A DNA stretch of 64,000 nucleotides from an uncultured virus (IMG/VR IMGVR_UViG_3300042287_000536) (taxonomy: Duplodnaviria; Heunggongvirae; Uroviricota; Caudoviricetes). The stretch lies in the IMG/VR virus record IMGVR_UViG_3300042287_000536; one strand, written 5' to 3'. The position numbers were made by a program, and so were the translations under genes. Below are positions 1 through 64,000 of this stretch, piece by piece. Every line of letters begins with the position of its first letter. Positions within the stretch are counted from its first letter, which is position 1. The notes under the pieces are model-generated. The model had not been told where the DNA came from, did no database searches, and saw only the letters and a program-made list of their open reading frames with translations.

Positions 1-2
1 CT

Positions 3-410
3 GAAGCATCATTGAGATATATGTTTAAAGCTTTAGAAGAAACAGTATATCATGAAACTTATACAGGTGATGCTGACTTGGCAAGATGGTCTAATCAAGG
101 AGTACTTATGTTAAATTGTGCTTTAACAACTACAATTCATAAAACAGGAACTCACTATGAACTTTGGAGACCTTTCTTAACATTCTTATTTGATTTTCTT
201 AGTGTTAATAACCCTAACTTAATCTATGTATTTATGGGTAAGAAAGCTCAAGAATGGGCAGAATCAGTACCGGAGTATTCAGAGAAGATATTTACAAGTC
301 ACCCAGCATCAGCAGCTTACAAGGAATTACTATCTTGGGACTGTAATGATGTATTTAATAAAGTAAATATGCTTACAAAAAAACAATTTAACCAAGAAAT
401 AACATGGTAA
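3..410 (+). CDS. ung: Uracil-DNA glycosylase family 1, 5'-truncated by the window edge
   Basis: Motifs SLRYMFKAL, WSNQGVLMLNCALT, H..LW, VFMGKKAQ, SHPAS, CNDVF..VN...I.W; frame is open from position 3. Confidence 0.9.
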   Translation, partial: EASLRYMFKALEETVYHETYTGDADLARWSNQGVLMLNCALTTTIHKTGTHYELWRPFLTFLFDFLSVNNPNLIYVFMGKKAQEWAESVPEYSEKIFTSHPASAAYKELLSWDCNDVFNKVNMLTKKQFNQEITW

Positions 411-883
411 CAAATGAAATGAAAAAGCTTGAAAAAGAGCAAGAAGAAGATGTAAAAATTTTTTGTGATAACTTTTATTCAAAGTATGGAACACAACCTA
501 AAGTGCTTTATTTAAATAGAAATAACAAACTCAGACCTCTATCCCTACAAGATGTTGAGAAAATTGTTAATTTTGTAATGTATAAGAAGTTTGGTGATGT
601 TTATACAGTAAAACAAAGAGTTAGAGATAGAGATTTAATATGTTACAGACAAGCTATGTTTTATCATCTTCACAATATGGGCTATACTTTAGTAGGTATT
701 AGTAAATATTTTGGATTTAATCATTCAAATGTTTTACATGGTATAAGTAAAATAAAAAACTTTATTGAAATTAAAGAAGAAACAACCTTAACAATACTAA
801 AAGAAATAGAAGATGGCTTTAAAGAAACAGATGAACTTGTTGATATTATTCAACAACATGACAGAGGAGAAACTAACTCCTAA
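404..883 (+). CDS. Protein with DnaA domain IV-like (Bac_DnaA_C) helix-turn-helix
   Basis: RDRDLICYRQAMFYHL...TLVGISKYFGFNHSNVLHGISKI resembles the DnaA C-terminal signature; no AAA domain. Confidence 0.65.
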   Translation: MVTNEMKKLEKEQEEDVKIFCDNFYSKYGTQPKVLYLNRNNKLRPLSLQDVEKIVNFVMYKKFGDVYTVKQRVRDRDLICYRQAMFYHLHNMGYTLVGISKYFGFNHSNVLHGISKIKNFIEIKEETTLTILKEIEDGFKETDELVDIIQQHDRGETNS

Positions 884-1436
884 CCAATTTTACCTACTTT
901 ATTGCATTCATTATAGTATAGCTCCTCCTAATATCAATGTTCATCAAGAACTAAGATTATTAATACAGAATGCCTGGCTTACACAAAATGATAAACTTTA
1001 TCTTTTAGAACCTAAAAGTATGAGTTTAATCAGTAAGATGGAATCTTATTTTGCAGTACAGCTTAAGAAGTCTGATAACTCAATTATGGGTGATGACTTT
1101 GATACTAATGCAGAAAAGTATAATACTTTATTTCCTAGAATGAAACTAGGTAGTAACAAGCCTGCTAGAGCCCCAATCAAAGAGATTATTACTTCTTTTA
1201 GATGGTTCTTTACAGAGCATGATTATGCTTGGGATGTAATATTAGATGCAACTGAGTTATATCTTGAGGCTGAAGAAGCTAAAGGATATAAATACACCAG
1301 AACTTCTAAATATTTCATTAGAAAGCAAGAATCTGATAAGTCATGGTCATCTGATTTAGCTGCTTATTGTGATTTAGTACTTAATGGTGAAGAGTTCAAA
1401 GAACCAATCTTTACTGAAAAAGTATTTGGTAAATAA
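813..1436 (+). CDS. Hypothetical replication-associated protein (possible N-terminal winged helix; initiator or helicase-loader candidate)
   Basis: 207-aa ORF between the DnaA-C-like gene and DnaB; LTPNQFYLLY and a YFIRK C-terminal block; function inferred from context only. Confidence 0.4.
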   Translation: MALKKQMNLLILFNNMTEEKLTPNQFYLLYCIHYSIAPPNINVHQELRLLIQNAWLTQNDKLYLLEPKSMSLISKMESYFAVQLKKSDNSIMGDDFDTNAEKYNTLFPRMKLGSNKPARAPIKEIITSFRWFFTEHDYAWDVILDATELYLEAEEAKGYKYTRTSKYFIRKQESDKSWSSDLAAYCDLVLNGEEFKEPIFTEKVFGK

Positions 1437-1469
1437 TGCAATTGATTATCAAGTACTTGTAAAAAAGTA

Positions 1470-1500
1470 TTTGAAATATTAAAGTTTTTAAGTAAGTTTG
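1470..1500 (+). promoter_or_regulatory. Bacteroidota housekeeping-sigma promoter (-33 TTTG / -7 TAAGTTTG) upstream of dnaB
   Basis: TTTG at 1470-1473, 19-nt spacer, TAAGTTTG at 1493-1500, in the intergenic gap. Confidence 0.75.
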
Positions 1501-1535
1501 CTTAAAGAAAAAAAACCAACAAATAATCAAAATAC

Positions 1536-2525
1536 ATGGCAAAAGTAAAATGGAAGACTCAGAAAGAGGGCTTTGTGGAATCCTTGGCTTATCTACAAGG
1601 CAGAATGCATGGAAAAATTACTAGTATTAAAACTCCTTGGGCTTCTTTTAATGAAGCAACAGTTAATGGTATAGAATGGCATTCTACTACTGTTATTGGA
1701 GCTAGACCAGCTACTGGTAAAACTGTTGTTAAAGATTTATTAGTAAGAGGAGCATTTAAATGTAATCCTTTAATGTCTTTTAGAGTTTTAGAATTTCAGT
1801 TTGAGATGGTAGGTAGAGTATCTGCAATTAGAGCATACTCAGGACATACAGGAAAAAGTTATAAAGAACTATGTAGTGCTGATGAAAGATTAAGTGATGA
1901 AGAATTTGAAGCTTGTAGAGCATTTGCTAAAGAACAAATAAAGTATCCTATTGACATAGTAGATGAACCCTGTAACATATTAGAGTTTAAAGAAATCATT
2001 GAAGAATACATGCTTCAACATTCTAGTTTAGACAAAGATGGTAAAAGAATTTATACAAATACTATAATTACATTAGATCACTCTATTTTACTAAAGAGAG
2101 CTCCTTTTGAAAAAGATGTTTATGACACTCTATATTCATTAGGAGAAATGGTAACAACTCTTAAGAGAAGATACCCAATTGCTTTTATAATAGTTAGTCA
2201 ACTTAATAGAAATATTGACAGCCCTGAGAGAAATGAAGATGGAAAGTATGGTAACTTTATTTTAGAATCTGATTTATTTGGAGCAGATGCTTTGCTTCAA
2301 CATGCAGATACATTAATAGGCCTTAATAGACCAGGTAAACAAAAAATTATTTATTATGGTGTAGAAAGATATATTATAAATTCAGATAAATCAATACTAG
2401 CTATGCATTTTCTTAAGTCAAGAAATGGTGAAACAGGCATAGCTTTCTTTAAAACTGAGTATAAAAAAATGAGTATTGTAGAAATACCAACACCTCCACA
2501 ACAAGTAAGAAAAGTAAGAATATGA
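1536..2525 (+). CDS. dnaB: DnaB-like SF4 replicative helicase (C-terminal RecA-like domain only)
   Basis: Walker A GARPATGKT, FEM, ITLDH, SQLNR, SDLFGADALLQHAD, KSRNG. Confidence 0.92.
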   Translation: MAKVKWKTQKEGFVESLAYLQGRMHGKITSIKTPWASFNEATVNGIEWHSTTVIGARPATGKTVVKDLLVRGAFKCNPLMSFRVLEFQFEMVGRVSAIRAYSGHTGKSYKELCSADERLSDEEFEACRAFAKEQIKYPIDIVDEPCNILEFKEIIEEYMLQHSSLDKDGKRIYTNTIITLDHSILLKRAPFEKDVYDTLYSLGEMVTTLKRRYPIAFIIVSQLNRNIDSPERNEDGKYGNFILESDLFGADALLQHADTLIGLNRPGKQKIIYYGVERYIINSDKSILAMHFLKSRNGETGIAFFKTEYKKMSIVEIPTPPQQVRKVRI

Positions 2526-3097
2526 TAATAACCTATGGATTAGACAAAAAAGAGAATCTTAAATTAATTAAAGATTTTCATAGTAAAGCAATGTTGGAAA
2601 ATGGTGATGCTGATAGTATCATTATACCAAAAATGGCCTATAGGCCTACAGGAAAGACTGAAGTACATATCAGTTTTTTTCACAGTGAAATTAGTAGAGG
2701 ACAAGATCTTTTTATTGAGTTCACAAATAGAGACAATGTTCCAGAAGATATAGAGAGAGCTTTATATTTATGGAGATTCAACCCTCACTTTGATGAGGAG
2801 TATGAAAAAACAGAACCAGCTGCAGTAACAGGACACATAAGATATCTTGTACCTGTAGATGAATTAAAATTAATTAAGAAATATAGTATTTCTGAACCTA
2901 CTGTAGAAGCCCCTATTGCTCCTCCAGTTAAAACAAAAAAGATAGAGACAAAGACTATTGAAACTGACTTTGACTTGCCAGATTTAAGCTTAGATCCTCC
3001 TATTAATGAGATGACTATGCTAGATCTTGCAGCAATATTATTGAACAAACCAGTTAGTAAAAAAGAATGGCTTAATAACATAATAAAAAATAAATAA
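2522..3097 (+). CDS. Hypothetical phage protein
   Basis: 191-aa ORF coupled by ATGA/TAATG overlaps to both neighbours. Confidence 0.6.
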   Translation: MIITYGLDKKENLKLIKDFHSKAMLENGDADSIIIPKMAYRPTGKTEVHISFFHSEISRGQDLFIEFTNRDNVPEDIERALYLWRFNPHFDEEYEKTEPAAVTGHIRYLVPVDELKLIKKYSISEPTVEAPIAPPVKTKKIETKTIETDFDLPDLSLDPPINEMTMLDLAAILLNKPVSKKEWLNNIIKNK

Positions 3098-3726
3098 TGG
3101 AAAATAATGAAGTAATCAAAACAGAAGCAGACTTAAGTAAGTTTCTGACTACCTTAATTGACTCAAAGAAGTTACCTTCTCATATTAAAACTGTAGAAGA
3201 AGCTTTTACTATTGCTCAAATGGGTAAAGAATTAGGCTTTCCAACAATGCAAGCATTTCACTATATCATACCTATTCAAGGTAGATTAAGTTTAAGTGCT
3301 AAAGCAATTGGTGCATTACTAAGAAGAGGTAATATAAAGTTTTATACTAAAGAAGATGGTGTATATGTTTATCCTGATGGATCTACAGATATTATATCAC
3401 CAAAACCTGATGGTACTAAGCCAAGTGATAGAAGAACTACAATTGTTTTTACTAGAGATGGTATGAATGAAACATGTTCATTTACATGGAAAGATGCTAC
3501 TCTTCAAGGTTTAACTAGTAAGGATAACTGGACAAGAATGCCAAGAGAAATGCTTTATGCTAGATGTCTTGCTAAAGGTGCTAATAGAATTGGTGCTGAT
3601 ATGTTACTAGGTTTGTATACTGCAGAAGAACTTGCTGATACTTTCTTAAAAGAAGAACAAGTTAAAAGAAATGATGATGGTACAATCTCAGAAGTAGTAG
3701 ATACAAATTATACAGAAGTTAAATAA
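3097..3726 (+). CDS. RecT/Redbeta-like single-strand annealing protein
   Basis: GKELGFPTMQAFHYI..IQGRLSLSA, NW.RMPREML.ARCL....RIGAD.LLGLYTAEEL pattern. Confidence 0.7.
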   Translation: MENNEVIKTEADLSKFLTTLIDSKKLPSHIKTVEEAFTIAQMGKELGFPTMQAFHYIIPIQGRLSLSAKAIGALLRRGNIKFYTKEDGVYVYPDGSTDIISPKPDGTKPSDRRTTIVFTRDGMNETCSFTWKDATLQGLTSKDNWTRMPREMLYARCLAKGANRIGADMLLGLYTAEELADTFLKEEQVKRNDDGTISEVVDTNYTEVK

Positions 3727-3754
3727 TAACATAATAACATAAAAAATAAATAAC

Positions 3755-4465
3755 ATGAGCGGAAAATTAAGTACAAAAGACATCAAAGTTGGTGGAGAAG
3801 GAGTTGCTAAAACATTAGAACCAGGATCTCAAAAATGTAAAATTAACAATGTAGCCCTTGAGGATTTTAAATACAAGGAAGGTGCATATAATGTTTTATT
3901 AAGTTTAGAAAGTGAATCAATGGGTGATGCATTTGAAGGCTTCTTTATTAACAAAGACAAGCCTGAATTAGGTAGACATGCTGGAAAAGTAGGTACAGTT
4001 AAATTAACTGAATGGGCTTTTGCTGATGGTGAAACTAAATCTGGTATTGCTGTAAGCAGAGATAAAGAATTATTAAAAGCTCTTAAACAATTGTGTATTA
4101 GCTTAGGTTGTGATTCTTGGTTAGATAAGCAAGACAATAAACATGATACAGTTGAATCATTGTTTAAAGCTTTTGGTACAGACAAGCCTTACAAAGACAC
4201 TTTATTTAATTTCTGTATTGCAGGTAAAGAATATCAAAACAAAGCTGGATATAACAGCTATGATTTGTATTTACCAAAATATAGCAAAGATGGTGTACCT
4301 GTTGAATCTTTAACTGCTGAACCAAGTAAACTTATAAAGTTTGCAGAAGGTACTCACATTAAAAGAAAAGCAGTTACAGCTGTTAGTGAATTTGGAGATG
4401 CTACTGATACATTAGATGCATCAGGTGGTCTTATCACAAATTCAGGAGCAGACTTTGATCTTTAA
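3755..4465 (+). CDS. Putative single-stranded DNA-binding protein
   Basis: Lies between recombinase and primase; acidic flexible tail ending ADFDL, typical of phage SSBs. Confidence 0.5.
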   Translation: MSGKLSTKDIKVGGEGVAKTLEPGSQKCKINNVALEDFKYKEGAYNVLLSLESESMGDAFEGFFINKDKPELGRHAGKVGTVKLTEWAFADGETKSGIAVSRDKELLKALKQLCISLGCDSWLDKQDNKHDTVESLFKAFGTDKPYKDTLFNFCIAGKEYQNKAGYNSYDLYLPKYSKDGVPVESLTAEPSKLIKFAEGTHIKRKAVTAVSEFGDATDTLDASGGLITNSGADFDL

Positions 4466-4472
4466 TATTAAC

Positions 4473-4498
4473 AAGGGGAGCTAATAACTCCCCTTTTA
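4473..4498 (+). terminator. Intrinsic terminator
   Basis: AAGGGGAG-ctaataa-CTCCCCTT hairpin followed by a short T run, just after the SSB-like gene. Confidence 0.75.
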
Positions 4499-4508
4499 TA
4501 CTAAAACT

Positions 4509-5495
4509 ATGTTAAGAATAAAATCATTGATTACAAGTATAAGTGAGGTTCCTAGAGAATGGGTCTATGAACATTATTTAAACTTAACAGAAAAGCTGAG
4601 TGGACAAGACATAAAGATTAAATCAGTATTTAATCCTAATGACAAAACTCCTTCAATGTATGTATATTATTCAAAGAACACAACTTATAGATATAAAGAC
4701 TTTTCTACTGGTAAAACAGGAGATGCTTTAGATCTAATACAGCAGATGTTTAGCTTAAGTACTCGTGGAGAGACTGCTTATAAAATAATTGAAGATTACA
4801 ATACTTATACTCTTACTAATAAGGAAGATTATAGTATAAGAGAATTTAAAAGACAAACTAAATTCAAAGTAACAAACTTTGCTACAAGAACCTGGACTAA
4901 CCTAGATAGTAAATTCTGGGGTAAATTTCATATAGGCTCTAAACTTTTAGAGTTTTATAATGTAATGCCTCTAGCAGAATATAAACTTTCAAAAGAAGAA
5001 GAAGGTGAAATAAAGGAACTTACTATTAAAGGTAGTAATATATATGGTTACTTTAGAAAAGATGGTTTGTTGTATAAAATTTATCATCCCTATACAAAGG
5101 ATCATAAATTTATTAAGATAAAAGATTATACTCAAGGCTCAGACCAATTAACTATGGAATTACCATATCTAGTTATCTGTAGTTCATTGAAAGATATAAT
5201 GGCTTTTACTAAACTTGGATATAAAAATGCTGAGGCAATAGCCCCGGATAGTGAAAATGTTTTGATACCAGAACATGCTATCACAGCATATAAGCATAAA
5301 TATAAAGGTATCTGTACTTTATTTGACAATGATAATGCAGGAAAGGAATCTATGAAGAAGTATAAAGATAAGTATGGTATACCATATGTTATTCTTGATA
5401 TGTCAAAAGATTTATCTGACTCTGTAAGAGATCATGGCATTCATAAAGTTAAAGACCAGTTAACCCCTTTATTAAAAGAAAAGTTAAATGGATGA
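4509..5495 (+). CDS. dnaG: DnaG-like primase, crAss-type
   Basis: Degenerate zinc-binding domain SVFNPNDKTPS..YKDFSTG..GD; TOPRIM LVICSSLKD and LFDND.AG; KDLSD. Confidence 0.85.
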   Translation: MLRIKSLITSISEVPREWVYEHYLNLTEKLSGQDIKIKSVFNPNDKTPSMYVYYSKNTTYRYKDFSTGKTGDALDLIQQMFSLSTRGETAYKIIEDYNTYTLTNKEDYSIREFKRQTKFKVTNFATRTWTNLDSKFWGKFHIGSKLLEFYNVMPLAEYKLSKEEEGEIKELTIKGSNIYGYFRKDGLLYKIYHPYTKDHKFIKIKDYTQGSDQLTMELPYLVICSSLKDIMAFTKLGYKNAEAIAPDSENVLIPEHAITAYKHKYKGICTLFDNDNAGKESMKKYKDKYGIPYVILDMSKDLSDSVRDHGIHKVKDQLTPLLKEKLNG

Positions 5496-5625
5496 GTTTC
5501 AAGATTGGTTAATGACATTAGAACAACAGGACTTAACCAATGAACTTAAAATGGAAATACTTTCAAAGCTAGATAGACTTATTGATAAAGAATTAATAAT
5601 AATGTTAAAAAACTTAAAAGCATGA
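5488..5625 (+). CDS. Small 45-aa hypothetical protein (not in the ORF track)
   Basis: MDEFQDWLMTLEQQDLTNELKMEILSKLDRLIDKELIIMLKNLKA; fills the gap exactly, overlapping the primase stop and the next ATG (ATGA). Confidence 0.65.
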   Translation: MDEFQDWLMTLEQQDLTNELKMEILSKLDRLIDKELIIMLKNLKA

Positions 5626-6044
5626 GTTGGATATATAAAGGAAGAGTATTTGAAGATAGTGACATTCCAGAAAATGGAATAGGTTTCATATACCAAATGT
5701 CTGTTATACTTGATGGTAAATCTTATACTTACATAGGTAAGAAGAACTTCTTTTCTAATACTAAAACCAAACTTGCTAAGAAAGCTATCTCTACAGACAA
5801 GAGACTCAAAAAATACAAAGTAGTAACCAAATCTGCTTACCAAAATTACTATAGTAGTAATGATGTACTTAAAAAAGCACATAAAGATGGTATGCTTATT
5901 CAAAGAACTATCCTTAAGATATGCTTTAGTAAAACTGAATTAACTTATCAAGAAGTTAAACATCAGTTTGAACTAGGTGTATTAGAAAATGATATGTACT
6001 TGAATGGCAACATATTAGGCAGATTTTATAAACAAAAGAAATAA
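5622..6044 (+). CDS. Short GIY-YIG (Seg-like) endonuclease-family protein
   Basis: GFIYQM...YIGKKNF, YYSS, E..Q, N.NI motifs. Confidence 0.7.
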   Translation: MSWIYKGRVFEDSDIPENGIGFIYQMSVILDGKSYTYIGKKNFFSNTKTKLAKKAISTDKRLKKYKVVTKSAYQNYYSSNDVLKKAHKDGMLIQRTILKICFSKTELTYQEVKHQFELGVLENDMYLNGNILGRFYKQKK

Positions 6045-6397
6045 TGGCAACAGGATTAGAATTGATGCTAAGATTAAGGGATCTTGGTATTGTAAGTGTA
6101 TATGCAGAATTTTCTGGTGGAGGTGACAGTGGAGCTATTGATGATATGAATTACCATTTATCAGATTCTACAATTAGTAATCTTTTTGCTGATGTTAATA
6201 AAGAACTTGATAGTGATGTAAATGATTATTGCTATACTTTACTTGATAATGGAAACATAGAAGACTGGTATAATAATGATGGTGGAAATGGTACTTTAAG
6301 TATAGATACTAAAACTGGTGAATATAGTATTGAAGTTAATATTGAATATAGGAGTTATACTACTTATAATCATGAAGGTAATATAATTGAAGATTAA
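6044..6397 (+). CDS. Acidic hypothetical protein (DUF6878-like)
   Basis: FSGGGDSGAI and DWYNNDGGNG motifs. Confidence 0.55.
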   Translation: MATGLELMLRLRDLGIVSVYAEFSGGGDSGAIDDMNYHLSDSTISNLFADVNKELDSDVNDYCYTLLDNGNIEDWYNNDGGNGTLSIDTKTGEYSIEVNIEYRSYTTYNHEGNIIED

Positions 6398-6744
6398 TGG
6401 CACATCCATATGATCACAGCCGCTCATCTGCTAAAAAGTGGGGAGGGGAACCTGAAGAGTATTTACAATATCATGAATGGTTTGATGAAACTAAAAAATG
6501 GGTAGGTCACTCTTATCACAGAATGTTTAGACATCACTCAGAAGGTATCTTTCAATTAGAAGAAATCTTTGGAAAGTTTATGATTAACTCTATAGGAAAA
6601 AGAGTATACATAAGATACATTGGAGAACAACATGTCAAAGAAGACTGTAACAATCACATACCTTCAGCTAAAGAATGGCTGGATAATATATCAAACAAAA
6701 CAACACCTTTATGGATGATCAAAACACTAAAAATAGAAGACTAA
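6397..6744 (+). CDS. His-rich hypothetical protein (DUF6915-like)
   Basis: MAHPYDHSRSSAKKWGG, HEWFD, HRMFRHH.EG, GEQHVKED. Confidence 0.65.
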   Translation: MAHPYDHSRSSAKKWGGEPEEYLQYHEWFDETKKWVGHSYHRMFRHHSEGIFQLEEIFGKFMINSIGKRVYIRYIGEQHVKEDCNNHIPSAKEWLDNISNKTTPLWMIKTLKIED

Positions 6745-7166
6745 AAGAAAAATTAGTTATTGATTCTGAATCATATGATAATTTATCACAAATGTTAGAT
6801 AGTACAGAAGAAGATCAAGTAGTTGCACTAGAGTGTATAAAGAATGTAGACCAAAAAAAATCATTAATATATACTTTATTCTTAAGAAAGAATAATTTAA
6901 AAACTTTTGGATTATGGCATGAACACTGTTCTAAAGTATTAAAGTATCATGCATCTTTAGGTATTTCTAAAGATTCTAATGCTGTTAGTTATAATGATAT
7001 AATGAAAATCATGAAAGAACAAGATAATAAAGAAGAAAATGTAAAAGTTTTCATGAAAGAGTTTGCTAGATTTCTTAAAGATAGCATGTCTACTACTCAT
7101 TTTGAATTTATTGATGATATACAAATTGAAATAACCTTAAAGAAACAAGATGAAAAACAAAAGTGA
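6711..7166 (+). CDS. Hypothetical protein, paralogue 1 of the MoxR-cluster shared-motif family
   Basis: LVIDSESYDNLSQMLDS..EDQVVALECIKNVD...SLIY motif shared with the 9586 and 10058 ORFs; start uncertain. Confidence 0.6.
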   Translation: MDDQNTKNRRLKEKLVIDSESYDNLSQMLDSTEEDQVVALECIKNVDQKKSLIYTLFLRKNNLKTFGLWHEHCSKVLKYHASLGISKDSNAVSYNDIMKIMKEQDNKEENVKVFMKEFARFLKDSMSTTHFEFIDDIQIEITLKKQDEKQK

Positions 7167-8364
7167 AGAACTAGCTAAGGCTAGTAAAGATTTGATGTTA
7201 AAGGAGGCCTTTTATGGTCTCTTTCTTATTATGCTTAATAAGCAATGGAGTACAAAAGTACCTACAGCTGGTGTAAGCAGACTAGGAATTAACTATCAAT
7301 TATATCTCAATGAAGAATTCTGGGATAAGTTAACTCCTGATCAAAGGATAGGATTATTAAAGCATGAGATTTTACATATTGCTTTCTTTCATATCACAGA
7401 TTATGATCACTTAAGTGATAAAATGATAGCTAATATTGCTATGGATATTGAAATTAATCAATATATTGATAGTATCTTCTTACCACCTGGGCCACAACTT
7501 CCTGAAGTATATCCAGAATTAAACTTAGAACCTAAGAAAGGTACTAAGTATTATTATGATAAGTTAATGGAGGCTAAAGAGAATCCAGGTACATGTCCTA
7601 ATTTGGATAAGATGATTGAATGTAATGAAAAAGGAGAAGGAGGAATCACTGTATCTATTAATGGGCAAGGAGAAGTTGAAGTTAAATTACCTGATCATGG
7701 AACATGGGAAGAGTTTGACAATTTAGATGAAGCAACTAAGAAGTTGATTAAAACACAGACTGAGCATATACTGAAAGAAGTTGTAGATCAAGTAACAAAA
7801 TCAAGAGGAAAGATCCCTGGTGAAATGGCTGAAATCATTGATAAAATTTCTAAACTTAATCCTCCAAAGTTTAATTGGAGAGCTTATGTAAGAAGATTTG
7901 TTGGTGGATCCATTAAGACATTTACTAAGATGTCAAGACAAAAGCCTAATTTTAGATTTATTGAAAATCCAGGATTAAAGCACAAAGAGAAAAGACATAT
8001 TTTAGTAGCTGTAGATACATCAGGTTCAGTAAGTACAAATGAACTTATAGAATTTTTGCATGAAATACATCACATTAGTAGATCTGGTACAGAAGTTACT
8101 CTTGTACAATGTGATACAGCAATTTCCCATATTGGTAAATTTGATCCTAAGAAGGATTTTGAAATTCATGGCAGAGGTGGTACTAATTTTCATCCAGTAA
8201 CAGATTACTATGATGCAAACAAAAAGAAATATAACTGCTTGATCTATCTTACTGATGGAGAAGCACCTGCACCAGAAAAGTGTAGAGGTCCTGTATTATG
8301 GGTTATATCATCTCAGTCTCAGCTTAATTCAGACTTAAAAGGTCTACAAATTAAATTAAATTAA
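7150..8364 (+). CDS. Metallopeptidase-like N-domain plus C-terminal vWA domain (DUF2201 type)
   Basis: LKHEILH (HExxH), NIAMDIEINQ; MIDAS VDTSGS, GRGGTNF, YLTDG. Confidence 0.88.
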   Translation: MKNKSEELAKASKDLMLKEAFYGLFLIMLNKQWSTKVPTAGVSRLGINYQLYLNEEFWDKLTPDQRIGLLKHEILHIAFFHITDYDHLSDKMIANIAMDIEINQYIDSIFLPPGPQLPEVYPELNLEPKKGTKYYYDKLMEAKENPGTCPNLDKMIECNEKGEGGITVSINGQGEVEVKLPDHGTWEEFDNLDEATKKLIKTQTEHILKEVVDQVTKSRGKIPGEMAEIIDKISKLNPPKFNWRAYVRRFVGGSIKTFTKMSRQKPNFRFIENPGLKHKEKRHILVAVDTSGSVSTNELIEFLHEIHHISRSGTEVTLVQCDTAISHIGKFDPKKDFEIHGRGGTNFHPVTDYYDANKKKYNCLIYLTDGEAPAPEKCRGPVLWVISSQSQLNSDLKGLQIKLN

Positions 8365-8382
8365 TATTCAAAATAAAAATAT

Positions 8383-9570
8383 ATGTCAACAACAAGTAAT
8401 AAAATTAGCTTAAACTCAGAAGAATTAAAATCATTCTTAACTTATATTTATAACAATAACAAAGTATTATCTGAAAAAGGTTTAGCTGTACAAGCAGTAA
8501 ACATTGAAGGTGAAGCTGGTGGTGGTAAGACTTCTACTATTTTACAATTAGCTAATGAACTAGGAATGGAATTAGTTAGAAAGAATTTAGCAGAGTTAGA
8601 AGATGTATCTGATCTAGTAGGATATCCATGTAAAGAACATGAAATGATAGCTAAAGATGGTACTAACCGCTGGGTAGTTGAAGGAGCAATTCCTCAATAT
8701 ATTACTGCAGGTCTTAAACCATCAGGAAAAATTAGAATGACTCATGCTTCTCCAGAATGGATTAATGGTAGAGAACAACCAATGATCTTATTATTAGATG
8801 ATTATTCTAGAGCAAGTGAAAAGTTTATTCAAGCTACTATGACTTTATTAGAAACTCAATGTTATAATAACTGGTGTTTACCTGTAGGATCTATGATCAT
8901 CTTAACTTCTAATCCTGATAATGGAAACTATTCTGTATCAGCAATGGATGGTGCTCAAAAGACTCGTGTAATTAATGTAAACTATAAGTTTGATGTTAAT
9001 GTATGGGCTAGATATGCAGAGAAAACTGGTATTGATTCAAGATGTATCAACTTCTTATTATTACACCCGGAGTTAATGGATGCTGAAGATATCAATGCAA
9101 GAACTGTAACTATGTTCTTTAACTCTTTAATGTCTATTGATAATTTTGCAGATCAATTACCATTGATTCAACAATTAGGTGAAGCTACTACTAATCCAAC
9201 TTTTAGTACTTTCTTTACTACATTTATTAATAATAAATTAGATAAGTTAGTTACTCCTAAAGACATGTTATTACACCAAAATGAAGCTTATATTATTGGT
9301 GAATTAAACAGTTGTATTGGTGTAGGTAATGATTATAGAGCTGATATTGCAAGTGTATTAGTAACAAGGTTAATTAACTTTACTTGTAACTATGCAGAAG
9401 GTAACACAATTACCCAGGCAGTTACAGAAAGATTAACTAAGTTTTGTACTGGTGAAGTATTTACTAATGACTTGAAATACATCATTGTAAGGAGAGTAAT
9501 CACTAGCAATAAAGCTAAATTTCAGAAATTAATGCTTAATGCAGAAGTTGTCAAAATGGCAATGAAGTAA
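8383..9570 (+). CDS. MoxR-like AAA+ ATPase
   Basis: Walker A GEAGGGKT, DLVGYP, Walker B LLLDD, ILTSNP, MDGAQKTR; adjacent to a vWA gene. Confidence 0.88.
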   Translation: MSTTSNKISLNSEELKSFLTYIYNNNKVLSEKGLAVQAVNIEGEAGGGKTSTILQLANELGMELVRKNLAELEDVSDLVGYPCKEHEMIAKDGTNRWVVEGAIPQYITAGLKPSGKIRMTHASPEWINGREQPMILLLDDYSRASEKFIQATMTLLETQCYNNWCLPVGSMIILTSNPDNGNYSVSAMDGAQKTRVINVNYKFDVNVWARYAEKTGIDSRCINFLLLHPELMDAEDINARTVTMFFNSLMSIDNFADQLPLIQQLGEATTNPTFSTFFTTFINNKLDKLVTPKDMLLHQNEAYIIGELNSCIGVGNDYRADIASVLVTRLINFTCNYAEGNTITQAVTERLTKFCTGEVFTNDLKYIIVRRVITSNKAKFQKLMLNAEVVKMAMK

Positions 9571-9585
9571 TCCAAATAAAAATAT

Positions 9586-10068
9586 ATGGACAACACACAA
9601 ACAATAACAGCTTCTCCTACAAATGGGGAGGCTGTTATATTAGATGAAGAATCTACAAAAGTACTGTACAAAATGTTTAAAAGTAATGATACAGCTGATC
9701 ATAAGATGGGTCAGTTAATATTAAACACTTGTGATGTAGAAAAATCAATTTATTATATCTGGCAATTAGCTAGATCTGTATATCCAAGTTTAATGGTAAA
9801 TTTAAGAACAAAAGCTAGTAGAAACTTTAGAGACCAATCAAGATTATTCTTTATTAGTCAAAAAGGATCAAGAACTTTTTCTGAGTTCTTAACTACTCAA
9901 GGATGGAATACTCCTGAAATCTTTCAAAAACTAGAAACAGATGTGATTAGTGGAACTATTGGCCAATGTAGAAATAAATACTATAATGTAACATTGACAA
10001 TAAAAGAAGAATACAAGCACTTAGCTTTAAATGTTGAACCAATTAATGTAGAAACCTATGGTAAATAA
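9586..10068 (+). CDS. Hypothetical protein, paralogue 2 of the MoxR-cluster shared-motif family
   Basis: VILDEESTKVLYKMFKSND.ADHKMGQLILNTCD...SIYY. Confidence 0.65.
   Translation: MDNTQTITASPTNGEAVILDEESTKVLYKMFKSNDTADHKMGQLILNTCDVEKSIYYIWQLARSVYPSLMVNLRTKASRNFRDQSRLFFISQKGSRTFSEFLTTQGWNTPEIFQKLETDVISGTIGQCRNKYYNVTLTIKEEYKHLALNVEPINVETYGK
9604..9638 (+). other. 14-bp RNA hairpin inside the 5' end of the 9586 ORF
   Basis: ATAACAGCTTCTCC-tacaaat-GGGGAGGCTGTTAT pairs fully with two G-U pairs; no long U tract. Confidence 0.55.
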
Positions 10069-11242
10069 ACAAACAGCAGTCTATATAGATAGACTGCCAA
10101 TAAAAAATAGTAGTTATAATTCAGAGTTAAAATATGATATTAGAGGAGTATTTAGTACTTATTCACCTTTAAGTATTCTTAAAGGACTTTATGTTCCTGT
10201 AGCTAAAGATAAGCTTTTTATATTTCCTAATTGTAATATTCCAAGATTTAAAGTAAAATCTTTTTGTGAATCTACTGATACAGCTGTAGTGAAATTTAAA
10301 GAAAAAGCTAATATCTGGTTTACTAATAAAGAAAATATAGATACAGAGCTTATTGAAAAACTTTATAATACAGACTGTATTACAAAAAAAGCAATGTTAA
10401 AGTATCTTGCTGCAACTAAAGTAAGATGTTCTAGTGAGCATTTACAGCAAATTATTAAATTAATTGAAGATATTGAAAGTACAGAAGCTGATTTTGTTAT
10501 AACATCTTATAGTGTAAAAAGTGCTATAAAGTCAGCTGGTGCTTTTAATGGTCCTGTATATGATTTTATGGATGAACAAGATCTTGTTAGAGAAGATGCT
10601 AATGGTAATGACTTACCTCTTACTGATGATCAAAAAGAATTAGTTGAAGCTTTTGATATGACTCTTTATGAGTTTGAAAGTCCTGAGAAAGAAGCTCTTT
10701 ATAATACCTTATTGACTCATGGTAATGTATATGATGAATCAGCTTTACTAAGTTTATTAAACTCTGAGCTTGTAATGGATCAAGAAATCTATGAAGGTGT
10801 AAAAAACTTATTTGAAAGTTCTGATAAGGATAATCATAAAGTAGCTATGGAATCAATGGCCAATTGTAATTATTTACAATCAGCTGTTTATTTATTATTA
10901 CTAATGAAAGAGCATAGAAGACATATGGCTAACTCAGACATGAAAAATCATGTAAACTTTAAAAGTTTATTGAAGTTTTTTGATGTTAATATAAATTATA
11001 GTGAAGTATCTTATGATGATATTGTATATAAACTTGTAGATAAAAATATAATGACATATGAAAATATGGCTTTAATTTTACCTGAAGCTATAGAATATGT
11101 TAATGATCATGGTGATAGCACATACTTTAAAATGACTAATGTAGAACCTTCAGATGACATTAAGAAGTTAATGGAGTTTAATAAGCAGGCTCAAGTTGTT
11201 GTACCAGAATTAATTGAAGAAAAACCAATAACAGACCTATGA
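10058..11242 (+). CDS. Hypothetical protein, paralogue 3; possible BRCT-like N-terminal region
   Basis: KLFIFPNCNIPRFKVK...VVKFKEKANIWF; C-terminal LVMDQEIYEGVKNLFESSD.DNHKVAMESMANCN...SAVY. Confidence 0.6.
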   Translation: MVNKQTAVYIDRLPIKNSSYNSELKYDIRGVFSTYSPLSILKGLYVPVAKDKLFIFPNCNIPRFKVKSFCESTDTAVVKFKEKANIWFTNKENIDTELIEKLYNTDCITKKAMLKYLAATKVRCSSEHLQQIIKLIEDIESTEADFVITSYSVKSAIKSAGAFNGPVYDFMDEQDLVREDANGNDLPLTDDQKELVEAFDMTLYEFESPEKEALYNTLLTHGNVYDESALLSLLNSELVMDQEIYEGVKNLFESSDKDNHKVAMESMANCNYLQSAVYLLLLMKEHRRHMANSDMKNHVNFKSLLKFFDVNINYSEVSYDDIVYKLVDKNIMTYENMALILPEAIEYVNDHGDSTYFKMTNVEPSDDIKKLMEFNKQAQVVVPELIEEKPITDL

Positions 11243-12267
11243 TAGATACTAAATCTAAAAAAACAATTGCTGAGTTAGAGAAAGAGTTTTATGAAAAGCC
11301 TTTTATATTAAGTTATTCAGGCTTGAATAAGCTTTTATTCTCTCCAAAGATGTATTATAATCACTATGTTCTCAATCAAAGAGAAGATAGAATTGACTCA
11401 CATCTTATTGATGGAAAAGTTATTCACTGTTTGATATTAAATAATCATGAGTTTGAAGATAATTTTGTACTTTTACCATCAAATCTCCCAACAGGCAACT
11501 CAAGAATAGTTATAGATAAAGTACATAGCATTTTAAAATCTATGGATCCACAACCAGCTACAGAACTTACACTAGCTGATTTGGGTGCAGAAATTTTAGA
11601 AATACTCAAAGAGATCAACTTACACCAATCCTTAAAAACTGATGACCAGAGGTTATCAAAAATCATCACAGAGGAAACAATCAGCTACTTTGAATTTTTA
11701 AAATCTAAAGGGAATAGGGACCTAATAGATAGTGAAACATTACAAAGATGCAATGAGGCAGTAACTTTACTGAGAGCAGACAAAAAGGTTTGTGAATTAC
11801 TAGGGTTATATAACACAGAGATGGAAAACATAGACATGTTTAATGAAATAGCTTTGTCTTCAGACACTGCAGGAATAGAAAACATTGGTCTAAAGGGAAT
11901 TGCAGATAGTATTCAAATCAATAATGATAAGAAAATTATTTACATCAATGACTTAAAGACAACTGGTAAGACTATCACAGACTTCCCAGAAACAATACAG
12001 TTCTACAACTACAATGTACAGGCAGCTATTTACACCCGACTTGTCAAAGATGTATATAAACATATTATTACTTCTGATTGGAAAGTTATCTTTAACTTTA
12101 TTGTTATTGACAAATATAATCAAGTGTATTGTTTTGAAGTATCTTCTGAAACACTGGCCTTATGGGATACTGTATTAGTTGATAAATTAATTGAAGCTAA
12201 CTGGCACTACAAGAATAATAATTATAGTTTACCTTACAAATTTGCAGCAAGTCAAGTAATTTTGTAA
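11239..12267 (+). CDS. PD-(D/E)XK exonuclease (RecE/exonuclease VIII-like)
   Basis: LSYSGL, G..IHCL, E..L, LKGIAD, INDLKTT, Y..QAAIY. Confidence 0.85.
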   Translation: MIDTKSKKTIAELEKEFYEKPFILSYSGLNKLLFSPKMYYNHYVLNQREDRIDSHLIDGKVIHCLILNNHEFEDNFVLLPSNLPTGNSRIVIDKVHSILKSMDPQPATELTLADLGAEILEILKEINLHQSLKTDDQRLSKIITEETISYFEFLKSKGNRDLIDSETLQRCNEAVTLLRADKKVCELLGLYNTEMENIDMFNEIALSSDTAGIENIGLKGIADSIQINNDKKIIYINDLKTTGKTITDFPETIQFYNYNVQAAIYTRLVKDVYKHIITSDWKVIFNFIVIDKYNQVYCFEVSSETLALWDTVLVDKLIEANWHYKNNNYSLPYKFAASQVIL

Positions 12268-12279
12268 ATTTATAATTAT

Positions 12280-12846
12280 ATGGCCATAACATCATTGTAT
12301 AAAGACTATTTTCAGAAGAGTAGGATATTTATGTATCCTATCCTGGAAATAAAGAGGGGAGCAAGTGTTACCCCTATTGAAACTTATCTGAGCTGGGAAG
12401 ACCAGTATAGTTTATGTGACAGAAAATTAATCTGTCATTATCATCTTAGAGATGATTCAGAGTTTACAGTTTTTGAAAAAGAAAAATTGTTAGGTAACAA
12501 GCTCTTTTATGACTTCAAACAAGTTGAAGATAATAAAGGAGTGTATGTATTTGACTTTAATCCTCATGCAGAAGACTGGGATAACATAAGAGCTGGTAAA
12601 TATTCAAAGCTTAGTCCTAACTATAAGAAAAAGATAGAAAATTTTTATGGTAAAAAAGACTCAAACTTTGCTTATATTGAAAGTTATATGAATCCTGAAA
12701 AGTATTACAAAATGTATTCAGAGATGATGGGAGTAAAAGAATCCTTGTTAATGGAAGTAGGAGAATTATGTTCTCATGTGGACTTTAATAAAGAAACTCT
12801 TAAAACTTGTATAAAAAATTTGGAATTTAACTCAAAATTGACTTAA
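12280..12846 (+). CDS. Hypothetical phage protein
   Basis: 188-aa ORF in operon; GKYSKLS motif; no function recognised. Confidence 0.6.
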   Translation: MAITSLYKDYFQKSRIFMYPILEIKRGASVTPIETYLSWEDQYSLCDRKLICHYHLRDDSEFTVFEKEKLLGNKLFYDFKQVEDNKGVYVFDFNPHAEDWDNIRAGKYSKLSPNYKKKIENFYGKKDSNFAYIESYMNPEKYYKMYSEMMGVKESLLMEVGELCSHVDFNKETLKTCIKNLEFNSKLT

Positions 12847-12850
12847 TTTG
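12819..12850 (+). promoter_or_regulatory. Probable Bacteroidota-type promoter (variant -7 element)
   Basis: TTTG at 12819-12822, 20-nt spacer, TTAATTTG at 12843-12850 (one mismatch to TAnnTTTG). Confidence 0.45.
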
Positions 12851-12873
12851 TGAAAATTAAAACCAACTAGAAA

Positions 12874-13299
12874 ATGACAAACTTAAAAACAATGCTGTTA
12901 GTAACAGCTCCCTGGTCACCTGATGAAAATACTTTCAGAATGATTCCAGCAAGTAATGACTCTCCTTACTTAGATGTAGTGTATAATAAAGACAAAAAAG
13001 CTTTAGAAATTACTTCTACATATAAGAGAAATGAGTATGCTATGTTTGCTAAAGTTAATGAAAATGGTGATCCAGAATTAAGAAAATCTCCAAAGGAAGA
13101 TCCTGAGACTGGTGAAAAAACTGTTATCAAGCAAGAAAGAAAACTTGCTGAACAACTTCAGAAATATTTCATCTTAGATCAAGCAGAAATCATTGCTTTT
13201 GTACAGTTCTTTGCAGTAAATGCAGATAAAGTTGATTATATGCAGCACTTTATTGGTGCTGTTGTTGAGGCTCCTAAGCCTTCTATCATTATGCCTTAA
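12874..13299 (+). CDS. Hypothetical phage protein
   Basis: 141-aa ORF followed by a strong terminator. Confidence 0.65.
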   Translation: MTNLKTMLLVTAPWSPDENTFRMIPASNDSPYLDVVYNKDKKALEITSTYKRNEYAMFAKVNENGDPELRKSPKEDPETGEKTVIKQERKLAEQLQKYFILDQAEIIAFVQFFAVNADKVDYMQHFIGAVVEAPKPSIIMP

Positions 13300-13321
13300 T
13301 AGTAATATTAAGCTAACCTAT

Positions 13322-13352
13322 AGGGAGTAGAGAAATCTGCTCCCTTTTTTTT
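13322..13352 (+). terminator. Intrinsic terminator
   Basis: AGGGAGTAGA-gaaa-TCTGCTCCCT followed by a T run. Confidence 0.85.
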
Positions 13353-13391
13353 ACACTATAAGGGGAAACAGCTAAACTGAATATAAATAAT

Positions 13392-15299
13392 ATGGCAAAA
13401 AACCATTGGGTAATTGACTATGAAACACTAGTTGATTGTACTACCTTAGTAGCAGAACACTATACAGGAACAGAACAAAAGATCTTTGTTATAGGTCATC
13501 TAAAAAATGAAATAAAAGAACTTATTGACTTTCTTGTAAGCAACAGTGTAAATGGAGAATGGCACATATCCTTTAATGGCTTAGCTTTTGACTCTCAAAT
13601 TTCAGAGTATATAGTAAGAAATAATAAGTCATTAGTAAAACTAGATGGACCAACTATAGCTGGTATGGTCTATAAGAAAGCCCAAGATATCATTGAAAGA
13701 CAAAATATGAAAGAGTTCTCAGAATTTAGTGAGAAAGACTTATCTATTAGACAAATTGATGTATTCAAGCTTAACCATTGGGATAATCCAGCAAAAAGAT
13801 CCAGCTTAAAATGGATACAGTACTCTATGGACTGGCACAATCTATTAGATATGCCTATTCATCATAGTACAAGTATCACAACACAAGAACAACTTGATAC
13901 AATCATAAGCTATTGTATAAATGATGTTAAGTCTACTAAGCAAATTATGAACTTTAGCAAGGAACAGATTAATCTTAGAAAAACTTTAACTCAAGAATAC
14001 AATCTTCCTTTGTTTAGTGCATCAGAACCAAGAATCTCTAAAGAGTTATTCTTGACATTCTTAAGTGAAGAAATGAATGTAAGTAAGTATAATCTTAGAA
14101 ATTTAAGAACTAGTAGAGATAACATAAAGATAAAGGATATCATCCTGCCTTACACAAGCTTTACTACAGACACTTTTAAAGATTTACTATATAACTTCAA
14201 TGATTTAATAATAAATGCAAGAGACACCAAAGGAGGCTTTAAATACAGCTTTAAATATAAAGGTGTAAAGACAGACTTTGGCTTAGGTGGAGTTCATGGT
14301 TGTATAAGAAGTGGAGTTTATGAAGCAAAAGATGATATGATTATAATGTCATCTGATGTAACTAGTTTTTATCCAAATCTGGCCATTAGGAATAAGTGGT
14401 CACCGGCACATCTAGATAGAGATATATTTTGTAGCAAATATGAGTGGTTTTTTGAGGAAAGAAAAAAGCTTCCTAAAAGTGATCCTAAAAATTATGTATA
14501 CAAGATTATTCTTAATTCAACTTATGGCTTAAGTAATGATGCAAACAGTTTTCTATATGATCCTGAATTCACAATGAGGATTACAATCAATGGTCAGCTA
14601 TCTCTAATGATGCTATATGAAATGTTAGTTGAGGCTATACCAGACTGTCAACCATTAATGCAAAATACAGATGGTCTTGAGATGATAATCCCTGCAAGTT
14701 ATAAAGATATATATCTAGAAATTTGCAAAAAATGGGAGGATATTACTCAATTACAACTTGAGCATGATCAATACAGCAAAATGGTAATAGGTGATGTAAA
14801 TAATTACATTGCAGTTAATATGGCTGGCAAATCTAAATGTAAAGGTAGATTTGAGTTTAACAATCTTGCTCTTCATAAAAACAAGAGTAACTTAATTATA
14901 CCTAAAGCAATCTATGCATTCTTTATTGAAAACAAATTACCTGAACAATTTTTACAAGACAATAGAAACATATTTGACTATTGCTCTGGTGTAAAAATTA
15001 AAGGAGATTGGGAGTTCCAACAAATTTGTGTAGACAAAGAAGGCATACATAAAAAACCTTTACAAAAAACTTTAAGATATTATATCTCTACAGGAGGCTG
15101 TAAGATCTATAAAGTAAACAAACATGATAAAAGAGAGATACAAGTTGAAGCTGGGAAGTGGATGCAAGAACTCTTTAATACTTATGAAGAAAAACCTTGG
15201 GAAGATTATAACATTGATGACTCTTATTATATAGATAAAATATATAAGGAAATTGATAATATATTACCCAAAATAACACAATTAAATTTATTTGACTAA
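13392..15299 (+). CDS. polB: Family B DNA polymerase with 3'-5' exonuclease domain
   Basis: Exo IDYET, FNGLAFD, YCINDV; polymerase motifs SDVTSFYPN, KIILNSTYG, QNTDG. Confidence 0.93.
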   Translation: MAKNHWVIDYETLVDCTTLVAEHYTGTEQKIFVIGHLKNEIKELIDFLVSNSVNGEWHISFNGLAFDSQISEYIVRNNKSLVKLDGPTIAGMVYKKAQDIIERQNMKEFSEFSEKDLSIRQIDVFKLNHWDNPAKRSSLKWIQYSMDWHNLLDMPIHHSTSITTQEQLDTIISYCINDVKSTKQIMNFSKEQINLRKTLTQEYNLPLFSASEPRISKELFLTFLSEEMNVSKYNLRNLRTSRDNIKIKDIILPYTSFTTDTFKDLLYNFNDLIINARDTKGGFKYSFKYKGVKTDFGLGGVHGCIRSGVYEAKDDMIIMSSDVTSFYPNLAIRNKWSPAHLDRDIFCSKYEWFFEERKKLPKSDPKNYVYKIILNSTYGLSNDANSFLYDPEFTMRITINGQLSLMMLYEMLVEAIPDCQPLMQNTDGLEMIIPASYKDIYLEICKKWEDITQLQLEHDQYSKMVIGDVNNYIAVNMAGKSKCKGRFEFNNLALHKNKSNLIIPKAIYAFFIENKLPEQFLQDNRNIFDYCSGVKIKGDWEFQQICVDKEGIHKKPLQKTLRYYISTGGCKIYKVNKHDKREIQVEAGKWMQELFNTYEEKPWEDYNIDDSYYIDKIYKEIDNILPKITQLNLFD

Positions 15300-15469
15300 T
15301 GGCAGATAACACCACAGAAAACTTATTTAGTGCACAAGAGAATGAGCATAATAAGGTTACAGGTATAAAACCTACAGAAGTACAATTCAAAGTAGGAGCC
15401 CAACTTGATCTTGAAGATTTAATCAAGATAATAGAAAAGGAAGAAGCTCAAGAAAAACAAAAAAAATAA
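15299..15469 (+). CDS. Small 56-aa hypothetical protein (not in the ORF track)
   Basis: MADNTTENLFSAQENEHNKVTGIKPTEVQFKVGAQLDLEDLIKIIEKEEAQEKQKK; TAATG overlap with the polB stop. Confidence 0.6.
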   Translation: MADNTTENLFSAQENEHNKVTGIKPTEVQFKVGAQLDLEDLIKIIEKEEAQEKQKK

Positions 15470-15478
15470 AAAAAATAT

Positions 15479-15700
15479 ATGAAAACACTTAATGCACAAA
15501 CAAGTGAAGAAACATTTGATGATTTTACAGCAGTAGGAATTGCTGAAGGTTTTCTTGAGTGTGACTCTCAAGAAGACATGCTAAAAGCTTGGCAACACTT
15601 AGTTGACACAGGTTTAGCATGGAAATTACAAGGCTGGTTTGGAAGAACAGCTACAGATTTAATTAATGAAGGTTTAATCAAAGCTAAAACTATAAACTAA
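15479..15700 (+). CDS. Small phage protein (WQHLVDTGLAWKLQGWFGRTA family)
   Basis: 73-aa ORF with a Trp-rich motif I recall from diverse phages; function unknown. Confidence 0.65.
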   Translation: MKTLNAQTSEETFDDFTAVGIAEGFLECDSQEDMLKAWQHLVDTGLAWKLQGWFGRTATDLINEGLIKAKTIN

Positions 15701-15747
15701 TGATTATAGGTATATCTGGTAAACTGGGAAGTGGCATTTGTATATAA
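15700..15747 (+). pseudogene. Orphaned original 5' end of the dNMP kinase gene
   Basis: ATG at 15700 (TAATG coupling) reads MIIGISGKLGSG-ICI-stop, homologous to MILAISGRIGSGKD at 16474. Confidence 0.8.
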
Positions 15748-15768
15748 GAAAAAGATAATGTATATTTG
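15737..15768 (+). promoter_or_regulatory. Bacteroidota-type promoter carried by the endonuclease insertion
   Basis: TTTG at 15737-15740, 20-nt spacer, TATATTTG at 15761-15768, 4 nt before the ATG at 15773. Confidence 0.8.
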
Positions 15769-15772
15769 TATC

Positions 15773-16477
15773 ATGAAAACATATATTTATACATTATCTC
15801 ATCCTATTACTAATGAAGTACGGTATGTAGGTAAAACTGTAAACCCTAAACAGAGAAAACATAATCATAGCAATATTGCTAGAGATAAAGGTACTCATAA
15901 AAGAAACTGGATTAATTTATTAAAAACTCAAAAATTAAGACCCCTCTTTGAAATAATTGATGAGGTAGATTCTGATTGGAAGTTTTGGGAAAAATACTGG
16001 ATTTCTCAGTTTAAAGTTTGGGGATTTACTCTTTGCAATCATACACTTGGAGGAGATGGTCTTGAAACAGGTAATCAAACTTCTTTTAAAAAAGGGCAAA
16101 TTCCTTGGAATACAGGTATAGGTAATAAGAAAATATGTATTACATGTAATGAATCTTTTTCATCATGTGTTACTGCTCGTAAAATAACCTGTTCTAAAAA
16201 ATGTGCTAGTATATATAGATCTAAAAATCTGACAAAAACTGTTTTTAAAAAAGGATTTATACCTTGGAATAATGGAATAAAAGGATTTAAACTTAAACCT
16301 GATAAAAATGTATATCAATTTAATAAAGAAAAAACAATTATGATAAAAAAATGGAATACTGCTAAAGAAGCAGGATCTACCTTAAACATAAATGTAGAAG
16401 GTATAGGGCAATGTGCTAGAGAGGTTTCAAAATCTTCTGGTGGGTTTTATTGGACTTATAAAAATATATTACAATGA
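15773..16477 (+). CDS. Free-standing GIY-YIG homing endonuclease with NUMOD-type repeats, zinc ribbon and C-terminal HTH
   Basis: YIY...RYVGKT...R...H, E.YWI; duplicated FKKG.IPWN.G; CxxC...CSKKC; GGFYWTY. Start moved from 15731 to the ATG at 15773, after the promoter. Confidence 0.85.
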   Translation: MKTYIYTLSHPITNEVRYVGKTVNPKQRKHNHSNIARDKGTHKRNWINLLKTQKLRPLFEIIDEVDSDWKFWEKYWISQFKVWGFTLCNHTLGGDGLETGNQTSFKKGQIPWNTGIGNKKICITCNESFSSCVTARKITCSKKCASIYRSKNLTKTVFKKGFIPWNNGIKGFKLKPDKNVYQFNKEKTIMIKKWNTAKEAGSTLNINVEGIGQCAREVSKSSGGFYWTYKNILQ

Positions 16478-17124
16478 TTTTGGCTATTTCAGGCCGCATA
16501 GGCTCAGGAAAAGACACTGTAGGTTTAATTATACAGTATCTTGATTGGTTTAAAGCTGCAAATAGTCAAGGTTTATCTACTAATATGTCTTTTGAGGAAT
16601 GGGTAAACTTAAAAACTGCAGGTTATCCATTTAACCACAAACATTGGGAAATAAAAAAATATGCAGGCAAACTCAAAGAGATTGCTTGTATATTAACTGG
16701 ATGTACTTTAGAACAACTTGAAGATCAAGAGTTTAAGAAATTACAAATAGGTTCTGATTGGGGAATGACTTATAGAGAGTTACTTCAAAAACTTGGTACA
16801 GAAGCTATGAGAAATGGTTTACATGAAAATGTATGGGTCAATGCTTTATATGCTGATTATACTAACCAAAATTGGATTATTACAGACATGAGATTCCCTA
16901 ATGAGTTTGATGCTGTAAAATCTAGAAATGGTATTACTATTAGAATACAAAGATTTAAACAAATTTCTGAAAATATAAGAGTACATCATGGTATAGGAGT
17001 ACCACACCCCTCAGAAACAGCTCTTGATGATCATAACTTTGATTATGTGATAGACAACAATGGTAGTATGTCAGATTTGATAACTAAAGTAAGAGAAATA
17101 TTAACCCAAAATCAAATAATATAA
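16474..17124 (+). CDS. Deoxynucleoside monophosphate kinase
   Basis: ISGRIGSGKDT, RELLQKLGTE..R, IITDMRFPNE, H.SE..LD, I.NNG. Confidence 0.9.
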   Translation: MILAISGRIGSGKDTVGLIIQYLDWFKAANSQGLSTNMSFEEWVNLKTAGYPFNHKHWEIKKYAGKLKEIACILTGCTLEQLEDQEFKKLQIGSDWGMTYRELLQKLGTEAMRNGLHENVWVNALYADYTNQNWIITDMRFPNEFDAVKSRNGITIRIQRFKQISENIRVHHGIGVPHPSETALDDHNFDYVIDNNGSMSDLITKVREILTQNQII

Positions 17125-17125
17125 T

Positions 17126-17509
17126 ATGCAAGAGCAATTAAACAAGGTGGCTACATTCCACAGAGTATTCAAACAAAAAGATGGTACTGAACCTCAGTTA
17201 TTACCAGAAAATGATTTCTTATTAAGACATACACTTATGGCTGAAGAGAATGAAGAGTATTTAGAAGCTTGTAAACAAAAAGATATGATAGAAATAGCTG
17301 ATGCTTTAGGGGATCAGTTATATATCCTTTGTGGTACAATACTGAAGCATGGTATGCAAAACATAATTGAAGATGTATTTAATGAAATACAAGAATCTAA
17401 CATGTCCAAACTTGATGAGAATGGTGAACCATTATTCAGAGAAGATGGAAAAATCATGAAAAGTAACAAGTACTTCCCACCTAACATTGCAAGAATACTA
17501 AACAAATAA
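17126..17509 (+). CDS. MazG-like / PRA-PH family nucleotide pyrophosphohydrolase
   Basis: EE..EY, EIADALGDQLYI, SNMSKL, REDGKIMK. Confidence 0.85.
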   Translation: MQEQLNKVATFHRVFKQKDGTEPQLLPENDFLLRHTLMAEENEEYLEACKQKDMIEIADALGDQLYILCGTILKHGMQNIIEDVFNEIQESNMSKLDENGEPLFREDGKIMKSNKYFPPNIARILNK

Positions 17510-17514
17510 AATAC

Positions 17515-17546
17515 AGGCTATCCTTCGGGGTAGCCTATTTTTTTTT
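17515..17546. terminator. Terminator at the convergence of the + and - modules, possibly bidirectional
   Basis: AGGCTATCC-TTCG-GGGTAGCCT with a C(UUCG)G tetraloop, long T tract on + and an A-rich run upstream. Confidence 0.88.
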
Positions 17547-17679
17547 ATCCCTGACCTACATTAGGTTTTTTGTAGTTCTTACTGTTTTTATTCTTAGAAG
17601 TTTTGCTTTTAGCTACTACTCCTTTTCTTGTAACCTTTGGCTTAGCAGCCATTGTCATTGATACTTGTACTTTTGCCAT
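17545..17679 (-). CDS. Small, highly basic 44-aa protein (not in the ORF track)
   Basis: MAKVQVSMTMAAKPKVTRKGVVAKSKTSKNKNSKNYKKPNVGQG; last gene of the late module. Confidence 0.75.
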   Translation of the reverse strand: MAKVQVSMTMAAKPKVTRKGVVAKSKTSKNKNSKNYKKPNVGQG

Positions 17680-17691
17680 TGTTATATAAGT

Positions 17692-20600
17692 TTATTTTTT
17701 TAATGTACCTTGGAATGATTCAACAGCTTCTTCTGGTTTAAGATTATATCCAGAGTAACCCATCATCTTCAAGAAGTATGCCCATGACTTATTATCACCT
17801 TTATCCCATACTCCAGATTTTCTCTTAAAGTCTAACTCATCTGGATCCCAAGTTAAGAAAAACTGATTAGTAAATTTAATAACTCTTTCTAGAGTACTAG
17901 TCATTGCTGTTGGAGATCTAACAACTCTATATGCATCAGGAGGTGATATATAAGAAGATGTTTCACTCTTCATCCTTACTAACTCATACAAAGCAAAGTT
18001 ATAAGCATAATTGTCTTTTAATTCATCATCATCATCTCCCATAGAAGTAAGTATTGCTATTAAAGCTGTAGTAGTTACAATTGTTGCAAGTTCAGCTATA
18101 ACTCTTTTCATCTGAGCTTTTTGAAAAGGAGTATATGTAGACCACCCTTCAATCATGTTCCATTTAAAAGTTACTAAATCTTTGAAAAATAAATCCCAAA
18201 AAGTTCTATAGTAACCTTCAGTAAATGTACCAAGTTCTTGATCCATTGCTAAGTCATTAAATCTTCTACGGTATCCTGGTACTAAATGCTTTCTATACAT
18301 TATAGCTAATCTACTTACAGAATATTTTTGAGATGTACCTTTATCAAACTCATTATAGACACCATGCATTCTTTTATTTAAAGCATGTAAAGTATTTTGA
18401 AAGTTTTGTCTTTTTTTCTCAGAGAAGTTAGTATTTTCTGCAACACCATATGCTCCATAGAGAATATGAGCTTGTAAAAGACTTATTACTTCTCCTGTAT
18501 TTTTATCAGTAACCATTGTAGCATCCATTAAAGCACACATACCTGATACTTGAATTTCATGTTCAGCAAAAGATTGGTTAAAGAATATAGTATCTATACT
18601 CATTAATCTTAAAGCTGCAGTTCCTGTTACTTTTTTACCATACTGATCAATAAATTCTCCTTGTATGGCATCATAAAATTCAGCAAGTTGTCCTAATAAA
18701 CTAGTAGGAGTTGGTTGACCAAAGTCAGCAAGCATAGAAGGTACAGATTTCCAATAAAAACCTTTACCATTAGCTAAATTAGACTTAGCAAAAAACTGTC
18801 CAGAGTTAGCTTCAATAATCATTTGGATATTACCTTGTAAGTTATTGGCCATACCCTTTAATGCATCTAATGAAAGAGATGTTACTGCAGATATACCACT
18901 GGCTGTATTTGTAATTTTACTCATAGATAAACCAAATAACTCTTCAGCTGCTTGTGTTTCTCCATATACAATCATATCAATAAAGTCATCAACATGTTTT
19001 TGAGAATAACTTTCTCCATTTTTTTTAAGAAATCTTACAATGTTTTGCTTATTAGCAATTTGATTCATTATAGGCTCTCCTTTGCTGTTAGTTTCAGCAA
19101 CAGTTCTAGCTCCAACAACTGTTTTAAACAAAGATATCTCAGCATTTACTTCATTTAAAGCATGAAATCTATTAGACATTGCACTAAATAATAATACAGA
19201 TTTACCTAAATCAAGACTTATATCTTCAGGAGCTAAACTTTTTTGAGTATAATGAACAGGTATAAACTTAACACCTAAGTTTGATGCATTAGCTGTACCA
19301 TATTGTTGTGAATCTTGAGCTCTAATTTGTGTAGCATCTTTAAAGTTCTCAGTAACTGTATCAATAAGACCATTAGATAAAACTCTTTCATAATCTTCTT
19401 TAGGAACATCAGGTAATCTGTATCCTAATTTTTGTGATTCAGGAAGAAGTTCTTGAGCTTCAAAGTAAGTTTTTAAATAAAACTGATGTAGTTTTCCTTT
19501 TTCTCCAATAGGTTTACCATTTATATCATAAAGAGCTGACCATTTTGGATTAAGATACTTTTCTGATGGCTGAGTCATTTCCCACCTATATTGAATAGTA
19601 CCATTTTTAGTTTTAAAAACTCTAGAACTATACCAGTCATCATATTCTTTTTGACTAATTAAGTTTTTTTCTAGTTCTTTTTTCTTACTAGCAATAATAG
19701 CTTCTATCTCTTCAATAGGTTTAGATTGTTTATTTTCAGAATACCATTTACCAAGTCCTTCATTATACTTATCAAGTTTCTTTTGCTCATATTCTGTAGG
19801 ATTTGCACTTAAAACAGGAGCTAAACCTCTTCTTTTTTGTTCAGCTTTTGCTGCTTTATTATAAGCAGTCATGTCATATTTTTGTACAAAATGAGGAATT
19901 CTTTTAGTAACAATTTCTCCTGTTACACTATCTGTATAACTTTCTTCTACATACTCATAAATACCTTCATTAAATTCTGCTACATTGTTTCTGCTTATTG
20001 AAGTAGAATCTGCATAATCTAAAAAGTATTTAGCCCATTCATTTTTAGTTTCAACATTCTTTACATTAGCATAAGTAAGTTGACTCTTTATAGCTTTAGC
20101 AAATAAACCTAAAGCAGCATCTTTAGAACTAATTAAAGGATCAATTAAGTAAGAAAGTACACTCTCATCAGAACTAGCTTCTTTTAAAAGCTCTATCATT
20201 GAGTCTTTATCAAGAACAAAAGATTGAAACTTATCAAGTCTTTTTTGTAAAGGTTCTATAGCTTTAAGTTTTTCAGCTTCATTTTTAGAACTATCATTTT
20301 CAATAGCTTTAATTTGTTCTTGAAGTTTAGTTACTTCAGGCATTATATCTTCTCCAATATTTTCTGATTTATAATCTAATAAAAACTCAGCTATTAAAGG
20401 TCTACCAATTTCAACAAATTGTTGATTTATATTATTTTTTATTTCAATAGCTCTTGTAAGTTTTTGAGCAGGAGTAAGTAGTGCTTCTGGAATAGAAGGA
20501 TCTACCTTTTCACTAAAGAAATCAAAAATATCTTGTTTATTAATCTCATCAAGAATAGAATAACCATTAGCAAATTCATTAATAGCAGATAACTCTTGCA

Positions 20601-21060
20601 TTAATTCTCTACTTGTTAAGTTCTTTTCATTAGCAATAATCTTAGCAAATCTATCTTTAGCAAGTTGGGATTTTTTATAAGCATCATCAATAAACATTGT
20701 TATAGACTCAACTCCTTCAAGAGCTGCAAAGTCATCAATAACCTTTTGCAATCTAGCTTGCTTTTCAGGTTGATCAGCAATCTTCTTTTTAGTTAAGATA
20801 GTGTATTGTGTAGTAAGATATACTTTAATATCATCTATTAATTTAGAAAACTTATCAGGTTTTACTTCAGGCTCTAAAGGTTCTGTTGGCCCAGGTCTTT
20901 CTGTTTCAAAAGTTTCTCCATCAACTTCTAAGTTAAACTCATCTTTTGAACCAAAACCATCAGGTTTTCTCCATTCTATAAGTGCAGCATCTCTATCACC
21001 ATTAGCATCAGCTAATGTCTTTTTCCACTCATCACTTGATTCAATTGGGCAGGCTAGCAT
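17692..21060 (-). CDS. Large virion ejection/cargo protein, 1122 aa
   Basis: Downstream of the vRNAP genes; helical, with C-terminal hydrophobic segment IAELATIVTTTALIAIL; starts MLACP. Confidence 0.7.
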   Translation of the reverse strand: MLACPIESSDEWKKTLADANGDRDAALIEWRKPDGFGSKDEFNLEVDGETFETERPGPTEPLEPEVKPDKFSKLIDDIKVYLTTQYTILTKKKIADQPEKQARLQKVIDDFAALEGVESITMFIDDAYKKSQLAKDRFAKIIANEKNLTSRELMQELSAINEFANGYSILDEINKQDIFDFFSEKVDPSIPEALLTPAQKLTRAIEIKNNINQQFVEIGRPLIAEFLLDYKSENIGEDIMPEVTKLQEQIKAIENDSSKNEAEKLKAIEPLQKRLDKFQSFVLDKDSMIELLKEASSDESVLSYLIDPLISSKDAALGLFAKAIKSQLTYANVKNVETKNEWAKYFLDYADSTSISRNNVAEFNEGIYEYVEESYTDSVTGEIVTKRIPHFVQKYDMTAYNKAAKAEQKRRGLAPVLSANPTEYEQKKLDKYNEGLGKWYSENKQSKPIEEIEAIIASKKKELEKNLISQKEYDDWYSSRVFKTKNGTIQYRWEMTQPSEKYLNPKWSALYDINGKPIGEKGKLHQFYLKTYFEAQELLPESQKLGYRLPDVPKEDYERVLSNGLIDTVTENFKDATQIRAQDSQQYGTANASNLGVKFIPVHYTQKSLAPEDISLDLGKSVLLFSAMSNRFHALNEVNAEISLFKTVVGARTVAETNSKGEPIMNQIANKQNIVRFLKKNGESYSQKHVDDFIDMIVYGETQAAEELFGLSMSKITNTASGISAVTSLSLDALKGMANNLQGNIQMIIEANSGQFFAKSNLANGKGFYWKSVPSMLADFGQPTPTSLLGQLAEFYDAIQGEFIDQYGKKVTGTAALRLMSIDTIFFNQSFAEHEIQVSGMCALMDATMVTDKNTGEVISLLQAHILYGAYGVAENTNFSEKKRQNFQNTLHALNKRMHGVYNEFDKGTSQKYSVSRLAIMYRKHLVPGYRRRFNDLAMDQELGTFTEGYYRTFWDLFFKDLVTFKWNMIEGWSTYTPFQKAQMKRVIAELATIVTTTALIAILTSMGDDDDELKDNYAYNFALYELVRMKSETSSYISPPDAYRVVRSPTAMTSTLERVIKFTNQFFLTWDPDELDFKRKSGVWDKGDNKSWAYFLKMMGYSGYNLKPEEAVESFQGTLKK

Positions 21061-23402
21061 ATCAGTTTTAATAATTTGTTAATAATCTTATTTAATTCTT
21101 CTTGGGTTGTTGCAGCCTCTAAATTACTAATAATATCATTTGCATCATAACCTTTTTCAGCTAAAATTTCATCAAGTCTATATTTTTCTATACTATTGTT
21201 TACAGAATCTATTGTCTCAGCTTGTTCAGCAACATTGATAGGTGTAACTATAACATCTCCTTCTTCCATATAACCTGTTTTAAGGTTTACATCTCTTAAG
21301 TATATTTCTTTAGTGTCTTTATCTACTAAATTATATAGATTTTTCTTATTAAGTTTCCAATTATGAACATTATTTATACCTGTAAAAAACTCAGATGGTA
21401 ATATATTATTGTTCATCATAACAGCATTATTAAACTTATCAGTTTCTGCTTTAGGAACAAGAGGCTCACTATCTTTACCAGGAATTGCTATTCCAAAGTT
21501 TTTAATAACTTTTTTAGTAATATAATCATTTATCTCCTCATCTATCTCTTGAATATTCTCATTAGGTACAAACCTGTTATAATCCCATATGTCTTTATAT
21601 CTTGCAAATTTTAATTTAGCAGCAAAGATATCTTTCCAATTAGCTAATTTAATAGAAACTTTATCAGAAGTAACAAATTCAAAGGCTTCATTTTTATTTG
21701 ATTTTTGGTAATCTTCATAGCTAAAAAAGTCAATAACTTTACCAGTTACACCATTTTCCTTTTCAACCATTTTATTCTTAACCTCATCAAACTCTAAAGC
21801 ATAAGTACCTACAGTTTCCTCAGTTTTTTTATCTACAACACTATAAGAATCTATAATAATTTTATCACCATATTTTTTGGCCTCATAACCTTTAATTTCA
21901 TAACCTTCTGGAGCTATTAAATAACTATCAGTAGTATAGCCTCCTTTTACATCTTGAATGTCTCTGACAAAAATAGCATCAGGATACACTTCTTTAAAAA
22001 TTTTATCTGTCTCTTCTCTAGAGAAAGGGCTTACCCAATCAATATCATGTAAAGGGTTCTCATTTGGTCTTAATATAGTACCCTGTTCTGATAAAGCTGT
22101 AGATCCTGTAAGAATAAAACCTTTTTGTGAAAGCTTATATATAATTTTTTTACCAAACTCATCTTTTAATAAAGCTTGTTTAATGGATACAGGTTTGGTA
22201 ATCTTACCTTCAGCTCCTGGTTTATATATACTTGCTGTAATAAAGTTTTTATTTTGCTTAACTACATTATCTACAATAATACCAATGTTTTTATTAATAG
22301 TAGTAACATCAGATTTCTTAAATAACCCAAAGAACTTACTAATAATCTTCTTGATTTTACTTACTAATGACTTATCATTTGAAATATCATATCTACCTTG
22401 TAGTTCATTAGCAATTAGAATACCTATTCTTTTAAAATAGTCTTGATCTTTTAATAAATCACTATAATTATTAGTAGTAACATAATCACCTCTATCTAAG
22501 AATTCTTCTAAGTTTTGAGTATCAGTACTTAAATTTTCAAACTCATTCTCAATATAGTTATTAACTTGAAAAACATTTTTATTTTTAGATACTCTATCTA
22601 CATACAACTCATTATATAACTCTTCATCAATATCATAAGGATTAGTAGATCTTTCAGATATACCTTTTATTATGTTAGGTATATTCTCTGCACTAGGAAC
22701 AAAGAATTTCTTATATGTTAAGCCTAAGTTTTTAATTTTAGCCTCATTTAAAGGACTTAATATAATTTTAGTATCACTTACTGCTTCTATTAATTTTACA
22801 AGTTCTTTACCAACATCTTCATTTTTGTTAAGCTCCATAGATGCATCCATAGTATTCATATCTAAACCTGTTATATTCTTAACAGCTTTAAATAATAAAT
22901 CATCCATATCAACAAACTTGTTAGGATTTTTTTTAGCCAAAACACTTTTACCTAAACCTGATGCTACATAGTATATAGCACTCTTTTTTATCTTTAGTTT
23001 AGCATCATTCTTTGCAAAGTCTAATATAATGTCTTTTACAAGACCATTATGTTTCATCATGTAAGCAATGAATTCACCAGCTATTTCTGGCAAGTTTTTC
23101 CTGTCTTTAACAAAGGCAATCTTAGATAGAATGTCAGCATAACCTACTTCATCAATATTTAACTTATCTTTTACTTCATTGATATCTTTTACAGTGATAC
23201 CAAATTGAGCAAGATAGTTTTCAAATATTTTAGATACATCATTGCCAGCATTTTTAATAAGAGCTTTATCATAAGAAGCCTCAGCTTTATTTACAGGTTC
23301 ACCTTCAGACTGTTTATCAAACTCAATCTCAGCTAATAAAGGATTTTTAACTTTTTTAAGTAAAATCTTAAATAAAGAATCATTGGGATTTACACAGCTC
23401 AT
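21054..23402 (-). CDS. Multidomain ejection protein with P-loop kinase-like and nucleotidyltransferase-like domains
   Basis: IYYVASGLGKS...FVDMDDLL; GFILTGSTAL..QG...LHDIDWV...IDFF; starts MSC, ends LIC. Confidence 0.65.
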   Translation of the reverse strand: MSCVNPNDSLFKILLKKVKNPLLAEIEFDKQSEGEPVNKAEASYDKALIKNAGNDVSKIFENYLAQFGITVKDINEVKDKLNIDEVGYADILSKIAFVKDRKNLPEIAGEFIAYMMKHNGLVKDIILDFAKNDAKLKIKKSAIYYVASGLGKSVLAKKNPNKFVDMDDLLFKAVKNITGLDMNTMDASMELNKNEDVGKELVKLIEAVSDTKIILSPLNEAKIKNLGLTYKKFFVPSAENIPNIIKGISERSTNPYDIDEELYNELYVDRVSKNKNVFQVNNYIENEFENLSTDTQNLEEFLDRGDYVTTNNYSDLLKDQDYFKRIGILIANELQGRYDISNDKSLVSKIKKIISKFFGLFKKSDVTTINKNIGIIVDNVVKQNKNFITASIYKPGAEGKITKPVSIKQALLKDEFGKKIIYKLSQKGFILTGSTALSEQGTILRPNENPLHDIDWVSPFSREETDKIFKEVYPDAIFVRDIQDVKGGYTTDSYLIAPEGYEIKGYEAKKYGDKIIIDSYSVVDKKTEETVGTYALEFDEVKNKMVEKENGVTGKVIDFFSYEDYQKSNKNEAFEFVTSDKVSIKLANWKDIFAAKLKFARYKDIWDYNRFVPNENIQEIDEEINDYITKKVIKNFGIAIPGKDSEPLVPKAETDKFNNAVMMNNNILPSEFFTGINNVHNWKLNKKNLYNLVDKDTKEIYLRDVNLKTGYMEEGDVIVTPINVAEQAETIDSVNNSIEKYRLDEILAEKGYDANDIISNLEAATTQEELNKIINKLLKLIC

Positions 23403-23403
23403 A

Positions 23404-26400
23404 TTAGTAACATTCTTTTAGTTTATTAATTATAGTAACAGGGTTCTTAGTTTTATCATTCAAAGCTTCATTGATATACTCATAAGCTTCTTGTTGAGTT
23501 ACACCATGTTTGGCTGCTAAGTTAGTTAAAATTTCTCTCTTTCTATCTATTGTAAATTCAGGCATAGTTTTAAAGTCTAATGCTTCAGTAGATGGTTGAG
23601 TAGTACTTTCAGGATTAATTCCCCAATAGTTATACCCTTTAGAAGTTTGACCTGTTGGAACTCCTAATTCAGCTTGTACTAAAGCTTCTCCTTGTTTATT
23701 CCATGATCTATTAGCATCAGAAGTTGAGTCCATTATAATAGTACCACCTGCTTCAATTATTTCTCTAGCTTGTAAATAAGTATCTTCTATCTGTTTATCT
23801 GTAGCTTTATTATTACCATTTACAGAAACAAAAGCTATTACTTGTGGGCCAACTTTAATTTCATCATTAACAGGAATACCTTGTTTTTTAGCATCTTGTA
23901 AATAAGCATAACTTGATGTTCCAGAATTAGGATAAGAAATAAAAGCATTTGCTAAATTAGCTTTACCTTGATCTTTACCTTTTTTATCTATAGAAAGTTT
24001 AAAACCTTTAGGTATAACACTACTAGATGGTTGAGTAGCATCAATCTTTTTCATTAAAGGAGTAAGTAACTTATCATACTTAAGATAAATTTCTTTTCTC
24101 TTTTCTTGATCTGCTGGGTTAGTCATAGCAGCATACGCTGCTTTTTCTTTTGCTCTAAGTCTATCAACTTCTTTTTCTTCAGCAGATTGTTGAGTAGTTG
24201 TACTCTTTTCAGTTACAACTGGACTAATTACTGGTTTAGTACTCATGTCAGTACTAGTACTGAAGAAGTTCTTAGGAGAATCTCCAAAGCCTTCAGCAAA
24301 TATTACTACATCATTACCTTGACTTAATATTCTGTCAATAGCAATATCAATATTTTTTTGAGCAGCTTTAATTTCTTCAGGAGTTAAGTCCTTACCAACC
24401 TTGTGTAAGTCAGCTGGAGAAAGTAAGAATATAACATTAGGGTTTGCTTTTATTAATTTTTCAACCCTATCCTTAGTAACTGGATACTCTCTACCATTCT
24501 GAACATAAGTACTAGTTATATTAAATATTCCTGTAGGAATTTCAGTATCTCCTGTTACTGGCTTAATGAATGGTTGTTCATAGATGTTATTTTCAGCATC
24601 AGGTAAGTTAGAAATATCAACTTTTAAATTAGCTCCTCTGTTTCTTAATTTTCCTTGAGATGCACTATTCTCCATTTCAAACAGTTTCTTTAAACCACCA
24701 AAAATTGTATCAGGATCAGTTGTTTCAATCTTTTTAAGAAACTTCTCAGAAGCTTTTTCCATTATTTCTTGATACTTTTCATAAGGCATCATACTAGATA
24801 AAGAGAACTTACTTGAATCCATACCTGATTGTAAGAAAGCATAGATAGGAAGATTCTCAAAAAACTTACTTATGTAAGCATTAGCTTTACCATCACTGTA
24901 TTTTTTACTAGTTAATTTAGGTTCACCAACATTAGATAAATTATTCCATTGGGTATAGTATTCACTAATTAAACCTTCATCAAGATTCTCATAATTTTTT
25001 AATTGGAAGTTTAACACATCTCTATAAGCAGCTATGTTAGGTATACCTTGAGGCATAAACTGTTTTAACATAGAGTATTTAGTAAGATCACTCATCTCAG
25101 GATAGTTTGTAATGATATCCATCAACTCTCTAGCTATAGTATTGTCTCCAGATCTAAATAACTGCCATATGTTGTAAGTATTAGTTAAAGCTTTATTAGC
25201 TAACATATCTTCATAGGTAAGATTATTTAATCTATTAACATATTCTTCATTAGTTTCTTCATCTGTTTGTTTATACTCTAAAGAACCTGAATCTTTTAAT
25301 CTTTTTCTTCTGGTAAGAAACTCATTTGTATCAATAACATCAGCAAGAGTAGTTCTCTTTCTTAAGTATTCTCTCTCTAACCCAAACTCAATAAAATCAG
25401 TTCTTAGTTTTTCATTAGGTACAAAATACATTTGTTGATCTTTCCCCATTTTTACTAATCTTGGAAATGCTTTACCATTAATAGGAGTTAAACCTCTATT
25501 CTTATAAGAGTTTTCATCAGTACTAGTAGCTAAGTATAAACCAGCATCAAAATCCTGATTAAGTTGTTCTAAAAACTTAGGATTAATAACTTCATTTTTA
25601 TATTCAGTATCTCCAGATTTATAAACTCTTAACTCATTAGCAAAAATGTACTGAGAAATAAAGTTTTTAAACTTAGTAATATAAGTTTCACTGTCATATC
25701 CTGTAGCTTTTTTTGCTTGAGACATAGCAGTTCTATTTTTAAAAGTTTTAATAAGAAAGTTATTTAACTGAGCATCATCTCTTAACTTAAATAATCTACT
25801 AAACAATCTTCTAGCAAAATCTTGTATAAAATATGGAGATATAATACTATCTGTAGATAGTTTTTGTATTGGACCAGGATCTAAAGTTGGTGTATTTGCA
25901 AGACCAGCAACTTCTTCAATTTTTGCTTGAGCTGAGTATTGATCACCACTAGGTTTAGTATCAGGATTCATTGCTTTTTTCATTGCATCATAATCCTCAA
26001 TAATTTTTTCTACATACAAGTACTCTAAGAATGCAGCTATTTGATTAGGATCTTTATAGTTTAACTTTGATTTTACTAATCCTTCAAGAGTTTCTTTAGT
26101 GAAAGTTTCAGGTTTCTTAAAATAGTTTAAAGCTGTTGTAATATTATAAATACTATCTTTTGGCAAGTCCTTATAACCATTTTTAGAGAGAATTTCAGCT
26201 TCAGCTTCTGGTAAATATTCTGAAATAGTCTTTAACATATTAGGAGCTACATCATACTGAGTACCAAAATTAAACAACTTTGATAAAGTAGCTTTAGCCT
26301 TAGCTTTGTCTTTAACATACTGTCTAGTCATTGGATTAGATACAAAGTATGCTATAGTTTCAATAGGAACACCAGCCTCTAATAAGAATAAGAACTTAGG

Positions 26401-29400
26401 TACAACTTCAGGATTACCTTGTAAGTAAGCAACCCAAGCATCTTTACCAGCATCCACAAAACCATTCATCATCTGATTGATAATATCAGCAATAGAATTC
26501 TTACCTTCTTTATCCATGATGTGAGATAAGGATATAGCACCATCAAGTTTGTTATGAGCAAGATTTAAATCTAAAGGAATTTCTACAACTTGATTAGCCC
26601 ATACAGTTTTTGTATCCCATTTATTTGTTTTTTTATTGAAAGATCTTTTAGTTTCAGCTACTTTTGCTGTAACATTTACAGATTTTTGCATCTTAGCTCC
26701 TGCCATATTAAGCAAGTTATTGATGTAGTTATCTACAGCAGCAATACCTAATGAGTCTTTACTACTAAAGTTTTCTTGATGCTTTTTAATATTATAAGTT
26801 TCAGTATATATTTTTGTAGTACTGATTCCTTTCTTGTACATTTTATTACCAGTCATTAGAGATTTGGTAAAGTCAGTCTCATTATCAGCTTCTTGTATAT
26901 AACCTTTTATCTTATCAGCATAAGGCTTAACTAAGTTAGTATCATTTGGAGACATTAATGAAGCAGCTAGTTCAGGTAACTCAAGAATATTAACCATATC
27001 TTGAATTAGTTTATTTTGAAGACCACCTCCTAAGTTATTTTCATTATCATTAAGATCAGAAAGTTCAGTATATACTTTACTAAGTTCAGATTTATTTTTA
27101 TATAATGATCTTAAAGCTCCATCAACAGCATCAACATCTTCTAAAGTAATTCCTTTTATTGAGTAGTTGTAAATAAGACTAGCTTTAGGAAAGAATTCTT
27201 TTACAAGATTTTCTACATTTGGATCACTCATAATTTTTATGATCTCTTTACTTTTAGAACTTGTAAGTGAATTTAATAAATCAGCATCAATATTTAAACC
27301 TCTAGCTCTTATGCTAACAGCTTTTCTAAAGTCATTAAGTTTAAGATTAATATCTAACCATTGAGCTTGTTTTTTATTTTTAAGTATTTCAATAGCTCCT
27401 TTAGTAATTTTTAAATCTTCAAACTTTTGTTCTAACTCTTTTCTTTCTGCTTCAATTCCTTCTTTATCATACTTCCTCATTAACTTACCACTTCTAGTAA
27501 GAAATGGCATGTAGGTAGTCATCTTATCAACGTCAAAGTCAGTACCTGATTTAGCTACAATCTCAGCAGGAATAATGATAATTGGTCCAGCCTCTGGTCT
27601 TAAGAACTCAGCTACTTCACCAAACTCCATAGAGTTATGACCTTGTACTGGAATCCTTACACCTGTAAGTCTTAACTTTTTATTATTCTCATCATTAGCT
27701 CTCCAGGCATCAACTCTAAGCATTTCATTTAATCTAATGAAACTAGCATCAAAGTCAAGTTCTTCTTGATCTTCATCTTTATATATAGCAATAGGCTGTC
27801 CTGAATTTACATATTCACCAGCTTCATTAAGAATAAAGTAATCAGTTTGAAATAAATTTTCATCCATCTTACCTAAGGCTCTTTTGAACATAAAGCCTAT
27901 ACTGTTATTTATACCATCAACAGCATAAGGTTTTAAACCATTAGTTGCAAAATCATCTTTATATTTAGCTTTTTCTTCTGCAGTAGCATTTCTAAGTTTA
28001 GTATTTTGCATGAAAGCTGATGATACCTCAACTAAAGGTTCACCTTTTAACTTGGTCTTAACTAATCTGTTATTAACCATAGCCATAATCATTCTTTCAA
28101 ATCTAGCTGCTAAAGGACTAACACTTAAGTCTAACTTGTCAATATTAGATGATGATTCTAATAATTCTCTTTCATGTGCACTAAAGCCTTGTCTTTTAAA
28201 TTCTTTATTTAAAACTACAAGCATTGATTTAATTTTTGCATCATCTACTTTTTCAGCATATAAATCATCTTCTGTCCAGCCTAGTTCTTCAAGTAATTCT
28301 TCTTTCTTAAACTTTACATAATCATCAATACTCTCCTTGAATTCTTCAGTATAATCATGAAATTTACTTTCAAGTCTTTTGTATTTAACTTTATCCCAAG
28401 CTGTTTGTGCCTCTTCAGGACTGTTAAAGTTATTAGCTTTAATATAATCTGTTGGTACACCATAAGCATACAATAAACTAGTTATTAACTTACGTAACTG
28501 AGTAGAGAATGTAGATTGTTGTTTAAAGTAAGTATTAACTGAGGTTTGGTTCTTTAAGTAAGCAATATAAATAGTATTAGGTGTAAAAGTAAAGTCAGCT
28601 TTAAGATTACTTGTATCTCCTTCATATATAGAATCTCCCTTACTTTCAGGACTAGACTTAATAGATGATCTTTTAGAACCAGATGTAAATGTAATATAGT
28701 CAATGTTTTGAGAAATCATTGCTTTATGTACATCATTAGCAGGGAAGTCTTTAATAACACTTGGTATTAATGGGAATAATGAATACTTATGAAAAGCTTG
28801 TATAGGAAATCTACCAACTTCTGTAGCAAGTGGTCCATCGTATTGTAATTTATATACAGGAAACATGTTAGTTAACTCAGTAGCAGTAATTGTTTCTCCA
28901 TTTATAACTTTAAAGTACAAAGCTTCTTGTTCATTTGACCAATTACCTTCAGCTTGTCTAAGTATTCTATAAGTATCAAAAGTAATTAAAGCTTGACCAT
29001 CCGCATCTTGAATGTTAATAAAGGCTTTCATTTTACCTCCTTTAAATACATTACTGTAATTACCTTCTGCATCAACTTCAGCATTACCTATCTCACCTGT
29101 GTCAGGATCTACACCATATAAAGCTGCATTAATTTCATCTTCATCAGTTAATCCTTTATCTATATAGTCTCTTTTAAATAAATCTCTGTACATATTAAAG
29201 TAAACTGAAGTAACTTCACTTTCTTGTATAATTGCTGAATTAAGAGTAGGCCCATAAGTTCTTACTTCTTTTTCTGCAATAATCTTATCAGCTATAAGTT
29301 TTTGTTCATAAGGTCTTCCTACTTTAGCATCAATAAAGATCTTAGTCAATAGATCAACAGGAAATATAGTACCACCAGATTGAGAACCAGGACCTCTCTT

Positions 29401-32400
29401 AGTCATATCATCTTTAGTATGATCAAATTGGAAGCCATCTCCTTGTAATAATAAAGTAGTTTCAGTCTTATGTATAAAGTTATTAAACATATAAGACTTT
29501 ATAGCTGCTTTTTTAATATTTAAATCTACATCTTCAGGAGTAGCCCCATAAATATTATTTTTTTCTTTAGTATTATTAACTAAGTCTTTTAATATAAGTT
29601 CTTTTAATATTGCAGGTAAAGGTTGATCAACTCCAAAAATTGGATCAAATAAATCTTTATTATAACTCTCTTCTAGTTTATCAAAGAATTTAATAATATT
29701 ATCATTAAGTTGTTTTTTTAATGCAGGATTATCATTTAATACAATATATAAATCACCTACTTTATTTAAACTTTCAAATAGTTCTTCAGACTTTAAAGCC
29801 TCTTTAAGACCAGGAGAACCATCAAGTATCTCATCAAAAATATCAAATTCAGTACCTCTTTCAAATCCTGTAATATTGTTATAGTATTCAGGATCAGCTT
29901 TAACCATTGCAATTCTTCTTATCTCACCCTCTAATTTAGGATACAACATATCTAATATTTTTTGCATTGGGTTATATCCCATTATAGATCTACCTGAAGC
30001 ATCTTTCATAAAAGCTACAGTGTCTACATATAAACCTTTGTTTATTTTTTCATCATAGGTATCAATAACATTAAGCTTAACTCCAAAGTTTGAACTTTTA
30101 TCACCAGCTTGAATTCCATCCATGTAACCTCCACCAAGAGTAGAAATAAATACAGATAACACTTTATCTAAAAAGCCCATCTTAGCACTTGTAACACCAT
30201 CACTAGCATAAGTTTCATCTATGTAACTAATACCACTAAGATCACGGTAGTTAATATCATTATCTTTAATCTTAATACCAGTAACACTAGAAAATAAAGA
30301 TTTTAGTATGATTGAACCTTTTGTCAAAGGATTACTCTTAGGATTAAGAAAGTTCATGTGAACAAGTTCAGGATTATCTGAATATAAATCTCCTTGTTCA
30401 TTAGCTTTCTTAAGACCATTTATTTTTTGAGTATCAGTACTATTAAGTGCAAATAAAGACTTTAACTTTTTAGCAGCATTAAATCTCATAGAGTTTGCAT
30501 ATTCAGTAGAATAAGAAGCTTCTGTTTCAGCTAACTTGTTTACAGCAAAAGCATTTGCAGGAAGTTTTGTACCATTGCTTAATGTTCTAGCTTTACCTAA
30601 ATAAACAATAATGTTATCAATATTTACTTTATCCTTGTCTTTTGTAGCTAAATCATTACTATCTTGAGTTTGTCCAATAGCATCTGCAATAAAATCTATA
30701 TCATTAGGTACAAGACTATCTTTAATTTCTGACATGTCAGATAAGAATAAGCCAATACTATTTAAGAAAGGAATATAGTTTTCTTTTGAAACACTGTAAA
30801 CATTTTTATTTTCATTGTTTACACCTTTAATAAGATATCTATTAACTACAGCTTCTAAATCTATATAGTTAAGTTGATCTTTTTTATATGTAAAACTATC
30901 AATTTCTTTTTGTTGAAAAGCTAAAGGCCAATCAGTATTTACAATTCCTAAATAATCTGCAGTTGTTTTACCAACTCTTATATCAGTTGGTTTATTAGAA
31001 TATTCTTGAACAACAGTAGAAACTATATCAACTTTATGTAAGTTTGTAGACTGTACAAACTTCATCCACAAAGCTCCAATGTCACTACCTTCTTTAAACA
31101 TTTTGGTTAATGAGTCAGATGGAGAAAGTAATTCACCTTCTTCTGTTTGTTGCGAGTATATCTTACCTAACAATTGTGTAAACAAAGGAGATACTTTTGA
31201 TGCATTTTTAAGGTTGTTATATAAACCTAATGGTGAAGTTTCACCAGAAGCTTTATCCATTAAGACTCTCCAAAAAGGTAAGAACTCAATTGGTTCAGGA
31301 AAACCTAATTCATTTAGTTCAGGCTCTCCATCTTTAGTTTGTTTATTTAAACTTTTTATTACATATAATACTAAGTCATCAGCTAATTTTTCTGAAGCAA
31401 CATCATTACTAGAAGCATCAAGACTTGTAGCTAACTCTTGTTGAGCAGTGTCACTGGTCTCTTCATAGTCATCACTATCTTTTTCATCTACTATAGGTTT
31501 GAATGTAGATAATAAATCTTTAAATGTACTGTTGTTTTTATGAAAAGAAACAACTGAAACATTAGCAGTTTGACCAGCTAAGGCTTTACCAATATCTCCA
31601 AATACTTCATCTCTAACAGCTCTTGTTAATAAGTTAATCTTATCATTAATGATAGTTAATGCTTGTTCATCAGTAGGTGCAAGCTTAGATCTCTCATCTG
31701 TTAACTGAATTATTTTATCATTAAGTCTATTCTTTGCTCTATTATAAATATTAGTAAGTGACTTTCTACTTGAAAATACTTTTGTTACTGCACTAAAGTG
31801 ACCTTTTCCTACTTGTTCATTTACATATTCTGATAATATACCATCTATAGTTCTAGTTAATAGTAAAGCTTCAGATACACTTAAGTCATTTTCAGCATTG
31901 TCTGTTACAATACCTCCACTATTTAATGAACCAAACTCAGCATTTTTTAGATTAGCTGAATATGGTAATAAGTCTTCAGGAGACTTAGCTGAATATAAAG
32001 CATTAAACATATCACCTAAAACACCTTCTGAACTTGTGTTAGAGTATACATCAGAATTTCCTACTAGAGCTTTTAAAGCCTTCCATATTCTATCAAAGAT
32101 TCTACCTAAGGCAGTCTTTGCTTTAGAGTCAGTTTTAAACTTACCATTATTCATAGCATACTTTCTAAACTCTTCAGCTATAAATTCTTCTATTAATAAT
32201 CTATCTTGTCTCTTGTTTACATCAAGATCTTTAAAGTTTAAAGTAACCATTCTATAAGAAACACCACCACCTGGTTCTACAAATTTCTTAACAACATTAA
32301 AACTGCCTGGAAGTTTTGATACAGGTTTGTATAACAACTCAGTTCTTTCATCTTTAGTTAAATACACTTGACTAAAAGCATGCCAAGCCTCATGATAAAC

Positions 32401-34425
32401 TTGAGTAAAACTAGCTCCTTTAAATAAAGTAATAGTTGAATTACTAAAATTTGCCCATGCATCAGAGTTTACAACATTTCTTAATAGGGATAGACTAAAA
32501 AGAGGTTTTCCAGCACTATCCACTTCTTTAGCCAATGCTGATTCATTTCTCCACCAGTTTTCAGCTCTAGCATCTTGTTTAGCTGTAGCAGAGTTTTGTA
32601 TTAACTTAGAAGATTTTAAATCATCCAAGTCTTCTTCTGCTTCAGTATTGGTTATTGGTATATTTTGAGCTACAGTATTATTTCTAGTTTCAACAACTTG
32701 TTGTTTAACTTCAGCTTGAGTTAACTCAGATTCAAAGTTTAAATAACCATTTACAACCATTGGTAAACCTGTATTCTTATCTCTTACAACTCTAGGTGTA
32801 AACTTGCTGAATATAAATGGTTTATAAGCTAATTCATTTTTAGAAACTATCTTATACCCAATAGCTGTATCTTCAATAGTGTATTTAGTGTATTGTTGTT
32901 TTGTATAAAGTTTATTATTAAAATGAATATATACACTATTAGTAAAGAAGTCTTTAAGCATTTGCTTAGATACCTCTTTATTTTCTAAAGGCACACTTAC
33001 ATTATTAAGATTAATATAAAGCTTTTTATTATTATCAGTTTTTATACCAATAACATAAGGTAAAAGTTTTGCATCAGATTCAGCAGCATCTCTATAAAGA
33101 TTTATAAACTGACTAACATATTGTTCTTTTTCTACATCAGTTAATCCAATATCTTCAGTAAGAACAGTTATAAGATGATCCATTAGTTCAGGATCCTGAT
33201 TACCAAGAGTTGTTGAATTCTTTAATGTTATTAAATTTTCTGCAGTATAAAACTTAACTGCTGGTAAAGTTCTTGTAACACCTTTTAATACCTCTCTAAC
33301 AAATACTATATTTGGGTCAAAAGAATCTTGATTAAATTCTGATAAGGTAGCTCCTCCTTCTTTTTGTTCTTTCTCTGTTAAAATATCTAATTTTTGAGCA
33401 ACTCCAACTGACCCTCCAGTTAAGTTAACTAAAACTGATTCTGTATCTTCTAATTTCTTTTTAAGTTTATTAGGAGCTTCAGCATCTTTTTTAACTTTTT
33501 CATTAATTTCTTGCTCTTGTTCAGGAGTTATGTTTTTAAATTTAGAAGCTAGACTAGCTTTAATGTTTTTAGTATTAGTAACACTTACTGTTTTTAATGC
33601 AAAGTAAATAGGTTTACCTGTATTAATATTAGCAATTTTATGATTTTCATCAAAGTACATAATATTACCTTGATTATCAGTTAAAACAAGCATAACTACA
33701 TTTCTAGGTAACCAGTCTTCTCTACCAGCTCTTTTTTTTCCTGGAATGTTTTTTTCATACATTACTTTTCCTCTAAAACCAGTTTTACCATCATATTCAA
33801 GTTCTGTAAAATCTTGGTCAGCACTTGTTCTAGCTAGTAAAATCTTAGCTAAACCATCTTGATAGAATGCTTTATCTGCATCTCTTGCTGTTCTACTAGG
33901 GATAGTTTTACCATTTACTTTTTCTTCTTCAGCTGTTTGTTGAGTTGTTAAATTATATCCATCAACAGATAAAATATTATCTATTGCAAGCTCTTCTGAA
34001 CCTTCTACTTTAAAATAAATCTTATCTGGATTTGTAGCTTGCTGAGCTATTACTTTTTCTATTTCTTCAATACTTGTATTCTCTATACCTAATAAAGTAG
34101 AGATAGCAGCCATTTTATCTTCAGCATCTTCTAAAGCAGTTATGTCTTTAATTAACTGAGTTGAATCATAACCTCTTTTAACAAGTTCTTTTTCACTAAG
34201 TTCAGGATTATTCTTTATGGTATCATAGATAATTTGAGGCACATGATATGCAACACCTAATGATTGTTGAATGTCATTTTTTGCAGCTGCTATATCTTTT
34301 TGAATAGTATCAATTATATCTTTATAATTAAACTTTTCTTCATTTAAAAGTTGCCCTTCAATTAAAAGGTTTACATAATTTTCAAGATTCTCTTTTAAAT
34401 TATTTTTACTTAAATCACATACCAT
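23404..34425 (-). CDS. Virion-packaged single-chain double-psi-beta-barrel RNA polymerase (crAss-like), with N-terminal zincin-like domain
   Basis: RIPVQG...KSGTDFDVDK (DFDVD at 27526-27540), DADGQ, STQLRK, NGFVDAGKD; HEAWH at 32380-32394 with EEFIAEEF. Confidence 0.9.
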   Translation of the reverse strand: MVCDLSKNNLKENLENYVNLLIEGQLLNEEKFNYKDIIDTIQKDIAAAKNDIQQSLGVAYHVPQIIYDTIKNNPELSEKELVKRGYDSTQLIKDITALEDAEDKMAAISTLLGIENTSIEEIEKVIAQQATNPDKIYFKVEGSEELAIDNILSVDGYNLTTQQTAEEEKVNGKTIPSRTARDADKAFYQDGLAKILLARTSADQDFTELEYDGKTGFRGKVMYEKNIPGKKRAGREDWLPRNVVMLVLTDNQGNIMYFDENHKIANINTGKPIYFALKTVSVTNTKNIKASLASKFKNITPEQEQEINEKVKKDAEAPNKLKKKLEDTESVLVNLTGGSVGVAQKLDILTEKEQKEGGATLSEFNQDSFDPNIVFVREVLKGVTRTLPAVKFYTAENLITLKNSTTLGNQDPELMDHLITVLTEDIGLTDVEKEQYVSQFINLYRDAAESDAKLLPYVIGIKTDNNKKLYINLNNVSVPLENKEVSKQMLKDFFTNSVYIHFNNKLYTKQQYTKYTIEDTAIGYKIVSKNELAYKPFIFSKFTPRVVRDKNTGLPMVVNGYLNFESELTQAEVKQQVVETRNNTVAQNIPITNTEAEEDLDDLKSSKLIQNSATAKQDARAENWWRNESALAKEVDSAGKPLFSLSLLRNVVNSDAWANFSNSTITLFKGASFTQVYHEAWHAFSQVYLTKDERTELLYKPVSKLPGSFNVVKKFVEPGGGVSYRMVTLNFKDLDVNKRQDRLLIEEFIAEEFRKYAMNNGKFKTDSKAKTALGRIFDRIWKALKALVGNSDVYSNTSSEGVLGDMFNALYSAKSPEDLLPYSANLKNAEFGSLNSGGIVTDNAENDLSVSEALLLTRTIDGILSEYVNEQVGKGHFSAVTKVFSSRKSLTNIYNRAKNRLNDKIIQLTDERSKLAPTDEQALTIINDKINLLTRAVRDEVFGDIGKALAGQTANVSVVSFHKNNSTFKDLLSTFKPIVDEKDSDDYEETSDTAQQELATSLDASSNDVASEKLADDLVLYVIKSLNKQTKDGEPELNELGFPEPIEFLPFWRVLMDKASGETSPLGLYNNLKNASKVSPLFTQLLGKIYSQQTEEGELLSPSDSLTKMFKEGSDIGALWMKFVQSTNLHKVDIVSTVVQEYSNKPTDIRVGKTTADYLGIVNTDWPLAFQQKEIDSFTYKKDQLNYIDLEAVVNRYLIKGVNNENKNVYSVSKENYIPFLNSIGLFLSDMSEIKDSLVPNDIDFIADAIGQTQDSNDLATKDKDKVNIDNIIVYLGKARTLSNGTKLPANAFAVNKLAETEASYSTEYANSMRFNAAKKLKSLFALNSTDTQKINGLKKANEQGDLYSDNPELVHMNFLNPKSNPLTKGSIILKSLFSSVTGIKIKDNDINYRDLSGISYIDETYASDGVTSAKMGFLDKVLSVFISTLGGGYMDGIQAGDKSSNFGVKLNVIDTYDEKINKGLYVDTVAFMKDASGRSIMGYNPMQKILDMLYPKLEGEIRRIAMVKADPEYYNNITGFERGTEFDIFDEILDGSPGLKEALKSEELFESLNKVGDLYIVLNDNPALKKQLNDNIIKFFDKLEESYNKDLFDPIFGVDQPLPAILKELILKDLVNNTKEKNNIYGATPEDVDLNIKKAAIKSYMFNNFIHKTETTLLLQGDGFQFDHTKDDMTKRGPGSQSGGTIFPVDLLTKIFIDAKVGRPYEQKLIADKIIAEKEVRTYGPTLNSAIIQESEVTSVYFNMYRDLFKRDYIDKGLTDEDEINAALYGVDPDTGEIGNAEVDAEGNYSNVFKGGKMKAFINIQDADGQALITFDTYRILRQAEGNWSNEQEALYFKVINGETITATELTNMFPVYKLQYDGPLATEVGRFPIQAFHKYSLFPLIPSVIKDFPANDVHKAMISQNIDYITFTSGSKRSSIKSSPESKGDSIYEGDTSNLKADFTFTPNTIYIAYLKNQTSVNTYFKQQSTFSTQLRKLITSLLYAYGVPTDYIKANNFNSPEEAQTAWDKVKYKRLESKFHDYTEEFKESIDDYVKFKKEELLEELGWTEDDLYAEKVDDAKIKSMLVVLNKEFKRQGFSAHERELLESSSNIDKLDLSVSPLAARFERMIMAMVNNRLVKTKLKGEPLVEVSSAFMQNTKLRNATAEEKAKYKDDFATNGLKPYAVDGINNSIGFMFKRALGKMDENLFQTDYFILNEAGEYVNSGQPIAIYKDEDQEELDFDASFIRLNEMLRVDAWRANDENNKKLRLTGVRIPVQGHNSMEFGEVAEFLRPEAGPIIIIPAEIVAKSGTDFDVDKMTTYMPFLTRSGKLMRKYDKEGIEAERKELEQKFEDLKITKGAIEILKNKKQAQWLDINLKLNDFRKAVSIRARGLNIDADLLNSLTSSKSKEIIKIMSDPNVENLVKEFFPKASLIYNYSIKGITLEDVDAVDGALRSLYKNKSELSKVYTELSDLNDNENNLGGGLQNKLIQDMVNILELPELAASLMSPNDTNLVKPYADKIKGYIQEADNETDFTKSLMTGNKMYKKGISTTKIYTETYNIKKHQENFSSKDSLGIAAVDNYINNLLNMAGAKMQKSVNVTAKVAETKRSFNKKTNKWDTKTVWANQVVEIPLDLNLAHNKLDGAISLSHIMDKEGKNSIADIINQMMNGFVDAGKDAWVAYLQGNPEVVPKFLFLLEAGVPIETIAYFVSNPMTRQYVKDKAKAKATLSKLFNFGTQYDVAPNMLKTISEYLPEAEAEILSKNGYKDLPKDSIYNITTALNYFKKPETFTKETLEGLVKSKLNYKDPNQIAAFLEYLYVEKIIEDYDAMKKAMNPDTKPSGDQYSAQAKIEEVAGLANTPTLDPGPIQKLSTDSIISPYFIQDFARRLFSRLFKLRDDAQLNNFLIKTFKNRTAMSQAKKATGYDSETYITKFKNFISQYIFANELRVYKSGDTEYKNEVINPKFLEQLNQDFDAGLYLATSTDENSYKNRGLTPINGKAFPRLVKMGKDQQMYFVPNEKLRTDFIEFGLEREYLRKRTTLADVIDTNEFLTRRKRLKDSGSLEYKQTDEETNEEYVNRLNNLTYEDMLANKALTNTYNIWQLFRSGDNTIARELMDIITNYPEMSDLTKYSMLKQFMPQGIPNIAAYRDVLNFQLKNYENLDEGLISEYYTQWNNLSNVGEPKLTSKKYSDGKANAYISKFFENLPIYAFLQSGMDSSKFSLSSMMPYEKYQEIMEKASEKFLKKIETTDPDTIFGGLKKLFEMENSASQGKLRNRGANLKVDISNLPDAENNIYEQPFIKPVTGDTEIPTGIFNITSTYVQNGREYPVTKDRVEKLIKANPNVIFLLSPADLHKVGKDLTPEEIKAAQKNIDIAIDRILSQGNDVVIFAEGFGDSPKNFFSTSTDMSTKPVISPVVTEKSTTTQQSAEEKEVDRLRAKEKAAYAAMTNPADQEKRKEIYLKYDKLLTPLMKKIDATQPSSSVIPKGFKLSIDKKGKDQGKANLANAFISYPNSGTSSYAYLQDAKKQGIPVNDEIKVGPQVIAFVSVNGNNKATDKQIEDTYLQAREIIEAGGTIIMDSTSDANRSWNKQGEALVQAELGVPTGQTSKGYNYWGINPESTTQPSTEALDFKTMPEFTIDRKREILTNLAAKHGVTQQEAYEYINEALNDKTKNPVTIINKLKECY
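23589..24197 (-). repeat. Three dispersed 15-nt direct repeats encoding TQPS/TQQS linkers
   Basis: tagatggttgagtag at 23589-23603 and 24024-24038 (identical); cagattgttgagtag at 24183-24197 (13/15). Confidence 0.7.
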
Positions 34426-34426
34426 A

Positions 34427-37400
34427 TTAACAAAGGTTTTCTATAAGATTTGTTTTTCCTGTTTTTAATCTTTTTGCATAATCTTCTTTATCTGCAGCTT
34501 TGGTTTTTTTAAACTCTTTAGGCTCTTCAGAAATAAGTTTTTCATTAGCTTTAATAATTTCATTTTCCTCTACAGTTGATTCCTCAATACCTGGTTGTAC
34601 AATTCTAAGATCTCTAACTAGATCATCTTCATTTATTGTTACCTTTGTACCAAGTGCACTTTTCAAAGTTACTGAATTTGTTCCAACTTTCTCAATTTTA
34701 TACTGAATATTATCATAAATAACTTCAAATTTATTAGTTTGAGCAACCTTTAAACTTTTTAAATTTAAATTCTCATTTAACTGTTGACTAGTTACTTTTG
34801 TTGGCCCTACTTTTGAAACAACTACTTCTCCTGTTGGAACTGTAACTGTCTCAACTTCAGCAACATCTCTAGCTGCAAGTTTAGCTTCTTTAATTCTTGA
34901 TTGAATTCTAGCATTCTTTCTACTGATAGTAACAGGATATTCTTTTTGTTTACTAGCAACAACTTCTTTAGCATTAAGATTCATTGTAGTAGTAGTAAAC
35001 TTATTTCCTATATTGTTTTCTTTATAGTTATCAATTAGTTCACTTAAGTATCTTACTTGATCTTGATATTTTAATAAAGCAGCTAGTAATTGAGCTTGCC
35101 TTTCTTCCTCTTTAGTTTTTACTACTTCAAGAAACTCAGCTGAATTTATGTTATTTAATACTTCATTTTGAAGACTCTCAATCTTATTTTTTATTGTAGG
35201 ATATTGAAAATTTTCATACTCATTATCTGATATAAAAGTCTTAAGATTTTTATCAGTTTGAAATAACAAACTAACATGTTCTTTAATATATCTTATTGAA
35301 TCAGCAATAGCTTTTCTAACAGCTATAAGTAATTTACCTATAGTATTTATCTTAGAGTTTATCTTATCTCTTCTAGCAATTAACTCATCTCTTGTATAAG
35401 TAGTAAGAGTAGGGTCACTAATCAATGAAGAATAGTATTGAGCTTGTTTTTGTAAGTCTTGTTGTACAGCTTCAACATCAGATAAATCTTCTTCAAGTTC
35501 TTTTACTCTATCTGTAATAGCATTTAACAACTGAAACTCTGCTGTACGGGCAGCTTTAAGTTCAGCTATCTTCTCTTGAACTTTAACACCTTTTGCAGTT
35601 TTCTTAGAGCTTTTAGACTTAATAATATTATTTAAACTTTTAATCTGATCATCTATATTTTTAAGATTGTTTTGAATACTTTCAGTACTTGTATCTAATA
35701 TACCATCTAAGTAAGCAAGAGTATCATTAATCTCAATAGCATCTAAACCTAAAGCTTCAGCTTTTTTCTCTAGTAACTCTATTCTTTTTTCAATAAATTC
35801 TTTTCTAGTCTGTAAAGTAGAAGAGCCCGGCAATCCAAATCTTAAAGCTTTTTCTTCAGCAGGAGTAAGACTCTCTCTAGGTTGCATTAACAATCTTTTA
35901 GTCTCAGCTTCAATAGCTTGTTCTTTAGCTTCTTCTTCAGTCTTTGGTGCTTCTTTTCTTGTAGGACTTAATGAAGAAATTATTTTTTCACCTTGATCTC
36001 TTAAAGGAAGTAATCTAGCATCTTTAATTTGATCTAAAGGAGTTACTCTTACTCCAGGTAATAGATTTAATTCACTAGTTACAACATCACCTGGTTGATA
36101 TATTACTTCAATAGGCATTACAGCAAGAGTTTTTGCTCTTAAGTTGTGAGTATTATTTAATAAAATTCTATATAATGATAATTGTTTTTGATGTTTTACT
36201 TTATTAGAATCTTTACCTTCTTCAAAAATATTATCATATACTGTTTTTCCTTCATTTATACCACTAAAATAAACATTAGTAAACTGATTACCTCTCATGG
36301 ATTTCATATCATATATACGGATATCACCACTCTCAGTATAGGTAAGTAAATCTACAGTACCAGCAACACCTAAGTTATCATCATATAATAAAATATCATT
36401 TGCTAGAACTTTTTCACCTCTAGCATCCATTTTATCTTTAATTTGTTGTAACTCTTTTACAAAGGCTTGAACCTCTTCTAAAGAAGATACATCATATGTT
36501 GATAAATCTTTAAGTTCTCCATTAAAGAAATCTCTTACTAGAACATCTATTTTTGTACCAATAATCTGAGAAGAAGCTGTTGTAAGCTTTTTTGTTAAAG
36601 GTTTTCCTTTATAGTTTAATCCAATTAATCTTTGTTTGTAATCTTCTATATCTTCACCTTTTTCAATACCATCTTTAAAATCATTTTTAGATTTTTCATC
36701 AGCAATGTAGTTAGTAACTCTCTCATACTTTTTACCAGTTTTAGTATTTACATAATGTGTACCATCTTCAGATAGTTTAATAAAATCTTTGTTAGCTATT
36801 ATGTCATTAATAGTACTTTGTAATGTTTTTACTGGTCTATTTTTAAGCTCATCTTCTTTTTCTTTAGCAGCAATAGCTGTAAAGTTGCTGAATAATTTTA
36901 AAGCAATATCAAATTGAGGACCTGCAGTTACTTTATTACCTTGAGCATCCATAAAGTATGTAGCTACTGGCATTTCTATATCATTATCTAAAGCTTCAAC
37001 ATATTTTTCTATTAATTCATTAGGGATATTTAAACCTGAGTCTACAGTAACTAAATTTAATATACCATTGATACTGTTTAATCTATTAATTAACTTTTGA
37101 TTTTCTTCAATAATACCTTCTTTATTATTAAGAATTTCACTATAAGCATCATTTAATCTAGTGTGTAATTTAAAAAAGTTTTGAGGAGCCATTAATACAT
37201 TAATACTTTCAGCAAGACCTTTCATATCATCTTTAAGACTCATATGATCTTTAACTACACTATAAGCTTTTTCTATATCTTCATTAAATACAATATGATC
37301 ATTCTTTTTAGCTAAGAATTTAACATGCTCCATAAAAGCTTTCTTAGCTATTTCATCTTTAGCTTCTTTTTCTTCAGGAGTTTTTGCTTCTTTAACAGCT

Positions 37401-39898
37401 TTAACAGCTTCATAGAAATTATTTATAGTTTCTAGCTGTTTAGTTTTTTCTGCTTTAAGCTTTTTTTGTTCAGGAACATTATCATCTAGAACAGAAAGCT
37501 CTTGCCTTAGTGCTAAGATCTCACCTTTTGTTGTTGCAGGGTTAAGCAATGTCATTAAGTTTTGAGCATCAGCTTTAGCTAGGTCATTAGAAATATTTGA
37601 GAAAATATTAGCTACATCAGCTACTCTTTTACTGTGAGAAGTATAAGTAGCTTTAGCAAATGTTAAGTTATACTTAGCAGTTTCCCAAGCTTTGTAAGCA
37701 ATTTCTGCAGCTTTTCTTTCAGAAGTTCCCAATATAAATTTATTAGGATTAAATGGATTAGGATATTTTTCGGCAACATCTTCATAGTCTTTTTTAAGTT
37801 GATTAGCTCTTGCAACAATACCATCTATTTTACCTAGAGCACTGTCTACATCTTGTTCTTTAATACCATATTTACCAAATGCTTCAACAACTTCAGCTCT
37901 ACTTAAGTTTTTATATTGAGCAACTTTGTTAATCATAATATCTAATTTACCAGTTTGAAGGGCTACTAGTATTTTATTATCTTTAATGTTTTCTATAGCA
38001 TCAATAGCTTCTTTCTTTTTACCATTTCTAGCAGCTGTATACATATCATCAGCTAATCTACCTGTTGTTATAGAATTGTCTATATCAGGAGCTAATGTAA
38101 TTAATGCTTTATCATAAAAGTCATTTAAATATTGTGCATTTTTAGCTTTAAATTCTTTGTTTAATTTTTCAGCAGCAGCATAATTTTCAGTACCCCAAGC
38201 TTTAACTAGCTTACTTATAGCAACAGAAGGTGCAGCCATTACAGGTTGAGCAAACATACCCATAGCAAAACCACCAGCAAATGTTTCAGCTCCTTGTGCA
38301 GAAAACTGTTCACCAAGACCTTGCATAAAATGAGGCATATAACCTTCATAACCTGCTTTAATAGGATCTGTATATAATTGCATTGCATGTTTAGCAGCTC
38401 CACTAGATATAGCTTCTTGTAAGTTTTCTTGAATACCTTCAGCAAAGTTTGCTTTAAGATAATTCATACCAAACTGACCATAAAATTTAGGTTTTGTAAA
38501 AGATTGTAATGCAGCTTTACCTTTAGATAAGAATCCTTCACCTACAGCAGAGAATGTTTTACCATTAAACAAGTAATCATCTACTAATTTAACAGCACCT
38601 TCTCTTCCCATAACACTTCTTAAAGGAGCAAGCATTGTAGCATACATTAACTTATTACTAGTAGTAATTGCAGGTAAGTTCCAAAAAGCAACTTGATAAG
38701 CTTTATCATTAGCAATTTTTTCTATCTTTAGCATCTCTGCTCCATCAGGATCTTTACCATTTTCAGATCTATATTTTGCAACAAGATCTTCTGTAATATT
38801 AATCTTAGCCATCCCACCTTCAAGCTTAGCTTCAGAAACAGCTCCTTTCATCATCAACATGTCATCAGCAAAAGCTCCAAAAGTTTTGGTCATCTTAGCA
38901 TAGTTACTTGCATAGTCAGTAGCTCTTAATGCATCAACAGTTTGGTCTAAAGGATTTAAAATATTAGCAGTTTCTCTTACAACACTTTTAGTTCCTTGAC
39001 TCATCTTAGTCCAAAGACTTTTCATTTCAGGAACACTGTTTATAGCACGGAGATTCTCCATTCTTTTTGACCCAGCAAAAGCAGTTTTAGCTCCTTGAAA
39101 AACATTTTCAACAGCATTTAAGCCTTTACCTACCATCATAGAAGCACCAGTTGCTCCCATTAGTCCACCAGTAGCAGCAGTTAATCCCATTAAAGCTAAT
39201 TCTTCAGCTAAAAAATCTGCACCAATACCAATAGTATATCCTGAGTTTAAAAAAGTATTTATAAAAAAACCACCAATACCACCTTTTGTAGATGAACCAA
39301 CAGCCATTATTCTTTCCATTTCTCTAGCACCTTCTAAATCTGGAGCTAAAGGATCAGTAAATAAAGTACTCCAAGACCTAATTCCGGATCTAAAACCTGT
39401 ACCTACTAAGTTATCCCATTGTGATGCAGCTCTTACAAACTCATCACCAAATGTCATCTTATCATTATATAAAGATTCATTATCTCTATAAGGAGAAAAG
39501 CCAATTTTATTATACAAATCACCAGAAGAATGGTATCTTTCAAAGTTAGCTCCATCAGTATCACCATTATAACTAAATGGTCTCATTGCTCCATAGATAT
39601 CACTTTCTTTTTTAGGCATAGCTGATAAAGCTTTATCCATGCTTGTAAAAAAGTCAACAGAGCTATTTGAATTTTTTGCTGAAGGATTAGATCCTGTTAT
39701 AGGATTACCTGCTATATTTTTATAAGCATCAATACTATTTGGTCTAGCTGGTAAATTTAAAGATTCTTCAATTTGTCTTATTCTATCAACAGCAGAATTA
39801 TTTAAAGCTTGTAAAGCAGGAGCCCCATTAGTTAATTCACTTTCTTGAGGAGCAAGTTGTTCTTGTTCTTGTCCTTGACTAGCTAATTCTTCTGCCAT
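34427..39898 (-). CDS. Large ejection protein (1823 aa): Gly/Ala-rich hydrophobic segments, PD-(D/E)XK nuclease domain, coiled coils
   Basis: YERVT, GTKID, GVAGTVDLL...IYDMKS, QLSLYRILL; EG.QE..Q motif; ends NLC. Confidence 0.75.
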   Translation of the reverse strand: MAEELASQGQEQEQLAPQESELTNGAPALQALNNSAVDRIRQIEESLNLPARPNSIDAYKNIAGNPITGSNPSAKNSNSSVDFFTSMDKALSAMPKKESDIYGAMRPFSYNGDTDGANFERYHSSGDLYNKIGFSPYRDNESLYNDKMTFGDEFVRAASQWDNLVGTGFRSGIRSWSTLFTDPLAPDLEGAREMERIMAVGSSTKGGIGGFFINTFLNSGYTIGIGADFLAEELALMGLTAATGGLMGATGASMMVGKGLNAVENVFQGAKTAFAGSKRMENLRAINSVPEMKSLWTKMSQGTKSVVRETANILNPLDQTVDALRATDYASNYAKMTKTFGAFADDMLMMKGAVSEAKLEGGMAKINITEDLVAKYRSENGKDPDGAEMLKIEKIANDKAYQVAFWNLPAITTSNKLMYATMLAPLRSVMGREGAVKLVDDYLFNGKTFSAVGEGFLSKGKAALQSFTKPKFYGQFGMNYLKANFAEGIQENLQEAISSGAAKHAMQLYTDPIKAGYEGYMPHFMQGLGEQFSAQGAETFAGGFAMGMFAQPVMAAPSVAISKLVKAWGTENYAAAEKLNKEFKAKNAQYLNDFYDKALITLAPDIDNSITTGRLADDMYTAARNGKKKEAIDAIENIKDNKILVALQTGKLDIMINKVAQYKNLSRAEVVEAFGKYGIKEQDVDSALGKIDGIVARANQLKKDYEDVAEKYPNPFNPNKFILGTSERKAAEIAYKAWETAKYNLTFAKATYTSHSKRVADVANIFSNISNDLAKADAQNLMTLLNPATTKGEILALRQELSVLDDNVPEQKKLKAEKTKQLETINNFYEAVKAVKEAKTPEEKEAKDEIAKKAFMEHVKFLAKKNDHIVFNEDIEKAYSVVKDHMSLKDDMKGLAESINVLMAPQNFFKLHTRLNDAYSEILNNKEGIIEENQKLINRLNSINGILNLVTVDSGLNIPNELIEKYVEALDNDIEMPVATYFMDAQGNKVTAGPQFDIALKLFSNFTAIAAKEKEDELKNRPVKTLQSTINDIIANKDFIKLSEDGTHYVNTKTGKKYERVTNYIADEKSKNDFKDGIEKGEDIEDYKQRLIGLNYKGKPLTKKLTTASSQIIGTKIDVLVRDFFNGELKDLSTYDVSSLEEVQAFVKELQQIKDKMDARGEKVLANDILLYDDNLGVAGTVDLLTYTESGDIRIYDMKSMRGNQFTNVYFSGINEGKTVYDNIFEEGKDSNKVKHQKQLSLYRILLNNTHNLRAKTLAVMPIEVIYQPGDVVTSELNLLPGVRVTPLDQIKDARLLPLRDQGEKIISSLSPTRKEAPKTEEEAKEQAIEAETKRLLMQPRESLTPAEEKALRFGLPGSSTLQTRKEFIEKRIELLEKKAEALGLDAIEINDTLAYLDGILDTSTESIQNNLKNIDDQIKSLNNIIKSKSSKKTAKGVKVQEKIAELKAARTAEFQLLNAITDRVKELEEDLSDVEAVQQDLQKQAQYYSSLISDPTLTTYTRDELIARRDKINSKINTIGKLLIAVRKAIADSIRYIKEHVSLLFQTDKNLKTFISDNEYENFQYPTIKNKIESLQNEVLNNINSAEFLEVVKTKEEERQAQLLAALLKYQDQVRYLSELIDNYKENNIGNKFTTTTMNLNAKEVVASKQKEYPVTISRKNARIQSRIKEAKLAARDVAEVETVTVPTGEVVVSKVGPTKVTSQQLNENLNLKSLKVAQTNKFEVIYDNIQYKIEKVGTNSVTLKSALGTKVTINEDDLVRDLRIVQPGIEESTVEENEIIKANEKLISEEPKEFKKTKAADKEDYAKRLKTGKTNLIENLC

Positions 39899-39899
39899 C

Positions 39900-42677
39900 T
39901 TATTTATTTTTACTTTGATTTATTAATCTTTGTCTTTCATCAACTAAATCATTAGTTCTTTGACCATTTGCTAATCCATTAATGTATATATTAACTGTTT
40001 CATCTACAGCTTTAATATCATCAACAATATATGGATTACCTTTAAGATCTATAATTTTATCACCATCATGTGATATATAATAAGGTTGTATAGTTGTCAA
40101 CTTTGTATCAGGATCATACTCAATTTCTATTCTACCAGAAGTCTCTGAAAAGTTATTTACTGTATAAGAACCTTTTTCTAAAAGTATTTTCTCCATAGCA
40201 TTAACTTTTAATTTAGAAGTAATATCTGTTTTAATAGTACTGTTATCATAAAATAATGATATACCTCTTGTAAGAATATCAGGACTTACTAACCCTGGAT
40301 CTTTTTCATTTTTAGTCATATAATCTTGAATATATGCTTGAGAAGGTCTTATTGTAAAACCACTTTGAGTTAAATCATCAGCAGCAGTTCCATTAACAAC
40401 AACACTATAAATAGGTCTTTTGGCATCTTTTTTATCAGCCTTATTCATGTCAATAAGAAACTGTCTAAAAAATGCATCAGCTCCTGGATCACTATCTTTA
40501 CTACTTGCATAATTTTCTGCATCAAGACCTCCTATTAAAGCTTTGTATTTACCTGGGTTAGCAAAAGCTTGACTTAATGTGTTAGATATCTGTTTATTTA
40601 TATCAGGATTTTGTGAAGCATCTACTCTATTAAAAAGTAATGAATTACTACTCTTCATACCAGAACCTTCATTCTTAGTAATATCAATCATTTGGTCAAA
40701 GCCTATTTTAGGTTGTCTATTGTAATGATATAAAAACTGACTCTTAGCTTTTTGGAAAGCATCTTCAATATCACCTTTACTACCATTAGGTCTTGTTTTT
40801 AAAAATTCAGTTATAAACTTTGCATTTGGTTTATCATCATGATCTAAAACACCATACTCATTCACTAAATATTTTGCTAATTTAAAATCAGGATCTACTG
40901 AATTAGCTACTTTTTCAGCAGTAGTTTTAATTCCTTTTTTAAAATTATTTAATTGAGCAACACCTGCAGCAGCATCTATATTTACTTGTGCTAATGCAAC
41001 ACTATTACTTTTTAATACCTCTTTTCCCCAACTAGTGTTTGGATTATCTTTTATATAAGTTTGTGTTTTTTTTAAAGACTGTAAAGGTTGATCTTTAATA
41101 GCAGCTTTAACTTGTTCAGCTGTTTCCATAGTTTGCCATTTACCTTTACCATAAGTTTTATCTAAATAATCAATGGCTCCAGCACCTGTTGTAGGATCAG
41201 CAAGAGCAGCTTTTTTAGCAGCTTTAAAAGTTGTATATAAAAGATTCATAGAACCATCATTAGCTTTTTTAAATACATCAGAACTTTCAGCAGCTTGTAA
41301 TATATATACACCTTCAGGATGTTCTGTTAAATTTAAAGGTACATTTGATCCAACAGCTCCTGGAAATAATTCTGTAGTTGAATTAGCCTGTTCATTAGCT
41401 GCTGTTTTATCAAGATCTTTTTTATATTTTTCTAATTCTTTATCTATATTGCTTTGAATAACTTTTTCAAAAATATTTAAATCACTTTTATATTTTTCAA
41501 GATTTTTTTTAAGAGCTAAGTCATAAGCAGCAGTTTCTTTAACTATTGTATGTTCTGCACCTTGCATAGACATTATCTTAGCCATCTTGCTTAAGTCTTC
41601 ATGTTGGAATGCTGCAGAGTTTGATTGATCAAACTTGTTGATTAAAGATCTCATATCACCAGAATCCATGTTTGTTTGAATACTAGTTAATCTAGATTGT
41701 AAGTTATCTCTAGTGACAGTAGCAGCTTCTCTTCTTTGTTTAATAACTTCTAATTCTTGTTTTTCTCTACTAGTTAAAGCTCCTTTTTTACGCTCAAGTT
41801 CAATCTGTCTACCTTTTAATTGGTTGTGGTTGTTATTTACAATAGTTAAATCTTTATTTAAAGCTTTAATACCCTTGTTCATATTTTGTTCAATAAAAAC
41901 TTTTTCAGCAGCTTTTTCATCATTGTTATATTGAGGCATTAAACCTCTTACTGAATCTTTTCTAAAAACATAAGCTTTAGTATCATAATTATTAGCAACT
42001 CTAGGGTCATTACTATAAATTTGATCAAACATATTATATAAAGCATTCTCTACTAATACACCATTTTTGTCTCTTACAATATAATGACCAGATTCACTGT
42101 CTTGAGTAACAGTCATACCTTGATCTTTAAGATTTTTTGCAGCATCTTTTTGCCAGTTATAGTAAGCATCATAACTACCCATGTCAAAATTTAAAGCTTC
42201 ATCATCAGAAGTAGCTTTGAACTCTTCCATTTTATATTGAAGCTTTCTCATTGATGTTTCATTATATGTACCACCACATTTATCTTGGTCATAACAATAT
42301 TTAGAATTTTCACCTTTCTCTAGTTCATTCATATGGTTTTTAGTTTTAACCATATCACTTACTAAGTACTTGTCATCATAGAAACCTTTAAATACATTTT
42401 GTGCTTGGTCAACATTTTGTTGTAAGGATAAATCTAAACCTGATATTCTTTTAATATCATTATCAATAACCTTAAAGAACTCATCTCTTCTTTTAATATT
42501 AGTCTCTTTACTTAATGGTCCATTCAATAGGGAGCCATATAACTCACTTATTTGTTTCTTAGAAGCATCATACTTAGTTTGTCTTGTCTGTAAAACATTG
42601 CCCAAAAAGTTATAATCTGGGCGGAATGGTTGTATCTGAGGTATGTAGTCTGTTACTCCTTGTAAGTAGGTTGCCAT
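39900..42677 (-). CDS. Virion cargo/ejection protein, 925 aa
   Basis: Immediately upstream of the giant genes; coiled-coil rich; function inferred from position. Confidence 0.55.
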   Translation of the reverse strand: MATYLQGVTDYIPQIQPFRPDYNFLGNVLQTRQTKYDASKKQISELYGSLLNGPLSKETNIKRRDEFFKVIDNDIKRISGLDLSLQQNVDQAQNVFKGFYDDKYLVSDMVKTKNHMNELEKGENSKYCYDQDKCGGTYNETSMRKLQYKMEEFKATSDDEALNFDMGSYDAYYNWQKDAAKNLKDQGMTVTQDSESGHYIVRDKNGVLVENALYNMFDQIYSNDPRVANNYDTKAYVFRKDSVRGLMPQYNNDEKAAEKVFIEQNMNKGIKALNKDLTIVNNNHNQLKGRQIELERKKGALTSREKQELEVIKQRREAATVTRDNLQSRLTSIQTNMDSGDMRSLINKFDQSNSAAFQHEDLSKMAKIMSMQGAEHTIVKETAAYDLALKKNLEKYKSDLNIFEKVIQSNIDKELEKYKKDLDKTAANEQANSTTELFPGAVGSNVPLNLTEHPEGVYILQAAESSDVFKKANDGSMNLLYTTFKAAKKAALADPTTGAGAIDYLDKTYGKGKWQTMETAEQVKAAIKDQPLQSLKKTQTYIKDNPNTSWGKEVLKSNSVALAQVNIDAAAGVAQLNNFKKGIKTTAEKVANSVDPDFKLAKYLVNEYGVLDHDDKPNAKFITEFLKTRPNGSKGDIEDAFQKAKSQFLYHYNRQPKIGFDQMIDITKNEGSGMKSSNSLLFNRVDASQNPDINKQISNTLSQAFANPGKYKALIGGLDAENYASSKDSDPGADAFFRQFLIDMNKADKKDAKRPIYSVVVNGTAADDLTQSGFTIRPSQAYIQDYMTKNEKDPGLVSPDILTRGISLFYDNSTIKTDITSKLKVNAMEKILLEKGSYTVNNFSETSGRIEIEYDPDTKLTTIQPYYISHDGDKIIDLKGNPYIVDDIKAVDETVNIYINGLANGQRTNDLVDERQRLINQSKNK

Positions 42678-42694
42678 AGTAAAATATTATGTTT

Positions 42695-42710
42695 TAAATA
42701 TACAAAATTT
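42695..42710 (-). promoter_or_regulatory. Putative late promoter element (TTTTGTATATTTA)
   Basis: Same motif family as upstream of 48618, 58485 and 62065; intergenic; no clear -33 element. Confidence 0.45.
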
Positions 42711-42748
42711 ATTTGAGGTTGTAATACACTTTTAAAGTTTATTTGCTT

Positions 42749-44053
42749 TTAACTTACTGCTTGTGGATTATTATTATAACCTTCATAAGCTCCAGAAGCT
42801 GGATCTGCAGCTGCTCCTTTACCTAACATGTCTCTAAATATTTTTTCTTGTACATCTGGATTAGGAGAATATTTTTGTGCTTTTTTCCATAATGCATCAT
42901 AATGATCATATCTAGTTGCAGGATCTATTTTATTAGGATCTGGTCTAAAATAAGCAAAACCTCCACTAGAAGGATCAACAGCATACTGAGGATATAAACT
43001 ATTTAAGTTAGCTGTGTTAGCTCTATTAGTAATAGCATCCATATAAGATTGTCTTATATTCTGTCTAGCTTGTGCTTTAGAATTATCAAACTGTTGATTA
43101 GCTACTGTATATTTATCATATAATTGTGTATCAAGATTAGCTTTATTTTGAGAAGCTTGATTTAAAATACCTGCTTGTTGTTGAGACAATTGATTAGCTG
43201 TTTGTACATTTAAGTTATTATATCTTCCCATTGTATCAGCAGCAGCTTTAGCCATTTGACCTTGAGCAACTGTATTAGCAGCAGCTTGTTGTTGTGGATT
43301 AGTAAATGCTGCAGAATTTTGCATAGCCATGTTAGCCATTTCAGTATTAGCAGCAAGTTCTCTAGTAGGATCATAGAATGTTGCTTCTGGTAATCTTACT
43401 TGAGGAGTAGCTTGCCAAGGTAAATACTTTTTAAGTCTAGCCATATCTCCTACAGCACCAAATGTTTTAATAGTATCTTGTAACCACCAAGGAGCATTTT
43501 GATTTTCACCATAAGGAATAGGAGTATGTTGTTCAATAGGTTTTCTATCTGCATCTTTAGGTTTTTCAGCAGCAGGAGGAATAACTTTATCTTCTTCTGG
43601 AGCTGTAAGTTTTTCCATAATCTTATCCCATCTTTCACCAAGAAAATTATCATCAGGTCTATTAGCATAAGGCATTCCTAAATCTGTATGTATTTGTAAT
43701 ACTCTATCTTTAAATTTAGGATCATTAAGTAAATAGTTTTGAAACTCTTTATTTTGACCAGCTACTGTTCTGCTTTTAGGTTTAAACCCTGTTTCTGCAG
43801 CCCATTTTTCCCACTGAGCTTTATCATATTTTGAATGATGAAGTTTATTACTACCATACCCATAAGGTTCTATTAATAAAGGAACATCACCTGTAGCAGC
43901 TGCAGCTTTAGCAAGTCTTCCTTCAGCTCCAGTTTTATCAACACCTTGATCTAATTTAGGATCAGTAGAACGTCTTTTTTTTTCTACAAGATTATTATCA
44001 TAAAGAATAAATTCATTACCTACTTTATTCCATCCTGGTTTTATATTTGCCAT
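42749..44053 (-). CDS. Virion cargo protein, Gln/Asn/Ala-rich helical C-terminal half
   Basis: 434 aa; low-complexity Q/A/N helices typical of pilot/ejection proteins. Confidence 0.55.
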   Translation of the reverse strand: MANIKPGWNKVGNEFILYDNNLVEKKRRSTDPKLDQGVDKTGAEGRLAKAAAATGDVPLLIEPYGYGSNKLHHSKYDKAQWEKWAAETGFKPKSRTVAGQNKEFQNYLLNDPKFKDRVLQIHTDLGMPYANRPDDNFLGERWDKIMEKLTAPEEDKVIPPAAEKPKDADRKPIEQHTPIPYGENQNAPWWLQDTIKTFGAVGDMARLKKYLPWQATPQVRLPEATFYDPTRELAANTEMANMAMQNSAAFTNPQQQAAANTVAQGQMAKAAADTMGRYNNLNVQTANQLSQQQAGILNQASQNKANLDTQLYDKYTVANQQFDNSKAQARQNIRQSYMDAITNRANTANLNSLYPQYAVDPSSGGFAYFRPDPNKIDPATRYDHYDALWKKAQKYSPNPDVQEKIFRDMLGKGAAADPASGAYEGYNNNPQAVS

Positions 44054-44058
44054 AGTTA

Positions 44059-45906
44059 TTAATAATTATATGTTTGTGTATAATCTTCTTGAACAGGTGT
44101 AGTAGTTTGTGTAGGTGCTACTGTTGCTGTAGGAGCTACTGTTGCACTAGGTGCTGCAGCAGGTTTATCTTTAATAATCTTTATATCTTTAGGTTTAGCT
44201 TCTTCATTTAATATATATCTACCTATATCTTTATTTAAATAAAATGTTTTACCTGGATATTTAGAATGTGTATATAACTCTTTTCTAGCAACATTATCAT
44301 ATCCTACATTTTGCATTAAATCAGAACCATCATCTTTTTGAGTTCTTGTCAATATTTGTTTTGCAACAGGAGCTTTTAGTGGAGCTACTGTTGGAGAATA
44401 TTTTCTAGTAAAGTCTGCAGCATCTTCTAATTTTTCAGCTACTACAGGTGCAATTTTTCTAATTTTTTCATTAGTCCATTTAGCAGCTTGTGTTACTTTT
44501 TCACCAACCATTTCAGGTAATATTTTTGTTGTTTCTTTTACAGATGTTTTACTTGCAGTTTTCAATGCTACAGGATCTATTTTAGAAATAAGTTTAGCTG
44601 GTTGTGTTTTTAATATGGGTTTTTTAATAAGCAAATCTACAGCTTTATTAGCTGCTGTCTTATATGTTTTTTCAGCTATAGCAAAATTTCTTTCAGTAAG
44701 TTTTCTTCCTGAAGATTTTAAAAGTTCTTCAGCCATTTGTTTATTAAGTACTAATTTACTAGCTCCTTTTTTAAAACCTTCTGTTGCAACATGCCTAGCA
44801 GCATCTTGAGCAGCTTGTCTTGCAATCTCTGAAGCTATAGTTTTAACACCTATTCTTGAAGCTGATTTTACAACACCAGCTACTAAACCTGGACTTATTA
44901 AATCTGCAGCAAAAGTTAATGCAGGAGATGCTTGTGGATAATTTCTTAAAATAGCTTCTGATGGCATTTCATATCTAGCTTTATCACCAAACATTCCTGT
45001 ACCTGCATACATTGCAGCTCTTTGTGGAAATTCTAATACACCTAAAGAAAAATCAGCAAGATCATTTAATACACCATTTTTTGTGTACTCCATATCAGCT
45101 TGATTAATTTGTAAAGGAGTATTATAAGAAGTTGCTGCAGTAAGTGAACCAGTTGGTGCAGGTTTATTAATTGCACCTACTTGAGCTCTCATTAAACCTC
45201 CACCATATCTAGATACACCCATATCTTCATCAGATTGTTCTTCTTGACCTTGTGTATCTACTTGTAAAAGTTCTTCAGGATTCATACCACTAGCCATTAC
45301 ATAAGGCATAGCTACTACTGGAATACCTTGAGGAAATCCTTTAGATGATTCTTGCACTAAAGCAAGTTTAGCTAACTTCATATTGTAGTTAGATATCATT
45401 AACTCTGCTGTGCTTCTATCAACATCTTCAGAATTAGGATCAGCTAATACTTGTCTAAATTTATTAATATCATACTTCTTAGCAATCTCAGCTGGAGTGT
45501 ATCCAGACTTCTTTGGTACCATACCAAATTGTGCAAGCATGATAGGATCTTTAATCTTCATCTTAGCTGTGTCACTAAAGATGAAAGAGTTATCAGGAAG
45601 GTTTAATGGAGTACCACCTTCACTATGTCTTTTACCACCAATTTTAAAATGAGCAGGAATACCATCAATGTTTACCATTGCAGTTTCACCTCTTTCAGCT
45701 TCTAAGTTTGCACCATCTCTAGCTACAGGTTGTAAAGTATCTCTTACTTCTGTAGGTTGTTGAGATATTTTTCCAGCTTCTAAGTGGCCATTTTTTCTAA
45801 ATTGGCTATTACCATTTGTACCTTTACCATACAAACCAGCACTCATTTTCATTTCAAGTCCTGATAATGCTTTTGGTACTCTTTTAGTTATTCTAACTCT
45901 TGCCAT
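44059..45906 (-). CDS. Virion cargo protein with NLEAERGE...GKRHSEGG domain
   Basis: E.E.GE / G..H..GG / FIFSD motif set typical of crAss-like cargo proteins; Ala/Lys-rich middle; P/T/A tail. Confidence 0.6.
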   Translation of the reverse strand: MARVRITKRVPKALSGLEMKMSAGLYGKGTNGNSQFRKNGHLEAGKISQQPTEVRDTLQPVARDGANLEAERGETAMVNIDGIPAHFKIGGKRHSEGGTPLNLPDNSFIFSDTAKMKIKDPIMLAQFGMVPKKSGYTPAEIAKKYDINKFRQVLADPNSEDVDRSTAELMISNYNMKLAKLALVQESSKGFPQGIPVVAMPYVMASGMNPEELLQVDTQGQEEQSDEDMGVSRYGGGLMRAQVGAINKPAPTGSLTAATSYNTPLQINQADMEYTKNGVLNDLADFSLGVLEFPQRAAMYAGTGMFGDKARYEMPSEAILRNYPQASPALTFAADLISPGLVAGVVKSASRIGVKTIASEIARQAAQDAARHVATEGFKKGASKLVLNKQMAEELLKSSGRKLTERNFAIAEKTYKTAANKAVDLLIKKPILKTQPAKLISKIDPVALKTASKTSVKETTKILPEMVGEKVTQAAKWTNEKIRKIAPVVAEKLEDAADFTRKYSPTVAPLKAPVAKQILTRTQKDDGSDLMQNVGYDNVARKELYTHSKYPGKTFYLNKDIGRYILNEEAKPKDIKIIKDKPAAAPSATVAPTATVAPTQTTTPVQEDYTQTYNY

Positions 45907-45915
45907 AATATTTGT

Positions 45916-48618
45916 TTAAATATATTCTACATCATATCCTTGTGCTCTTAACTCAGCAATCTCATCTTCATTTAAATCTTCTTCATAAGATTCTTCTTCA
46001 GCTGCACCACCTGTTGCATAACCACCATATCTCATTGGTTGTTGTTGAGGTTCTTGACCACCTTGTAATTGTTGCATTACAGCTTGTATGATTTGTATTA
46101 CTTGTTCTTGAGGTATACCCATTTCAACTAATTGTTTAGCAACTTGTTCTGGTTTTGCACCTTGCTGTAACATTGTAGCAACACCTTGCATAACTTGTTG
46201 AGGATCAGGTTGTTGTTGTTGTTGCATACCACCATCTTGAAAAGATCCACCATAAGCACCATATCCAGCAAATTGAACAGGTACCATATCATCAGGTCTA
46301 AACATTCCTGAGTTAGGATCATAGTCACCTCTACTTTGTGCATTACCCGGAGTAGATACAAAAGCATTATCTGCTAATCTTAGTTCTCCTAATTTTTGTT
46401 CATTCTTAGCATTTTGACCAGCCTCTAAAAAACTAGATGCCATATTGGTTCCTGCAATCATAGCATTAGCCATTCCTTCCCCACTAAATCCTGGTCTTCC
46501 TTTTTGAGTAATAGTAGCTGTTTTATCAACCCCCATTCCATTCATTATGGTATTTTTTTGTTGTATACCTACTGACTCAGGTGTAGAAAAAGCTGGTTGA
46601 GGAGTTCCTTGATAAGAAATATTTGAAGGAGCTGCTCCTGGTGCATTACCTATTGGAGTAAAAGAACCTTGATTAGTCATAGGATTAGAACTTAATCCCA
46701 TATTACCAGTAGCTGAACTTAAGCCTGTAGCATTACCAAAATTATCATAAGTACCATCAGCAGCATTTGTACTCATATGATCTTTACCATATTGAGCTTT
46801 TGATAAGCCACCATATTTTTGTTGTTTATTATATATTATTGTTTGATTTGTTCCTTCAATTGAATTATCCATTGCATTTTGCATAGAATTAATAGAATTA
46901 TTTGAACCAGATGATTGAGAATAATTATTTTTAGGTGTTAATTGACTATCCATAAAAATTTGCTTAGGTATAAAACCTTGCATAGCATCTGTTGTTGAAG
47001 TATTATCAACTCTTGGTCCAACTAATGGAAGAGCAGCTTGTTCTTCAAATGAAGGTTGAGTAGTATTATTCTTTAAATCTACTTGAATAGGATCTTGTTT
47101 ATTTTCAGTAAAAGGAGCTTGATCTTTATAACCAAAAGTCATTTTAGTTTTACTCCAAGGACCAAAGTGTCTATGACTAAATTCTTTAAGATTAGTTGAA
47201 GGATTATCTGCAAGTTGCTTCATTATTCCTACATCTTTTTTAGAAATCTTATTAAGTTGATTATAGTTCATAGGAATATAATTCATTCCTCTTGTTCCTT
47301 GAGAACCAAAATACCTAGCATAGTTAGCTTCATTTTGTTTAGCCTTTCTTTGTTCATCCATCCACTCCCATTCTTCTGCTGACATGTTTCTTGAACCAGT
47401 TTGAGTTCCTTCAGCAGCATAAGAAACAGAAGTTTTAGTATAAGGATTAGCAGTAGCTCCTAAGTATTTCATAGACTGTCCAAAATTACTAAAGTCATTT
47501 TTTAAATTAGATTGTGTATCATCTATTCTTTGTTGATACATGCTCTGCATTGCTTGATTCTGTTTATTAAACTGAGGTTCTTGATTATAACCACCAGCAT
47601 AACCACCCATTTGTTTAATCTCATTACTAAATGATTCTTGTTCTTCATTCATTAAAGCATTCATAGTATTATTCTTAATACCATTTTTAAAAGCTTGAGT
47701 AATACCTTGAGGATAATTATCAGAATTACCACCTTGAGTTACAGTATCTCCACCATAAGCTTTCTTCATCTTCTTTGAAGCAGCCTTAATAAGGTTCAAT
47801 AAATTATATTTTCCTCCATCTTCAAAAGTAGGATAAGACATGTTATTACTAGCATCTAGTACACCACCATCTTCTTTTACCATACCACGATATTGGTTAT
47901 ATGTATCTGCAAATACAGGAGGTTGAGAGGGAACTTTTCCAGCAGCTAAATCTTGTCTTGCTATATACTCTTGTAAAGCAGCATGTTTAGCAGTATTACT
48001 TTGCCATCCATTATATTCATTTTCTTGACCACTTGGTGAAGTTTGATAGACATTGTTTCTATTTTTTGAAACTCTATATGAATAACCTGGTTGAAACTCA
48101 GGTTTTTCTAATTGTCTCATTACATTAGTACTATCTCTTTTAGATAAAGGAGTATACTTATAATTAGGATTATTACCTCTTTGTGCTTTTGGTAAACCTC
48201 CACCATAAGCCATAGGTACATTAAATGATCCATAGTTAGTAGGAGAATTATAATCTCCACCACCATCTTCCATGTATCCACCTTCTTCCATATAACCACC
48301 ACAATTCATACAAGGCATATCATATTCATTAGCACCATTTGGTAAACCTCCACCATATGCATAAGGTCTAGTAGGTCCACCATAATAAGGTGTACCACCT
48401 TCAGCAGCATAATAAGGATTACCCATAGGTACATTTACTGAGTCATTGTAATGAGATCCATAACTAAAGAACTCATCAGCAGTAGGTTGACCATTATGAG
48501 GTGCCCCACTTAAGCCACCAAGTTTCATTTGTTGGGCATTATCCCAATCTTCTTGGGTTGGATACATGTCATAGAACTCTTGTTCAGACATACCATTTAA
48601 CATTTCTTCTTTAGTCAT
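45916..48618 (-). CDS. Low-complexity cargo protein with many xxxGG motifs
   Basis: MKLGG, AAEGG, MEEGG, MEDGG, MAYGG, KEDGG, FEDGG, KAYGG, QKYGG, FQDGG, MRYGG, YATGG; start moved to the ATG at 48618, after the promoter. Confidence 0.7.
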   Translation of the reverse strand: MTKEEMLNGMSEQEFYDMYPTQEDWDNAQQMKLGGLSGAPHNGQPTADEFFSYGSHYNDSVNVPMGNPYYAAEGGTPYYGGPTRPYAYGGGLPNGANEYDMPCMNCGGYMEEGGYMEDGGGDYNSPTNYGSFNVPMAYGGGLPKAQRGNNPNYKYTPLSKRDSTNVMRQLEKPEFQPGYSYRVSKNRNNVYQTSPSGQENEYNGWQSNTAKHAALQEYIARQDLAAGKVPSQPPVFADTYNQYRGMVKEDGGVLDASNNMSYPTFEDGGKYNLLNLIKAASKKMKKAYGGDTVTQGGNSDNYPQGITQAFKNGIKNNTMNALMNEEQESFSNEIKQMGGYAGGYNQEPQFNKQNQAMQSMYQQRIDDTQSNLKNDFSNFGQSMKYLGATANPYTKTSVSYAAEGTQTGSRNMSAEEWEWMDEQRKAKQNEANYARYFGSQGTRGMNYIPMNYNQLNKISKKDVGIMKQLADNPSTNLKEFSHRHFGPWSKTKMTFGYKDQAPFTENKQDPIQVDLKNNTTQPSFEEQAALPLVGPRVDNTSTTDAMQGFIPKQIFMDSQLTPKNNYSQSSGSNNSINSMQNAMDNSIEGTNQTIIYNKQQKYGGLSKAQYGKDHMSTNAADGTYDNFGNATGLSSATGNMGLSSNPMTNQGSFTPIGNAPGAAPSNISYQGTPQPAFSTPESVGIQQKNTIMNGMGVDKTATITQKGRPGFSGEGMANAMIAGTNMASSFLEAGQNAKNEQKLGELRLADNAFVSTPGNAQSRGDYDPNSGMFRPDDMVPVQFAGYGAYGGSFQDGGMQQQQQPDPQQVMQGVATMLQQGAKPEQVAKQLVEMGIPQEQVIQIIQAVMQQLQGGQEPQQQPMRYGGYATGGAAEEESYEEDLNEDEIAELRAQGYDVEYI

Positions 48619-48622
48619 AATA

Positions 48623-48654
48623 CAAATATACAAAAATTAATACATATTATCAAG
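48623..48654 (-). promoter_or_regulatory. Bacteroidota-type promoter, 4 nt before the ATG
   Basis: Minus strand CTTG (48651-48654), 20-nt spacer, TATATTTG (48623-48630), then TATT-ATG. Confidence 0.7.
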
Positions 48655-50988
48655 CCATCCACCATCTTTATACTTTAATCCTGGTTTATATCTTTTCTTA
48701 CCAGCAGGTCCAAATAAAGTTTCATTTCTTAGCATTATATCATTAACACTAGATTGAATATTTTTAGATGTGTACTTCTTTAATCCTTTTTGACCACCTC
48801 TTCTAAATTCATCATCTAACCAACCTCCTAGTTCTTCTTGTTGTAAAGCTGCTGCTCCTAATGCACCAGTTCCTACATAAGGTAATGCACTTTTCATTGC
48901 ACCATAAACAGTATTTGGATCATTATAAAAACCAAAAGCTTTTCCTTTTTTTACACTATTATCCCAAAGCTCTCTAGAAGATTTTGTTTGAGAATTAAAA
49001 CCAGGTTTTACTCTACCTAAATCTAATCCTTTAAGATATTCATTAATAGATTCATAAGCACCACTACCTCTTCTTGGTTTCATATCTCCAAATACACTAC
49101 TTGATGTATTTCTCATATCTAATCCTGGAATACTTTTATAATATTCAGCATTAGCAATATCTTCAATATCCCCTCTCCATTGTCCTGGATTAATTCCTAC
49201 TGACCATACTGATTTTCCTTCTAATTTTTGATTAGCCATATTCTTTACAACTTTTTCATCAAAATACTTTAAAGCAGCTTGTTTGTCAGAAAAAGTAGGA
49301 GCATTTACATCTTTATTAAATTTCCATACATCTCCTTCTTTTCTTAAACCTGCTTTTTTAATTAACCAATCTTGAGGATTTTTATGATACAAGTCTAAGT
49401 TTTGTTTTTGTTTTCCTGTTAATTCTTTCTTAATAAATTGTTTAGGAGTTTCAAATATTAAGTTACCTCCTGGATCTAATCCTGTAACTTTGTACTCAAC
49501 TCCTGATTTATTATTTTTTGCAATTATATCATTTAGTAAATCAAGTCTTTCATTAAAAGCACTAGAGTATTCTTCATTGCTCATAGGAATTGCATCTTTT
49601 AATTGCATATTTCTTAAGTCTGTGTTATAAGCCATTTGATTAACTTCTGGTCCTAATTTATATGGTACAATTTCACCTGTAGGTTTCATAACACTTTCTT
49701 TAAAATCTTTTTCAGACATCTTAGAAATAGCTTCTTTATCTGTACCAGCAAATCTTTCTAAAGCTTCTTCTTTTGTTAAGCCTGATCTATTTACAGGTTT
49801 ATTAGGTAAAGTTTCAAAATTAGTCCAAGAAGAAGGGCTATTAATATTAGGTACTGTATAACCTGTATTAATAGGTGCATTAGGTCTTAAATAATCTTCT
49901 ATATTTCCAAGACCTTCTCTATCTAAAAGATGTGTTTCAGCATATGTCAAAAATCTATCATTGTTGTGCCAAGCATTTCTTGCTATATCTACAGGATCAG
50001 TAAAATTCATTAAACCTCTAGTTTCAGGTGTAATAATAAAATCATCAATTATAGGTTGTTGTTGCCATACTCTTTGTGATACTGGATCTAAGTTACTAGC
50101 AGCATATTGTTCATATGATGGTGGTGGTGGTATATCAAAATGTTGTGGTTGAAAATTATTAATAGTTTGTTCTTCTAATTTCTTCTTAGCTAAGTTTTTA
50201 GATCCTGAACTAAAAGCTTTTCCAAGAGCTGGTCCAGCCATCTCATTAGCTAAAGCTTCAGTCATAATATTTGAAGCTAAACCAGCAGTAGCACTAGGAT
50301 TATTTGTAGTAGCTGCAATTTCTTCAGGATTTAAATATCTAAATCTTGTTAATGCTGATGCCATGTTAGCAGCAGTTATGCCTAAGTCATTAGAAGGATT
50401 AGCTATTCTTGCTTTTACTTTATCACTATAAGCTTGTTCTGATGGATTAAGTTTTTTACCTTGAGATAATACAGGTTGTTCTGTAGCTTGATATCTAGCT
50501 GCTTTCTCAGCTTGTGCTTGTGCTTGTAATGCCTGTAATGTTTTTATAGGAACTTTAGAAACTCTAGTATTATCTTGATTAGATCTTTCTCCTTTAGCTA
50601 AAGTGTTTTTACTTAGCATATTTATAACACTGTTTTCATTATCTCCACCATCTTGATAACTATCTAACCAACCTCCTGTTGCCATATGAGTATCAGTCTT
50701 AGTATGTATTCCACCAAATGGAAACTGCATAGGATACTCTGTAACATACTGACCTGGAAACTGATAGTCCATGCCCGGGTACATCATCTGAGAATAACCT
50801 GTGTCATCTATACCTTGTACTGGATAGTTTACACCTTGCATAGTAATCTGGTTACTAGGAATCTTAGTTACCTGACCCGGATATTTCCATTGGCCAAGAT
50901 TACTATATACAACATCATGTTTATAAGGATTGGTTTTCCCTTTAGGTTTTATGATGTACTCATTTCTAGGTATCTTGTTTTGCTTCAT
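48637..50988 (-). CDS. Cargo protein with GQW.YPG N-domain, GGWLD repeats and possible GNAT-like C-terminal domain
   Basis: GQWKYPG...ITMQGV...MYPG.DY.FPG; three GGWLD; RRGSGAYESI...SQT.SSRELWD..VKKGKA. Confidence 0.6.
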   Translation of the reverse strand: MKQNKIPRNEYIIKPKGKTNPYKHDVVYSNLGQWKYPGQVTKIPSNQITMQGVNYPVQGIDDTGYSQMMYPGMDYQFPGQYVTEYPMQFPFGGIHTKTDTHMATGGWLDSYQDGGDNENSVINMLSKNTLAKGERSNQDNTRVSKVPIKTLQALQAQAQAEKAARYQATEQPVLSQGKKLNPSEQAYSDKVKARIANPSNDLGITAANMASALTRFRYLNPEEIAATTNNPSATAGLASNIMTEALANEMAGPALGKAFSSGSKNLAKKKLEEQTINNFQPQHFDIPPPPSYEQYAASNLDPVSQRVWQQQPIIDDFIITPETRGLMNFTDPVDIARNAWHNNDRFLTYAETHLLDREGLGNIEDYLRPNAPINTGYTVPNINSPSSWTNFETLPNKPVNRSGLTKEEALERFAGTDKEAISKMSEKDFKESVMKPTGEIVPYKLGPEVNQMAYNTDLRNMQLKDAIPMSNEEYSSAFNERLDLLNDIIAKNNKSGVEYKVTGLDPGGNLIFETPKQFIKKELTGKQKQNLDLYHKNPQDWLIKKAGLRKEGDVWKFNKDVNAPTFSDKQAALKYFDEKVVKNMANQKLEGKSVWSVGINPGQWRGDIEDIANAEYYKSIPGLDMRNTSSSVFGDMKPRRGSGAYESINEYLKGLDLGRVKPGFNSQTKSSRELWDNSVKKGKAFGFYNDPNTVYGAMKSALPYVGTGALGAAALQQEELGGWLDDEFRRGGQKGLKKYTSKNIQSSVNDIMLRNETLFGPAGKKRYKPGLKYKDGGWLDNMY

Positions 50989-53900
50989 TATCTTGGGGAT
51001 AAAAGGTTTTTAGTTTCTGCTAACATTACCAACATTTTTCTATTTCCTGATACTAACTTTCTTAATAACACAGTAACTTTATAATGTCTGAATTTCTTTC
51101 TTTGAAAAGGATCTTTATTATAGTTTAAGTTAAAAGAATTAAGTACTCTAATATAACCATTACTTGCAGTATCCCAAATAGGTCTTTCTGCAAATCCTGG
51201 AATCAAAGCATTAAAGTATTCTCCTCTATCTTCTGTAATATCCCAGAACTGATTAAATCTATATTTGTTTTCTTCCTTAGAGAATAGAACATTTATATTA
51301 GTAGGGTTAATAATAGGATAAGTTAATATAGCAGTAGGATTTTCTTTAGGATTAAGTATTAGTTTTAATAAGCCTGAAGTTTGTTCAGTGTTATAAATTG
51401 TAGCTTCATCAAAGTTATAATCTAATACATGAAATCTATCATAACCATTAGGAGAATACTTGTAACACTCTAAGTAATATTGGATACTTCTTAGAGAAGT
51501 TATTTCCTGACCAGTAGTAACTTGAAACTCAACTTCAAAAGGTTTATCTTCTCCATAGTAATTACAATATAGATCAAATCTTTCATTATGAATCCAAATA
51601 CTTTTACCATCTAAAGGACTAACAGTCATAAAGGTGTTCTTACCCGGAAGACAGAAGTTAGGATGCCAGTCATGATAACTTAACCAACCTTGAGTTTTAG
51701 GGTCAAAGCTTATAGTCCATGATGCCTCATCAAAATATAATGGCCAGTAAATATCATTAGGATTTCCTAATTGAATATTTAACATACCATCTACTAAGAA
51801 TTTATTACCACCTATATAAACAGGTTTTGATGCAAGATCTTTCTTTAAAGAATAATCTTTTTTAGTAAAGTATAATAAACCATTTTCATTATCATATACT
51901 GATTGACAAGAAAGACCAATAACTGGATTATCTAATAATTGAAAATTTGGATAATCATCAATTAACTGATAAGGTAAATATTGGTTAAACCACCATTTTA
52001 AATTTATATTAGATACTTCTTTAATACCACCTCCTGCAACAGTAAATATCTTACCTTGGTTTTGACTAATCCAATATACACCAGCAGGAGTATTAATAAC
52101 ACTCATTCTGTTTTGACAAGATCCATACTCATGAGAAGAATCTACATTAATAAGAGCTTGCAAAGGTTGTGAAAATAATCCACCATCACCAATAGTAAGT
52201 TTAGTTCCTAAGCCTGTTTCTAATTGATCAGTACCTTGGAATTGAACTGGGCTTGCTGCATCAAAGAATATAATAGCACCACTTTTATTTATAGGTTTAA
52301 TACAAGTAACTACATTATCAAAATCATAATAGTTATTTGCTAAGAATACTTTCCAAGCATCTTTTAAACCTTCATACTGAGCTGGTAAAGAATAGATAAC
52401 TCTAGTAGGTATATATACAAAACAAGTTTCTGCTATATAAGGATTATAAGTACTAGCTTGCATACTAGCCCAAGAAGTGTAATTTTTAAATAACTTAGTT
52501 ACACTTAATGATATATCATACTTGTAATAGTTACCTGCTTTAATTATAGCTGTATCAAATAAAGTTTTAGTATCACTACCAGAATAAGGATCATAAAATC
52601 TTTGTACATCTAACTCTCCTCTATCTCTATAAGCTACATTAATTTCACTTTCTACAAAAAAGTTTCTTACACCAGAATTAAATAAATAAAACCAACCTCT
52701 TTTATCAAATCTAAAAATATCAGGATTAAATGCACTTAATGAATTTTGAATAAAGGCTTCTCCATCTAAAGCATAGTAACTACTAGGTAATGTTAAACCA
52801 GCTGAACCACCAACTGAACCTCCAGTAATTGCAGTAAATATACTTGTAGTAAAATCACTTGTTTGAAATTCATTAAAGTTAGCCCAATAATGAGGATAAG
52901 GAACCATTACATGTTGAGAATAATCTAACTGTGCACCATCTGGTTGACCTTCTAACCAATCATAGAAAAAGAAAAATGTATTTTTTTCAGTATACTTGTT
53001 TATATAAACATCTCCACCAAATAATGTTTCTGTAGAAGAATATAGTGTAGCATTAGCACCATTAGAATCAAGAAAGTTACCATCATTATCAATATATACT
53101 CTAGTATAACATGGTGAAGTAGGTAACTGAACAATATTATTTAATTGGCTATATTGATTTTTTATTCTAACTTTTAATGCTCCATATAAAGATGAACAAG
53201 TTCTAACATATTCTGTGTTAAGTAAATTATCAATTGTTTTTTTATCAGCAGGTAATCCAGTTTGAGCTTCTGCTCCTGTAAATCTTGAGTCATCTGTTAT
53301 AAGGGGAAAACCAAAACTTGAAATAGATTCAAAATGTACTGTTCTACTTCTGAATAAATTGTTTATTTTATAGGTACTGTTTAAATCTAAAATTTCAGGA
53401 TTTAAATATTGTTGACTAACAAGTGAACTTCTAAATAAAGAACCTCTTGCATTAATATTATTATAGTAACCATATGAATGATATCTTACAGCAAAATCTC
53501 TATATCTAATTAATGCTTTCATTAATCTTAATATACTATCTGTACCATCACTAAAGTAATTTAAAAATAAAGGAGGAGCTGTTAAAAGCCCTAAAGGTCC
53601 AGCAGAGAAAATACTTATATCATCTAAATATCCAGGTGTTTGAACAACTTCTTGTGTTACAGTAGCTGCATTACCTGTATATCCAGCATTAATAATATCT
53701 TGAAAAAACTTATACCAAAAATTAGTACTTTTACCTAGTAAAGTTGAACCTAATACACCAGCATCAACAACTCCTTTAAATGGTTGAGTAACACCTTTAG
53801 TAGCAGCACCTATAGCAAGAAGGGCTATATCAGGTAAAGAAGGTAAATTACCTGTAGCATATCCACCTAATAATCCTCCAGAATATCCAACAGTAGGGTT

Positions 53901-56186
53901 TTTATAAGGTGTTTGTCTTTTACCATTGGCTGCTACTAATGCAATACCAATACCACCAATTCCAGCTATAATAAATGATAAGTTACTTACTAGTTTTTCT
54001 TTAGGATGTTTTTCAGATAAATCAAATTTACCTATAGTGTTTCCTGAAATATTAGTATATACTCTAAATTCTTTAGCAGCTAAAAAAGGATTAGAAAAGT
54101 TTGTATCTGGTGAATGAAAAGTATAATGTTTATCATTAAAAGCTGACTCTCCAATAAACCCACCAGGCATAGGATTAAAACCTGTAATAAAACCACTTAC
54201 AGCATCTGTTTTTGTTTCTCCCATACTTAAATAATCATCAGCTCTTAAATCATTGTAAGGATAGTTAGGCATTAAACCATTCTTACTAGATCCTGGTATA
54301 TTATACTCTCTCATGTTATTAATGATACCTTTGGCAATAACTGTTTTATTACCATTTCTTGTACCTCTTAATATTCTATAACCAATAATACCAGGAATTA
54401 ACTGCCCATCATTTGTTCTTGGAGCTCTAATATTTTCAAAAGTAACTCCCATTACTCTTATAGTAGTTCCACTACCTGAATTAAATAATGTAGCACTTCC
54501 TGAAGGATCACCTGAAACAATATCTTCAGGAAATTTATGATGTCTTATAGGTTTACCACAAAGATCATAGTCATCATTAGGAGTACCTACATAGGGAGGA
54601 GGTAAAACAGTACCAATACAAGGAAAAATAGGATTTAATGTTGACCAACAATAAAAACTAGCATTCCAAATCTCAGGATGCTTGTCTGGATAGTATTCAG
54701 TAGATTGCCAATAACCCATATAACCTTCAGCAATAACAACACCACCATCAGATAATGGAGTTCCTGGAGCACCTGTCCATGTTGCAGTATTATAAGTTTC
54801 AAATACCATTGTATCACCAACTAAAGCATTGTTAGTACTACCAGGAGGGGGAATATAATTCCAATCAGCTATTTCAGATATTGTAATAGATGGAATACTA
54901 TAAGGAATAGTATAAAGTAAAGGAGGTCTTCCTGGTATATGATATGAAGCAGATGTATCACCTGTATCATAAATCCATTCAATAAAAAAAGCATAAACCT
55001 CATCTCTCATGTAACCAGTTTTGTTACCTCCTTTATGATAGTAGTCTGAAGGATATTCTACTGATTGCCACTTAGTTACAATTTGATTTGCTAATGGTTG
55101 GTAGTTAAAATTCTCTTTTGATGTAGGCCCAACTCTTATTAAGTAATCTCCCACACTATACATAGCATCAGTCTTATTAACAATAGGAGTCATGATAGGT
55201 AACTGTTCAACAGGAATAGTTGGCCATGTATCAAAAATTGTATCAAAGCTTAATCTTCTTTGTCTTGTGCTATATAACCCTGCTTGTCTTACAACAGTTT
55301 GTTGATTAATAGTAGCAACTGTAGCAACTATGATTTGATCAAAAGTTTGATCTATGTTATCAATAAAAACATCTAAAGAACAAGAACTATTATTATGATC
55401 AAATAATCCTTGAGTATTAGATACATACCAATCACTCATCTTTTGACCATTTACAGAATAGGCCATAGCAACCATGTATGATCCATTTAATAAGTTACCA
55501 CCACTAAATCCTTTTTCTACTCTTGGACATATAGGTAATATATATTGAGCAAGTCTTAATTTATCACAATCTAATACAGGAGTGTTTGTACAAATTATAC
55601 AACCACCAGGATCAGTACCATTACTATCTACACAAGTTTGTACCCAAGGAATAGTACTTGTATATTGACCATTTACTTCAGAATCAAAAAGATTTGGATT
55701 AAAGTAATCTACACTAGTAGGATCAGTATCAATATAATCAACATTGATTTCCATAACCCTAGAAGGATTGATACTATCATCCCAATATATATTATAAGTA
55801 CAAGTACTTAAAGATCTTGATACACCAATTACTAAATTCTCTAATTGAAAACTAAGACAAGGGTCACTTACTAAAGGATCATATCTACAAGTTCCTTCTT
55901 TAAATAAACCTATTTCACAATTACCATATCCATCAGTAGAAAATATCACCCACTTATCAGTAATAATATGTATAGTTCCAATAACAATATTTGTTATATC
56001 TACACATTTTAAATTAGCTGGTTCATTACCTAGTTTACCTAAGTCACCAGTAACAGAATTATTAATTGCATTTCTAGCCTGGGTCCATTCATTTGAGGGC
56101 AAATGAAAGTCATTGACATCTTCATTTAAAGATTTATCAAATGTCCTTGGTTGTGAATTAGGTGTAGTATCTTGTTCTTGTGCCAT
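50988..56186 (-). CDS. Tail muzzle / stabilisation protein (crAss-type)
   Basis: 1732 aa beta-rich; GYMRDEVYAF.I, IRHHKFP, FHSPD, FGGDVYI, WTISF...WLSYHDW; directly follows the ring genes. Confidence 0.75.
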   Translation of the reverse strand: MAQEQDTTPNSQPRTFDKSLNEDVNDFHLPSNEWTQARNAINNSVTGDLGKLGNEPANLKCVDITNIVIGTIHIITDKWVIFSTDGYGNCEIGLFKEGTCRYDPLVSDPCLSFQLENLVIGVSRSLSTCTYNIYWDDSINPSRVMEINVDYIDTDPTSVDYFNPNLFDSEVNGQYTSTIPWVQTCVDSNGTDPGGCIICTNTPVLDCDKLRLAQYILPICPRVEKGFSGGNLLNGSYMVAMAYSVNGQKMSDWYVSNTQGLFDHNNSSCSLDVFIDNIDQTFDQIIVATVATINQQTVVRQAGLYSTRQRRLSFDTIFDTWPTIPVEQLPIMTPIVNKTDAMYSVGDYLIRVGPTSKENFNYQPLANQIVTKWQSVEYPSDYYHKGGNKTGYMRDEVYAFFIEWIYDTGDTSASYHIPGRPPLLYTIPYSIPSITISEIADWNYIPPPGSTNNALVGDTMVFETYNTATWTGAPGTPLSDGGVVIAEGYMGYWQSTEYYPDKHPEIWNASFYCWSTLNPIFPCIGTVLPPPYVGTPNDDYDLCGKPIRHHKFPEDIVSGDPSGSATLFNSGSGTTIRVMGVTFENIRAPRTNDGQLIPGIIGYRILRGTRNGNKTVIAKGIINNMREYNIPGSSKNGLMPNYPYNDLRADDYLSMGETKTDAVSGFITGFNPMPGGFIGESAFNDKHYTFHSPDTNFSNPFLAAKEFRVYTNISGNTIGKFDLSEKHPKEKLVSNLSFIIAGIGGIGIALVAANGKRQTPYKNPTVGYSGGLLGGYATGNLPSLPDIALLAIGAATKGVTQPFKGVVDAGVLGSTLLGKSTNFWYKFFQDIINAGYTGNAATVTQEVVQTPGYLDDISIFSAGPLGLLTAPPLFLNYFSDGTDSILRLMKALIRYRDFAVRYHSYGYYNNINARGSLFRSSLVSQQYLNPEILDLNSTYKINNLFRSRTVHFESISSFGFPLITDDSRFTGAEAQTGLPADKKTIDNLLNTEYVRTCSSLYGALKVRIKNQYSQLNNIVQLPTSPCYTRVYIDNDGNFLDSNGANATLYSSTETLFGGDVYINKYTEKNTFFFFYDWLEGQPDGAQLDYSQHVMVPYPHYWANFNEFQTSDFTTSIFTAITGGSVGGSAGLTLPSSYYALDGEAFIQNSLSAFNPDIFRFDKRGWFYLFNSGVRNFFVESEINVAYRDRGELDVQRFYDPYSGSDTKTLFDTAIIKAGNYYKYDISLSVTKLFKNYTSWASMQASTYNPYIAETCFVYIPTRVIYSLPAQYEGLKDAWKVFLANNYYDFDNVVTCIKPINKSGAIIFFDAASPVQFQGTDQLETGLGTKLTIGDGGLFSQPLQALINVDSSHEYGSCQNRMSVINTPAGVYWISQNQGKIFTVAGGGIKEVSNINLKWWFNQYLPYQLIDDYPNFQLLDNPVIGLSCQSVYDNENGLLYFTKKDYSLKKDLASKPVYIGGNKFLVDGMLNIQLGNPNDIYWPLYFDEASWTISFDPKTQGWLSYHDWHPNFCLPGKNTFMTVSPLDGKSIWIHNERFDLYCNYYGEDKPFEVEFQVTTGQEITSLRSIQYYLECYKYSPNGYDRFHVLDYNFDEATIYNTEQTSGLLKLILNPKENPTAILTYPIINPTNINVLFSKEENKYRFNQFWDITEDRGEYFNALIPGFAERPIWDTASNGYIRVLNSFNLNYNKDPFQRKKFRHYKVTVLLRKLVSGNRKMLVMLAETKNLLSPR

Positions 56187-57205
56187 TAGAATCTATTCAT
56201 TTGATTATTAACATTAATATTATAACCTTGATTCCAAGGGTAAGATTTAAATGGTTCATAGTATTTAGCATACATTGCTTTTCTATTAGCTTCCCACACT
56301 TGTTTCATCTCTGCAAAGTTAGGAGTATTTACAATACTTTTAGCATAATTTCTTGCAACTTTTAATCTTTGTTCAACTAAATTTAATTTAGCTGTAACAG
56401 GTTCATCATTCATTAATAAGTTTTCAAGTATTCTTTGCTTAACTGCATACTCATAATACTCATTAATTTCTGGATGATCTGGCACTAGTAAGTTACCATT
56501 ATCATCTTCTAATTGTCCTTGATAAGTAATATATACTTTACCATTTTCAAAATTAGTAAATAAGAAACCATCTCTGATCCAAGCTTCTTCTGCAGATCTA
56601 GCATATAAATTAGGACAATCACAATCAATACTTTGAGCATTGTTAATCATTCTTAATGGCCATAATCTTTTATAAGTTCTTTCTTGAGATTTAACTACTT
56701 GAACAAGTTCATAAGTATCACCTTTACAATTTATTTGTATTTTAGGTTTAACACAGTATTGAGTCTCAGGAGGATTAACACATGCAGCAGGACTTGATGC
56801 ACAATTACATCCACCACAAGCAGTTCCACAAGTTTGACAATTAACTGATCCATCAGTACAAGGACTAATTATATCAGGTGTTTGTCTATATGTTGGAGTA
56901 AGTCTAACTTCCTCAATATGAGTACCTTGACTAACTGGTTCATGTATAGTAACTTCATCACAAATTAATGCATAGTTTAATACAAAAAAATCATCTGGTA
57001 ATTTTACTCTATTCTTTTTAACATCAAGCATGACTTCTTTAGTCATCATGATTCTTAAACCTAAATCATAAGTAACTCTCTTAGCAACCTTGATAAGTTG
57101 TTGAGGTTCAATCATGTTCTGTAAAGACAAGTTTTGAAAATCAACTTGAACATCATCAAGTAGTTGATCAAAGGTTCTATATTTTATAGTATAATTATAT
57201 GACAT
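56186..57205 (-). CDS. Tail ring / tubular protein with a Cys-rich insertion
   Basis: LP.DF, DGFLFTNFENGKVYITY.G...D.NG.LLVPD, A...A...P; position before the muzzle gene. Confidence 0.7.
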   Translation of the reverse strand: MSYNYTIKYRTFDQLLDDVQVDFQNLSLQNMIEPQQLIKVAKRVTYDLGLRIMMTKEVMLDVKKNRVKLPDDFFVLNYALICDEVTIHEPVSQGTHIEEVRLTPTYRQTPDIISPCTDGSVNCQTCGTACGGCNCASSPAACVNPPETQYCVKPKIQINCKGDTYELVQVVKSQERTYKRLWPLRMINNAQSIDCDCPNLYARSAEEAWIRDGFLFTNFENGKVYITYQGQLEDDNGNLLVPDHPEINEYYEYAVKQRILENLLMNDEPVTAKLNLVEQRLKVARNYAKSIVNTPNFAEMKQVWEANRKAMYAKYYEPFKSYPWNQGYNINVNNQMNRF

Positions 57206-57210
57206 GACTT

Positions 57211-57882
57211 TTAGGTTCTAAGTGGATTTTGATTATCATCATTATTTTCAATAGGTACTTGCATTAGCATTCCTAAATCTTTCATTACAAATTGTTCTAT
57301 TTCAGAAAATAAGTATTCTGGTATATGAGTATCACTATCTTGTCTTGGCATACAAACATCACCATCACATAAATACATCTGAATACTCTCAGCCCATAAT
57401 CCTTCAATAGAAACAGCTTCCCAAACTATATTAGGAAAATATAAGTAACCACCTAAATACCAATAGTATGAATTTTTATTGTATTTATAAGATGGTAAGT
57501 TAGCCATATTTGTATAAGTACTTGGGTAAGTTTTATAACACTGAATAGATCCATCAATAGAACTGATAGTTCTGAATAAGGGCCCATAAGCTCCTTCTAA
57601 TACTGTTGGCAATTTATCTTTAGTTCTCATGATAGTACAGTTAGTCTTGATACCACCACAGCAAGCTTCAATCTTATCTATCTCAATAAGTTCAACACAA
57701 GGAAGTTTTTCAAATAAACTTTGAAACCTCATAATCTTGTTTTCATTATCTTGTCTTCTAATCAAAGACTTTGCATACTTTAATACTAAAGAATATAGAA
57801 ACCTGTCTGTAAGAAAGGCATCTTCTTTGACACCCTTTACAATGTTTCTTAATCTTGATACTGTATCCCCAATTGTAGTCAT
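57211..57882 (-). CDS. Tail ring / tubular protein
   Basis: PCVELIEID...CC, RTKDKLP, YYWYLGGYLY, D...IPEYL; crAss-like gene order. Confidence 0.65.
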   Translation of the reverse strand: MTTIGDTVSRLRNIVKGVKEDAFLTDRFLYSLVLKYAKSLIRRQDNENKIMRFQSLFEKLPCVELIEIDKIEACCGGIKTNCTIMRTKDKLPTVLEGAYGPLFRTISSIDGSIQCYKTYPSTYTNMANLPSYKYNKNSYYWYLGGYLYFPNIVWEAVSIEGLWAESIQMYLCDGDVCMPRQDSDTHIPEYLFSEIEQFVMKDLGMLMQVPIENNDDNQNPLRT

Positions 57883-57888
57883 GTTGTA

Positions 57889-58485
57889 TTAATTTAAATC
57901 AAATTCATTATATAAAGAATCAACCACATAATTTTCAGCTATGTTTTTGAACCAATCATTTTTAAGAGCATTTCTTAAATACTTAGTTATATGTTTACCA
58001 TTCTCAACTTGAATAAAAATCTTCCACTTTTCAGGATAAACTTTTGCTACTCCTCTTTTAAATTCTCTTACTCCAGTGAAAGACCACAGATCTCTATGTT
58101 TAAACTTATATTTTGCAGCATAATTAGTATAGAAGATTTTAGCTAGGAAATTATCTGATTCAAAGTTTCTATGTCTTAATCTAGTATCATTTTTTATAGA
58201 ACCACCAAAATCAGTATTATACTTCTTTGGGCTAAAACAAGTACCAATAAATAAGAAACCTAAACTTTCAGGTAACTCAACACCATCTCTATTATTTATA
58301 GCATGATTCCATAATTTAGAATGAAAAGAATTAAGAATTTTTCTTACATCAGCTATGTCCAAGTTTTTATATTGAGGATGTTTTTCTACAAACTCAGCTA
58401 CAAACTTTTTATTCAGCACTGTATGAACCTTTTCTCTACATCTTGGTGCATTAAGATCAGGCTTCTTGAATTCTTTCATAATCAT
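57889..58485 (-). CDS. IHF/HU-like protein (crAss-type)
   Basis: Helical N-terminal part then GVELPESLGFLFI and F...R.FKR.V; position upstream of the ring genes. Confidence 0.55.
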   Translation of the reverse strand: MIMKEFKKPDLNAPRCREKVHTVLNKKFVAEFVEKHPQYKNLDIADVRKILNSFHSKLWNHAINNRDGVELPESLGFLFIGTCFSPKKYNTDFGGSIKNDTRLRHRNFESDNFLAKIFYTNYAAKYKFKHRDLWSFTGVREFKRGVAKVYPEKWKIFIQVENGKHITKYLRNALKNDWFKNIAENYVVDSLYNEFDLN

Positions 58486-58493
58486 ATCACCTA

Positions 58494-58524
58494 TAAATAT
58501 ACAAAATATTTTTCAAATTTTAAA
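58494..58524 (-). promoter_or_regulatory. Putative late promoter
   Basis: Minus strand TTTA, 19-nt spacer, TATATTTA preceded by TTTTG; lies just downstream of a terminator. Confidence 0.5.
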
Positions 58525-58563
58525 GATAAACTTTTATTATCTGTTATGCAACTACTATATAGT

Positions 58564-58593
58564 AAAAACCCCCAGTATATATTTAACTGGGGG
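58564..58593 (-). terminator. Intrinsic terminator of the Cys-rich gene block
   Basis: Minus strand CCCCCAGT-loop-ACTGGGGG-TTTTT. Confidence 0.85.
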
Positions 58594-58644
58594 CTCACTT
58601 GTTAGATCACGTTTAAACCAACAAACCGTGATATTACAATATTT

Positions 58645-59340
58645 TTAGCAAGAACCTATATCAGTAATAGTAAGAACAAGATTATTGACAGCATAAGTTA
58701 ATGAATCTTTTACCATACATATATCTAATGGAAGATCTGTATCTGTTATAGGTAAAACAGTAAATTCTCTTGTTGTACAATTTATATAATATAATGTACC
58801 TACAGGCATCATTCCTGTATTTATACCTGTAATTCTATAAGTATTACAAGTATAACAACAAAGATTTGTAGGTGTAACATCATAGTCAGTTACAATACCT
58901 GCTGGCATGTTAGATATACCACATAAGTTAATAACTTGGCCGGCTACTAGTTGTGTAGCTGGTCTTACTGTTCCATTACAGTTTAAACCTAAATCAGCAG
59001 AAGATAAATCAGCAACTAAGTCTGTTGTATTAGTTAATCTATAACCAGTACAAGTTGGTGTTGGTGTATAAGTAACTTCAAAAGGAACTCTATCAACAAG
59101 ACTACCTTCTACATTACATGTAGCTTGAATGTATCCTTCAAAAATTATAGGATCACAACTTTCTGGATCAACCATTACTGAAACAATTGTTGAACACATG
59201 TTTCCTCCACCTACACATGTAACTATGTTAGTACAAGCATAAGTACCTGGAGTTATTAAATTTTGAACTCTCCAACACACTCTGTGTTGACCTGCATAAT
59301 TTGCTATAAATTCTACATTTATTGTTGCTGGTGTTAACAT
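58645..59340 (-). CDS. Cys/Thr-rich putative structural (fibre or decoration) protein
   Basis: 231 aa, many Cys, beta-rich; C.TY.I...Y.NC module. Confidence 0.55.
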   Translation of the reverse strand: MLTPATINVEFIANYAGQHRVCWRVQNLITPGTYACTNIVTCVGGGNMCSTIVSVMVDPESCDPIIFEGYIQATCNVEGSLVDRVPFEVTYTPTPTCTGYRLTNTTDLVADLSSADLGLNCNGTVRPATQLVAGQVINLCGISNMPAGIVTDYDVTPTNLCCYTCNTYRITGINTGMMPVGTLYYINCTTREFTVLPITDTDLPLDICMVKDSLTYAVNNLVLTITDIGSC

Positions 59341-59351
59341 ATTTTTTTATT

Positions 59352-60566
59352 TTAAGTTAGTGAACAAGGTACATAGCATAAACATCCGCTCTGTGCAGCT
59401 GTTAAAAAAGTAATATAAGTATCTACACTAGATATAACAGTAGCTTCTGGGCGGCATTGAACTACAAAACCTTTATTTAAGAATGCTATTAATATAGCAG
59501 ATTTATTGGCTTCTGTTAAAATTGCTGGTAAATTATCTAAAAAGTTAGAAACTATACACATATCAGTTAAGCCTGTAAAAGTAGATTCTTCTACAACACC
59601 AGCTGTATTTAATATAGTAGTTATTTGAGTAGGAAACTGATCTTTAACTTGTTGCATACACTCATTAAAGTTAGTACCACAACAATTAGTTATAGGTGGT
59701 ACAGCAGCAAAAGCAGCAGCTAATGTAAGAACTAAAGGATCAGGAGTTGTACTCATAGCAATAATACTAGCATCAACTTCTATACAACATGGAGGTGTAC
59801 AAGTTGAACTGTATACTGAAGTATAATATAAAGCATAAGTTGAAGCAGATGCTAAAACATATCTATTTGTTGTTGTACAATCTGGACAACAGAAATTACA
59901 GTTAGTTAAAAACTCACCATTATCTAAAGCAGTTTCAATTATAGTTATAATACCAGCTGATGTAGGAGGACTAAGTGCTTCAATATTAATGTTTATTTTA
60001 TCAAAAAAGTTTGTTAAAGGATTAACACATATATCTGCTTTTGTTGTAAAAGAAAAAGTAGGACAAACATTAGTTGTAGCCCCTGCTGCATTCTTTGAAA
60101 CAATCTTCCAGTAGTAAGTAGTATTTGGTAATAAAGGATAAAGAGGAGTATAAGTAGTTAAGATTTGACCTAATGAAACTAAAGGCATTGATATGCTACT
60201 AGTTCCAAAGTAAACATCATAAGATGTTGCACCGGCTACCATGTTCCAAGTTAAAGTTTGATCATAAGCAATATTTGTAGCAGCATTTGCTGGTACAGCT
60301 AAGCTTGGACATTCAAGACATAAAAATGGAGTAAGTTGTAAAGCTAAGCTTTCAATAACTTCTTCTACAGTCAGACCACTTTCAATATTCATACATGCAA
60401 TCTCAGCTCCAGTATAATATACACATTTGCTATCAAATGTTTCATTACATGGACTTGGGTCAGGACATGATGGTAAATCAGCAGGACAATAATTTGGGGT
60501 TGTTAGACCTTGTGGAATACATCCGCAATCTCCATCACAACTATTTGTACAACTTGTGCAGCTCAT
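59352..60566 (-). CDS. Cys-rich structural protein with an FN3-like domain
   Basis: Likely start MSCTSC at 60566; CVYYTG..IAC N-domain; LTW.....ATSYDVYFG...LLPNTTYYWKI. Confidence 0.6.
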   Translation of the reverse strand: MSCTSCTNSCDGDCGCIPQGLTTPNYCPADLPSCPDPSPCNETFDSKCVYYTGAEIACMNIESGLTVEEVIESLALQLTPFLCLECPSLAVPANAATNIAYDQTLTWNMVAGATSYDVYFGTSSISMPLVSLGQILTTYTPLYPLLPNTTYYWKIVSKNAAGATTNVCPTFSFTTKADICVNPLTNFFDKININIEALSPPTSAGIITIIETALDNGEFLTNCNFCCPDCTTTNRYVLASASTYALYYTSVYSSTCTPPCCIEVDASIIAMSTTPDPLVLTLAAAFAAVPPITNCCGTNFNECMQQVKDQFPTQITTILNTAGVVEESTFTGLTDMCIVSNFLDNLPAILTEANKSAILIAFLNKGFVVQCRPEATVISSVDTYITFLTAAQSGCLCYVPCSLT

Positions 60567-60577
60567 ATTTTTATTTT

Positions 60578-62065
60578 TTAAAGGGTTGTTTCTACTGTAA
60601 ATGCACATGTAGTTATTACATTTGCTATATCTATTGTAACTCTAAGTTTGTATGTTGTTGCTGTAGTCAATCCTACAAATGAACCAGTATAAGTATTTAC
60701 ACCAACTGATATAAAGGATTGACTTGAAATAATAGCTACACCAAAAGCATCCCATATTTCAACTGTATAAGTTTGAGTATTTGCATCACTAATAAATGAG
60801 AATGCTATATTAGTTGCTGCTGGTGTATAAGTTACTACAGGACAAGATCCTTGATTTACAATAGTATAAGATAATACAGATTGACATTGAGAACCACTTG
60901 CTGTATTAGTAAAGTTAGGTTGAGCAAGAATAGATAAATTTGTTAATCCATTTAATAAAGTATTACCTAAAGTAATATTAAAGCCACCTTGTGTATTAAT
61001 AATACTAAGTATATCAATGTTAGTTGTTGTTGATGCATTATTAGTATCTGTAATTGTAAAGGGAGTTCCTGCATTATAAGTATTTACAAAGCCCATTGGT
61101 ATAGTTCCATTAACATATACAGTGACTGAGTTTGATCCTGAATCATAAGTTCCAAACATAGTTAAACCTATACTTGAACATACACTAGGGATATAATTAT
61201 TTACAATGTTTTGTACTGCTAATCTCATATCAGAAAGAGTAACCCATATATTACTAATAGTGTCAGATTCATTTTGAACTGTACTAACAAATCCAGGCAA
61301 AGCACTCATTACTGTTAAAGGATTAGCTAATGAAGGTGAATTTGCTAAACCTGCAGGTTGTTGACCTAAGCTAGTAAATATTTGATTAGGTGTTCCTGTA
61401 GCAGTTCTTAATTGACAAAATTGTTGTTCTAAAGAAGCTAATACTAAAGTTATAGTTGTACTAACTTGAGGTAATACACATACTGGAGTTATAGTAGGTA
61501 TTACAAATACTGGAGCTGGAGCAAGTTCTAATGCTGTAATTCTAGTATTGTATTGTATTAAAGTACCTTGAATAGCTGTGATAGTTGTTACCAAACTGTT
61601 TACTTTATTACCAATAGCTATTACATAATCAGTAAGAGGCATCATAGTAACTAAGTCACCAAATTGATTAGTATAATAAAATACTGGTGCAATAGGAACT
61701 ATAGTGTCCCCTGGTAGACTGTAAGATGTTAAGGCAGCTCCTACAACTGGTGTAGTAGCACAAGGATAACAATCATCCTTACAATCTGAACAATTTTGTA
61801 TAAAACAAATTTTGTTTATTACTAATTGCATTAAAGCTTTAAAGTCTGCAGGATTACAAGGGCCTGAACCAAAACAACCAAGATCATAATTATCTAAGTT
61901 AAATGTATCCATTACAGTACAAAGTTCAGTAGCCATTTTATAAACTACATCTGTAATTGAGTCTCCTTTACAAAGAGAAATACATGCAATGTCTGGACCT
62001 TGCCATACAACACAATTTGATGATGTATTAGTACATCCTGATTTATCTAGATTTAAAGGTTTCAT
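60578..62065 (-). CDS. Cys-rich fibre-like protein: coiled coils and a C-terminal FN3-like domain
   Basis: SSNCVVWQGPDIAC N-domain paralogous to that of the 59352 ORF; RITALE coil; FVGLTTATTYKLRV. Confidence 0.6.
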   Translation of the reverse strand: MKPLNLDKSGCTNTSSNCVVWQGPDIACISLCKGDSITDVVYKMATELCTVMDTFNLDNYDLGCFGSGPCNPADFKALMQLVINKICFIQNCSDCKDDCYPCATTPVVGAALTSYSLPGDTIVPIAPVFYYTNQFGDLVTMMPLTDYVIAIGNKVNSLVTTITAIQGTLIQYNTRITALELAPAPVFVIPTITPVCVLPQVSTTITLVLASLEQQFCQLRTATGTPNQIFTSLGQQPAGLANSPSLANPLTVMSALPGFVSTVQNESDTISNIWVTLSDMRLAVQNIVNNYIPSVCSSIGLTMFGTYDSGSNSVTVYVNGTIPMGFVNTYNAGTPFTITDTNNASTTTNIDILSIINTQGGFNITLGNTLLNGLTNLSILAQPNFTNTASGSQCQSVLSYTIVNQGSCPVVTYTPAATNIAFSFISDANTQTYTVEIWDAFGVAIISSQSFISVGVNTYTGSFVGLTTATTYKLRVTIDIANVITTCAFTVETTL

Positions 62066-62080
62066 ATTGTTATTTTATAG

Positions 62081-62112
62081 TTAATATACATAAATTATTT
62101 CTTATTTGCAAT
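62081..62112 (-). promoter_or_regulatory. Putative late promoter (variant)
   Basis: Minus strand ATTG, 20-nt spacer, TATATTAA preceded by TTATG; intergenic. Confidence 0.35.
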
Positions 62113-62115
62113 CTT

Positions 62116-63999
62116 TTAAGGTAAACATTCACAACTGCTGCTAAATGTATAATAAATTGGAAAAGGAGCAACACTAGTAGCCCAAGGTGTACCAATTGCA
62201 CATACAGTTACAAAATCTGTAACAGTTACATTAATTATATCTCCATTACAATTTTTATAAGCAATGTCAAATGTTCCAGAACCTCCTATTAATTCAATAT
62301 TTACACATCTACAAGCAACATTACTTATACATGGTATATCAGCACAGTTTCCTACAAGAGCAACATCTATATTTAAGTTACTTACAATAGGCATTGTTCT
62401 AGAGCAAAGAAGGTACAAAGTTCTATTACGAATTGGACTAATTCTAATTGCATTTCCATAACAGTCAATTGATGTTGAATATGTTCCTGTTGCTGCTTGA
62501 TTATTATATAATGAATAACAATAACAAGGTGTAGGTAATGGTGGTGGAGGAAATGGAGGATCACAAGTTTCATCACCACAAGTTCCAGTAGCAGAAATTA
62601 CTAAAGGCTCTACATCATAATTAACAGGAGGAAATAAAGCACAGAATTGTACTGCATCTGTTATAGTACTTGTTTGTAATTTACAACAACAATCTATATA
62701 AACAATAGTAATTGGAGATATTGGTGCAGCTACTGAATAACAGTTACAGTCAACAGGAGTTACTTCAACAACTATTTCTCCACTAACAAATACAGGAGCT
62801 CCACAAAGCGAGTCTATATAAGATGAAGTAATGATTGGTGGATAACAAGTTGCACCTAATATAAATGTAGCACTAACTAAACAAGGTTTTTTACAAGTAC
62901 ATATTGTAGATTTACATAAAGCCGGATCTGTTAATAGTTCAAAGTCTAGACCTTGTTTTTTAATAGACCATTGATCAAGATCATTATCACAACATACAGT
63001 AACACCATATCTTTTTATAATCATTTGATTATAAACTTCTAATGCAAAAGTACAGTTTACTCTTTCAATATACTCAGTAGTAAGACATGAGTTAGTACTA
63101 AAGTATCCTGGTTTAATTCTTCTTGAATGTAAAACTAAAGGATCTGGAATTGGTGGTACAGGTAAACAATCTAAACAAGTTTCAAATTCTGTAATAAGTC
63201 CATTAAGACAGATACTATTATCACAAGTATCAGATAAAGTAACCAACCAACATGTGTCTCCACAGCCTTCAATCTTAATTACTAAATCAAGATATATATC
63301 TAAATCATTACCACATACAATAAATGGATCAACTATATCTTGACAGTCAGTTAACAAATAACATGTTGGAGGTGGTGGTAAACAAGTAAGACATGTTGCT
63401 GTAATAGGACCTAATGTTACAAGTTCAATAGATCCATCACATGATGTAGCTTCTGATATTGTAAAACATACACAGTCTAGTAATTCAGGTATTATGATTA
63501 CACCACATGGAAAAACATCCATACATGGTCCACAGTTATCATAAACATAACCACCAGTTAAGTCAAGAAGACCCATTGATGTTCCAACAGTTGTAAATTT
63601 TGTAACTGTCCAACAATTATTACCTAATATAGGTAAAGTAATTATTTGATCTATATAAGCTTCTAATGTATTTGCTACAATAAGAATATTTAAAGGATCA
63701 CAACAGTTTGTAAGATTGTATTGAGATATACCAGGATCTCCAATTATTATATCAATTGGTACTCCTGTGTTAATACCTGTAGGGGTAGGATCAGGTAAGT
63801 CACTAGGACAGACTTTTATTATTTGACCTAATGATAAACTTAAATCATTACTTACTACAAAAGATATTCCACTGTCTGTACACTCATCTGTTAATAAATA
63901 ACAAGGAGGTACTGAAGCTGCACATGTTGTACAATTAGAAAAAGATTGAATTACTGTTACTTCTAAAGCTCCAGCACAGCTAAGAGATACATCTACTAC
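62116..63999 (-). CDS. Very Cys-rich tandem-repeat structural protein, 5'-truncated by the window edge
   Basis: The frame stays open from 63576 to the window end; repeated CYLLTD(C/E)...ND L....II...CW.V units. Confidence 0.7.
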   Translation of the reverse strand, partial: VVDVSLSCAGALEVTVIQSFSNCTTCAASVPPCYLLTDECTDSGISFVVSNDLSLSLGQIIKVCPSDLPDPTPTGINTGVPIDIIIGDPGISQYNLTNCCDPLNILIVANTLEAYIDQIITLPILGNNCWTVTKFTTVGTSMGLLDLTGGYVYDNCGPCMDVFPCGVIIIPELLDCVCFTISEATSCDGSIELVTLGPITATCLTCLPPPPTCYLLTDCQDIVDPFIVCGNDLDIYLDLVIKIEGCGDTCWLVTLSDTCDNSICLNGLITEFETCLDCLPVPPIPDPLVLHSRRIKPGYFSTNSCLTTEYIERVNCTFALEVYNQMIIKRYGVTVCCDNDLDQWSIKKQGLDFELLTDPALCKSTICTCKKPCLVSATFILGATCYPPIITSSYIDSLCGAPVFVSGEIVVEVTPVDCNCYSVAAPISPITIVYIDCCCKLQTSTITDAVQFCALFPPVNYDVEPLVISATGTCGDETCDPPFPPPPLPTPCYCYSLYNNQAATGTYSTSIDCYGNAIRISPIRNRTLYLLCSRTMPIVSNLNIDVALVGNCADIPCISNVACRCVNIELIGGSGTFDIAYKNCNGDIINVTVTDFVTVCAIGTPWATSVAPFPIYYTFSSSCECLP

Positions 64000-64000
64000 T

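Follow-up and report, generated by a model that had tools for sequence, protein, structure and literature searches.

Free-standing homing endonucleases that act with co-conversion of neighbouring sequence are well known in phages. In T4, such enzymes spread by double-strand-break repair, with the flanks being co-converted and the donor carrying a resistant variant of the target, and their genes lie between intact genes and are not known to leave a stub. One of them, SegF, was reportedly described by Belle et al. in 2002 as a free-standing enzyme that performs intronless homing at gene 56. In phage ICP1, free-standing endonucleases accompanied by co-conversion are treated in terms of 'boundaries of exchange' in the relevant passages of PMC10448857. 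In phage Aeh1, MobE is reported to split nrdA into two genes (PMC3045599). In fungal mitochondria, the part of PMC3630166 devoted to the mORF gene hybrids describes them for atp6 of Allomyces macrogynus and for atp6, atp9, cox2 and nad3 of Glomus. In these hybrids, as outlined in the same part of that source (PMC3630166), the endonuclease ORF brings a foreign C-terminal piece of the gene, and the native piece stays in place, unexpressed. Finally, a review mentions, where it touches on Tremella, N-terminal duplications produced through intron mobility (PMC8393795). Among the papers listed by literature searches, none was found to describe a phage endonuclease associated with a 5' stub and a duplicated gene start.

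The locus analysed here lies in a stretch of 64,000 nucleotides (the window) that forms part of a 102-kb IMG/VR record and whose source is a lake crAss-like phage, its DNA being present in lake-water metagenome runs. The window has about 30% G+C; its + strand carries a replication module and its - strand very large ORFs, of up to 3673 aa. The first-pass annotation had read the locus as an endonuclease gene that splits the P-loop of a kinase and brings a new gene start without an intron, a reading supported by the present analysis. It is likely that the locus houses a cassette, in which a free-standing GIY-YIG homing endonuclease is lodged at the Walker A codon boundary of a phage dNMP kinase gene and the kinase stub ahead of it is the remnant of the resident gene.

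Organization of the locus

Three elements follow one another on the + strand: a kinase stub, a GIY-YIG endonuclease gene and a complete dNMP kinase gene with a start of its own. They are preceded on the same strand by a DUF7417 gene of 73 aa (15479..15700; Pfam PF24192, E 7e-10), whose TAA stop overlaps the ATG of the stub at 15700 (TAATG, 15698-15702). An identical TAATG junction is present in two close relatives, L060 and L161, where DUF7417 runs straight into the kinase. The stub (15700..15747) is made of 12 kinase codons (15700-15735), three unrelated codons and a TAA; read from ATG 15700, its frame gives MIIGISGKLGSG, then ICI and a stop at 15745-47. The last kinase-like codon encodes Gly (15733-35), and the likeness stops where the Walker A Lys codon would begin, or one base later. 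The break point (15735..15736, + strand), which would be the left end of the incoming segment, falls directly behind this last Gly codon, before the site where the Lys codon would stand, and the endonuclease gene sits exactly on a Walker A codon boundary of the kinase gene. Both the TAATG-coupled kinase start and its break at the Walker A Lys codon had been noticed from the letters and are found as described. The stub stop is separated from the endonuclease ATG by 25 non-coding bases, and no non-coding base follows the endonuclease.

The kinase gene itself (16474..17124, + strand, 216 aa) is complete, with matches to PF21448 (E 4e-12) and, over residues 1-212, to phrog_139 (E 3e-42). It begins MILAISGRIGSGKDT, and its Walker A motif is intact, with GRIGSGKD at residues 7-14. 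Its ATG at 16474 overlaps the TGA stop of the endonuclease (ATGA) and opens a second, differently coded kinase N-terminus, MILAISGRIGSG (16474..16509, + strand), in line with what had been claimed for this junction. Compared with the stub, the new start is alike at 20 of 36 bases and 8 of 12 residues. Its G+C content is 0.47, versus 0.30 for the window, and its synonymous-codon score of -20.15 is the lowest among 42 gene starts (median -8.98; the stub scores -14.51). It contains CGC, GGC and TTG codons; CGC had been called very rare, and it indeed accounts for only 5 of the 630 Arg codons in the 42 ORFs of the window. Judged by its codons and composition, the new kinase start is a diverged, oddly coded and compositionally foreign allele. 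At position 8 of the loop, Arg stands for Lys in three of six endonuclease-linked copies (window, L017 and L122) and in none of five stubs, as counted by hand; that this is a resistance change is at most suggested by such a distribution. The bases AAAGACACTGTAGG downstream are alike in stub-type and new-type alleles, which speaks against such resistance.

A promoter-like motif, TTTG-N20-TATATTTG, occupies 15737..15768 on the + strand, with TATATAA inside it at 15741-47 and a gap of 4 bases from its box to the endonuclease ATG. TTTG and TAnnTTTG correspond to the promoter consensus of Bacteroidetes. L015 has the motif at the equivalent position, and in L122, L123 and L124 the endonuclease ATG is preceded by a TAnnTTTG box. 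Within the window the pattern has 8 matches against 3.9 expected, a number reached by 6 of 100 shuffles, and its enrichment is not significant. Of the full promoter that had been proposed, the pattern is there and a count beyond chance is not; the motif is a possible promoter of the endonuclease gene.

The endonuclease

The GIY-YIG gene reported behind this motif was recovered at 15773..16477 (+ strand, 234 aa), with a match to Pfam PF01541 over residues 3-81 (E 4e-6, 27.4 bits with a cut-off of 22.6) and another to phrog_5123, 'homing endonuclease with GIY-YIG motif' (E 3e-4). Residues Y6, Y18, R28, H32, E73 and N89, which we take to correspond to the catalytic positions of I-TevI, are invariant across 16 homologues, and the enzyme looks intact. 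Its structure model has a mean pLDDT of 73.6, with values above 90 over residues 181-230, and displays a confident N-terminal domain together with a confident, helix-rich C-terminal module. Foldseek gave no match to the model at E <= 0.001; the I-TevI domain structures 1ln0 and 1mk0 appeared with a TM-target of 0.60-0.63 (E 0.16-0.42) and I-HmuI, 1u3e, with E 0.015. A sequence search of the PDB returned nothing meaningful, and Pfam at E up to 5 returned no DNA-binding family in the endonuclease. The 102-kb record holds one copy of the gene. Since its 5' part is L015-like to ~16146 and its 3' part L017-like from ~16261, the gene is a chimera of two lineages. A second GIY-YIG gene exists in the window, at 5622-6044; no clear stub was found ahead of it, 8 of 300 shuffles reaching the likeness of its upstream sequence to the next gene start.

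Origin of the two kinase starts

The question of which start is older can be approached through relatives that lack the endonuclease. Two of them, L246 and L247, are 100% identical to L015 upstream, carry no endonuclease and have an intact kinase. The first 30 bases of this kinase are those of the L015 stub, only the last three stub codons being different, and identity falls to 52-67% over the whole kinase that follows the L015 endonuclease, to return to 98-100% inside the next gene. From this pattern, the endonuclease of L015 arrived with a complete foreign kinase allele, and the L015 stub is demonstrably, by its match to the intact gene, the start of the resident, of which only the first codons survived.

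In the case of the window, the flanks are 95-100% identical to L161 and L060, in which exactly 774 bp (15706..16479) are absent as a clean gap. The block is bordered by a 7-bp repeat, AATGATT, at 15699-15705 and 16473-16479. In both relatives the kinase starts with the downstream-type N-terminus, joined to DUF7417 by TAATG, and the L161 kinase is 99% identical to that of the window over 16500-16700. Taken together, the missing block, the new-type start of these relatives, the near identity of the kinase and the bordering repeat would fit the opposite order of events, namely that the new-type start is native and that the stub came with the endonuclease, as a cassette of donor stub remainder, leader and endonuclease inserted at the kinase start codon of an L161-like phage via AATGATT microhomology. 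This order is nevertheless unlikely in view of several other observations. First, a stub-type allele continuous with a kinase is found in the same lake runs. A 968-nt contig of run X16 matches 15486-15734 with five differences, none of them in the stub; 59 letters without a counterpart on the stretch follow, after which it agrees fully with 16643-16706. As far as arithmetic on the lengths of one short-read contig can tell, the reading frame is maintained and the kinase is as long to that point as that of L060. This contig appears to represent an intact stub-type kinase allele devoid of endonuclease, with its 59 middle letters left unread. The same run also contains the endonuclease-bearing form, in a contig covering 15967-16657; for runs X14-X16, stretches without cover were left out of the evidence. 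Second, in L165, which comes next among the relatives sharing the DUF7417-kinase synteny, the start is of Lys type and like the stub at 28 of 37 bases by hand count. Third, window and L015 are 0.77 identical over the stub and 0.90-0.98 identical from the break through the leader and the first 370 bases of the endonuclease, likeness being lower from there on, so the stub was not inherited together with the leader and the endonuclease. To this can be added the resident origin of the L015 stub and the codon usage of the new start, more atypical than that of any other gene start in the window. A 29-mer of the stub had no match in IMG/VR.

The L246/L247 match of the L015 stub, the X16 contig and the L165 start thus support the reading of the window stub as a remnant of the resident kinase allele. 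In L161 and L060, the 774-bp block is then best regarded as having been lost afterwards between the 7-bp repeats. It had been expected that endonuclease-free relatives would show the stub-type kinase in one piece; this is what the X16 contig appears to show and what, for L015, L246 and L247 display, and it does not apply to L161 and L060, two of the three endonuclease-free relatives of the window, with their downstream-type start. Presence/absence between near-identical genomes, with co-conversion of the flank, is seen both for the window versus L161 and for L015 versus L246. The lake population appears to contain, side by side, three states of a homing cycle, with the stub-type allele being the sensitive one (X16), a second allele invaded (window) and a third endonuclease-free and presumed to be immune (L161 and L060).

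The other end of the transferred segment can be followed through the likeness to L017. Identity between window and L017 is 0.72-0.90 from ~16261 through the new start to ~16530 and 0.42 from there on. The new kinase start, 75-85% identical to the downstream copy of L017, is continuous with the 3' part of the endonuclease, forming with it one tract of raised likeness. Judging from these tracts, kinase sequence has been co-transferred with the endonuclease, and the piece of foreign kinase allele that travels with it is variable in length, from the whole gene in L015 to at most ~170 bases in the window. The recoded replacement start of the first-pass annotation therefore holds as a piece of a foreign allele; as a purpose-made patch of 12 codons it does not, given this variation in length.

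Absence of an intron

An endonuclease flanked by two pieces of kinase could also reside in a self-splicing intron, with the mRNA being spliced from the stub to the Lys codon. Small upstream 'exons' beside endonuclease genes are indeed known in phages, one example being the ICP1 terminase in the portion of PMC10448857 that deals with it. At this locus the explanation is very improbable. Rfam returned no intron over 15400-17200 at E up to 10, its four matches being to small-RNA families at chance level (E 1.5-7.4) and far below their gathering scores, and it returned nothing at gathering score in six related loci. There is also no room for an intron, given the 25 free bases ahead of the endonuclease gene and none behind it, and the second start, with an ATG of its own, serves L161 and L060 as a working gene start. 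Moreover, a U at the 5' splice site is the rule for self-splicing introns, and at no junction that keeps the frame is U the last base of the stub. The earlier claim that no intron is involved thus agrees with the Rfam result and with the spacing, and the anatomy of the locus, as read from its sequence, excludes splicing.

Recurrence of the layout in other phages

Scans of IMG/VR with the endonuclease yielded 44 loci, which together with the window make 45 loci examined. A Walker A ORF lies directly behind the endonuclease relative in 19 of the 45, and in three more (L122, L123 and L136) it was recognized by eye. Similar orphan 5' stubs, for which a survey of kinase genes had been recommended, came to light among these loci: the order of stub, endonuclease and complete kinase is found again in L015/L016, L017-19, L122 and L123, with upstream genes that differ. 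The closest endonuclease relatives, those of L015/L016 and L017-19 (61-66% identity), have the same three-part layout: in L015 the stub, MAIIGISGKIGSG, is followed by ICI and a stop, and the complete kinase behind the endonuclease starts MAILALAGKISSGKDT, and in L017 the stub reads MGNNLIAISGKINSG, then a stop, and the kinase starts MILGISGRINSGKDT. The stubs of L122 and L123 are as clear as these. Window, L015, L017 and L123 have the position of the break in common, immediately behind the final Gly codon in the loop, and in L122 the stub extends further by one codon, for Lys. In L122 and L123 the downstream kinase copy is broken at the P-loop, which indicates that the cassette does not always keep the kinase whole. 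More distant endonuclease relatives (35-43% identity) precede other small kinases, with the loops NG..GKD, GSGKD, RHGKDT and GTVGSGKS, and stub-like pieces are found upstream of these small P-loop kinases too.

In the window, the likeness between the stretch upstream of the endonuclease and the downstream kinase N-terminus was reached by 0 of 200 shuffles. Across the loci, stub likeness exceeded all 200 shuffles in eight and all but 1-3 in four more, and was weak in the rest. These shuffles and the recurrence in other lineages make the stub layout more than chance. Least probable of all is a stub without any link to the endonuclease, either a chance ORF or the product of a local tandem duplication of the kinase start. 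Short as the stub is and common as P-loop motifs are, its likeness to the N-terminus of the kinase is reached by no shuffle, several lineages have it with an identical break point, and the two copies are alike at only 20 of 36 bases next to flanks that are 95-100% identical to those of relatives.

Among GenBank phages, blastn with 15300-17300 gave one 138-base match, in one record, and tblastn with the kinase gave 632 records, all below 60% identity and with a best value of 37.6%; on this comparison there is no close cultured relative. A first kinase scan of IMG/VR, whose word patterns lay in variable parts and which missed L015, L017 and L060, gave 13 loci of at most 49% identity, none with the endonuclease. 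When DUF7417 was used as an anchor, this kinase was nearby in 4 of 160 loci. L017 and L006 were considered as a lineage pair and discarded as too distant (protein identities of 26% and 42%), carrying little weight; the search for closer relatives of L017 gave, apart from L017, a single match, of 41%. In the gene inserted in L164, no family was returned by Pfam at E up to 5.

A proposed model for homing at the P-loop

According to the proposed cassette mechanism, the enzyme would cut endonuclease-free, stub-type kinase alleles in or near the P-loop codons, and the break would be repaired from an endonuclease-bearing genome. During repair, the left end may pair with the donor's own stub and the right end with the kinase body, so that the copied segment would run from the break point through a short A/T-rich leader and the endonuclease gene into the new kinase start and a variable length of donor kinase. 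A crossover inside the stub would give the pattern of L015, whose stub is the resident's for 30 bases and different for the last 9. The first 12 codons of the recipient would persist as a defunct stub that retains its coupling to the upstream gene, and the kinase would be read from the second start overlapping the endonuclease stop, making splicing unneeded. Translation of the kinase is presumably coupled to that of the endonuclease through the ATGA overlap. The divergence of the new start suggests that it resists cutting, and the allele left after loss of the 774-bp block would be expected to be immune.

Because the most conserved part of the target is copied on both sides, such a cassette could pass from phage to phage even where the surroundings of the kinase have nothing else in common. 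A broader proposal is that the endonuclease lineage is portable between unrelated phages by means of both homology arms, the stub and the full Walker A copy, and has spread with the P-loop beyond the dNMP kinases to further families of small kinases, with three allele states coexisting in the lake. It is advanced tentatively, as a possibility to which somewhat less than even weight is given.

If the cassette reading is right, it would define a third way for a homing endonuclease to live inside a phage gene of essential type, besides introns or inteins and intergenic lodging: to bring a spare gene start and let the old one be abandoned. It would also account for orphan P-loop mini-ORFs in phage annotation and for mosaic kinase alleles between near-identical phages, and it suggests a route between unrelated genomes for an element that carries its own homology on both sides. 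As the allele states appear to coexist in public lake metagenomes, the cycle of gain and loss would be directly measurable and could be followed over time.

Comparison with known systems

The locus resembles the T4 SegF type in having a free-standing GIY-YIG gene that adjoins its target gene. It differs from it in that the insertion lies inside coding sequence and the cassette duplicates the gene start. As with MobE of Aeh1, the endonuclease gene is found inside a gene of nucleotide metabolism without an intron. However, both pieces of nrdA are reported to be needed and to reassemble at the protein level, whereas here the upstream piece is redundant, because a full kinase gene follows. With the Tremella case, to the extent that the review covers it, the locus shares a 5'-end duplication, a partial replacement of a gene by foreign sequence and a homing element as the driver; that case involves an intron in a fungal mitochondrion, unlike the intronless phage locus.

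The mORF gene hybrids are, by analogy, the nearest described system, of which the phage case would be the mirror image at the 5' end. In both, as far as the part of the source on these hybrids goes, an endonuclease ORF is accompanied by a foreign, diverged copy of a gene end without any intron, and the native end is left as an unused remnant that is nearly identical to that of an element-free relative. The combination by which mORF hybrids are recognized, an endonuclease ORF with a foreign duplicate terminus and a native remnant, is present at this locus, at its 5' terminus. The differences, within the same part of that source, concern the genome, organellar for the mORF hybrids and phage here, and the geometry, since the mORF hybrids have their 3' end exchanged, often with the ORF reading in frame with the host gene, whereas at the phage locus the 5' end is replaced and the three ORFs are separate. 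Unlike the mORF hybrids as described there, the phage locus has its site at the Walker A codon, which is used across several kinase families.

Mosaic structure of the endonuclease and the kinase

At the sequence level, the GIY-YIG endonuclease of the window is a chimera. Its comparison with the endonucleases of the loci sharing the three-part layout indicates that the gene is L015-like up to ~16146 and L017-like from ~16261. A contig from the metagenome run X9 tracks the window to 16116, continues with intervening letters and rejoins the window at 16643, a structure that hints at a population variant endowed with another endonuclease 3' half. In the L015 lineage, a second diverged tract with 48-85% identity is found at L245:568-1767, inside the DNA polymerase B region, when this locus is compared with L246, an endonuclease-free relative of L015, the genomes being otherwise identical. 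This tract may represent another exchange boundary.

The kinase is also a mosaic. Two segments, 16510-16642 and ~16800-17030, display strong differences in both sequence and length among the window, its close endonuclease-free relatives L161 and L060, and L164, while the rest of the gene outside these variable segments is 91-99% identical among the four. L164, a relative of the window's clade, carries between DUF7417 and the kinase an endonuclease-like gene of 189 aa (L164:2788-3357; phrog_1035 'endonuclease VII' and HNH families, E 3e-15) that differs from that of the window and occupies the same spot. Behind it, the N-terminus of the kinase reads MQNKKINFIGISGRIGSGKDT, and the DUF7417 gene of this locus is diverged in its last third.

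The kinase start as an insertion site

The start of the kinase gene is a hot spot at which elements of different kinds lodge. In L122 and L123, which share the layout of the window, the kinase copy located behind the endonuclease (in the regions L122:3080-3160 and L123:3140-3210) contains an insertion of 5 or 6 bases precisely at the junction of the last Gly codon with the Lys codon. The stub and the full copy are thus interrupted at one and the same position. The insertion produces a frameshift in L122 and an in-frame TAA in L123, and may be either a scar of cutting or a means of destroying the target.

Right behind the break, in the stretch that separates the stub from the start codon (ATG) of the endonuclease, most loci contain a T-run followed by TATATA(A) (15737-15747 in the window; also in L128, L127, L131, L125, L133, L139, L137 and L135), which is present even in relatives at only 35-43% identity. 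In several loci the stub frame is ended by the TAA of this motif, which may serve as a promoter, as a terminator of the stub frame or as a conserved cassette end.

Other GIY-YIG genes and target families

The window harbours one more GIY-YIG gene, at 5622-6044, which belongs to the SegE type (PF19835, E 3e-20) and is flanked by a Toprim-type gene and DUF6878. A 45-codon ORF (5488-5625) precedes it and overlaps it at ATGA. Nothing that would clearly count as the stub of a neighbouring gene was found here, the observed likeness being reached by 8 of 300 shuffles.

At another kinase family, L136:2380-3620 presents the same arrangement of stub, endonuclease and downstream copy. Its stub reads ..FPKLLIIGSGRHG, followed by LVTF and a stop, and its downstream copy, which reads MKTRKSKFPRLLVLGNARHGKDT, is truncated by an apparent 7-base tandem duplication. 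More distant endonuclease relatives (~40% identity over residues 18-96) occur in L151, L154 and L156-L158. For L156, the likeness seen upstream is equalled or exceeded in just 2 of 200 shuffles. The ORFs behind the endonuclease in these five loci start with ..KIVVIGAGVAG, a Rossmann-type glycine loop and not a Walker A motif.

Follow-up and report, generated by a model that had tools for sequence, protein, structure and literature searches.

On the minus strand of the window, the whole 64,000-nucleotide stretch of viral DNA that was analysed, four consecutive genes encode proteins of 1823, 3673, 782 and 1122 aa (Table 1). Together they most likely form the cargo block packaged by a crAss-like phage, with a gp47-like protein first, then a virion RNA polymerase, then a 782-aa module and finally a gp49-like protein. 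BLASTP comparisons relate the first protein to crAss001 gp47 (E 3e-14), the second to crAss001 gp50 around and across the catalytic motif (E 1e-8) and the last to crAss001 gp49 (E 3e-53). The giant second protein has the DFDxD two-barrel polymerase motif of the gp50/gp66 type, as named in the preprint 10.1101/2020.03.07.982082. It is preceded by a gp47/gp67 homologue and followed by a gp49/gp65 homologue, which is the expected order and the one that natural fusions also keep. The block is therefore homologous to, and arranged in the same way as, gp67-gp66-gp65 of phi14:2 and gp47-gp50-gp49 of crAss001, but it has four members including a free-standing 782-aa module, where the other two blocks have three proteins.

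This 782-aa module is conserved, and relatives have it fused with either the polymerase or the last protein. With regard to an ICTV Crassvirales family, a tblastn search with the module and with residues 1-3000 of the 3673-aa protein against 50,697 deposited phage records gave no match; relatives were found only in IMG/VR and among metagenome proteins. Pfam and PHROGs searches of the cargo block returned nothing besides an exonuclease-like region (phrog_298) at residues 1014-1261 of the 1823-aa protein. In crAss001, gp47, gp49 and gp50 are present in virions according to the mass spectrometry described in the available text of PMC10172136, and the available text of the preprint 10.1101/2020.03.07.982082 states the same location for the phi14:2 cargo proteins. 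By homology, it can be inferred that the window proteins are likewise packaged in the virion and ejected.

Table 1. Cargo genes, cysteine codons and related features of the window
Feature	Position	Strand	Remarks
Member 1 of the proposed chain, 1823 aa	34427..39898	-	only Cys is the last residue, none at N-terminus; homologue of crAss001 gp47 and phi14:2 gp67
Cys1823 codon (TGT), C-terminal residue of member 1	34430..34432	-	
Member 2, 3673 aa, putative virion RNA polymerase	23404..34425	-	only Cys are Cys3 and Cys3672
Cys3 codon of member 2	34417..34419	-	
DFDVD, residues 2296-2300 of member 2	27526..27540	-	catalytic motif of two-barrel RNA polymerase type
Cys3672 codon of member 2	23410..23412	-	penultimate residue (...KECY)
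Member 3, 782 aa	21054..23402	-	only Cys are Cys3 and Cys782
Cys3 codon of member 3	23394..23396	-	
Cys782 codon (TGC), last residue of member 3	21057..21059	-	overlaps ATG of member 4 (ATGCTAG); invariant column C150, alignment A3
Member 4 (last), 1122 aa	17692..21060	-	Cys4 and internal Cys842, no C-terminal Cys; homologue of crAss001 gp49 and phi14:2 gp65
Cys4 codon of member 4 (MLAC-P)	21049..21051	-	invariant column C4, alignments A2 and A4
Cys842 codon of member 4	18535..18537	-	sole internal Cys; not conserved
Upstream 925-aa protein, outside the chain	39900..42677	-	no terminal Cys; internal Cys128 and Cys134 only

Cysteine content of the cargo proteins

The four proteins contain just 7 Cys among 7400 aa (0.095%), compared with 236 in 20,701 aa (1.14%) for all ORFs of the window. 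Six of the seven are found at the six junction-facing termini, one at each and at most four residues from the end, and neither the N-terminus of the first protein nor the C-terminus of the last has a Cys. Were the seven residues placed at random, the probability of at least six lying within 4 residues of any of the eight termini would be P = 4.6e-14. With the codon coordinates verified, the census in the initial annotation proved exact, the seventh, internal Cys being Cys842 of the 1122-aa protein, and the ORF translations bear out its observation that the Cys-free termini are the two outer ends of the series. The junction sequences are also as it described them, with TAA-T-ATG twice and the ATGCTAG overlap once. 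The common IINKL C-terminal helix that it proposed fared less well: the two C-termini do read TIINKLKECY and KIINKLLKLIC, but they resemble each other only marginally, and relatives do not generally share the motif. A BLASTP E value of 0.05 is the evidence for regarding these C-termini as paralogous docking helices, and a comparison of the 1823-aa and 782-aa proteins found no similarity. The IINKL helix is a local feature and not part of the Cys rule.

The two sides of the last junction were also modelled, as segments of 150 aa. With AlphaFold2, the C-terminal segment of the 782-aa protein (pLDDT 89) has a predicted helix at positions 135-149 that leads directly into Cys150. In the model of the N-terminal segment of the 1122-aa protein (pLDDT 79), Cys4 is placed in an extended stretch ahead of a helix at 10-18. 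Prediction of a complex between these two segments, each with a 48-row alignment, gave a score of 0.22 (mark 0.32), which speaks neither for docking nor against it. A Foldseek comparison of the C-terminal domain model with the PDB produced no match at E <= 0.001. Sequence searches of the PDB with the 3673-aa and 1823-aa proteins, the profile of alignment A2 and a protein of Lbo-JY46 returned nothing significant, and hence no sequence link to phi14:2 gp66 or to gp26 of cyanophage A4.

Gene junctions, homologues and natural fusions

The pairing of cysteines across gene breaks is not peculiar to the window. In ten related IMG/VR loci, all 10 junctions have paired Cys despite differing gene boundaries. 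A further 79 related viral contigs provided 109 called junctions, of which 104 have both Cys, none is one-sided and 5 have neither. These five are artefacts of gene calling, spurious out-of-frame ORFs of 48 or 84 aa inside a long ORF, such that every real junction is paired (104/104, or 67/67 after dereplication at 90% identity). Internal Cys are rare in the same set, with 35 in 291,105 residues (0.012%), and none of the 77 last proteins has a Cys in its final 10 residues. Small link proteins of 240-310 aa have exactly two Cys, one being residue 3 and the other the final residue. Both TGT and TGC codons are used for junction Cys, and a Cys-Pro motif is conserved in the last protein (45/67). 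One candidate for a Cys-less break in the polymerase, in locus L011, was discarded: a single in-frame TAA stands where the window has GAA and the alignment is collinear through it, so that this is not a gene junction.

The same distribution is found in homologue sets. First-protein homologues have a C-terminal Cys in 86 of 89 cases and an N-terminal one in a single case, with 3 internal Cys in 168,699 aa. Middle-protein homologues (n = 45) have an N-terminal Cys in 38, a C-terminal Cys in 44 and both in 37. For the last protein, an N-terminal Cys is present in all 113 close homologues and in 117 of the 121 cluster representatives that are 1000-3000 aa long, and a C-terminal one in none; 99 of the 113 close homologues have no other Cys. 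Among 150 representatives, 13 are single-protein fusions of 3953-5388 aa. None of these has an N- or C-terminal Cys, nine are wholly Cys-free and nine are collinear by BLASTP with gp47-like, gp50-like and gp49-like proteins in that order. Likewise, two loci (L079 and L072) have no Cys at the place where another (L075) has a break. The initial annotation had proposed testing whether terminal Cys occur only at junctions and vanish in fusions; run on hundreds of homologues, this comparison came out as it predicted.

All 14 annotated genomes examined, namely 12 Crassvirales from four families, a Leptolyngbya phage and Cellulophaga phi17:2, follow the rule. In phi14:2 the series is Cys1797 (gp67) / Cys3 and Cys2179 (gp66) / Cys3 (gp65), with 4 Cys in 5398 aa, and in crAss001 it is Cys2339 (gp47) / Cys5, Cys1334 and Cys2404 (gp50) / Cys5 (gp49). 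The three crAss001 proteins, of 262.5, 276.9 and 154.5 kDa, add up to about 694 kDa. The rule is independent of gene adjacency: the first gene of crAss001, DAC15 and IAS virus lies on the opposite strand and still ends in Cys, which implies a signal at the level of the protein. Some irregularities are apparent. The C-terminal Cys is absent in 3 of the 89 first proteins and the N-terminal Cys in 4 of the 121 last-protein representatives, counts made on the protein sequences. Four long middle-type proteins without an N-terminal Cys are presumed to be first-plus-middle fusions. The C-terminal Cys of crAss001 gp50 lies 9 residues short of the end, that of p-crAssphage gp47 stands alone and unpartnered, and several internal Cys are tolerated in gut crAss phages. 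crAss002 conforms only if the annotated gp33 start is shifted 32 codons downstream.

Comparison with other ejection systems

The closest parallel is found in the pre-ejectosome of cyanophage A4 (Anabaena phage A-4L), where cryo-EM reveals that gp27 inserts its C-terminal helix into gp26 and that the two proteins are joined by a Cys1715-Cys5 disulfide (PNAS 2025, PMC12002296, available text). These are encoded by adjacent genes, and each has a single Cys, Cys1715 in gp27 (1717 aa) and Cys5 in gp26 (1114 aa). Their signature is that of every junction described here: a Cys at the extreme C-terminal end of the upstream protein, another near residue 5 of the downstream protein, and sequences otherwise free of Cys. 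No match at E <= 0.01 was found when the window proteins were compared with gp27 and gp26 by BLASTP; as the proteins lack detectable homology, the precedent is one of analogy. It also differs in consisting of a single pair with no RNA polymerase in it, and the available text of PMC12002296 describes the bond as stabilising a static pentameric ring, with no rule following gene breaks. The statement in the initial annotation that no description of such an arrangement was known thus requires qualification by the A4 pair, published in 2025; no description of a crAss-wide rule was found in the literature searched.

Scarcity of Cys has been noted elsewhere. The ejection operon of the Schitoviridae (N4, DEV) was reported to have 0.00075% Cys in gp71 homologues, a figure linked to passage of the periplasm (PMC11445570, available text). 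As in the window, a giant virion RNA polymerase and its partners are ejected and are almost Cys-free, but the N4-type proteins have no terminal Cys pairs. In the crAss-like proteins Cys are suppressed everywhere except at gene breaks, and instead of being fully absent they are conserved at the termini of every junction. The N4-type polymerase is a single polypeptide, of a different fold class from that of the window. The consecutive ejection proteins of T7 are similarly Cys-poor, with only Cys2 in gp14, none in gp15 and none in the first 1135 aa of gp16, but they have no junction pairs, so that such a clasp is not general to podophage ejection proteins. Two-chain toxins offer a functional analogy only, being unrelated proteins with one bond; their chains are made by proteolytic cleavage of a single polypeptide, where the window has separate genes. 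In these toxins a disulfide holds the cargo chain during translocation and must be reduced before the toxin can act (compare PMC6899712, abstract).

Explanations for the paired cysteines

An absence of selection at the protein level, with the pattern arising by chance, from shared ancestry or from stop/start overlap, is almost certainly not the explanation. An overlap of the form A-TGY-TAR makes an ATG and forces a terminal Cys or Trp, and 40 of the 109 called junctions indeed have a -7 overlap, which restricts the last codon to TGN. However, the 64 real junctions spaced otherwise are all paired too, the downstream Cys is left unexplained and opposite-strand gp47-type genes still end in Cys. 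The Cys columns are invariant within regions of 30-39% mean identity, both synonymous codons occur and the unpaired T7 gp14-gp16 demonstrate that Cys-poor ejection proteins are not paired by default. Chance and nucleotide-level overlap were therefore rejected, being contradicted by the data on spacing, strand and codons and by the P value for the window. It is also highly improbable that the terminal Cys serve separate local functions, such as a cysteine switch on a zincin-like protease of the last protein, redox sensing, or lipid or other modification after ejection, with their position at junctions secondary. A zincin-like protease domain is said to occur in the gp65/gp49 family (Drobysheva preprint 10.1101/2020.03.07.982082, available text), and the conserved Cys-Pro motif of the last protein would fit such a role. 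This leaves unexplained the link proteins of 240-310 aa whose only two Cys are residue 3 and the final residue, the co-occurrence of Cys on both sides of each break and the loss of all Cys in fusions that retain the same domains.

Homotypic dimers, N-to-C ring closure or an anchor to another particle component, in place of links between neighbours, are very unlikely. One Cys at each end of the middle members would permit ring closure, and the unpartnered Cys of p-crAssphage gp47 would fit one of these alternatives, but none of these arrangements predicts pairing with the N-terminal Cys of the next protein (104 both, 0 one-sided), the Cys-free outer ends or the loss of all terminal Cys in complete fusions. 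In G003 and Lbo-JY46, moreover, the chain has two members with a single Cys each, which makes a ring impossible. Bridging through a bound metal ion (Zn, Cu or Fe), which would give the same chain topology by a different chemistry, seems unlikely. Thiolates would stay reduced in the cytoplasm, the site of assembly, and the strict pairing fits any bridging chemistry. Against this, there are just two thiols per junction and no conserved His, Cys, Asp or Glu partner near either terminus, the only invariant columns being P37 and C150 in alignment A3 and C4 and F123 in alignment A4; moreover, the sole solved analogue, that of cyanophage A4, is a disulfide.

Since the rule is kept at every gene break and dropped in fusions, disulfides probably link the proteins end to end. 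With a probability of roughly three in four, judged from sequence comparisons, the cargo block is a split polyprotein in which each break is bridged by a Cys pair, most likely as a disulfide, to give a head-to-tail concatemer. The outcome of the comparative test, together with the A4 Cys1715-Cys5 bond, leaves the head-to-tail chain proposed in the initial annotation well supported, although the IINKL helix that formed part of that proposal is not the rule. A break would be bridged after translation by a Cys 1-4 residues from the upstream C-terminus and another at residue 3-6 of the downstream protein, the pair most likely forming an inter-protein disulfide inside the particle. The product would be a linear, unbranched concatemer of ~7400 residues, which the scarcity of other Cys would protect from wrong cross-links. 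Such a chain may leave via the tail as one partly unfolded thread, its links being reduced in the host cytoplasm so that the polymerase is freed and perhaps activated. Packaging might then be stoichiometric, threading sequential and release reductive, as the initial annotation proposed.

Assembly takes place in a reducing cytoplasm and the gut hosts are anaerobes, which counts against a disulfide and implies that oxidation must be late or in confinement. Disulfides are reported in tail and portal-vertex proteins of crAss001 (PMC10172136, available text). The available text of that structural paper makes no mention of cargo cysteines, nor does that of the preprint 10.1101/2020.03.07.982082, in section 8 or under the terms searched; the latter suggests that fused forms are cleaved.

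A broader version of the split-polyprotein reading can be put forward only tentatively, and is on balance doubtful. The cargo of crAss-like phages and of at least one unrelated Cellulophaga phage genus might be modular, a Cys pair replacing the lost peptide bond wherever a giant gene is cut. From two to at least four (probably five) proteins would be re-joined as one unbranched thread of 5,000-8,400 residues, pulled through the tail in fixed order. Thiol reductases of the host (or of a phage) would then cut it and so also activate the virion RNA polymerase. The junction classes have motif pairs of their own, ...C-end with M-x-x-C-P in one and ...C-K-L with M-S-C-I in another, from which cognate docking, and thus the fixed order, would follow.

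Crassviruses are the most abundant phages of the human gut, and the proposed chain bears on how they store and inject ~0.7 MDa of polymerase-associated protein. According to structural papers, passage through the tail requires partial unfolding of the crassvirus cargo proteins, whose order and activation these papers leave unexplained. A covalent end-to-end tether would explain ordered, all-or-none delivery, the purge of internal cysteines and the free splitting and fusing of genes, and would provide a possible redox trigger for the first transcription. The Cys signature is also an aid to annotation: it indicates true starts, for example that of crAss002 gp33, separates true gene breaks from nonsense errors, as in L011, and gives the order of the chain members even when their genes are on different strands.

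Terminal cysteines of the cargo proteins

The four chain ORFs are consecutive on the minus strand of the window and together contain 7 Cys in 7400 residues (0.095%), compared with 236 in 20,701 (1.14%) across all of the window's ORFs. Under random placement, the probability of at least 6 of the 7 lying no more than 4 residues from a terminus is 4.6e-14. The outer termini, namely the N-end of p1823 and the C-end of p1122, are Cys-free. The list of cysteines in the initial annotation matches the ORF translations exactly, and the stop-start arrangements it claimed (TAA-T-ATG twice and ATGCTAG once) are also found.

Positions, lengths and cysteines of chain proteins in the window, in related whole contigs and in annotated genomes (a slash marks a junction)
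Group or contig	Protein or genome	Coordinates	Strand	Length and cysteines
Window	p1823	34427-39898	minus	1823 aa; sole Cys = Cys1823, C-terminal residue
Window	p3673	23404-34425	minus	3673 aa; Cys3 + Cys3672
Window	p782	21054-23402	minus	782 aa; Cys3 + Cys782 (C-terminal residue)
Window	p1122	17692-21060	minus	1122 aa; Cys4 + Cys842
G002				2382 aa (sole Cys2382) / 4075 aa (Cys10 of longest ORF, Cys4073) / 1953 aa (sole Cys3)
G003, complete genome				4685 aa (sole Cys4684) / 1581 aa (sole Cys3)
G004				two-member chain, 4711 aa / 2233 aa
Steigviridae	crAss001, DAC15, IAS virus, phi14:2			phi14:2: Cys1797 / Cys3, Cys2179 / Cys3
Intestiviridae	crAss002, cr11_1, cr3_1, p-crAssphage			p-crAssphage: gp45 ...SFSCM / gp44 MSC...
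Suoliviridae	cr1_1, cr118_1, cr109_1
Crevaviridae	cr127_1
Unclassified	Leptolyngbya phage Lbo-JY46			1552 aa (sole Cys1552) / 2748 aa (sole Cys4)
Lightbulbvirus, non-Crassvirales, 145 kb	Cellulophaga phage phi17:2 (L126, NC_021798)			gp039 ...GFMC / gp038 Cys4 + Cys516 / gp036 Cys3

Searches of this block with Pfam and PHROGs gave almost no matches, and tblastn against deposited phage genomes gave none for two proteins, p782 and p3673 (residues 1-3000). Using BLASTP against Bacteroides phage crAss001, p1823 was matched to gp47 (E 3e-14), p1122 to gp49 (E 3e-53) and p3673 to gp50 (E 1e-8), the last around a common SG[ST]DFDVDK motif in which DFDVD occupies residues 2296-2300 of p3673. On these similarities, the genes make up the cargo block of crAss-like phages that includes the virion RNA polymerase, ordered gp47, gp50, gp49. 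Elsewhere in the window, the plus strand carries a phage replication module, and the structural genes lie on the minus strand. According to the available text of PMC10172136, crAss001 gp47, gp49 and gp50 were detected in virions by mass spectrometry and placed in the capsid cargo zone, and their passage through the tail is said to require partial unfolding. The precomputed Pfam domains of p3673 homologues (P0211-P0250) vary, comprising PF08719, PF13532, PF18760, PF25176 and PF00075; one source names the PF13532-bearing homologue an AlkB-type dioxygenase, and a source names the PF00075 one ribonuclease HI. This variability suggests that the injected giant polymerase protein may carry interchangeable enzyme modules.

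Pairing at gene junctions

Ten IMG/VR loci with approximately 55% identity to p782 have gene boundaries unlike those of the window. At all ten junctions seen in them, i.e. gene breaks between consecutive chain members, an upstream Cys lies 1-4 residues from the C-end and a downstream Cys at residue 3-4; across the 6266 residues of the G003 chain, the only two Cys flank its single junction. A profile of 58 last-protein (gp49-like) homologues (A2) led to 79 viral loci, in which a gene walk blind to Cys took the first ATG no more than 25 nt upstream of the preceding stop. Of 109 junctions called, 104 are paired, none is one-sided and 5 lack Cys on either side, these last being artefacts caused by out-of-frame spurious ORFs of 48 or 84 aa within a long ORF. 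After dereplication (90% identity, 48 loci), 67/67 real junctions are paired. Across the 104, the upstream Cys is the C-terminal residue in 70 and lies at position 2 from the end in 19, position 3 in 12 and position 4 in 3, with the downstream Cys at residue 3, 4, 5 or 6 in 39, 31, 15 and 19. Internal Cys amount to 35 of 291,105 residues (0.012%), and none of the 77 complete last proteins has Cys within its final 10 residues. Link proteins of 240-310 aa have two Cys only, at residue 3 and the C-terminal residue, and four chain members are visible in locus L110. An in-frame TAA in the polymerase gene of L011, a locus 84% identical to the window (14866-14939; GAA, Glu, in the window), was rejected as a gene break; it has no flanking Cys pair and is a nonsense variant or a sequencing error.

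Similar distributions are evident in homologous proteins. Among 89 first proteins (gp47-like), Cys falls within the final 5 residues in 86 and near the N-terminus in 1, and 3 internal Cys occur in 168,699 aa. Middle proteins (gp50-like, n = 45) have an N-terminal Cys in 38, a C-terminal Cys in 44 and both in 37; the exceptions are fragments, one protein named 'partial' by NCBI, or proteins of 3436-4481 aa that are probably first-plus-middle fusions. All 113 close homologues of the last protein have an N-terminal Cys. When p1122 was compared with 1.84 billion cluster representatives, M-starting proteins of 1000-3000 aa among the best 150 matches had Cys in the first 8 residues in 117/121 cases, and in the final 10 in 0/121. 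Exceptions known as proteins without surrounding genes number 3/89 first, 4/121 last and four long middle-type.

All 14 annotated genomes examined, spanning four Crassvirales families and two outside lineages, obey the rule of Cys on both sides of each junction with Cys-free outer ends. crAss002 (L037, MN917146; 9270-9370) conforms only when the start of gp33 is moved to an internal MSC, 32 codons into the annotated gene, and the annotated start is probably too far upstream by that distance. The internal ATG gives MSCTPSNPK..., similar to the window's MSCVNPND start, and leaves a gp32-gp33 spacer of 170 nt with a hairpin-like repeat. The C-terminal-side Cys of crAss001 gp50 is 9 residues from the end. 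The IAS virus (L039, NC_049978) gp50 homologue is annotated as gp055 and gp056, which meet at ambiguous bases (X) and are probably one gene split by sequence ambiguity. The cargo genes of cr109_1 (L044, NC_055892) contain 70 and 33 in-frame stops (table 11), which reflects recoding of a stop codon in its late genes, and retain the terminal Cys pair. In phi17:2, a 119-aa gene, gp037, sits between gp038 and gp036, and the three clasp members are virion proteins. In Carjivirus communis (L125, BK010471, prototype crAssphage), the upstream 857-aa, cargo-type gp47 has its sole Cys 2 residues from the C-end, the next protein, gp46, has none, and gp39 is a 'putative thioredoxin'.

Fusions and the changing position of the 782-aa module

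Among the same best 150 matches, proteins of 3953-5388 aa have terminal Cys at neither end in 13/13 cases; nine have no Cys, and all 13 combined contain 10 in 62,765 residues. BLASTP reveals collinear fusions of gp47/gp67-like, gp50/gp66-like (DFD[IV]D) and gp49/gp65-like parts, the second names being those of phi14:2, with a first-protein part at the N-end in 9/13 and a partial one in one more. The chain order deduced from Cys is therefore the domain order of natural fusions. Where L075 has a break (...KCKL / MSC...), L079 and L072 have an unbroken Cys-free polypeptide. The initial annotation proposed a Cys count in orthologous loci as a test of whether terminal Cys stand solely at junctions and are lost on fusion, and both hold (104 paired, 0 one-sided; 0/13 in fusions). 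Cleavage of fused cargo forms has been suggested (preprint 10.1101/2020.03.07.982082, available text).

The 782-aa module lies at the polymerase C-end in G002, within the 4685-aa protein in G003, and within the N-terminal portion of the last protein in G004, G005, L004, L006 and L010; wherever it sits, Cys pairs occur solely at real breaks. A four-member chain with this module free-standing is specific to the window. Its central ~600 aa show 51-60% identity among relatives (G002, G003, G004, L004-L010), far above neighbouring sequence, and in G003 it precedes the DFDVD motif. The consensus of alignment A1 contains GST..L.EQGT..RP.EN.LHDIDWVS, with no match in Pfam; this stretch resembles a nucleotidyltransferase G[GS]...D.D motif.

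A predicted disulfide chain

One terminal disulfide pair is established, between the ejection proteins gp27 and gp26 of cyanophage A4 (PMC12002296, available text). These are products of adjacent genes with sole Cys at Cys1715 of 1717 and Cys5 of 1114, but homology with the crAss-type chain proteins was not detected in sequence and PDB searches. The terminal Cys are predicted, with a probability of roughly three in four, to form head-to-tail disulfides in the particle. This prediction draws on the A4 precedent and on three sequence patterns: pairs are complete or absent at each junction, the outer ends carry no Cys, and fusions lose the cysteines. A bridge between consecutive proteins fits these patterns, and homodimers, closure of a protein into a ring or a local function for each Cys do not. 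Such a chain might be threaded as a single unit and released by reduction in the cytoplasm.

An alternative is that overlapping stop and start codons impose the Cys. Where the spacing is a -7 overlap (40 junctions), ATG formation does force TGN as the last codon; however, 64/64 real junctions of other spacing are also paired, and the downstream Cys is left unaccounted for. The signal in the junction pairs instead lies in the proteins. The gp47-type gene of crAss001, DAC15 and IAS virus is on the opposite strand to the other two, and both its C-terminal Cys and the partner's N-terminal Cys are kept. Codons are TGT 59 and TGC 8 upstream, and TGT 47 and TGC 20 downstream.

The initial annotation envisaged a C-terminal helix plus Cys in p782 meeting an N-terminal Cys and helix in p1122. 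AlphaFold2 models agree: the last 150 aa of p782 make a confident domain (pLDDT 89) whose final helix, at 135-149, is followed by Cys150, and p1122 has an extended Cys4, then a helix. When each side of this last junction is aligned (mean identity 30-39%), the only invariant columns are P37 and C150 (A3, p782-type C-end) and C4 and F123 (A4, p1122-type N-end). The upstream Cys there is the final residue in 44/48, opposite M-x-x-C-P in 45/48, while at inner junctions 1-3 residues follow it in 16/19, opposite M-[SAG]-C-[IVK]. Distinct motif pairs are consistent with cognate docking, although shared descent explains them equally well.

N4-like phages are an established case of Cys suppression among ejected proteins (PMC11445570, available text), and T7 (L128, NC_001604) gp14-16 are Cys-poor without junction pairs; T7 gp14 has one Cys, at residue 2 (MC...), and no Cys occurs in gp15 or in the first 1135 aa of gp16. 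For crAss001 virions, disulfides are reported in the tail and at the portal vertex (PMC10172136), and cargo cysteines are unmentioned in the available portions of that paper and preprint 10.1101/2020.03.07.982082. Full-text literature searches turned up no account of the junction rule, which extends beyond N4-like suppression and the A4 pair in describing a multi-member chain, polymerase included, that tracks gene fission and fusion.

The window's particle proteins form two sharp Cys classes on the minus strand. Adjoining the chain, four proteins of 434-900 aa (42749-50988) have 0-2 Cys each, and the fibre-like proteins at 50988-63576 are Cys-rich (12-47), with a maximum of 47 Cys in 486 aa at 62116-63576.
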